Source: Cyanophora paradoxa CCMP329 (taxonomy: Eukaryota > Plantae > Glaucophyta). From it: a stretch of DNA of 35,967 nt. The notes below the pieces were generated by a model, which saw only the letters and a program-made list of their open reading frames with translations, did not search any database and was not told the DNA's origin. Shown here piece by piece: positions 1 to 35,967 of the stretch; the first letter of the stretch is position 1, and each line of letters begins with the position of its first letter. Both the position numbers and the translations under genes were made by a program. The stretch covers positions 1-35,967 of the forward strand of contig QPMI01000476.1 of assembly GCA_004431415.1 (NCBI GenBank), written 5' to 3'.

Positions 1-496
1 GGCAAGTTCTACGGCGTCCAGTCCATCATCTCCGAGAGTGCGTGTCGCGCCGCGCCGCCCCTCCTGCGGAGTCCTGCGAGGGTCCGACGGCTCGCCCGCC
101 CGCGCAGGCGTGCACGCGGAGGCGAAGGGGGCGCACCTGTGCCGCATGCTGGACCGCGCCGTAGTCGTGGGGCGCTCGCAGCCCGTGCTCATCTACGAGC
201 TCATGGGCCGCCGCCGCCGCTCCGGATCCGCCGCCGAGCCGGCGAGCTCGAAGCTCCCCTCGATCGGGGCGCTGGGCGCGGAGGCGGCGGCGGCGCAGCA
301 GGAGGAGCTGGCGCGGCGCTACGAGCGGCGCTGCGGACGCTGTGGGCGCGCGACATCGCGGCGGCGCTGGCGGCCTTCGGGGCTCGCGCGGGACTTCCCG
401 CGGGACGGCCCCACGCGCGTCATGCTCGAGCGGGCGGGGCGCTTCTCGCAGGACCCCGCCGCCTTCTCCGACGTCTTCGTCGCCTCCTACAAGTGA
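1..496 (+). CDS. 3' end of host class III adenylate/guanylate cyclase with C-terminal helical extension; spliced, 5' part outside window
   Basis: Exon 1-37 (GKFYGVQSIISE) is followed by a GT..AG intron at 38-107. The next exon reads SVHAEAKGAHLCRMLDRAVVVGRSQPVLIYELMG, resembling the cyclase K-x-YG..ISE..LD..V.GR..PV.IYEL signature. It continues YEAAL..RDIAAALAAF..FPRDGPTRVMLER. Two apparent compensating indels near 325 and 378. Confidence 0.8.
   Translation, partial: ASSTASSPSSPRVRVAPRRPSCGVLRGSDGSPARAGVHAEAKGAHLCRMLDRAVVVGRSQPVLIYELMGRRRRSGSAAEPASSKLPSIGALGAEAAAAQQEELARRYERRCGRCGRATSRRRWRPSGLARDFPRDGPTRVMLERAGRFSQDPAAFSDVFVASYK
38..107 (+). other. Spliceosomal intron (70 nt)
   Basis: GTGCGT donor and CGCGCAG acceptor; removal joins the cyclase motifs in frame (A+GC = Ser). 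Indicates a eukaryotic host. Confidence 0.75.
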
Positions 497-914
497 CCCC
501 CGCCCGGGGGGCCCTTGAGCTTCTTTCTTGTCATTCTTGTTATTATCGACAGCGGTCTCCCCCCTAGGCTTCTTTATTTGCTTTTCGATGTGTAGCTGTA
601 CATGTGGATGCCTCACCGAGCCTCCTGTTTTCTCCGAGGCCTGTGCAAGTTACAGTGCAACTGCACTTTTGTGATACTATGATACCCTGCTTTTCATTAC
701 CCTGATCTACTGAGCTATTCGAGTTTAAATACTTTATATGTGCTGCTGTCACAACATACCTAATTATTATGATATATATCTTGCTTCTTCGTGCTCGTAG
801 TTTATTGAATAGAAAGTATGCGGACTGTTGAGTCGACGGTCTGTATCATCGGTTTGTACATGTGTGACGATGTGTCACACTGTGACATGATGTGTGCCGC
901 GCCTTCGTACAGTA

Positions 915-1128
915 CTGTAGAAGGCGGAAAATTGCCGAGGCGAAAAATTGCCGAATTCGTCCCAAACCGAAATTGCCGAGTCGATAAATTGCCGAGGACA
1001 GACGTCCGCTCTATGGCGGCCCGAAAATCCCTACCCCCAGCAACATTGCCGAGTCATTAAATTGCCGAATTCGGTGTCTCGGCAATTTACGGCAATTTAA
1101 AGACCCGGCAATTTTCCGCCTCCTACAG
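915..1128. mobile_element. MITE, Tc1/mariner-pogo-like (TA target site), AAATTGCCG family
   Basis: TIRs CTGTAGAAGGCGGAAAATTGCCG and CGGCAATTTTCCGCCTCCTACAG (1 mismatch), TA on both sides, repeated subterminal AAATTGCCG motifs. Confidence 0.8.
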
Positions 1129-1401
1129 TACTCTCTTTGTTTTGAGTAACTTTTGACTTCGCCAGCGCTACGCAGGCTAACGCAGCGGCGCAGCCTACCG
1201 TAGTACGCTTCCCGCCATGGCCAGCGCCCAAATTCGAAGCTCAGCGGCTCCCGGAGTCCCGAATCCCGAATCCCGATCGCGCCGCGGCGAGTCCCCGCCG
1301 ACGAAAGTTCCGGACTCCGGAGCTGCTGGCAGCCTGCCGCTCCCGGGACATGATATACTGGAGTAACTGGACCCATTACTGAGTCATACTGACCAGTACT
1401 A

Positions 1402-2839
1402 CTGTAGGACGTCTTAAATTGCCGTCGTGAAAAATTGCCGAATTCGCCCAAAACGGAATTGCCGTGGTAATAAATTGCCGAATCCAAAAATTTTGTTTGT
1501 TGGGAAGGACCCCCTTCCCCTTCCCCACTTGGGGTGTTCGGGTGCCCACCCTAGGCCAAATGAAATGTCCGACTCCCAAACTCAGGTTTTCTCGCCTTTT
1601 GCTTGCAAGGCATGTCCCTAGGAGTCCGGAAACGTGTTCCGGGACATTCGGGCCCCGTCCGGTGGGCCAGGAATGGGCAATAACATGTTTTCGAAAAATG
1701 CGGTCTAGCGCCTCACCAGGTGGCGGTATATCTGCCAACCAAGTGCGCCTAAATGCGCGTAATGAGCCGTCGATTCATGTCATACATGCCGAGACCGAAG
1801 GAGCACAGGGTGCCCGCTAGGCCGCCTCAAGTACCTTTGTACTTGCTAGTCCGAGACTCGATCTATCGAAACTCCTGAGAGTTTCGGCCGATTGCTGGTA
1901 CACCGCTTGAACGCTGAGGTCCGCTAGTGCCACGGTGGACAAGGAACAGCAGCTTCGTTTGTGCAACAGAGCAGCCGGCGCCGCCCCCGCCCGCGCCCCC
2001 GTCGCCGGCCCCGGCGGCGCGGCTCCTCCCGCTCCTGGAGCGCGACCTATCCGCCATCGCACGCTTCCCCGCGCTCCAGGCGATGCCATGATGGCGGCGG
2101 TGGTCTAGCGGCGGCACTCGGCCGAGACAGCTAGCTTCGATTCATTGGCCTCCGAGACTCACCCCCCCTCTCTTCTTTCCTTTCTCTTCACCCAGCCACA
2201 AGAGCCCGGCCCCTCCCCCGCCTCCCTCCTCCTCCTCCGGATCCTCCTCCTTCCCCCCCCCCCCCCCCCCCCCCCAAATTTCCCACTGGGCCACCTCTCC
2301 CCCCGTTCACGCCGTGACGCAGCGCCAAGGTCTATGTTCCACATGCTCCTGTAAGGCTAGGATCAGACAACTATAGCTAGTTAGCACGTCGCCCCCTAGG
2401 CCTTCCAATTGGAAGTCTCAGAGCAAGCCTCGCTTCCAATTGGGTGCCTGTTCAAAGTCTACTTCCTAATTGCAACCTGCTCAGAACTGCTCAGAACTTA
2501 GAGGTCCTTCCCCTCCAACAGGCCGCTGCGACAGCAGTGTTCCTGTTCGTTCATATGGGGCAGAAAATTAGCCCCCTCCCCCCGCCCCCCCCCCCCCCCC
2601 CCCCGAGGTACAAACTAGCTAAGGCTGACTATGACTGCGCATGCGAGCTCGAGGCGCCGGCCGCGGCGGCCTCCGCACGTCGTCGCTCATGGCGAGGTTC
2701 AAACTGTGCCGCGAACGTCGACGGCTGCGCCGAGGGACGGGGGGGGGACGAGCGACATTGCCGTCCCTTAAAATTGCCGAATTCGGCCTCTCGGCAATTT
2801 ACGGCAAAATAAAACGACGGCTAAAAAGCCGTCCTACAG
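1402..2839. mobile_element. Larger non-autonomous DNA transposon of the AAATTGCCG family
   Basis: TA|CTGTAGGACG...CGTCCTACAG|TA termini with AAATTGCCG/CGGCAATTT arrays at both ends; no transposase ORF seen. Confidence 0.65.
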
Positions 2840-2879
2840 TAGTTTCTGGTACAGACCGTGACTGTACAGAAATGCATGA

Positions 2880-3525
2880 TACTGTGGGAGGCGGAATTTC
2901 GCCAGAGTCTATTAATTGCCGTAATTTACAAATTGCCGAAACGCCGAATTCGAATTCGGCAATTTATTTTTTTTGGTAAATTACCGGCCACAGTCTCTAG
3001 ACACCAGCACTGCGGGGGCTGCCCAGGGGCATAAAGACAAAAAAGCAAAATAACTAAGACAAGAGCACGAAGAAAGATAAGACAAAGAGCCAAAATCGAC
3101 AATAAAAAAGAAAAGACACGGAGCTCGAGACAGATCGAGAAGAGACGAGAAATCGAGCAGATCTAGGACAGAGGATGACTGACACGAAGAAGAGCCAGAG
3201 CTAGAGATACCATCAATATCGGAAGGAATTACATCACTAAGAAGCGGAGGACAAATTTGGCAATTTAACGACTCGGCGTACGTATATATATAAGATAAAT
3301 TGTCGAATTCGCCTAACTATATATATATATATATTCGATGTACATGTCCTGCGAAAAGACTAGAATTAGGTCTTGTTGCTTTTAGTGCTCTTGCCTTAAT
3401 TAGTTTTCTTATTTCAGTCGTTCTCTTTGTTGAATATGCCCCCTGGGCAGCCCCCGCAGTACTAGTGCAGCAGTAGTGCTGGTGTCTAGAGACTGTGGCC
3501 GGTAATTCACCAAAAAAAATAGAAT
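2880..3525. repeat. AAATTGCCG-family element end plus a long inverted repeat (~2960-3070 vs ~3380-3525)
   Basis: TACTGTGGGAGGCGGAA at 2880 resembles the MITE terminus. TTACCGGCCACAGTCTCTAGACACCAGCACTGCGGGGGCTGCCCAGGGGCATA recurs as its reverse complement, with a small insertion, at ~3436-3505. Confidence 0.6.
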
Positions 3526-4411
3526 TAGATCGATATCTAGATTCTAGAACCTTGAATTTTTTCGATCGATTCAATGTCGAGTTCGAAGTCTTCGATCGGC
3601 ATTGCCATTGGCCGAAGGGCTTCAAATTCGTCGACGTGTTAGCTTCGCCGATCGCGACGAATTCGAAGGTCGGACGTCGACGTCGACGTTCGAATTCGGT
3701 TTTAATTTGCGATTGGCCAAGGGGGTTTCGTCGGACGAACGTCAGACGAACGTTAAAATGCATTTACTGCAAACGTACGAATATCCGCCATCGTTTAATT
3801 TCGACTATTTTCGCCAGACCCGTGCGTTGGCGAATATTTGACGCTGGCGAATTGAGCTTTTGTATGGAGAGAGGGGTACTAGCCGCTGATTCGTCTATGG
3901 CGAGGGTCTCGGGGTGGCGAAATCAAGACGCTGGCGGACTAATTTTCGCCAGGATTTTCGGGTTTGGCGAAATAAAGTGCTGCGGATATAGGCTGCAGCC
4001 TGCAGCACTACCAGTAGTAGCTGCACTACGTATACCGTCCAACTTGCCAAGTTGGCTTTGAGTGGGCATTGTCAAGTTGAATCTCTCAAAGCTGATCCAG
4101 GCCCTCCGGATCCGGATCCGCATATGCATGCGCAGCCGTTGAGCTTGCAAAGGAGGACTCCGGGAGGCGGAGAGAGCCGCAAGGCTGGCGGCGAGGTTGG
4201 GCGCAAGGTCGTGCCGCCGCGGCCGTCTTTGTCCCATGCATATGGCCAGGACTCCAGGAGGGGCCCCGGGGCCCTCAGGGGTGCAGCCTAGGAGGCTAGG
4301 ACGACGACGAGGAGGAGGATGAGCCCGAGGAGGAGGAAGATGACGAGTACTACGGTAGGACGTAGCTGAGCCCTTTGGGGGCCTTGCCAAGTTGCTGCGC
4401 CCTCTCTCGTA

Positions 4412-4596
4412 CCGTCGGGCACTAAATTACCGTAGTACCGCGGCATAAATTACCGCGCGTTTTAAAACCGGCCCGCCATAGGCCCATAGAGCAAAATACC
4501 GCGGTACGTACCAAATTACCGCGTTTTTACAAATTCTCGGCGCGGTAATTTGGTACCGCGGTAATTAAGTGGGCGCGGTATTTATGTGTTCTACGG
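4412..4596. mobile_element. MITE with AAATTACCG subterminal motifs (TA target site)
   Basis: TA|CCGT...ACGG|TA termini; AAATTACCG repeated on the left and CGGTAATT on the right. Confidence 0.6.
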
Positions 4597-4635
4597 TAGC
4601 CGGCGCGCTGTTGTGTAGCTATAGGCCTAGGAGAG

Positions 4636-4813
4636 ATAGGAAACTTCCTATGGAAACTATGGAAACTTCCTATGGAAACTATGGCAACCGTTGAACCTTG
4701 GAAACTTCCTATGGAACCTATGGAAACTATGGAAACTTCCTATGGAAACTATGGCAGATAGGAAACTTCCTATGGAAACTTCCTATCAGTTTCAACTTGG
4801 CAACCGTTGAACC
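4636..4813 (+). repeat. Minisatellite of GGAAACTTCCTAT / GGAAACTAT units
   Basis: Directly visible tandem units, arranged in two blocks that each end in GGCAACCGTTGAACC. Confidence 0.85.
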
Positions 4814-4858
4814 ACGAACAGCGCTGGCTGCAGGGCCGGTGCAGCCTGGCATGCGCAG

Positions 4859-5612
4859 GGGCGCGGTCCGGCGTCCGAGGCAGAGGCAGAGACGTAATTC
4901 TGATTGGTTCGTCAAGTCTGCCTGCAGAATTTAACTTGAAAATACTATGATAGGCTCTGGACCGCCGCGCGCGGGCCGGTACCGGTACCGGCCTGCCTCG
5001 ATCTGCCTCGACTTGAACCCCGGACCGGCACGGCGGCACCTGCCTTGCCAGTGCCTTGCCAGGCTTGCCTTGCCTTTTCTGCCTCGGCTGCCTACCGGTA
5101 GGTCGCGCCGGCGCCGAGGCCCCCCCTAGCAGACCGAGGCAGACTTTTTTTCCGACCTGCAGCCAACGCATCGCGCCTACGGCGTAGCTGATGCGCGCTC
5201 GCTAGCGCTCCGTAAACGCGACGGCAAAGTGATCAGCATGCTTCAGCGACCTGTGCGCGTTGAGCTCGTCGCCCAGCTCGGCCGGGCAGCCGACATCGCC
5301 AGCTTGCGAACTTTCTGGAACTTCGGAAGCTCGGCGCCGCGCGCCCGGGCCCAGACGCGTGCAGATGCTGCCAGGAACCTAGAGTAGCACTATGCACGCG
5401 TGCGCAATGCGCCGCAGCCCGCAGGACGCTGGCGGCGCTTTCTGGCCGACTTCGCGAAGCTTCTTGCCTTGCCTAGGTTGACGACCGGACCGACCCAGGC
5501 AAGGCAGAATTAGGCAGAGGCAGAATTAACTTGAAATTTCACGTATCCGGGGCAGAGGCAGACTTGAAATAGGCAGAAAGGCAGCAGGCAGCCGGACGCC
5601 CGGACCGCGCCC
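4859..5612. mobile_element. PIF/Harbinger-like MITE
   Basis: TIRs GGGCGCGGTCCGG(C)GTCCG and CGGACGCCCGGACCGCGCCC, flanked by the 3-bp direct repeat CAG; internal AGGCAG repeats. Confidence 0.6.
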
Positions 5613-5634
5613 CAGGCTCCACAGCTGCAAGTTA

Positions 5635-5892
5635 CTGTAGTATTGCTTTTTTAGCCGATGTTTTAAGTTGCCGTATATTGCCGAGAGGCCGCCGGGCCGA
5701 CTTCGGCAACTTTAAGCCACGGCAATTTTGAGGGGGTATACGGTACCTTGGGCTAAACGGCAGCTTTTGTATGGCGCCATACTATGATAGAGGATCCCGG
5801 AAATCCAGAGTTTCGGCAATTTATCGCCACGGCAATTCGGTTTTGGTCGAATTCGGCAATTTAACTACGCGGCAATTTAAGCATTCCTACAG
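5635..5892 (-). mobile_element. MITE of the AAATTGCCG family
   Basis: TA|CTGTAG...CTACAG|TA; the right ~80 bp resembles the reverse complement of 1400-1485. Confidence 0.65.
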
Positions 5893-7016
5893 TAAAGCCT
5901 GCAAGTTGCTGCAACTTGCCTGCAGCTGCGAGCTGCGTGACAGCCTCTGACAGGCACTGACACTGTCTGACAGCCTGTGACAGGACACGCTCATGATCAT
6001 GATCATATCACACATACCGGTATATAGGACACGCTCATGATCATAATCATCGGATCATCGGATCAGCCCGGATTCAGCCGACGGGGCCTGGGCTCGCAGG
6101 AGTCGCAGCTCCAAAGAGGCGCCGGGTCTCGACTCTCGAGACAAAGCTAAGAGGCGCAGATATAGCTAGCCTGAGACTCTGAGATCTAGAGAAACGTCTG
6201 CGCATACGTACGAGCACAAAGCTGCAGCGGTGAGCACTTACACCGCATACGTACTGCGGCAGTGGGAGTATTGCCAAGTTGGCAGGATCCCCAGTCCTGA
6301 TCGTTAGCTCCTTGCAATCGGGTGCGTATGCTTTCCGAAGTTCGAATTCGCGCGAGACTCCGACTTCTCCTTATTATATAATCAGCATTAGCGATAGCGC
6401 GCTTCTTACACGTGCGCCTTCATCATCTACAGGAGCACGAGATGATCGCAACTATGGACCAGGATCCGGAGATGACATCGATGGAGCTGGCTCCGTCGGC
6501 GCCGTGCGACGCCCTCGAGGCGATGCCCGGCACCTTGATCGAGAAGGTAATCATAAACGATACGTTAACGTTATAATCAACGTTATAGGCTAGATCTGCT
6601 GCACTTGCTGCTCGTGTTCTGCGCGCAGCTGATCATGATGCCGCCAACCCTCAGGGGACGTACGAGCTCCCATTCTCGTACGTATATATGCGCCGCGGCG
6701 CGTTTCTTGCGCACTAGAGGCATCTGTGGTGTATATATGTGTATACGTACGCGGTAGTGACTGTCGACGTCACAGGGAGGTGGGAAAGATCCGGTCCTCG
6801 GCTCAGAGGAGGTGTGTCCATGCGCGCTTCCATGAAACCGTTGAACGCTTCGGATCTAGACAGCCGCCTGCGTCTTCTATAGCTAATAACGCCCTGGCCG
6901 CTCCTGAACTAACCGGCCCCGCATCTGCAGTACCACGGCTCTGGCGCGTACAAGCTCCCCGCGACCTTGACTCAAACTTACACGTGCGTACCGTAGTACT
7001 ACGGTATATATATATA

Positions 7017-7074
7017 GAGACGACCGATTGCAACTGCATAGCCAGACTTTGAGACGACCGATTGCAACTGCATA
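7017..7074 (+). repeat. 24-bp direct repeat (two copies)
   Basis: GAGACGACCGATTGCAACTGCATA at 7017-7040 and 7051-7074. Confidence 0.85.
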
Positions 7075-7279
7075 TGACCGTCGGACCTTACCTATCCGGA
7101 CCCTAGGCCTGATCCCTTATACGTATCCCACATGCATGTGCTGCACATGTGCAGCTAGGTCTTCGTATTCGAAATCGCGCCTTTGCGTATATGAAAGATC
7201 ATGATTTGCGTCAACGCTGCGCGTCGACGTGCGAATGAGCATGCATATGCTTGATGCGTGCGACACGCGTCGGATCCGG

Positions 7280-9620
7280 AGCGCAGGTACTCCGACCAGT
7301 TCAAGGAGGGGAGGACCGTCGAGGAAATCGACTCGGTGACGGAGACTGGTGCGTTCGCTAAACCGAGCTCGCCTTATATTCGATTCGCGCGAGCGCTCAT
7401 GATCATGACCATGCATGTGATCATGAACTTGAACAATCGTCGACGTCCGCAGGTAACTTCGTGCTCCGTCAGATCGTGAGACCCCAGAAAGTCTTGTACG
7501 GAGAGTTCAAGAAAATTGCAGCCGGGTGCGATGCGCAGCCACGCGCACATGAACTTCAAATATAATTATAGATTCTCGCATCTAGCTAGCCGCTGAGCCG
7601 TGATCATGAATCACAAGAGCGAATCTTTCTGCTTTCTCTTAATGGGCTCTTACCCGTCATGTCAAATGCGTGTAGGTCGCCGGAGGAGAACCAGTCGCCC
7701 GGTGCGTCATCTGCGCATGCTGATCACAAGCTGTCGCAGTGTATGCGCGTCTGATCTCGATGCGGCAGCCCCGGACGCGGTGCAGTGGACGCGGGACCCC
7801 GCCTCCGAATCCTATGTGGGAGCGGGAATCCCCCAGCAAGGCCCTCGCATTCCGGATGGGCCTCGCGTGCCGGTGGAAGGCCCCGCGGGCCAGTGGGCGC
7901 CGATCGCGCCGCCCCTCGTCAAAGCCAGCAACGCTTCCATCAGCGTCGCCGAGCCGGTCCAGGCGTGCGGCGACAAGCCCTGGTGAACATCTCCAGGCAG
8001 TGCCCTGTCCGGGCTTCCTAAAGCTTCATCGTTTAAGGCGATTGCGCATGCGCAGCTTCCAGTCGCATCTGGCATCACTCGCGGTGGAGAGCGGGGCGCC
8101 GATGGTGCATGTAGGGGCAGCAGACAGCACTGTCCAAGTGGAGCTGGCTGCCAATAACATCCTGCTCCAAGCTCTTGAACTTAATGTGCGCCGCAGCCTG
8201 CGCATTCCCAGCTTGCGATTCCGCCGATTTCATGCGTAAAACGTCCGACGCAAGCAGGAGTCGTCTGACGCTCCGAAGAAAGAGCTGCTTCTCTCCGGGG
8301 ACGCGCTCGTCAAGGTGTGATTCTATTCGCATTGGTGTGATTCTTATGTGCGTGAGGGAGGCTGAGAAGCTCGCAGGACGTCGGCCTGATCCCCTACACA
8401 CTCCATTACAACTTGTCCAAGAATTCGCATGAGTCACGCGTGCTCGAGGAGAAAGGTGATTCATGCTTAGAGAGTATTTTATTATTCTTAACTATAGATC
8501 TCAGACGGGCCAGCCGTTAGAGCCCCCTTTAACGCGCGATAGCTTCCTGTCGAAATCATTCCGTAATAAGTGCCTGAACGAGTTTGCTGCTCGCGATTGC
8601 AGGAACGTTCTCCGAAACACAGGTGTGCGGATGCGGCCTCGATCGCAAGCCTCTTTCAGCATCGGCGTCCCCGGCCCGGGCCCGCGCGTTTGATTTTCTT
8701 TTCTTCGACCTCGCAGTCTGTCGAGGTCAACGGCCAAGGCACCTACACGTACTCGCACGGCGGCCTCTACGTCGGCGATTACGCCAAGCCCGGTCTCGAG
8801 GCGAGCAAACGACTTCACTGAGTCAGATAAAATCAAACATGCGGTCAGACCGTCGGACGATCAGATGTGCTAACCGGACGGCGAGCTCAGGTCGGAACGT
8901 ACGAGATCTATGCCCGCGACGTCAAGTCCTCAGCTGTCGAAACGCCGGTGCACTCATCGGAAAATGTGGACCCTAACCAGGTACGCTCACGCTCGCAACT
9001 GCAAACTTGTAGTTTAGGGTCTTCCGATATCCAGCTGGATATCGCTCCTCGAAAGCTCGTCGCTGATGCAGTGCATATCCATGCTCTGCACGCAGGAGCA
9101 ACTGCCCGGTGGCACTCTCAATCCGGCTGGGGACCCCATCATCACCCCGGATGGCGAGGCCACGGGCGACCGCGTGCGCATGCGCTGATCTGTCTGATCT
9201 CTCTCAGCTGAAATGCTGATGGACGGACCGGGTACCGGCACTATGTCACTCGCGCAGGTCCCCGCGTCGGAAGTTCTGGAGGCGTCGGACAGCACCGACC
9301 TGGAGCCGCGGCAGACAATCTCTGGGTCCGCGATCCGCTTTGCCATCCGATGTCCCTGCTTGACGCTACACTGTCCACGCTGCCGGCAGGGATCTGAAGC
9401 TCATTCCCGAGTTCAAATCGGACTCGATTCCAGGGCCCAAGTCATGCCCCACGGTTCGCTTACGCGCTTCTCGCTTCGCTAAATTGAAGTGCTACAAGAA
9501 GAACATGCATATGCTTTCTCACGGCAAACTTCGTTTGTCTGTGTCATCGCAGGGAGAGTGCCTGGACGTCCAGGCCCCCATCCACAACGCTACGGACTTT
9601 CTCAAAACCGCCTGCGAGTG
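7280..9620 (+). other. Possible spliced or degenerate host gene of unknown function
   Basis: Coding-like segments follow CGCAG acceptors (e.g. SVEVNGQGTYTYSHGGLYVGDY at ~8717, weakly MORN-like). No family recognised. Confidence 0.25.
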
Positions 9621-9816
9621 CGTTTCGCATACTTTAAACCTCACGCACAAATATATATATATAGCATACATTTGCACATATACGATTTATAAACCAGCGT
9701 CGAGGTTCGAATTCAGGGCCAGACGTTGAGATCGCGCGCGCGTGCGGTTTCGCAGCAGCGAGTCGGCCACCTGCGAAGTGCCCGTGGGCTTGAAGTGCCC
9801 GCTTGCGAACGCACAG

Positions 9817-10101
9817 CACACATAGTAAAATGCGGAGTTTTAACCCTCGGCTTATCTTAATTGATTTTGTTGATATATCTCGTATATTCTATTTCAATCA
9901 ATCGATAATCTGTGTATATCTTATCGAATATTCATTTATTTCGATTATTTTGTATTCTTTTCGATATTTTATCGTAAATTTCTCTTATTTTCCGATTAGT
10001 CTTACTGAGTCTATCGATAATCTGTATATATTTCCGAATAATATAACTGAATCTCAATTAGATCTTGCCTCTGGTTAAAACTCCGCATTTTACTATGTGT
10101 G
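9817..10101. repeat. Perfect 29-bp inverted repeat at the element terminus
   Basis: CACACATAGTAAAATGCGGAGTTTTAACC (9817-9845) and its exact reverse complement (10073-10101). Confidence 0.9.
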
Positions 10102-10340
10102 ATTGGTCTAAAAGTTAATTGATTTAATCGATATTATATTCATGTACTTTCTCGATTAAATTTAATTAAATTTAATTCATTTAATCGGAAATATATCGCT
10201 TAACTCGATTAAGATCCATATTAGATTCATTTGTTTAATAAAACAAATCGATCTCTTATTGAATCCAATCGTAATTATACATGAAACTTATATGTTTTTA
10301 TCATGTTTTAATGATTCTAAGGGGGGACCCTTAGGATTTT

Positions 10341-10812
10341 GAAATAATTGGGTGTGACAGGTGTGACAGGTCTATCCCAAACTTTTGATAGTTCATTTTT
10401 ATGTTATAGAAAAGTTTGGGATAGACCTGTCACACCTGTCACACAAACCATATTCAGTAAGGATCTCTTTTAATGTTAAAATTTCAGTGTTAGTTGGTGT
10501 AGTTGATTCACAAAATGCATCCTGTCACACCTGTCACACAAACCATATTCAGTAAGGATCTCTTTTATAATGAAAAACTCAGTAACAATAAGTAAGAAGT
10601 TTATCTATGTAATTCTACTTGAATAAACAAATGAAATAATCGAGTGTGACAGGTGTGACAGGTCCATCCCAAACTTTTGAGAGTTCATTTTTATGCTATA
10701 GAAAAGTTTGGGATAGACCTGTCACACCTGTCACACAAACCATATTCAGTAAGGACCTCATATATTGGTAAAATCTCAGTGTTAGTTGGTGTAGTTGATT
10801 CAAAAAATGCAT
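10341..10812. repeat. Tandem duplicated unit containing long palindromes with 35-bp arms
   Basis: GTGTGACAGGTGTGACAGGTCTATCCCAAACTTTT-23nt-AAAAGTTTGGGATAGACCTGTCACACCTGTCACAC at 10352-10444 (perfect) and 10644-10736 (1 mismatch); half copy at 10521-10566. Confidence 0.92.
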
Positions 10813-11200
10813 TTATACTCTGATTCATTGTTATTTCCTGTGAAATTTGAGTCAACTCAACCCACTTAGTCAACCCTTGCATTGAATTCGTAACAAAATC
10901 CATATACTTTTACTACTTTTACGATTAATATGAGTCAACCTTGAGTCCACTTAAATATAAATATAATATAATAGGGGGAATCTAGGGCAGATGCTTACTA
11001 AATGCAGTGTTAGATTGATGGGATCATAGATGGGATCACAGTTATCGAAGCAATATAATATAGTTGAATATTCGATATCATAAGTTGATCGAAACGATAA
11101 GTATATGGTTATAAATCGCGATTTTTGAGTTATAATCGAATTTAATCGAAAAAACCGCGTTTTTTTTTTACTTTTCAAGTTTCACGGCGAACGAAGTAAA

Positions 11201-11274
11201 GGTTCCCGAGCGGATTTGAACCGCGTAGTTTTGAGTCAGAAATCAAGCGCTCTATTCTCTGAGCCAAAAACGGC
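11201..11274 (-). tRNA. tRNA-like element (Gln-CTG-like; pseudo-tRNA or Pol III ncRNA)
   Basis: The minus strand shows an A-box/D-arm TGGCTCAGAGAATAGAGC, an anticodon arm TTGA-TTTCTGAC-TCAA, a T-arm GCGG-TTCAAAT-CCGC and a 3' GGGAACC. The acceptor stem is imperfect. Confidence 0.55.
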
Positions 11275-11499
11275 TTACCACCAAGTCGACTCCTGGGCTA
11301 GTGTTTCACCAAGTCTACTATGGCAAGTGACTTTTGCATCTTCAAACTGTTATATCTCATCACCAGATCATCAAAACGCAACGTTCTGCATATCGCTGTG
11401 AAGCGCTTGATAAGATCTACAAGACTATGTGTATATCATGTGCATATATGTATATCAGTCATACATATATTTGGAAAAAACGAGTTTTTGCCTAGCAAA

Positions 11500-12885
11500 C
11501 TAGCTAGTTTTGGTCCTTTCTCTTAGTGTTCTCTGAGGTTTAGGGGCTGTATATGACTCCTTAGTAGTCTGAAAGTCATTATACCATCTCTGGCTATTAA
11601 CCTCAGAAAGTTTCTGTGTCCCTGCTATAGTGAGCTTTTTGAGTTCCCTGTTAACTTTCCCAGCCTTCTCCTTTCTAGCCTCTATCAAAGGCTTATCTGG
11701 GACTTCATTAGCAGCTTCTATGCCTTCTCTCCTTATAGCAGCATCAGCCCTGGCTTCCTCTTTAGCTTGCTCCAAGGCATCCACTGTAGGGGTTTCTAGA
11801 TATTCAACTGCATTCACAGGCAACAGCTCATGGAAAGCAAACCTGTTTTCTATGATCTCACCAGTGGGACTCCTTAGCTTAAACTTAAAGCCTTCCCTAC
11901 TATCAACAGTGTAAACCATCCTAGACCAATTGTTACCCTGTTTAGCAAAGGGGTTCTTCTCAACTTTCACTCTAACAAACATGCCAGGCTGCATGGTATC
12001 AAGGTAAGCTATTGATTTCTTGAATCTTTCATCTTCTAATCCCACTATATACCTATAATGCTCCTCTGTAGTTTCGCCTGGCTTCATCTTAGTAGCTGAG
12101 TGAACTGTATTATTGTAATTATACTCAATATCACCTAACACATCAAAGAATCTAGCTGTGTTATTAGCTATGCAATAGTTTGTGATCAGTCTCTTAATCT
12201 GCTTGTTAAAGGCTTCAATTCGACCTTGGCTTCTATGGTCAGCAGTTCCACTCACTTGGTGTTCTATGAATTTACTAGATAAATACTCCTGGAATATTCG
12301 ATTTTGGAATTCACTCCCAGCATCTGATTGAACTTTTACTATGGGTCTTGCCACTCTCATTTCAAGCTGTTTAAATGCAGCTAATGTAGTGAGAGCTGAT
12401 TTATCCCTTATAGGTATGATATACCCAGTTCTCAGTGTAGATTCCATTGCAGTCATAAAGGTATCATAGCCATTGTTTTGTTTCTTATAAGCTGGGAAAA
12501 AGAGCAAATCAATCACATAGGTATCAAGGGGTTGCCTAATTGGGACCATGGGATCTCTCTTCCTAGATATAGCAGGTGCATTGATCTGAACAACTTCTTG
12601 TTTTTTATAGAACTCTTGCAACTGCTTATAGGATTCATCAGGTAACTCAGCCCTCATAGCTTGAAGCCCTTTGTAACCAGTTCTCACATCATAGAATCTC
12701 TTGGCAATCTTGCTGGTTTCTTTCACTGCAATAGCAACTGGGATCTCTACTGGGACAAGCTCTTTCATCTCTGACTTTTTTACAATTCGAGATTCTCCCT
12801 TTTCCTCCTTGGGAACTGTGATAGGCAGTAGGTTACCTTGTAGTTGCTCAGTGGTTCTCCTAACTATTCTTCCAGTTGCTGGCAT
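11500..12885 (-). CDS. Retroviral-type (rve) DDE integrase, Polinton-like
   Basis: DTYVIDL..VQSDAGSEF..GRIEAFNKQIK catalytic triad, YNNTVHSATKMKP, and C-terminal GMFVRV..F.K..NWS..VY.V. Intact 461-aa ORF. Confidence 0.93.
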   Translation of the reverse strand: MPATGRIVRRTTEQLQGNLLPITVPKEEKGESRIVKKSEMKELVPVEIPVAIAVKETSKIAKRFYDVRTGYKGLQAMRAELPDESYKQLQEFYKKQEVVQINAPAISRKRDPMVPIRQPLDTYVIDLLFFPAYKKQNNGYDTFMTAMESTLRTGYIIPIRDKSALTTLAAFKQLEMRVARPIVKVQSDAGSEFQNRIFQEYLSSKFIEHQVSGTADHRSQGRIEAFNKQIKRLITNYCIANNTARFFDVLGDIEYNYNNTVHSATKMKPGETTEEHYRYIVGLEDERFKKSIAYLDTMQPGMFVRVKVEKNPFAKQGNNWSRMVYTVDSREGFKFKLRSPTGEIIENRFAFHELLPVNAVEYLETPTVDALEQAKEEARADAAIRREGIEAANEVPDKPLIEARKEKAGKVNRELKKLTIAGTQKLSEVNSQRWYNDFQTTKESYTAPKPQRTLRERTKTS

Positions 12886-12888
12886 CTC

Positions 12889-15800
12889 TTAATTAAAAGG
12901 AACAGAATTAATACCATCTGGTAAGATGTATCTCTTTGCATCAAAGCAGTTTAGGGCAACCCTTCTACTCACAGTGTCTATTATTGTGTGATCTGCCCTT
13001 CTTTTCTGCTTTGCAGTCACAGTCTTGCTGATACCTGCAAATAAACACTGTTTAAAATCATTAAATTGGAGTTCCTCAGTTGAAGTCCCAGAGAGCTTAC
13101 TCCTCTCAATCTCAGCAGTTCTGAAACTGTAAACTTTAGCTCTCAGACCCACATACTCCAATATAGCAGAGCCAGGCATTTCATTTTTGTATTTACCTGG
13201 GGTCATTCTGGAATCACCTCCAAGGTCTAATGCATAGGATATATTCTCTATATCTTTTTGTAGGGTCTTAGATTCGATATATAGACAAAAGGAGTCAGTA
13301 TCATGGAATAGTAACTTTGCTTTTGTCCATTGGGACCTTACAGTATCATAGAAGAACTTGTAGTTATGCAGTTTGGCTGCATCCAGAACATAAGCCCCAA
13401 TAGCAACTGGCTTATCTAGCTTCACATGCTTTGTGTAAAACTCAAAGGCAACTGCTTTTTCGTTTATGGGACTTGTTGATTTCACCAATGGGGAGGCTGC
13501 ATATTTCATAAACAGTTTCTCACTGTTTGCAATCTTAACCACAGATCTACCTCTGCAAGATTCAATGCATTTCCCATAGATTGAGTTATTCATGAGTTTA
13601 TAGAAATCAGCCTCGAATTTATTCACTGCTTTCCTTCTCATCTCAGTATTCAGCTCAATGTAGGGTTTCATTACAGGAGCCACAGTAAATGATAGGACCC
13701 TGTGAACCTTCTTTAGTTTCACCCCTTTGTCCAACAGATACTGTAGAAGAGGCTCAGAAATCACATAGTTGGTCACAGAACCAAAGGTTGCAGTTAGCTT
13801 AGGGTCTTATCAAGCTCTTCTCCTGAGAGATCTAATAGGCTCTTTTGATATTGTGATAATTCTGCATATTCTACTATTTTCTTGTTAATAATTAGGGGGA
13901 AATCACTGTGGTCTAGATATAGCCTAATTGGGTAATCCAGATCAACTTCCAGGAAACTGGATCTGTTATCTTGTGGGTTGAATTCGGTCTCCCATCTAAA
14001 ATCACCAACTGGGATTGGCTGACTCAAACAGTAGCCATACAAGTTGTTAGCATCAAACAGCATTATATGGGAGTTCTCACCATCAGCCTCAGCATACCTA
14101 CAAGGCATTGTTGCAAAGCCACCCTGATTCCCCTCTCAACAAATTCGTATTGCTCTACATCACTTATAAGCTCTATTTTTGCCTTGGTGGTCCTAAGCAT
14201 AGCATCCCAAGATAACCCAGGTGCAGATACATAATGAACTGGGTCCAATCCATATACTGAGTGTGAAAGCCTTCTGAAAGCCTGGAATTTGCTCATTAAC
14301 TCATCTACATCAGCAGCCCCAAAGTCCATAAAATTACTTGCATCAATGAACTTGTAAAGACCCCATTGCAATGAAAGGTATTGATCAAAGTTTTTCGAAA
14401 GGATTTCGATTCGCTTTTTATCACCCATGCCTGCTATTTTTCTGAAAATGAATGTCCCACAGTCATCCATTTGGTCAACAACCACTGCTACTTTTGTTTG
14501 CTTTGAGATTCTCCTATGGAGATTGCAGTTTCTGCATGCAGGTGCAATGTAATTACCTGTGTGGTGATCATGATCCCTGCATTTGAAGTTTTCCTTGGTG
14601 AACCTCTCACTGCAAAGGTAACAGTGTTTGGTAGCTCTGTAAATAGCCTTTTGCTCATCTGTGAGTTCATTCATGGGAATATTGGTGAACAGGAAATCGA
14701 TTAGCTCTCTTGCTTTGGACTCCAAGCATTCAAACAGACCTCCCATTGGATCCTGACCCTCAAATCGAAACTCCTGAACATCTGCCCCAGTGACTATTCT
14801 AATGTTGACTGCTGAGACTTCCCTCTTGGATTTCGATGCATCAATGGGGATGCTTCTATGTTCAATCTTGCAGTAAACCACAACAGGAAGCCAGACAGTT
14901 TTCCTGAGGTTTTTCAGTCCAAACTCTATTGTGGTGTCAGGCTTAGGGGTGATTCCCTTTGAGAGTCTCCAATCAATGCATCTGTTTGAGTCCACATGAG
15001 CAGTCAGTTTAGCCTCAGACCTGAATCGAGATAAGCATGTATCACAGTAGTGTAACTTTTGATCCTTGGTTTTATCAAGGGCAACTCTGAGAAGTCTTGA
15101 AAGGGACATGATAGTAATATAGTGACCATTCCCTTCATCATCATGAATGAGCATTAGATTAATCTTTTGCTTTCTGCCTGGGTTGCTGGATTGATGTAGG
15201 GGATATATAACATCTCCATCCATTCCAAATATGTTTATGCTGATGCCTGCATTTTGAGATTCGAATTTATCAATGATTTCAGCATCACAAGGAACAGGGA
15301 ATGGGATATTGTCGAAATTGAGAGCCAAAGGATTGTATGTGGTTGGTGAGTATTTCCATTTGCGATATTGTGTAAGCTCACTTCTCTTGTGGGAATTTAC
15401 ATCTTTCCTATGGATCCATGCCAAAATGGCATTTTCAAAGCAAGAATCATCAATATTTCGAATATTCACTGTGGCTCTCTTGGCTGCAATTGATTCTGGT
15501 GTTTTAACATAGCAGCCACCAGTTGGGGCATAACTCATAATAGCAACTCTTAGCATTTCGATTCTCTCCAATCGATAGCTATCAACAACATTCATCTGTT
15601 CCTGACACATTTGGGCTGCTTTATTCAGCTCAGTTCGAATATTTCTCGATTTGGTTAATACAAAATAATCGCTGTAAATGTATTTCGATATCCAAACCTG
15701 TGGATTGCTGACTTTTACGAACTTGCAGATAAACGACAAGCGAACTTTGATTGCCCTGAATTGATCCAGACTATCTCTTAAACGTTTTGGTAGAGAGGTT

Positions 15801-16131
15801 GCAATTCTATCTAAATATTCAATCACATCTACCACAACTTCCCTTCTGGCTCTGTATGTGAGCCAGCGATATAATTCATTCATGGCTGTTCCATCTTCTG
15901 CCTCTGGTTCTATTTGCCTCAGGCGATCGAGTTCATCAAGAGTCTCAACTTTGTCATAGAGGTTATTGGCTTTTCTGGTTAATTTTGCTAAAGTGGGTCT
16001 GCCCCTTGAAATAAATCCGATTTCCCGGTCATATTCAGCCTCTGTGATTTCATGGGCTGCATACAGTGTTCCCAGTAATCCCATAAGTTCCCATTTCTTC
16101 TCTCTAATGAGTCTGTTGCTAATTCGGGCAT
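12889..16131 (-). CDS. Protein-primed family B DNA polymerase, split over three ORFs by frameshifts
   Basis: Motif A DANNLYG, motif B KLMNNSIYGK, motif C HDTDS, and YGLDPVHYVSAPGLSWDAML. EndoVII-like CxxC..RDHDH.TG..CxxCN insert and N-terminal NIDDSCF..AI region typical of Polinton pPolB. The start may be ATG 16131 via one more indel. Confidence 0.92.
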
Positions 16132-16185
16132 AGTTCCTAACTTGTTCCTACTAAAAGGGAGGTTTTAAATGGGGAATTCTGAACA

Positions 16186-16236
16186 CAAAATTTGATGAAA
16201 ACTACTTAAAGAAATATCTTCTATATATATAAAAGG
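16186..16236 (+). promoter_or_regulatory. Conserved viral promoter-like motif, copy 1
   Basis: CAAAATTTGA..ACTACTTAAAGAAATATCTTCTATATATATAAAAGG directly before ATG 16240; near-identical to copy 3. Confidence 0.7.
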
Positions 16237-16239
16237 ACA

Positions 16240-17055
16240 ATGGCAGAGAAGAAATCGTATTGCCTGGAAAAGCTCAAAGCGGCTTTAATGTTGCTTTGTG
16301 GATCTGATAACTTCAATGATTATGTTGCTCTTGGAAGTAACAGGAAACCGCTCCCTCTTTGGGCAAAGCTTGCAAAATATGGATTAAGTGACTATGACCT
16401 GCCTCCAGAGTCTGAGCATTGCGCCTGTGATCATCCAATTAAAGAGCAATGCTATATTCTGCATGTTAATAAAAAGATTGTGGTCATTGTTGGGAATTGC
16501 TGCATTTTACGATTTATTCCGAAGGGTGCCAGAGGTCAAGATATATGTGAAAGATGTGGAGATCGGCATAAAAACCGAAAGGATAATTTCTGTAATAAGT
16601 GCAGAATCGCTTTAAAGCAAGAAGAACTGGAAAGAAAAAGAGAACTTGAAAAACAAGAGGAAGCTCGAAAGAGGCAGCTTGAATTAGAAGAAAGAGAGCG
16701 AAGAGAGAGAGAATTAGAACAAGAAAGAGCAAGGAATAAACATGCAGTTAATCTTTTCCTGATTTGGTGCAACCAATTTATTCCGAAAATGGATAATCTT
16801 CGCAGAGATGATATAGAGAGGTTCAGAGAGGGCAGATCTGCATTGATTGAAATGTATGCAGAACTCAGTACAACAAATACATTGGTTGCTGGGTTTCAGG
16901 TGCCTTATCTTAAAAAAGATATCGCAAAAGGATTAGATTGCAGATGGAATAAGGACAAGAAAACATGGGAGACCTTGGAAATCGAACCATTTGTAGCATT
17001 GCTAGGTAAGCATTTCAAACTTATGTATATTGAGCGATTTGGACAAAGAGGTTAG
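16240..17055 (+). CDS. Zn-finger / coiled-coil protein with DUF5710-like C-terminus
   Basis: CACDHPIKEQCYI..VGNCCI..F, two CxxC pairs, an E/R coiled coil, and VPYLKKDIAKGLDCRWNKDKKTW. Confidence 0.7.
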   Translation: MAEKKSYCLEKLKAALMLLCGSDNFNDYVALGSNRKPLPLWAKLAKYGLSDYDLPPESEHCACDHPIKEQCYILHVNKKIVVIVGNCCILRFIPKGARGQDICERCGDRHKNRKDNFCNKCRIALKQEELERKRELEKQEEARKRQLELEERERRERELEQERARNKHAVNLFLIWCNQFIPKMDNLRRDDIERFREGRSALIEMYAELSTTNTLVAGFQVPYLKKDIAKGLDCRWNKDKKTWETLEIEPFVALLGKHFKLMYIERFGQRG

Positions 17056-17059
17056 AGAA

Positions 17060-17100
17060 CAAAAAATGATTTAAAGAATTCTCTATATATATTAAGAGAG
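17060..17100 (+). promoter_or_regulatory. Conserved viral promoter-like motif, copy 2
   Basis: CAAAAAATGATTTAAAGAATTCTCTATATATATTAAG before ATG 17112. Confidence 0.6.
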
Positions 17101-17111
17101 ACAGAGGAAAA

Positions 17112-17366
17112 ATGCCACTCAGTGAAGCCCAGAAGAGAGCTATGAAGAGATACCAGCAAACTGAAAAAGGTAAGGCTCAAATCAAAAAGTTTAACGAAAA
17201 AATAGCCACACAGCTTAGAGATCTATATCAAACCGATGATACCTATAGAGCAATGAAAATAGCAAGTTCATGTCAGCGAAAGTATGCAGCCAATGCAGTC
17301 TGCTTTGTCAAGTATTTGTATGATGTCCCTTACTCAAATAGAGGGAGAAAATTGAAACATGTCTAA
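17112..17366 (+). CDS. Small basic protein (putative DNA-binding)
   Basis: MPLSEAQKRAMKRYQQTEKGK; has its own promoter motif and a 3' hairpin. Confidence 0.7.
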   Translation: MPLSEAQKRAMKRYQQTEKGKAQIKKFNEKIATQLRDLYQTDDTYRAMKIASSCQRKYAANAVCFVKYLYDVPYSNRGRKLKHV

Positions 17367-17500
17367 ATTATTTTCCCAGCATATTACTAGGCTGGGGATA
17401 TGCTGTTTATTCGCTGAAATACCCATTCATCCTTTTTGTATCTAAACCACTCGATATATCATGTGGATAAATTTCGTAGGGATACTTTCTCGATTTCCAA

Positions 17501-17560
17501 CAAAAAATGATTGGGGACCCAAAACTACTTAAAGAAAAATCTTCTATATATATAAAAGGG
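17501..17560 (+). promoter_or_regulatory. Conserved viral promoter-like motif, copy 3
   Basis: CAAAAAATGA..ACTACTTAAAGAAAAATCTTCTATATATATAAAAGG before ATG 17577. Confidence 0.7.
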
Positions 17561-17576
17561 ACCCCGATCGCTGAAA

Positions 17577-19902
17577 ATGAACGCCAAACAGACTAAATCG
17601 CTCAAATCGCTCGCTAACTGGCTCAGATCTGATGAGGAACTGTCCAAAAACATGATTATCCCAGTGAAACCTGACAGCAAAGACCCTGTTTTCAAGCATA
17701 AGGGAGGTGCATGGTCCTGGGAAAAGTATGAGGAAGCGCTGGCAACTAATCAGTATGTATCTTGGGCATTCTGCTCTCAGACAACATGATGGTTATTGAC
17801 TTTGATGATGAGGAGGACTTTGAGAAATTCCGGGATATGTTTCCTGATGACTTTGATGCCAATCAGCCCATGGCAAAAACTAAAAAAGGCTATCATGTCT
17901 ACTTTAAACGACCTGAGGAGTTCAATAAACTCAAAATTACCGATAAGGCTCCTGGCTTTAAAGGCTTTGAGAAGGTTGACCTGAAAACAATCACTGGAAC
18001 TGGAACTTCTGGACTGATCAATGTGTGTCCCAGTGTGAACAAGGCTTGGGTAATCTCCCCATGGGATGATACCTGTGATTTCAATGAGCCTACTGATGAC
18101 TTCAAAAAGTGGATAATAGATAACTACATCTATAAGAGTGAGTATACTGCTAATGCTACCTCACATGATGAACTGGAAAACAATATTATCAAAGAGCTGG
18201 TGGATATGGGATTTATGCATCCCAATATAATCTCTAAAACTGAACTTGGCTTTAACTTTGATGCTGCTAACAAGGGACTCAATTGCCCATGCTGCAATGG
18301 TTCACATGAATCGAATAACTGGTATGTTATGAAAGCTAAAGGAGATGATAACAAATACATTGTGTCAAGCTACAGTGGAAATTGCAAAAAACGATTCATC
18401 TGCATTGGAATGCAATCTGATATCTTCAATCTTATAGATAAATCCGCTGGTTCTGGTGGCGCTCATTATGATGTGAGTTTAGTATGCAAAGAGGTTCTTA
18501 AACATACATGGAGATACTCCAAAAAGTCATGGTTCAAACTCAATACTGATACTGGGATTTGGGAGCATGATGACACAAACCTAAAGATTTACCTAGATAT
18601 AAGCCGTCTTGTTGTCCCCCAATACCTTGGAAGGGCTGTGCATTATAGTCAAAGAGCTTTAAAGGATGAGGAAAACAAAGCAGCTTTCGAAGAAAGATCC
18701 AAAACATTGATGACCATTGCCAAAAATCTTAAACAATCAGGATTTCGCAAATCCCTTCTGACTGACTTGGTCCCACTGCTGAATGATGATGAATTCTTTG
18801 AGAAGATTGACACAGTTCCATATGTGATTGGATTCGAAAATGGTGTATTTGATCTGACCACTATGACTTTCAGAAAGGGTAAACTGGAAGATATGGTGAG
18901 CAAGACTGTGGGTTATGACTATACTGAAAATGTAGACCCCAAGAAAATAGAGCATCTCAATCAGATTTATAAAGAGATTGTGGATGATCCAGCAGAGCGA
19001 AAGTATCTTCTGGCATCCATTGCAATTGCCCTTAGTGGATCAACTAAATCCCAGAAGTTCTATATGTGGACTGGTGCTGGTGCTAATGGTAAATCACTTG
19101 TTCAGGAATACTGCAAACAGATATCTGGTCGCTATTACAGCCCTCTCGAAATATCCTATTGGACTAAGCCTAAAAAGAACTCATCAGAGGCTACTCCTGA
19201 ACTTGCCAAACTCCTTGGAAAGCGACTTGTATTCAGTAATGAGGCTGAAGATGGTGATAAACTGCAGATCTCCAAGATTAAGGAGGTCACAGGTGGAAAT
19301 GAAATGACTGTGAGAGCCTTGTTCAAAGACCCAGTTATCCTTACCCCAATGTTTCAGGTCTACATTACAACTAATGACAATTTGACTATAAATAAACCAG
19401 ACTTTGCAATTCAAAGAAGACTTTCCTATCAGAGATTCAATAATATATTCAGAGAGAAGCCAGAAGCTGGTCAAAAGAAAGCTGACCCAACTCTGTTCAC
19501 ACTTCTACACAATGATGATGAGTATAAGATGGCTCACATGAAGATATTACTGGATATGTGGAAGAACAAAGAGGTTGAAGAGATCTTAAGAAGTCCCCTC
19601 AATCGATTATTGAACAGGGAATTAACTTTATAGCTGAAAATGATAAGATTGGTGAATGGCTTCGAGATAATTTCGAGGTTACACATAATGCTAACGACTT
19701 TGTTTCCAGTGATATCATTTACAAATCATACAAAAGTGTTGATGATAAAGTTGAATGTGTATCTGTTATGAAAAGAGTAAGGGAGATCTTCAATGTTAAA
19801 TCAGAAAGAAAACGAGTTAATGGTATTCTTGCCAGAGGATATATTGGGATTCGAAAGATAACAAGGGTTCAGGAAGACAATGAAGATGATGCCGAATATT
19901 AA
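17577..19902 (+). CDS. Prim-pol / D5-like SF3 primase-helicase (two frameshifts)
   Basis: VIDFDD and TKKGYHVYF (AEP/prim-pol motifs), Zn finger CPCC..H..C, IGFENGVFDL, Walker A GAGANGKS, IKEVTGG..VRALF, TTND. Frameshifts at ~17770 and ~19600. Confidence 0.9.
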
Positions 19903-19943
19903 AGAAAACGATTAATGATTGAGATTTACATATATTTTTATAG

Positions 19944-20064
19944 CCTTACTGAAAATGGTTTGTGTGACAGGTGTGACAGGTCCATCCCAAGGAAAGCCCT
20001 GGTGAAAAGTTGATTTTCAAAATCGATGGGATAGACCTGTCACACCTGTCACACCTGTCACACC
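19944..20064 (-). repeat. Internal inverted copy of the TIR palindrome
   Basis: CCTTACTGAAAATGGTTTGTGTGACAGGTGTGACAGGTCCATCCCA...TGGGATAGACCTGTCACACCTGTCACACCTGTCACAC. The left flank is the reverse complement of the TIR flank AAACCATATTCAGTAAGG. Confidence 0.9.
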
Positions 20065-20131
20065 TATCGAAAATGACCAAAATTTGACAAGAATACTTAA
20101 GGCTTACTTGATTGTGTATAGTGAAGACAAA

Positions 20132-20353
20132 ATGGCAAAGACTCTTGATGAGATGACCATGACTGAGTTAGATAAATGCATAAAGCATGGAGATATAGGG
20201 GCATATATCGAAATGTCACAGAGATTGATAGGTTACAATATGTATGCAGCTAAACCAAAGAGAAATAGATCAGTAAACATTCACATAACTGTTTCAGTGT
20301 CTGAGAATGCAAACAAAAAACAACAAAAGCATATTTACAAAAGTTATCTGTGA
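20132..20353 (+). CDS. Hypothetical protein
   Basis: ATG 20132 follows a degenerate copy of the promoter motif (CAAAATTTGA..TACTTAAGG); inverted repeat right after the stop. Confidence 0.5.
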   Translation: MAKTLDEMTMTELDKCIKHGDIGAYIEMSQRLIGYNMYAAKPKRNRSVNIHITVSVSENANKKQQKHIYKSYL

Positions 20354-20446
20354 CTTGCAATTGATTGCAAGTATAAAGCCAATTCCTTTGTATATATTTT
20401 TATAGCTGCCTCAGTGGCATACTGAGACCGCTTTTGCTCAATTATC

Positions 20447-20692
20447 TTATAGACCTGGGGGTCCATTGCTACTATCAGTAGGCAAATAATATTTAATCGG
20501 TCTCCCTCTGGGTCTCTGCTCCTCTTTTTGGGCTTTTCTGCGATAATAGGATGCCAGGGCTTGCTGCTTTTTATACTCTCTATATGCTGGGTCCTCTCTA
20601 TATCGTTTCTGCATTGCCAGAATGTGTCTTATAGACCCCTCAGTAACAGGTTCATCACTGGTAAACTCGATTAAACTAATAGTGTCCTCCAT
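20447..20692 (-). CDS. Small basic protein with an AT-hook
   Basis: RYREDPAYREYKKQQALASYYRRK and RPRGRP. Confidence 0.65.
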   Translation of the reverse strand: MEDTISLIEFTSDEPVTEGSIRHILAMQKRYREDPAYREYKKQQALASYYRRKAQKEEQRPRGRPIKYYLPTDSSNGPPGL

Positions 20693-20948
20693 TTATATTC
20701 CCAGAGAAAACGTTTTCTGCTGGCAGAGAACTTCTCCTTGGATACTCCTGTTGCTCATATGTATACTCTGTGGGGTCTGCTGGCATTGACTCCACAGAAA
20801 CTGTTGATCTCCTTCTCTCTCTTGCCTCAGATACATTATCCTCAGTATCTGACATCTCAAACTCTATTGTTGTGTCACAGCATCCACTGTGGCAATTGCT
20901 TACCACATGCAGACTGAGCATCTCAATAAACTTTCGTATTATATCCAT
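20676..20948 (-). CDS. Hypothetical protein
   Basis: ATG-initiated 90-aa ORF tightly packed in the minus-strand gene run. Confidence 0.5.
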   Translation of the reverse strand: MDIIRKFIEMLSLHVVSNCHSGCCDTTIEFEMSDTEDNVSEARERRRSTVSVESMPADPTEYTYEQQEYPRRSSLPAENVFSGNINGGHY

Positions 20949-20970
20949 GTCTCTAATAAAACAGAGAAAA

Positions 20971-21705
20971 TTAAAGCCAAACTCGTCTTTTATATACTGT
21001 GGGAGCTACTCCCTTTTCTACTTCAGTTTTAGTGGCACCAGGTTCAATGGTTCCCTTTTGGGTCTTTGTTTTCATTTCATCTACTGCTTGCTCATCGATT
21101 TGGTTCTCTTTCTTAGCAATAAACTGTTTATCTGGGACACCAGTAATGCCCATTTTATAAACTTCCTTTCGAAGCATCTCCTTTAGCTTGGCTCTCTCTT
21201 TCTTCTCAGTAACATACTGCTCCAAAGCACTGGATTTGGCTTCCAGATCTTTGAGTTTAGCAGTCATCTCATCCCATTGAGCCTTGGGAATTCGATGAAT
21301 ATTTTGAGTGGGAGCAGTCTTATATGTGACTTCACCAGCCATGGACTGGATTACCTTGTCTGATTCCTTACTAAGACCTTCACCTTTGCGAGCCAGTGAT
21401 AGATCTTGCAAGCCTAAACCTTTATCATCAGCAGCACCAATAATTCGCCTGGCACCCTCAGCAACAGCCCTCATTTTCGAAGCTTCTGGTGAGATGTTGA
21501 GTTGATCACTGGTTGAAGCCTGTGGGGCTTTATCATCGACTGATTCCTCATAGGCAGCATTAAGAGGGTCCTCTTCTTGCTGTGAGGGCTTCACCTCATT
21601 CATACCATTGAATTTCATTGGTTCAGTATTAATGGATCCATTGTTTCCACCACCTGAATAGCCAACAGCCCCAGCTGGGATCCCTATCTTTCGTTTGGGA
21701 GGCAT
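20971..21705 (-). CDS. Hypothetical charged protein (possible virion core protein)
   Basis: 244-aa ORF with NLS-like MPPKRK N-terminus and a coiled coil, adjacent to the ATPase and MCP. Confidence 0.65.
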   Translation of the reverse strand: MPPKRKIGIPAGAVGYSGGGNNGSINTEPMKFNGMNEVKPSQQEEDPLNAAYEESVDDKAPQASTSDQLNISPEASKMRAVAEGARRIIGAADDKGLGLQDLSLARKGEGLSKESDKVIQSMAGEVTYKTAPTQNIHRIPKAQWDEMTAKLKDLEAKSSALEQYVTEKKERAKLKEMLRKEVYKMGITGVPDKQFIAKKENQIDEQAVDEMKTKTQKGTIEPGATKTEVEKGVAPTVYKRRVWL

Positions 21706-21733
21706 TGTATCTTTATTAGAATGAGAGATAATT

Positions 21734-22515
21734 TTATAAACCGCGTTTATATCGCATCAATTTATTGCTATGGACTTGGCTTTTCACTTCTTTAGGGGCT
21801 TCCTCTTTCTCTGGAGGTTTCAGTTCATCTTCTTTCTTTTTTGGCTTTCTGTGGAAGCGAGGAAATGGGAAATCTTTCACAAGCTCAGCTTTATCTACAT
21901 AGTATTTAACTGAGTAGTTTGCAGAGGACCAAATAATATACTGATAGGAGTGAACATACTCTTCAAACATCTTGTAAAAATCCTCTTTATTTCGCATTAT
22001 ATTGTATTCTTCCTCTATGGCTTCAAGTTCTTTGCGATTTGCAGCACTTAGAAACATTGCATAGTCCGAATTAACTCGAATAGTCGAAGAGACTTTCCTT
22101 AGCTTTTGTGTGATGCAGATAATGGATATTTTCGAATGGCGACCTCTGGAATACAGAGAGCCAATAATTTTATCACGAGTTAGGTCTACAATCTCATTAT
22201 CTATAAGATCATCTAAAACTACACATAACTGGTTAACAGGTTGACCTTTTTCTATTTTCTCTTGCCTTTCATCTAGCAATTTAGCAATGTAAGGGCATCC
22301 CATTTTCCCAGTTGCAATGTTGCAACTTTATCCCAGAAATGATTGAAGCTGGTTCCACTCACAACTAATACAACATCAATCTTTTTGGCATCATGCAACT
22401 GCTTCAACCAATACTTCACAGCTTCTGATTTACCAGTTGCTGATTTTCCTATTGCCAGTACACGAAATGGTGGCTCTATCATTTCACCAGCCACAAATTC
22501 ATCCAAATCAGTCAT
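21734..22515 (-). CDS. A32/FtsK-HerA family DNA packaging ATPase (frameshift ~22290)
   Basis: PPFRVLAIGKSATGKS (Walker A), LCVVLDD (Walker B), RGRHSKISIICITQ, IRVNSDY. Confidence 0.92.
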
Positions 22516-22580
22516 TGTTGTATATCTTTCTTAATAAAGACATATAAAAATAATGCAGGGAGACTGAATATCGTCACAAT

Positions 22581-23950
22581 CTACAAATTTATACGACGAA
22601 GCCCATCTTTGTCCAAAATTATATAGGAATGCATGAGAGCGCGAACATTAACATCGATTACCTTATCTGAAGGCATGTACAGGGTGAGGAATGAAGAGGA
22701 GGAATTTGTTAAATCAACATAACCAGACTGGGCAATATTTCGAATTGCCTTCTCTCCATCAATGCAGAAACTTAAACCTGAAAGGACATAGCGATCAGCA
22801 ACCTTATCCATGTTAGAGCATTTGAAGGCATCAGCAATTAGCTCAGCACCTTTGAGTAGGGAAATTGGCTCAGTGGCATAAAGTCGCTGTCCATTAATTT
22901 CAACAGTGAAAGTAATATCTTTGGAGTTGGCATAGGTCTTAAGAACACTGTGGGAGCCAGTGGATTTATCAACAGTTGCATTATCACGAACTGAAACAAG
23001 CAGAGCATAAACAAGACCTGAGATTTGAGAGAGGTTAATTCGATTGGGTTGGGCATTGCCCTTGGCAGGGAAAGCACTAGCATCTACAAATCCAATATCA
23101 AGGGAGGGAATAGCCATGCCAGTAGTCTTTACTTTTTCAATTACAGTAGCGAAAAGCTCATCAGAAACATTAATAGCATGCATGTAAAGGCGAGGAGAAG
23201 TAATAGAAATGACAGGGGTTGTTGCACCAAGAGTAAAGTCTGTGATGTTTTGACCAACATTTGCCAGAACAGTTTCAGCAGGGGCAGTTCCAAGACCGTC
23301 ATCTTTTGAATAATCTACATCAGCTGCTGCAACAGTAAGACCACGACCACCATAGGAAGTTTCAACATAACCCTTTCCAGCATCCTTAAACCAAACAGTA
23401 ACAACCATTTCACCAGATAAAGCACCAAGGGGAAGGTAGTGATTTAGCCAAGGCACAGGAATTTCAACGAAAAATGAGCCACCAAGGCGGTTGGTTCCAT
23501 GAGCAGGAATGCCATGAACCATGCCCATTGATCGCTTCTTTTTAGCTAGTTGATCCTCCGAATAATAGACCAGGGGAAATGAGCAAGGAAATCAGATGGA
23601 ATATGGTAGGTGTAAGATCCATAGGTAATTTCAAGTCGCTGAACTAAAGCACCAACTGGGCGAGTGTATCCATTGCGAACTAGGTCAGTATCACCAGCAA
23701 AAGTGATGGCTGGAAGGTCGAAAGCAAGTTCGAGTTTTCCACAGAAATTGTAGCGAGGTAGCTTGAAGGAAATGCGATTTCCAACATTATTCTCAAAAGT
23801 ATTGCTGGGATTCACAACAACTAGAACTGGCTTAGACTTGGATTCGAGACCAAGCATAAGGGAGTTATCCAGGAAAAAGGCTTTCGCCTCCTCTGGGGTT
23901 GTTAGGGCTTCTTTCAGCGAAAGTCTTTGAAGAGTGGAAGTGATATCCAT
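22581..23950 (-). CDS. Putative double jelly-roll major capsid protein (frameshift ~23545)
   Basis: About 455 aa when joined, beta-rich. ISFKLPR..LELAFDL, LVQRLEITYG, VEIPVPW..YLPLGAL..MVVTVWF and PRLYMHAINV follow the PLV MCP pattern; lies between the ATPase and penton genes. Confidence 0.8.
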
Positions 23951-24003
23951 TATATTCTCTTTTATTATACTGCAACATAAAAAATCTACCAATGATCCTT
24001 AAT

Positions 24004-25012
24004 TTATGCGAAGCTTGTAATAACTGGATAGGAAGGGTGAAGCTGCGACATTCTCATCTTAAAGTATTCATAAACTGGGTCTCCTGCTGGCTCATCACCA
24101 TAGCGAATTTCAAAGGTCAGATGAACAGGTTGACCCTCAAAATCAATTGGTTCATTTACAGCATTAACAATATCAACCGAGAAAGTGGATAATCCAACCT
24201 TTTGTTATAGTATTTATAAAGTGGATGAGCCTCTGTTGAATTGTAAACAACATGCTCACCATAATCTTTGTCAGGAACCACTATTTTATGAAAGTAACCA
24301 GTCAGAAGACCATCCCCACATTGAACCAGATCACCCAGCTCCTTTACTCTCACAAACAAAACACTGTCCCTGGTCTTCTCAGGCTCAAAAGAAGATATAA
24401 TGCCATTCACTCGACCATCAGTAAAGATTCCATCAGTGAGAGCATCATAAACTTGGGATTTGATTGGGGAATTCCCATATCTTCCAGGATCAAGACCAAG
24501 CAGTCTAGCTGAACTCAATAGCTTTTGGATTGTTTGTTGGCTTGGGTTTACAGCAAGTGAGAAAGCCAGGTAAAAAGGCACTGCCGAGTGGAATATAATT
24601 CGTTTCAGTGACTCATCCCATTTGCAGCGAATGGATGGTTGGGAGTTCTGCCAATGAATTTTGAGTTGATTACATTCACCAGCTGTTGGTGGCTTTGGAT
24701 GGGGGTCTCGCGATTTACCATGAATTGTTTCCATTGTTCAAAATCAGCAGCTGGGCGAGTTGTTGGAATTCCTGAGCTTCCAGCTCCTGGAGTTTGTTCC
24801 GAATAATAAATACTAAATGTGTTATCAACTGTGACATCTCCTGCTTTGGTTTCACCACTCACCATAGGGATGCTGTTATAAAATTCGGCTGAGACCAGTC
24901 TCACAGCCCTCACATTCTCATAACTACTGGGGAGTCGAGCCACAAAGCTTGATGTGGGACCATCACCAGAGATTGTATTAAATGAGCTAACCTCGATGTA
25001 ATCCACAGGCAT
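24004..25012 (-). CDS. Minor capsid (penton) protein 1 (frameshifts)
   Basis: N-terminal IEVSS..SSFVARLPSSYENVRAVRLVSAEFYNS; later LFVRVKEL; C-terminal VDIVNAVNEPIDFEGQPVHLTFEI. Confidence 0.75.
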
Positions 25013-25041
25013 TCTTCTTTTATCTATATTTATATATTAAA

Positions 25042-25969
25042 ATGAACCGGCTCGTTAATATTGATAGCAGGGATAGAAGCCAAGGACAAAATGAAAACTC
25101 TTACAGGGTCACCCTCACAACTCCAGTAGAGAGACCAAGGGAATGCAGGGTTCTATATGCAGAGATTCCAAACAGCATCTATAACAGTGTGGGAACTGAT
25201 CATCTAACAGTTCAGTTTAATTACCAAGATGGTTCATATAACCAAGTGATCACACAACAAGTGTATCCCCTTCCCAGTGGCTACATCAATCAGGGTCATT
25301 TTGGGGTAACACACCCTTATAATTATGGGCTGAACTATTCAAGCTTCCAAACCATTGCAGGCAAAACAGTAGCTTTTGAGTTCAAGATATTCTATAACCA
25401 ACTACCTATAAAGTGGAGTTTTACAGTAACCATGAGTTTCGTTTTATTGCAAGCAACCAGAGAATAGGGAAGCTTTTGGGTGTGAGTTCTACTGAATACA
25501 CCAATGGGTATTATAGCACTCCTCCTGTTGGTGGATCACCCTATCGACCTGAGAACCTGTTAAAGTATGATGGCAAACCTATTACACCTGATCACCCAGC
25601 ATGGGGAACCACCTTTCAGGACCCAGACTCTCATCTAAGCCCTTGCAATATTATTTTGACAGCAGAAGATGTCTGATATGAATGCTGAGCAGTATCTATA
25701 CATGCACATTAAAGAGCTTGCCCCTTTGCCAGCAGACACAATATAATTCCGAAATCGCAACCACATAACCAGGGGCAATCCTTAGATTGCAATTGAGTAA
25801 GGATATAGGTGGCTATGTTTACCATAGTGGTGAACATGCAGAATTCATTCAGATAAATGACAGAAACCTGGTGATAAGGGAACTCACAGTTGAGTTTAAA
25901 GATTACTTTGGTGAACTGATTGATATGAATGGAATCGATAATTCTTTTCAGTTGGAGTTTATCGAATAA
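25042..25969 (+). CDS. Minor capsid (penton) protein 2 (frameshifts)
   Basis: VNIDSRDRS..YRVTL..VLYAEIPNSIYN and C-terminal LTVEFKDYFGELIDMNGIDNSFQLEF, typical single jelly-roll penton motifs. Confidence 0.8.
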
Positions 25970-27514
25970 AGGCACCTGTAAAGTCAACTCTCATTGTGGG
26001 AGCATTCACATACACAAGGGGATAAATGCGAATATATTTAATTCTGAGAGAAAAACCTATGTAAAAAGCATCCTTGATGCTGAGAGGAAATCCACTCAAT
26101 AGAGCCACATCACCTGAGTTGTGAGCATTGTTAATGTTCTCACAGACATATATTTTGTTTTGCCCATCTGATCGAATAAAAGACCAGTTGATCCCATCAG
26201 TGGATGTTGCCACATTGAAAGTCTTAATAAAAGCATTGGTGTCCCCTGATCCATAGGCAATCACAGAAGAGAGTTCAAAAGTATATGGAAAAGCAACTTG
26301 AAGGTATTCAGTGGGGGTTTCCCATATCTGCTCAGGAGCATAGGCTCCAGCTTCCCAGCCAAATGCTGAAGGTCTAGCCATGAAAGGCTCTTTACCAGTC
26401 ACAGAGGATGAGGCAGTGAAGGCATCATCTGCAAGCTGATACCAATTAGCATCCAAAGGTGGTGATGTAGTGAGAGTGGATGAGATGTAAGCCTTTGTAG
26501 GGTTCTTTAATTCATAGTTTGCTACTAGAATGCTGCAAAGCTTATTAATCATATCATTGTTTGCTGCTATGTATGTTTCTGTGAAAGAAAGCATATCTGG
26601 GATTTTAGAAGTGTCATCCAGGGAGCTTACTATGTGATTCGGAAGAGGTACTGATAACCTATAGTATCTCCCATAATCCTGATCATAGTTGTAGGGTAAC
26701 AACTCCTCCATCTTATCAAGGGCAGAAAGCTCACTTGCAGCCATGAGCATGTTAATCAATGGGCTTCCATCTGTTGAGGCAATCCATGAGAGAATGCCCC
26801 AGCTGTTGACAGTCTCATAAGCATAACCCACATAATCAGACTCTAAATGTGGGTCCACCTCTCCACAAGAGATACTTATTACTATAATGTCATCATCATC
26901 ACTGTAAATCTTCTTTGCATGGCTGTAACCACACACACTGGGATTATTGTTTCCCGAAATGGCACCATCAATGAGACAGACATATACTCCCCGATTGAAA
27001 TCAACAATGCTTACAGGTGAAAAGTATGTAGGAGCAGCAGAAGTAGCCCTAGCAGCAATCTTACAGGGCATAAAGTTGTAATTGTTATCATTTGTGATAA
27101 ATATTGGTTTCATATTCTGAGTATCAAAAGATGTAATCACAATGTCCTTTAGGGAATCCTGTATTAGTGATTCCCCAGTAACTGAATTGATTGCAGTCTC
27201 CAAGGGTCCCACATCATACTTTGTGTTAAATAGGGCATTTTCAATGATATTTCGAGGATTTGCGAAAATCAAAGGCAGTTGAGTTAGGTAAATATTGTGT
27301 AAATCGTTTGCTGTCAGTTTAGGTTCACCTGGTCTATCAGGATGCCTTATATTCAAACCTATTGCAATGATCCCACCAGTGGAAGTTCCACTCACAAGAT
27401 CCACAAGATCGATTATTCTCCTGCCAGTTCGATTTTCGATTTCTTTTAGCAGCCTGGTTATGATAATGCCCTTGCACCCCCGCCAGAAAGACTTAAAACG
27501 ACCTTGAGAGGCAT
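25959..27514 (-). CDS. Patatin-like phospholipase with C-terminal F5/8 type C (discoidin) domain
   Basis: MPLKVVLSLSGG(G)CKG (frameshift ~27478), GTSTGG nucleophile elbow, ATSAAPTYF, IDGA..NNPS. C-terminal FTASS..W..EYLQVAF..S.DG.NW..YIRIYP..MRVDF.G. Confidence 0.9.
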
Positions 27515-27557
27515 CTTTTACTTATCAGGAATTTTATAAATCCATATAGTAAAAGCC

Positions 27558-30500
27558 ATGAGCTTCAATTACCCACCAAATCTAGAAACCATTCAAGATG
27601 ATAATGCAAGCAGCACCAAGCATGTGAACTTTGATAATATTAAAGTAAAGGGTTCAGTTTCAATTGACCACAGCTCTGATAATTCATCAAAGACTCAATC
27701 AAGGGAGCATGCTTTATCTGTGAATCAAACCGATCCAGATAAAGAGGATGTCAGTGTAGCCTTTAGTTTGGGTAATGTGAAAGCAAACCAAGTGGCAGAG
27801 ATCAAAGCAACAAGAAGGAGACCTAGGAAACTAAAAACCAGTGGCACTCACCCAGATATACCTTCCAGGTTCGATAGTGGTCGATTGATTTTCAATGTTC
27901 AAGATGAGCAGGGCAAACAGAACACAGCTTTGCGAATTTACAATGAGGGCAGCACTGCAAAAGCTGAGGTCCCCAAGTATTGCAAGTGGGTCCCATTGCC
28001 AACACAAATCAGGTCTCCTACACAAATGATGTATACCCCAAGGATATTACATATGACTTTGCGAGGAATGAGCCTTTTGGGTTTTTACTCCAAAAGATGT
28101 CCATCAAAAAAGCCATCAATTACAATCAACAGTAGCCCCAGTCAACCAGTAGCAATCCATTTACATCCTGATTTAGTCGAAATGGATAGGCACCTTTTGC
28201 CTTTGTATAGCAATGTGAAAGACCTTGGAATTAGAACCAGGCAATGGCGAAATATCCATGGCAGCAATGTGTATGCAAATGGGGAGAAACTTGTGAGTGA
28301 GAAAACTCTAAGGGAAATAATTGAGCATTATGGTCCCAATGGACCAACAGTTCCATTCCCTATTCCATTTCCAAATGGACCTCCCGATTTAACACCAAAG
28401 AAACAGCCTGGAAGAGAATACACAGCAACTGAAGATGTAGCCTTTGGGCAGCATATTGTTAGTTGGGAGCAAGTTCGCAATAAACCTATAATTGAACCCA
28501 GAAAGCAAATAGATGAGCAGTATTTACCTCCTGAAGTCGATATATTAGAGCTTGATGAATATCAATTCGTTCCAGATGAGGAAGAGTATTTACCAGATGG
28601 TTTCGACCCACAAGAATATGAGTATGATCAGTTTGACCCCAATGAGGAGGAGATACTCCCAGATGGTTTTGACCCACAAGAATATGAGTATGAACAGAAC
28701 TATGAACCTGATGAGGAGTATTTACCAGATGGTCATGATCCACCAGCTGTTGACTATGAGCAACCTTATGAACCCCATGAGGAATTGTTACCAGATGGAT
28801 TTCGACCTGAGATCTGGAGTTCTTCCCTGATTATGAACAAATTAATAATAAACCTGCAAAGTATCCCCAGAGGATCACAATCATGATTGGGATGAATCTT
28901 AGGCAAACCTCAAAAGTATCCACCAGAGATCACAGGCATGATTGGGGAGAAATTGATGGGATACCTACTGAGTTCCCACCAAGCAAACATGAACATACTT
29001 GGGATGAGATCAATGACCAACCAGAATTCGCAAAGGTAGAGCCTCTTGATAACTTGGGGGTTTCTCTTTATCAGACTTGTAATGTCCCAGAAAGAATCTT
29101 TTTGAATGAACACTATGTACATGTGAATGGGACACTTGCAAATTCAGCTATGAGAGGACCACTTCATATTAGGACATTACCAGGCTCTTTTGAAACCCCA
29201 CCACCACCAGGAGCAACCATACCAAATATCTTTGTGTCAAGCTACATGGAGGCTGACATTCCCACAGATACATTCAGAGTCCCAACAGACCCAGCAACCT
29301 ACCAAAATTACAACTCTGCTATACAGGTTCATGTAGCAGATGTAAGCAGCTTAGATGGCTCAAGACCAATGATAGTTTTCAGTCGAGATAAGTATTCCTA
29401 CATTCCCATAGTGGGAACTGCAAATGATAATTATGGAAGGGCAGAGCTTGCATGGATTAAAACAGATTATGGTGGGGTTCTGGAAGCCAATCAAAGAATG
29501 GCTGCAAAAAACATACACAATGAGAGCATTTCGAGAGTAGTCACAGAGGATTACCTTCAAGCCCAAAACTACATAGATGAAACAGAGCTAATGTAATCAT
29601 TGCAGGTATAGGTGTAACAGGCAATTACCTCCCTCTCACAGGTGGAATAATTGATGGAACAGTAACAGCATGTAACTTCTTTGTCCATACTGAAAGCAAT
29701 CAAACCTTTCCTGTGGTTCATCCAGGAGGTGAGTATGAGATACCTGATGATCCAGCTATTATGCCCATTAAGATTGATCTCCCTTCTGATTATGTTGGAA
29801 GGGGTGAACTGAAAACGATCTCTTTCACAGGAGATTATAATGATCTCCTCAATAAACCCACCCCATCCAATTTACACCCTGTTGCATACTCAGGTAGTTT
29901 CCTTGATCTGAATAATAGATCACACACCCACACAAAGGCAGAAATTATAGATTTTGCACACACTCACACCAAATCCCAGATAACAGATTTTGCTCACTTC
30001 CACACCAGAGCAGATATTACGAATTTCGCTCACACTCATGTTAAATCTGAGATCTTAGATCTCGGAAATGTTGCATATGTTGTCACACCATACCAAGGCA
30101 GAGATTACAGATCTTGGAAATGTTGCATATGTAGGTCACACCCACACTAAGGCAGAGATTACAGATTTTGCACATACTCATGATGGAATACAGATATTTA
30201 TAACAAACCAGCGATTTTCTCGGCAACTACAATGATCTGACAAATAAACCCACCCTTGATCCCTTTACAGCAAATAATATCACTGCAAATGCAAACCTTC
30301 TCATTGGATCAGGTTACTTTCTCGATTATGACCCATATATATGCTGATCCTCCTGTTATTGAATTTCCACAATTCAACCCTTTCTACTAACTCTATATCT
30401 TACTATCAGGATAAAACCCTACTTGTTCGTGGAAATGCATATGCAAGAGAAATGTGGGTCATGGATCCTCGGACAATTCAAAGGTTACTAAGCTGCTCCT

Positions 30501-30805
30501 CAATACATGCTTGATAACCTGATTAGAAAGGGAGACATGAAATGACATTGCAAATCCTCAAATTGGGGCAGTTCAGCAAGGCAAAACCATACCATTACAT
30601 TAATTGGAGTCCTGCCTTTGCATCTGCTCCATCTGTTGTTGTAACATTGCAGGGACTACCTGCAACAAATGTGGAAATCGATTATAAAATAGGAATATCA
30701 AGCAACTCAACAACTCTACCAAATCAATCTTGTTATTGGCAGCAGATGGGTAACCATTCAACCACAGTGGCTTCAAATTGCATTCATTGGATAGCAACAG
30801 CATAA
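27558..30805 (+). CDS. Large fibre-like protein with acidic repeats and phage tail-fibre HxH repeats (multiply frameshifted; may be more than one gene)
   Basis: HRHDWGEIDGIPTEFPPSKHEHTWDEI, FTGDYNDLLNKP, (HTHTKAEITDFA)n, and C-terminal AFASAPSVVVT..HWIA. Confidence 0.65.
28510..28830 (+). repeat. Coding tandem repeat, ~60-bp unit encoding EEYLPDGFDPQEYEY
   Basis: Four to five imperfect copies visible in both DNA and protein. Confidence 0.85.
29915..30185 (+). repeat. Coding tandem repeat, 36-bp unit encoding HTHTKAEITDFA
   Basis: Repeated CACACCCACAC.AAGGCAGA.ATTA.AGATTTTGC variants. Confidence 0.85.
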
Positions 30806-30830
30806 TTAAGATTCTCACACTATTACAAAG

Positions 30831-31885
30831 ATGACCTCTCTATTAGAAATCCCAAATTATGAACTTGCAGCCAAATCACTCCATAGCACCTCTCATGGAG
30901 TAGTTGATTCAACACCTGGGTATATTTGCACTGAAACTTCAAGTAATACCTCTTTCACAGAGAATAATATACTCAGAGTCAAAGAGATTAGATGTGATCG
31001 AAATGGAGGCAAGATTAGAACCACAGGCATTATAATCTCGAATAAAAATCAAGTCCAATCAGGTCAGGTAGTCCCGGATTCAGCAATATATGATAATGTG
31101 GTGGAGTCACCACAGCACAGATAGTGACTTTTGGAACACAAGCAATAATTCCGCTCTTGTAGTCAAGAGTGGAGGAGCCTACATTGGAGATGGAGCAAAT
31201 GTAGCAGGAACTGTCACAGCAAATCAACTATCTGTGAGTGGGACAAGTAGTTTTGGTGGGTATATGAATCTCAATGTGGGCTTTCAGGGAATATTCAGTA
31301 TGGAACACTCACGCTTTCCACAAGAATAAACACACCTGAGATTGACAACATGAGTGACACAGTCATGAATTACAAGAGGAATGGGACACCATCTTTTCTC
31401 TCAAAAACAACTCAAATAGATAACACAACTGTTCAACATCTGACACTTCCGACAAGCAAATATCTCAAATTAAGTAGCCATCCTCGTTTCTTTGCAACAA
31501 AACAGCAACCAAATGGGTCAATAACTGCAACAATTTCCTCAATAAATATATATCCAACAACAGGAGTCATAGTGAACCAGGAAATCATTTCGATCCTGCG
31601 ACAGGCTTTTTACTGCCCTGTTACAGGAAACTATCTTGTCACATTTAGTGGATCCTGTTATTGACTGGAAGAACAACTAATATTGTTACATTTTTACAGA
31701 AAAACGGAAGCTCATCTGGAATTGAAGTTATACTAATTATGCATCTGCATATGCAAACAATGGGTTCGAAATTATTGTAGACCTTCAAGCCAATGATTCC
31801 ATCAGATATCATATAATAGCAGTGGTGGAGGTTCTATATATTATAATATCAGATGTTCTTTGGATGTATGCTTGTCCATTCATAA
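30831..31885 (+). CDS. Fibre-like paralogue 1 with C1q-like head (frameshifted)
   Basis: ILRVKEIRCDRNGGKIRTT; NSALVVKSGGAYIGDG; PRFFAT..NQGNHFDPATG.FYCPVTGNYLVTF. Confidence 0.65.
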
Positions 31886-31906
31886 TATTGTCTACAAATA
31901 TAAAGA

Positions 31907-32887
31907 ATGTCTACACAAATAGCAGTTCTGTTTTCTGTTATGCTGCCCGAAATTACATCAACTCAATCACACAGTAACAGATGCAACCCCTGGGTTTATT
32001 GCACTGAAACAACAGGAGCCGATTCGTTTTCTCAAAACTCTGTGATCAGATGCAAAGAAATTCGATGTGATCGCAATGGGGCAAGGTGAGAACCACAGGT
32101 TTAATAGTTTCAAACAAGAACCAAGTTCAATCAGGTCAGATAGTCTCAGATTCCACAATATATGATGATGTAGGAGGGTCACCACACCCAAAATAGTAAC
32201 ATTTAACAATACAATCAATAACTCTGCTCTTGTTGTGAGAAGTGGAGGAGCTTACATTGAGATGGGGCAAGGTTGATGGAACCCTAACAGCAAATCAGGT
32301 AAGTATTACAGGAACAAGCACCTTTACAGGATTGTAACAGCAAATGCTGGTATTTCACTACCAATTGCTCACAATCCATAATCACAGCAACAAACAATTG
32401 TCACACCAGAAATCGATACAGGAGCCAATGTAGACCTTCTTCTCAAACGAAATAGTACACTGTCGCTACTCTGAAGCGAATAGTTTGACAGTTAATACAG
32501 GTGTTATCTCAAAAACACAACCACGATTTTCAGTTCAACTTGGCTACAATCACACTGCTACAACTCTGCGATCTAATAAACTGGGCAACAGTTCGAGTAA
32601 CAATACCAATTCATTCAGCACATCAACTGGAAGTTCACAGCACCTGTGCAGACACTATCGTTTTTCAGTATTCACTTCTTCAACCACAACTTCTTGATGT
32701 GTTCTCAGGGTAAAACAATGCAACAGGATTGGCATTTCCAAGGTAACACTCACAATCGTCAACAACAAATAAACGTTGTTTCTCTGCATTCTCAATCTTG
32801 CCCAAACGATTTGTTACACTTGTTACATTCAGTCGGTTCCATATCGCAATCAAACAGCTTCTCAGGGAATTGATAAGCATCGTTTAA
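31907..32887 (+). CDS. Fibre-like paralogue 2 with C1q-like head (frameshifted)
   Basis: VIRCKEIRCDRNG; NSALVVRSGGAYI; PRFSVQL..NTNSFSTSTG.FTAPV..HYRFSV..NSFSG. The N-terminal DNA is clearly similar to paralogue 1. Confidence 0.65.
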
Positions 32888-32907
32888 TTTCTTCATGTAG
32901 TTTAGGA

Positions 32908-33207
32908 ATGTCGAATATTACCAAGTGGTTCTACTGATATGAGAAGTTGGGAATGGAATTTGGCTGCTTCTGTTCAGGATGGATCGATAATGCTGCCCAT
33001 AACAGAGCAAGAATCGCAATTGATGAGATTGTTCAGAAAGAAATCCATCTTGCATCTCATCAGGAGTTCAATACCAACCTCAAAGGAAGCGATTGTATTA
33101 CAGGCATTCCAAAGGGAACTGTAAAGAAAGTATCGAGTATAATAATGTCACAGAAGAGTAGTGTACATTATTTTTCTTTCCTTCTTAGTAAAAGAAGCAA
33201 TGGGTGA
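32908..33207 (+). CDS. Hypothetical small protein
   Basis: Coding-like ORF between the fibre genes; boundaries uncertain. Confidence 0.35.
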
Positions 33208-34020
33208 ATATAATCGAGTTCAACTCCATATATTCCCTTGGATCCCCTGCAATGCACTTTCGCCAGCATGAAGTTAATGATGAGGTTCGTGGTTTAGAAT
33301 CCACAGAGAGACCCAATTCCAATGGTAACTCCTTTGATAAAAATTCGATTATTCGAGTTAAAGAGCTGAGAGCTGATAAGAATTCAGGTGTGGTTAAAAC
33401 AACTCGACTTCTTGTCACAAATGCTAACTTCTTTCAGCCTACTAATGGAGGTCCTGATGCTTACAGTGTTGATCTGAAAGCCCTTGATTATGATAAAACA
33501 CTGCTGCTGTAACTGTGAGATCAGGAGGAGCATTTATTGGTGGTGGCTGCAGAGTTTCAGGTCAACTTTCATCCTCAATTTTCGTATAATGATGTCCCAG
33601 ATACTCTTGAACAAATGTAGAGAACCCCAACGAATTCGATTATATATACCAGTTGCACAACAGCCAGTTATTCAATTTTACCAAGGTTATACTGTCACAC
33701 TTGAAAACTCTGAATTGATTGAAGGAACCAAAAGAGTAATGAGAGGGCTGGTCATTCCTTCTGCAATGCTTTCTTTATGTAGAGCCAACAATAACCAGCC
33801 AGGTCACAGATACAATTTCAGTGTTCAGGGATATGATCATTTTGGCACAGGGTTCTGTGTTTATAATAACAATTTCACCTATGATCTGTTTGTTACAGAT
33901 ATTGGAAAATATACAATTACAGTTATGGGTATCAGAACAGATATAGCTGCTGTCTCAGCTCTAAGAGGTGTTACTCCTGATACTCTTTCTCAAACAGGGT
34001 TTTACAGGAACCAGATGTGA
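33200..34020 (+). CDS. Fibre-like paralogue 3 (frameshifted)
   Basis: IIRVKELRADKNSGVVKTTRLLVTNANF; C-terminal RIRLYIP..YDHFG..GKY..RTD. Confidence 0.6.
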
Positions 34021-34061
34021 TTGATGACCCACCCCATAAAGATATATCACTTTAATGTAAA

Positions 34062-34906
34062 ATGGCTGAGCAACCCCCACTTGAACGAATTATTACACCA
34101 CAGCTATCATTAGCTGCCCAGCAAACCATGTTTCTGCAGCATGCTACCTTGATGATGTGGAAGGTCTCCAATCCACAGAGGTCCAACCTACAATGAACAC
34201 CTTTGGTTCCACCCACAAACTGAGATTACAGGAACTCAGATGTGATAAAAATAATGGATAGTTAAGACAACTAAGCTACTTGTCACAAATGCAAACTTTT
34301 CTGCTCATTATGGAGACCCAGATAGCTATGGAGATCCTCTGTCTACTTATTCTTTTGAATCTAGGTCGGGAGCTATTAACTGCAAATCGGGGGGAGCTTA
34401 TATTGGTGATGGTCTTAGGGTTGGTGGGGCTGTTGGAGCGCCTTATTTGTGAATGATCAACCCAATCCATTGATCCTACCAAGAATTCGAACCTATGTCC
34501 CCAGCATGAATGCCCCATACATTATAAAGATATTCCCCATTGTTGTAAATGAACAAACAGCAGTAGTAGACTCTCTTGTTGAAATTGGTGACCACTACAA
34601 GGTAGTTGTGGATATCCACCAGATGTATATGCTGTATGTCAAGTAGAGGGTGGAACTCCTAATTTTGCAGTTGTGATCACCCCATATGATAATTTTGGTA
34701 TTGCTTATCATGGAGTCAATTTCGGTTTGGAAGACTATCAGTTTCTGGTGAGAGCCACCAAGTTTGGTATCTACAAGTGTGTATTATATGCTGAGAGAAC
34801 CGATTTTATTGCAAGGCAGAATACCTATGCTGAGTATTATGGCACAAATCGATATTTCCCCATTTTTGGCAGGATAATGCTCCATAAGAATATTGGTTAT
34901 ATATAG
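34062..34906 (+). CDS. Fibre-like paralogue 4 (frameshifted)
   Basis: LRLQELRCDKNNG.VKTTKLLVTNANF; KSGGAYIGDGLRVGG; RIRTYVP..YDNFG..GIY..RTD. Confidence 0.6.
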
Positions 34907-34909
34907 AGT

Positions 34910-35158
34910 ATGGATAGTAAAACAAAAAAGTTTATTGATGCTGCTATGACAGTTCATGGTAAAGATAAATTCGATTACAGTGAGACACATTACATCAAAG
35001 CTCAAGAGAAAGTATCTGTGTGAGATGTTTGCAGTGTAATAAGGTGATCCTTACCTATCCCTTTAATCATGTGAAAGGGATCAGGTTGCAGGGACTGTAA
35101 CAAAAGAAAGAGTCAAGCACACAGGAAAGAGCTACTTCATCATCAGAGTAGAGTATAG
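34910..35158 (+). CDS. Zn-ribbon domain protein (frameshifted)
   Basis: KKFIDAAMTVHGKDKFDYSETHY..EKVSV.RCLQC..PFNHVKG.GCRDC, a module seen in phage/NCLDV nuclease-associated proteins. Confidence 0.6.
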
Positions 35159-35207
35159 GGATATTTGCATTAGGTTTGACTTAGTTAATTTTTCTAAGGT
35201 ATTCTTA

Positions 35208-35659
35208 ATGGAGACTAAATACAGAGGCTTTCATGTTATGCTTGATTACAAGGCTAAATCAGCTATAGCAACAGGTTATGAGCATGTTAGCTTCCTAGGT
35301 AATTGGATTATGGGAACCCTTGAACAAGCAGTATGAGACAAGGTATTAGGATTGTTCATAAGCATTGTGAGATATTTGATGGCACTATCACCTCCTTGCA
35401 TTGGTTCTGCTATTAGATGAAAGCCAATTGCACAGCTCATTGTTATTCCAATGAAGGCATGTTAGCAATTGATATATTCAGTTGTGGTAAAGAAGCTCAG
35501 CATAAAACACAATCAGTAGCAGATGAGATCGATAAAACAATGAATTTCTTAACATTTGAGAAGACTGAGAGACATAAACATGATAGTTCCCGTTTTGATG
35601 GTTTCTATAATGAGATAAACAGGGTAATTTACCTTTTTTATTACAATGGCAATCGTTAA
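35208..35659 (+). CDS. speD: S-adenosylmethionine decarboxylase, short prokaryotic-type proenzyme (frameshifted)
   Basis: YRGFHVMLDY..IVHKHCEIFDG..LLLDES.CTAHCYSNEGMLAIDIFSCG matches the LxESHxxxHxxxE..xDxFxCG signature. Confidence 0.8.
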
Positions 35660-35833
35660 AAAAGGATATAATATATCCTTTCCTACAATAGCTTTCTACA
35701 ATGATTCTTCTTTCTCTACAGTAGCTTTTGTTACAATAGAATTCTACTGTATGATGTCCGAAATATGAATGCACCCTACATTAAGCAATGTCAAGTATTT
35801 CGAATACTATTCGATTTCCTTACAATAACACTC

Positions 35834-35967
35834 AGCATCTGCCCTAGATTCCCCTATTACCTATTATTTAAGTGGACTCAAGGTTGACTCATTTAATCGT
35901 AAAAGTAGTAAAGTATATGGATTTGTTACGAATTCAATGGGAGGGTTGACTAAGTGGGTTGAGTTGA
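35834..35967 (-). repeat. Inner part of the right terminal inverted repeat (truncated by window end)
   Basis: AGCATCTGCCCTAGATTCCCC...GTTGACTAAGTGGGTTGAGTTGA is the reverse complement of 10852-10995 with small indels. Confidence 0.92.

What the first reader, a model, noticed from the sequence alone, without database searches (positions are those of the whole stretch)
9817..35967. Near-complete endogenous Polinton-like virus with an unusual gene combination and no recognisable maturation protease
Seen: TIRs, rve integrase, pPolB, prim-pol/SF3 helicase, ATPase, MCP, two pentons and ~10 kb of entry/accessory genes in a GC-rich eukaryote. Known: classical Polintons and virophages usually carry an adenain-like cysteine protease, while many PLVs lack it. 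Inference: this may be an undescribed PLV lineage with a much more elaborate virion than is usual for the group.
Basis: partly seen in the sequence, partly recalled or inferred. Interest (0 to 1): 0.85.

Follow-up and report, generated by a model that had tools for sequence, protein, structure and literature searches.

The report
Algal provirus whose polymerase lost proofreading

Summary
9817-35967 is an AT-rich provirus (GC 0.39 against 0.56 in the flank), predicted at about 27.2 kb. It carries rve, pPolB, an AEP-SF3 primase-helicase, an A32 ATPase, a double-jelly-roll MCP, patatin-discoidin, fibre genes and AdoMetDC. No maturation protease was found in 267 six-frame pieces; a control protease was detected. 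The pentons remain unconfirmed.

It is not an undescribed lineage. Its closest MCP relative, from Cyanophora paradoxa (56%), is listed in Bellas 2023. Bulzu 2025 tabulates 156 glaucophyte elements: 0 proteases, 49 pPolB, 85 rve, 89 lipases, 66 AdoMetDC. That paper also names the patatin-discoidin and PTR-H-lectin fusions. A 2026 preprint shows repeat-bracketed double replicases, with one Cyanophora example.

Not found in my literature searches: the polinton-type pPolB keeps its polymerase motifs and a vOTU protease domain, but has lost ExoI and ExoII, the ExoIII tyrosine and about 100-130 residues; 6 of 6 long homologues keep them. Three 9-bp iteron palindromes resemble satellite-phage origins. 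Most listed frame breaks look like assembly errors. Verdict: new member of a known, unnamed group, with one noteworthy replication feature.

The parts
9817..10995 (.). Left terminal inverted repeat (predicted ~1,179 bp), GC 0.31
   Evidence: GC step; flank contigs stop at 9818; inner boundary from the match to the right TIR
9817..10101 (.). Terminal 285-bp sub-palindrome (48-bp arms, 81% complementary); the end begins with a short CA repeat
   Evidence: I8; folds as a long hairpin, -47.8 kcal/mol, no shuffle control; one contig links 9818-10220 (X19)
10340..10812 (.). Two tandem palindromic units (292-bp spacing): pairs of 9-bp repeats facing in opposite directions around an AT-rich spacer, plus one partial copy
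   Evidence: D1, I11-I14; 14 copies of the 9-mer in the element, about 0.13 expected
11500..12885 (-). rve (DDE) integrase, 461 aa, unbroken
   Evidence: Pfam rve E 2.6e-4; D126/D188/E224; directly after pPolB, as in L001-L004
12889..16084 (-). Protein-primed PolB, ~1,065 aa, in three frames: N-terminal region (likely terminal protein), vOTU (Cys216, His321), zinc finger, eroded exonuclease with EndoVII-like finger, intact motifs A/B/C
16240..17055 (+). 271-aa Cys-rich ORF with a weak DUF5710 match; function unknown
17112..17366 (+). 84-aa basic ORF, unassigned
17577..19902 (+). AEP (Prim-Pol) fused to SF3/D5 helicase with P4-type C-terminal region, in three frames
   Evidence: Pfam, PHROG 1156 E 2e-50, TIGR01613 E 1e-27
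19944..20065 (.). Third palindromic unit, inverted relative to those in the left TIR, 42 bp after the helicase stop; 2+3 repeats, arms conserved, spacer unrelated; candidate origin or module end
   Evidence: (I4, I5, I19)
20132..21705 (.). Four unassigned small ORFs: 20132-20353 +, 20447-20692 -, 20676-20948 -, 20971-21705 - (244 aa, charged; possibly a core protein, inferred)
   Evidence: no family at E<=0.01
21734..22515 (-). A32-type packaging ATPase, two frames
   Evidence: Pox_A32 E 7.4e-8; Walker A in 22273-22515
22581..23950 (-). Double-jelly-roll major capsid protein, two frames
   Evidence: 56-65% identical to P0001; fold search of the P0001 model
24004..25012 (-). Candidate penton A (three frames); unconfirmed
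   Evidence: position next to MCP and recalled terminal motifs; no library hit
25042..25969 (+). Candidate penton B (three or more frames); unconfirmed
   Evidence: recalled terminal motifs; weak score to an L003 ORF that I read as a penton (12 of 500 shuffles reach it); Atlas 0.88 to an unnamed cluster
25959..27521 (-). Patatin-like phospholipase fused to a discoidin (F5/8 type C) domain; GxSxG and DGx motifs present; start region broken
27558..30805 (+). Fibre-like region: 66-bp acidic repeats, phage-tail-repeat (PTR) shaft, C-terminal H-type lectin; many frame breaks
   Evidence: tail-fibre PHROGs E 2e-4 to 1e-3
30831..34906 (+). Four paralogous genes (from ~30831, ~31905, ~33190, ~34020) sharing an N-terminal domain of about 130 aa, with different C-terminal parts; predicted fibre cassette
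   Evidence: mutual BLASTP E 5e-15 to 4e-4; C-terminal parts have no Pfam match at E<=1
34910..35150 (+). Broken Cys-containing ORF; resemblance to viral zinc-finger endonuclease remnants is recalled, not tested positive
   Evidence: no family
35208..35659 (+). S-adenosylmethionine decarboxylase-like gene, broken
   Evidence: AdoMet_dc E 0.0013; TIGR03330 E 0.0028
35834..35967 (.). Inner 134 bp of the right TIR, cut by the window end

Best explanation
This is an integrated Polinton-like virus (predicted full length about 27.2 kb), likely one of many related copies in the glaucophyte Cyanophora, that has no detectable capsid-maturation protease and whose protein-primed polymerase has lost its proofreading motifs. 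SHOWN: gene content, TIR, double-jelly-roll fold of the close MCP homologue, intact DDE triad, intact polymerase motifs, vOTU Cys/His, eroded exonuclease. INFERRED life cycle: (1) the rve integrase inserted the linear genome through its TIR ends; (2) the host likely keeps it silent by CpG methylation; (3) once released, pPolB would prime at the ends through its terminal-protein domain, which vOTU would cut off; (4) without proofreading it would work with the AEP-SF3 primase-helicase, which may load at the iteron palindromes as satellite-phage Rep helicases do; (5) the A32 ATPase would fill a double-jelly-roll capsid that needs no vUlp1 cleavage; (6) lectin-tipped fibres and the patatin-discoidin lipase would give independent attachment and membrane entry. 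No RNA polymerase gene was found, so transcription must come from the host nucleus or a helper giant virus; which one is not determined.
For: Closest MCP homologue is a Cyanophora paradoxa protein (56% over 99%, E 2e-106), and the same sequence is in Bellas 2023 Table S2. That paper counts 366 MCP hits in C. paradoxa. Bulzu 2025 Table S6, 156 glaucophyte elements: 0 in all nine protease columns, PF03175 49, rve 85, D5_N 40, Pif1 34, lipases 89, AdoMet_dc 66; its text names PTR-PTR-H_lectin and discoidin-patatin. Exonuclease: ExoI (A/M)DFE reads CKIE, ExoII HNLxxYD reads DQMDDCG, ExoIII lacks its Tyr, and about 100-130 aa are missing, against 6 of 6 long homologues. Identity in ExoII-III is 27% to the homologues against 46% among them; in vOTU 30 against 36, in the palm start 49 against 55. 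A contig from run X19 covers 14373-14696, including ExoII, with 0 differences. vOTU: OTU domains fill the VIA list for residues 194-330, best Z 7.5, rmsd 3.0, 94 aligned. Krupovic 2024 links exonuclease loss to helicase gain. At 7 of 11 frame breaks I located in pPolB, AEP-SF3, ATPase, MCP, pentons and patatin, short-read contigs differ from the window by a one-base gap (list cut to 12 of 53 rows). 11 of the 16 extra-base sites I tested touch runs of 3 or more, against a 25% baseline (p 3e-4). CpG o/e is 0.30 in the element against 1.15 in the flank; 33 observed against 178 expected at codon junctions.
Against: The host is inferred from homologues; no genome was held. No full-length pPolB from the same family was retrieved, so family-wide exonuclease loss rests on read cover, not on an alignment of copies. 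The deletion site itself was not shown to be bridged by a listed contig. The pPolB model is weak (pLDDT 52) and the OTU Z-scores are under 8. Pfam also missed the vOTU domain, so a very divergent protease could escape the scan; several ORFs of 80-270 aa stay unassigned. Control viruses L001-L004 are also CpG-poor (0.43-0.88). The pentons are unconfirmed. 4 of the 11 breaks have no listed gap row.
Confidence: 0.78

Rival explanations
1. The stretch is a composite. A transpoviron-like replication/integration unit (9817-20065: rve, pPolB, AEP-SF3), closed by the inverted third palindrome, has been joined to a separate morphogenetic module; the palindromes mark module ends, not origins. This can be true together with the best explanation.
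For: The third unit is inverted relative to the TIR units, with 47 bp at 96%. Summed contig depth over about 16.0-20.4 kb is lower (1.8-9.0 thousand) than in neighbouring bins (8-34 thousand) in 3 of 3 runs (the tool warns that this is no copy number). The 2026 preprint describes non-TIR repeats bracketing replication modules and names a Cyanophora element as an example. pPolB-rve sits beside capsid-region genes with no match to this MCP in L001-L004.
Against: The right end matches the left TIR, so the whole 27 kb shares one pair of ends. Only the repeat arms are kept in the third unit while its spacer is unrelated, which fits conserved binding sites better than a TIR remnant. The low-depth block excludes rve and pPolB.
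Confidence: 0.3
2. A decayed fossil: the frame breaks and the exonuclease changes are neutral decay after insertion, and this copy cannot form virus.
For: At least 11 frame breaks in core genes and many more in the fibre region; strong CpG loss; 4 of 11 breaks have no listed gap row.
Against: rve is unbroken, and polymerase, vOTU, DDE and patatin catalytic motifs are intact while only the Exo motifs are lost. The core genes join by frame change without in-frame stops in the aligned pieces. Thousands of contigs lie at 95-100% identity. Bellas 2023 reports such breaks as frequent assembly artefacts.
Confidence: 0.2
3. One reading: an undescribed PLV lineage with a far more elaborate virion than usual.
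For: The MCP has only 5 true relatives among 1.84 billion representatives (6 hits, one a spurious repeat protein). No relative was found in viral or metagenome contigs. The clusters carry no group name. There are four paralogous fibre-like genes.
Against: The family, its gene counts and two of its fusion proteins are in print. Large fibre arrays are described as usual in PLVs.
Confidence: 0.1
4. A capsid-maturation protease is present but unrecognised, either among the unassigned ORFs or as a second job of the vOTU domain.
For: Unassigned ORFs at 16240, 20132-21705 and 27558; Pfam misses divergent proteases such as the vOTU here (against 88).
Against: No Q-x-CG or His-Trp motif pair in any plausible ORF; 0 of 156 family members hit any of nine protease profiles; the control protease was detected.
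Confidence: 0.1

Closest known systems
Cyanophora paradoxa / Glaucocystophyceae endogenous PLVs (Bellas et al. 2023, PMC10120064; Bulzu et al. 2025, PMC12220804; first noted by Starrett et al. 2021, PMC8502044)
   Same: MCP family (P0001 is in Table S2; another listed MCP looks closer by eye, identity not computed), no maturation protease, pPolB, rve, D5-type helicase, A32 ATPase, lipase, AdoMetDC, patatin-discoidin, PTR-H-lectin.
   Different: In what I read, these papers do not mention exonuclease erosion, the vOTU state, the iteron palindromes or the four-paralog cassette. No Peptidase_S74, HNH_3 or Dam methylase was found in this copy (37, 40 and 10 of 156 in the family). Figures and the Zenodo data were not seen.
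Polintoviricetes (Maverick/Polintons, adintoviruses)
   Same: pPolB of the TP-vOTU-Exo-palm type with an EndoVII-like finger (25-44% to a Helicoverpa protein and to IMG/VR contigs), rve integrase, TIRs, A32 ATPase, DJR MCP.
   Different: No vUlp1/adenain found; exonuclease eroded; extra AEP-SF3; MCP outside the Maverick-Polinton columns of Bellas Table S4.
Mavirus-like virophages (Lavidavirales)
   Same: pPolB with only a remnant exonuclease, a separate SF3 helicase and rve (Krupovic 2024, PMC11161782).
   Different: The MCP model ranks NCLDV-type capsids far above Sputnik (E 2e-16 against 4e-10); no maturation protease; the helicase is fused to an AEP; the pPolB is the long polinton type.
Aquintoviricetes PLVs (TsV, PgVV/Gezel-14T)
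   Same: Reduced morphogenetic module without protease; fibre and lipase entry genes.
   Different: Those mostly use tyrosine recombinases with PolA/AEP or pPolB-S1H replicases (partly recalled); the Cyanophora MCPs do not fall in the PgVV or SP columns.
SaPI / P4-type satellite origins (PMC9371898)
   Same: Short repeats directly downstream of a primase-SF3 helicase gene, at least two on each side of a central spacer, pointing in opposite directions.
   Different: Repeats are 9 bp, not 5-6; two more units lie in the TIR; binding is untested; the host is a eukaryote.

Membership tests
Polisuviricotina (polintons, PLVs, virophages) | Double-jelly-roll major capsid protein | tested here: met
   Model of the 56%-identical P0001 matches PBCV-1/SGIV MCPs, E 2e-16; the window's own MCP was not folded whole
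Polisuviricotina (polintons, PLVs, virophages) | A32/FtsK packaging ATPase | tested here: met
   Pox_A32 E 7.4e-8, above the cut-off
Polisuviricotina (polintons, PLVs, virophages) | Single-jelly-roll minor capsid protein (penton) | tested here: inconclusive
   Two candidates, no library or structure support
Polisuviricotina (polintons, PLVs, virophages) | Genome of 15-40 kb with terminal inverted repeats | tested here: met
   TIR match 129/144; right end cut; full length predicted at ~27.2 kb
Cyanophora/glaucophyte endogenous PLV group | MCP of the Cyanophora clusters | tested here: met
   56-65% to P0001, which is listed in Bellas 2023 Table S2; which of the two clusters was not determined
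Cyanophora/glaucophyte endogenous PLV group | Gene content: rve, pPolB, helicase, lipase, AdoMetDC, no protease | tested here: met
   against Table S6
Cyanophora/glaucophyte endogenous PLV group | Inserted in a glaucophyte genome | tested here: inconclusive
   Inferred from homologues; no genome held; run organisms are coded
Polintoviricetes | pPolB with TP and vOTU, plus rve integrase | tested here: met
   the TP domain is inferred from position only
Polintoviricetes | vUlp1/adenain maturation protease | tested here: not met
   0 of 267 pieces, control positive; sensitivity limited for divergent enzymes
Polintoviricetes | MCP of the Maverick-Polinton clade | tested here: inconclusive
   No tree built; no Polinton MCP among the hits; published tables place the Cyanophora MCPs outside those columns
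Virophaviricetes (mavirus-like) | Virophage-type MCP and maturation protease | tested here: not met
   No protease found; virophage MCPs rank far below NCLDV-type capsids; MCP-VIR 0 of 156
Virophaviricetes (mavirus-like) | Dependence on a giant-virus factory | not testable with these tools
   Needs co-infection experiments
Aquintoviricetes | TsV/PgVV/Dino-type MCP | tested here: inconclusive
   No such MCP among the sequence hits; no tree built
SaPI/P4-type origin | Opposed repeats around a spacer just downstream of the helicase gene | tested here: met
   against the description
SaPI/P4-type origin | Specific binding and melting by the helicase's winged-helix domain | not testable with these tools
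   The C-terminal piece matches P4-type primase C-termini weakly; binding needs an assay

The most novel reading that the evidence does not exclude
The Cyanophora viruses are a separate, class-level polisuvirus lineage that lost pPolB proofreading independently of mavirus and of the pPolB-S1H PLVs, and is caught mid-way with the dead exonuclease still partly in place. They replicate in two modes: terminal-protein priming at the ends, and loading of the AEP-SF3 primase-helicase at satellite-phage-like iteron origins, two in each TIR and one travelling with the helicase gene. This would be a testable third case of the proposed trade of exonuclease for helicase.
Probability: 0.3. Interest if true: 0.65.

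Novelty: new member of a known kind. Interest (0 to 1): 0.38.

Why it matters
As a provirus it is one of hundreds already counted in this alga, so the headline claim adds little. The value lies in the replication module. Krupovic 2024 proposed that exonuclease loss and helicase gain go together, from two cases. A polinton-type pPolB with eroded Exo motifs beside an AEP-SF3 gene, in a cultivable model alga with many copies, makes this testable: across copies, Exo state can be scored against helicase type (D5 in 40, Pif1 in 34 of 156 elements). The iteron palindromes give a concrete DNA target for an enzyme class whose role in these viruses is unclear. The group has no name, and its MCP is missed by standard PLV profiles, which matters for taxonomy.

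Tried and rejected
No whole genome was held, so copies, the right end and the TSD could not be read. MCP and ATPase searches in viral and metagenome contigs found no relatives; these scans need close peptide matches, so this is not proof of absence. The hit P0003 (3,989-aa repeat protein) was dropped as spurious. Searches for same-family pPolBs returned only distant proteins: 2 long and 6 short. L001-L004 share only pPolB and rve, plus a weak ATPase match in L001; they served as controls. Penton tests gave nothing. C1q-like heads, suspected by eye in two fibre paralogs, had no Pfam or PDB support. A Q-x3-CG match inside pPolB is the eroded ExoII site, not a protease motif. Foldseek on the pPolB model gave no match at E<=0.001; no exonuclease family of B polymerases was among the VIA rows, which shows nothing either way. 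No RNA holder is on record. No MCP phylogeny was built: too few alignable relatives. Literature: 9 searches. 'polinton + S-adenosylmethionine decarboxylase' and 'polinton + pPolB + exonuclease + inactivated + proofreading' returned 0 papers; subscription papers are not covered. The preprint's supplements could not be seen and may describe these repeats or this polymerase. Earlier-findings look-ups returned nothing.

Full report
OBSERVATION. The window has a GC-rich eukaryotic flank (1-9816, GC 0.56) and an AT-rich block from 9817 to the end (GC 0.39). The last 134 bases match 10852-10995 in reverse (129/144). The left TIR therefore likely spans 9817-10995, and the element likely runs about 1 kb past the window, to about 27.2 kb. 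Short-read contigs support the left end: the flank contig stops at 9818 in runs X2 and X6, and in X1 it goes on with 64 letters unlike the window. No TSD can be read.

GENES. Pfam, PHROGs and NCBIfam identify rve, pPolB, AEP-SF3, A32 ATPase, patatin-discoidin, PTR, H-lectin and AdoMetDC. Several of these hits are below the curated cut-offs because the genes are in pieces. The MCP has no Pfam hit. Its best homologue is P0001 from Cyanophora paradoxa (56%). A model of P0001 (pLDDT 60, 7 sequences) matches PBCV-1, iridovirus and other NCLDV double-jelly-roll capsids first (E 2e-16), and Sputnik much lower (4e-10). A full HMMER scan gave 6 hits: P0001 itself, one Logan protein at 38%, three ENA proteins at 27-30%, and one spurious repeat protein. 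The two penton candidates flank each other head to head next to the MCP and carry terminal motifs that I recall from PLV pentons, but no test confirmed them. Four genes in 30831-34906 share an N-terminal domain and differ downstream. Contig joints in this region (31193 to 32273; 31190 to 29654) suggest that other copies shuffle these modules.

PROTEASE. All 267 stop-to-stop pieces of 40 aa or more between the TIRs were scanned against Pfam at E<=0.01; none hit a peptidase family. The same library detected a CE-clan protease in control contig L003. A motif scan of 759 pieces found no adenain-like pair in a plausible ORF. A cysteine-protease domain does exist inside pPolB: Cys216 and His321 align with those of 6 homologues, and OTU structures dominate the VIA list for residues 194-330 (best Z 7.5, rmsd 3.0, 94 aligned). 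This is the vOTU domain that Krupovic 2024 proposes cuts off the terminal protein (section read). It is not the maturation protease. Pfam missed it, which marks the limit of the scan.

POLYMERASE. Read through with X at its two breaks, pPolB is about 1,065 aa, against 1,167-1,314 in five full-length homologues. Motifs A, B and C are intact. In 6 of 6 long homologues ExoI, II and III are canonical. Here ExoI has lost its Asp, ExoII its Asn and Asp, ExoIII its Tyr, and about 100-130 residues before ExoIII are missing. Identity drops specifically in ExoII-III (27% against 46% among homologues). So many changes cannot be recent decay of one copy, given that summed contig depth at 90% identity or more over this region equals that of neighbouring bins and one contig covers ExoII without a difference. 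I could not align other family pPolBs, so 'family-wide' is inferred. Krupovic 2024 (passages) reports a remnant exonuclease in mavirus and its loss in pPolB-S1H PLVs, each with a helicase gain. This element fits that pattern with an AEP-SF3 gene.

REPEATS. A 9-bp repeat occurs 14 times (about 0.13 expected), only in three palindromic units and one partial copy. Two units lie in the left TIR and one 42 bp after the helicase stop, in inverted orientation, with conserved arms and an unrelated spacer. SaPI origins are described as repeats directly downstream of the helicase gene, opposed around an AT-rich centre (passages). An origin is my preferred reading, but it is an analogy. The alternative is a module boundary, as described in the 2026 preprint, which names a Cyanophora element with transpoviron-like parts and a lone AEP gene (parts 3-4 and passages read; figures and supplements not seen).

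STATE OF THE COPY. Of 11 frame breaks that I located in pPolB, AEP-SF3, ATPase, MCP, pentons and patatin, 7 coincide with a listed one-base gap between short-read contigs and the window (12 of 53 rows shown). Of the 24 gap rows shown, I tested 16 distinct extra-base sites and left out five deletion rows and two sites in the right TIR; 11 of the 16 touch runs of three or more equal bases, against 25% by chance. This fits long-read assembly error, which Bellas 2023 describes for such elements (parts 2-3 read), but copy-specific lesions are not excluded. Of 7,320 contigs laid from X1, 5,940 are 95% alike or more, so many close copies exist; depth is not a copy number. CpG is depleted (o/e 0.30; flank 1.15; control viruses 0.43-0.88). 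C. paradoxa methylates CpG in repeats and viral genes (PMC12344493, passages), so methylation-driven loss is likely but not shown here.

COMPARISON. Starrett 2021 noted adintovirus-like genes in Cyanophora contigs (section read). Bellas 2023 counted 366 MCP hits in two unnamed clusters (272 and 94) and lists P0001 among its MCPs (supplement rows). Bulzu 2025 (sections 9 and 13, Table S6) gives for 156 glaucophyte elements: no protease, 49 PF03175, 85 rve, 139 A32, 97 hits to its penton HMM, 89 lipases and 66 AdoMet_dc. It names the discoidin-patatin and PTR-PTR-H_lectin fusions and calls fibre arrays common in PLVs. By the tests above the element is a polisuvirus that fails the protease criterion for classical polintons and the MCP and protease criteria for virophages; its class is open.

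VERDICT. Real, correctly described in outline, and a member of a known but unnamed group. The eroded exonuclease and the origin-like repeats were not found in nine literature searches of an open-access library and are the parts worth following. Interest 0.38.

Noticed in passing
window 16198-16236 and 17521-17559: A 39-bp direct repeat (97%) ending in a TATA-like run lies just upstream of the 271-aa ORF and of the AEP-SF3 gene; a looser version precedes the 17112 ORF. Likely a shared promoter of the helicase block.
   Followed up: partly
window 33727-35600: Run X20 (RNA is a guess) has contigs here at depth 33-153, highest on the AdoMetDC-like gene, and 1-5 or none elsewhere. Contigs cannot show expression; a weak hint only.
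   Followed up: no
window 9000-9818: In run X1 the flank contig continues past 9818 with 64 letters unlike the element, which may be an empty or differently occupied site.
   Followed up: no
window 911-1482, 2751-2827, 5648-5894: A family of short inverted repeats in the host flank sharing TACTGTAG and AATTGCCG words; they look like MITE or DNA-transposon ends.
   Followed up: no
window 2965-3521: A 557-bp element with 47-bp arms at 98% complementarity; likely a MITE.
   Followed up: no
window 4625-4780: Degenerate tandem array of 9/22/31-bp units in the host flank.
   Followed up: no
window 2-496 (+): End of a GC-rich host ORF; resemblance to class III cyclase C-termini is recalled, with no Pfam support.
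   Followed up: partly
window 28576-28801: Four 66-bp repeats encoding acidic EEYLPDG-type units in the fibre-like region.
   Followed up: no
L001:5255-12140, L003:1518-14952: IMG/VR contigs with pPolB-rve in tandem and intact Exo motifs, beside 600-680 aa ORFs with no match to this MCP; L003 carries a CE-clan protease.
   Followed up: partly
P0004, P0005, P0008 (ENA contigs of 3-12 kb): Distant environmental relatives of this MCP (27%); their gene context could not be fetched.
   Followed up: partly
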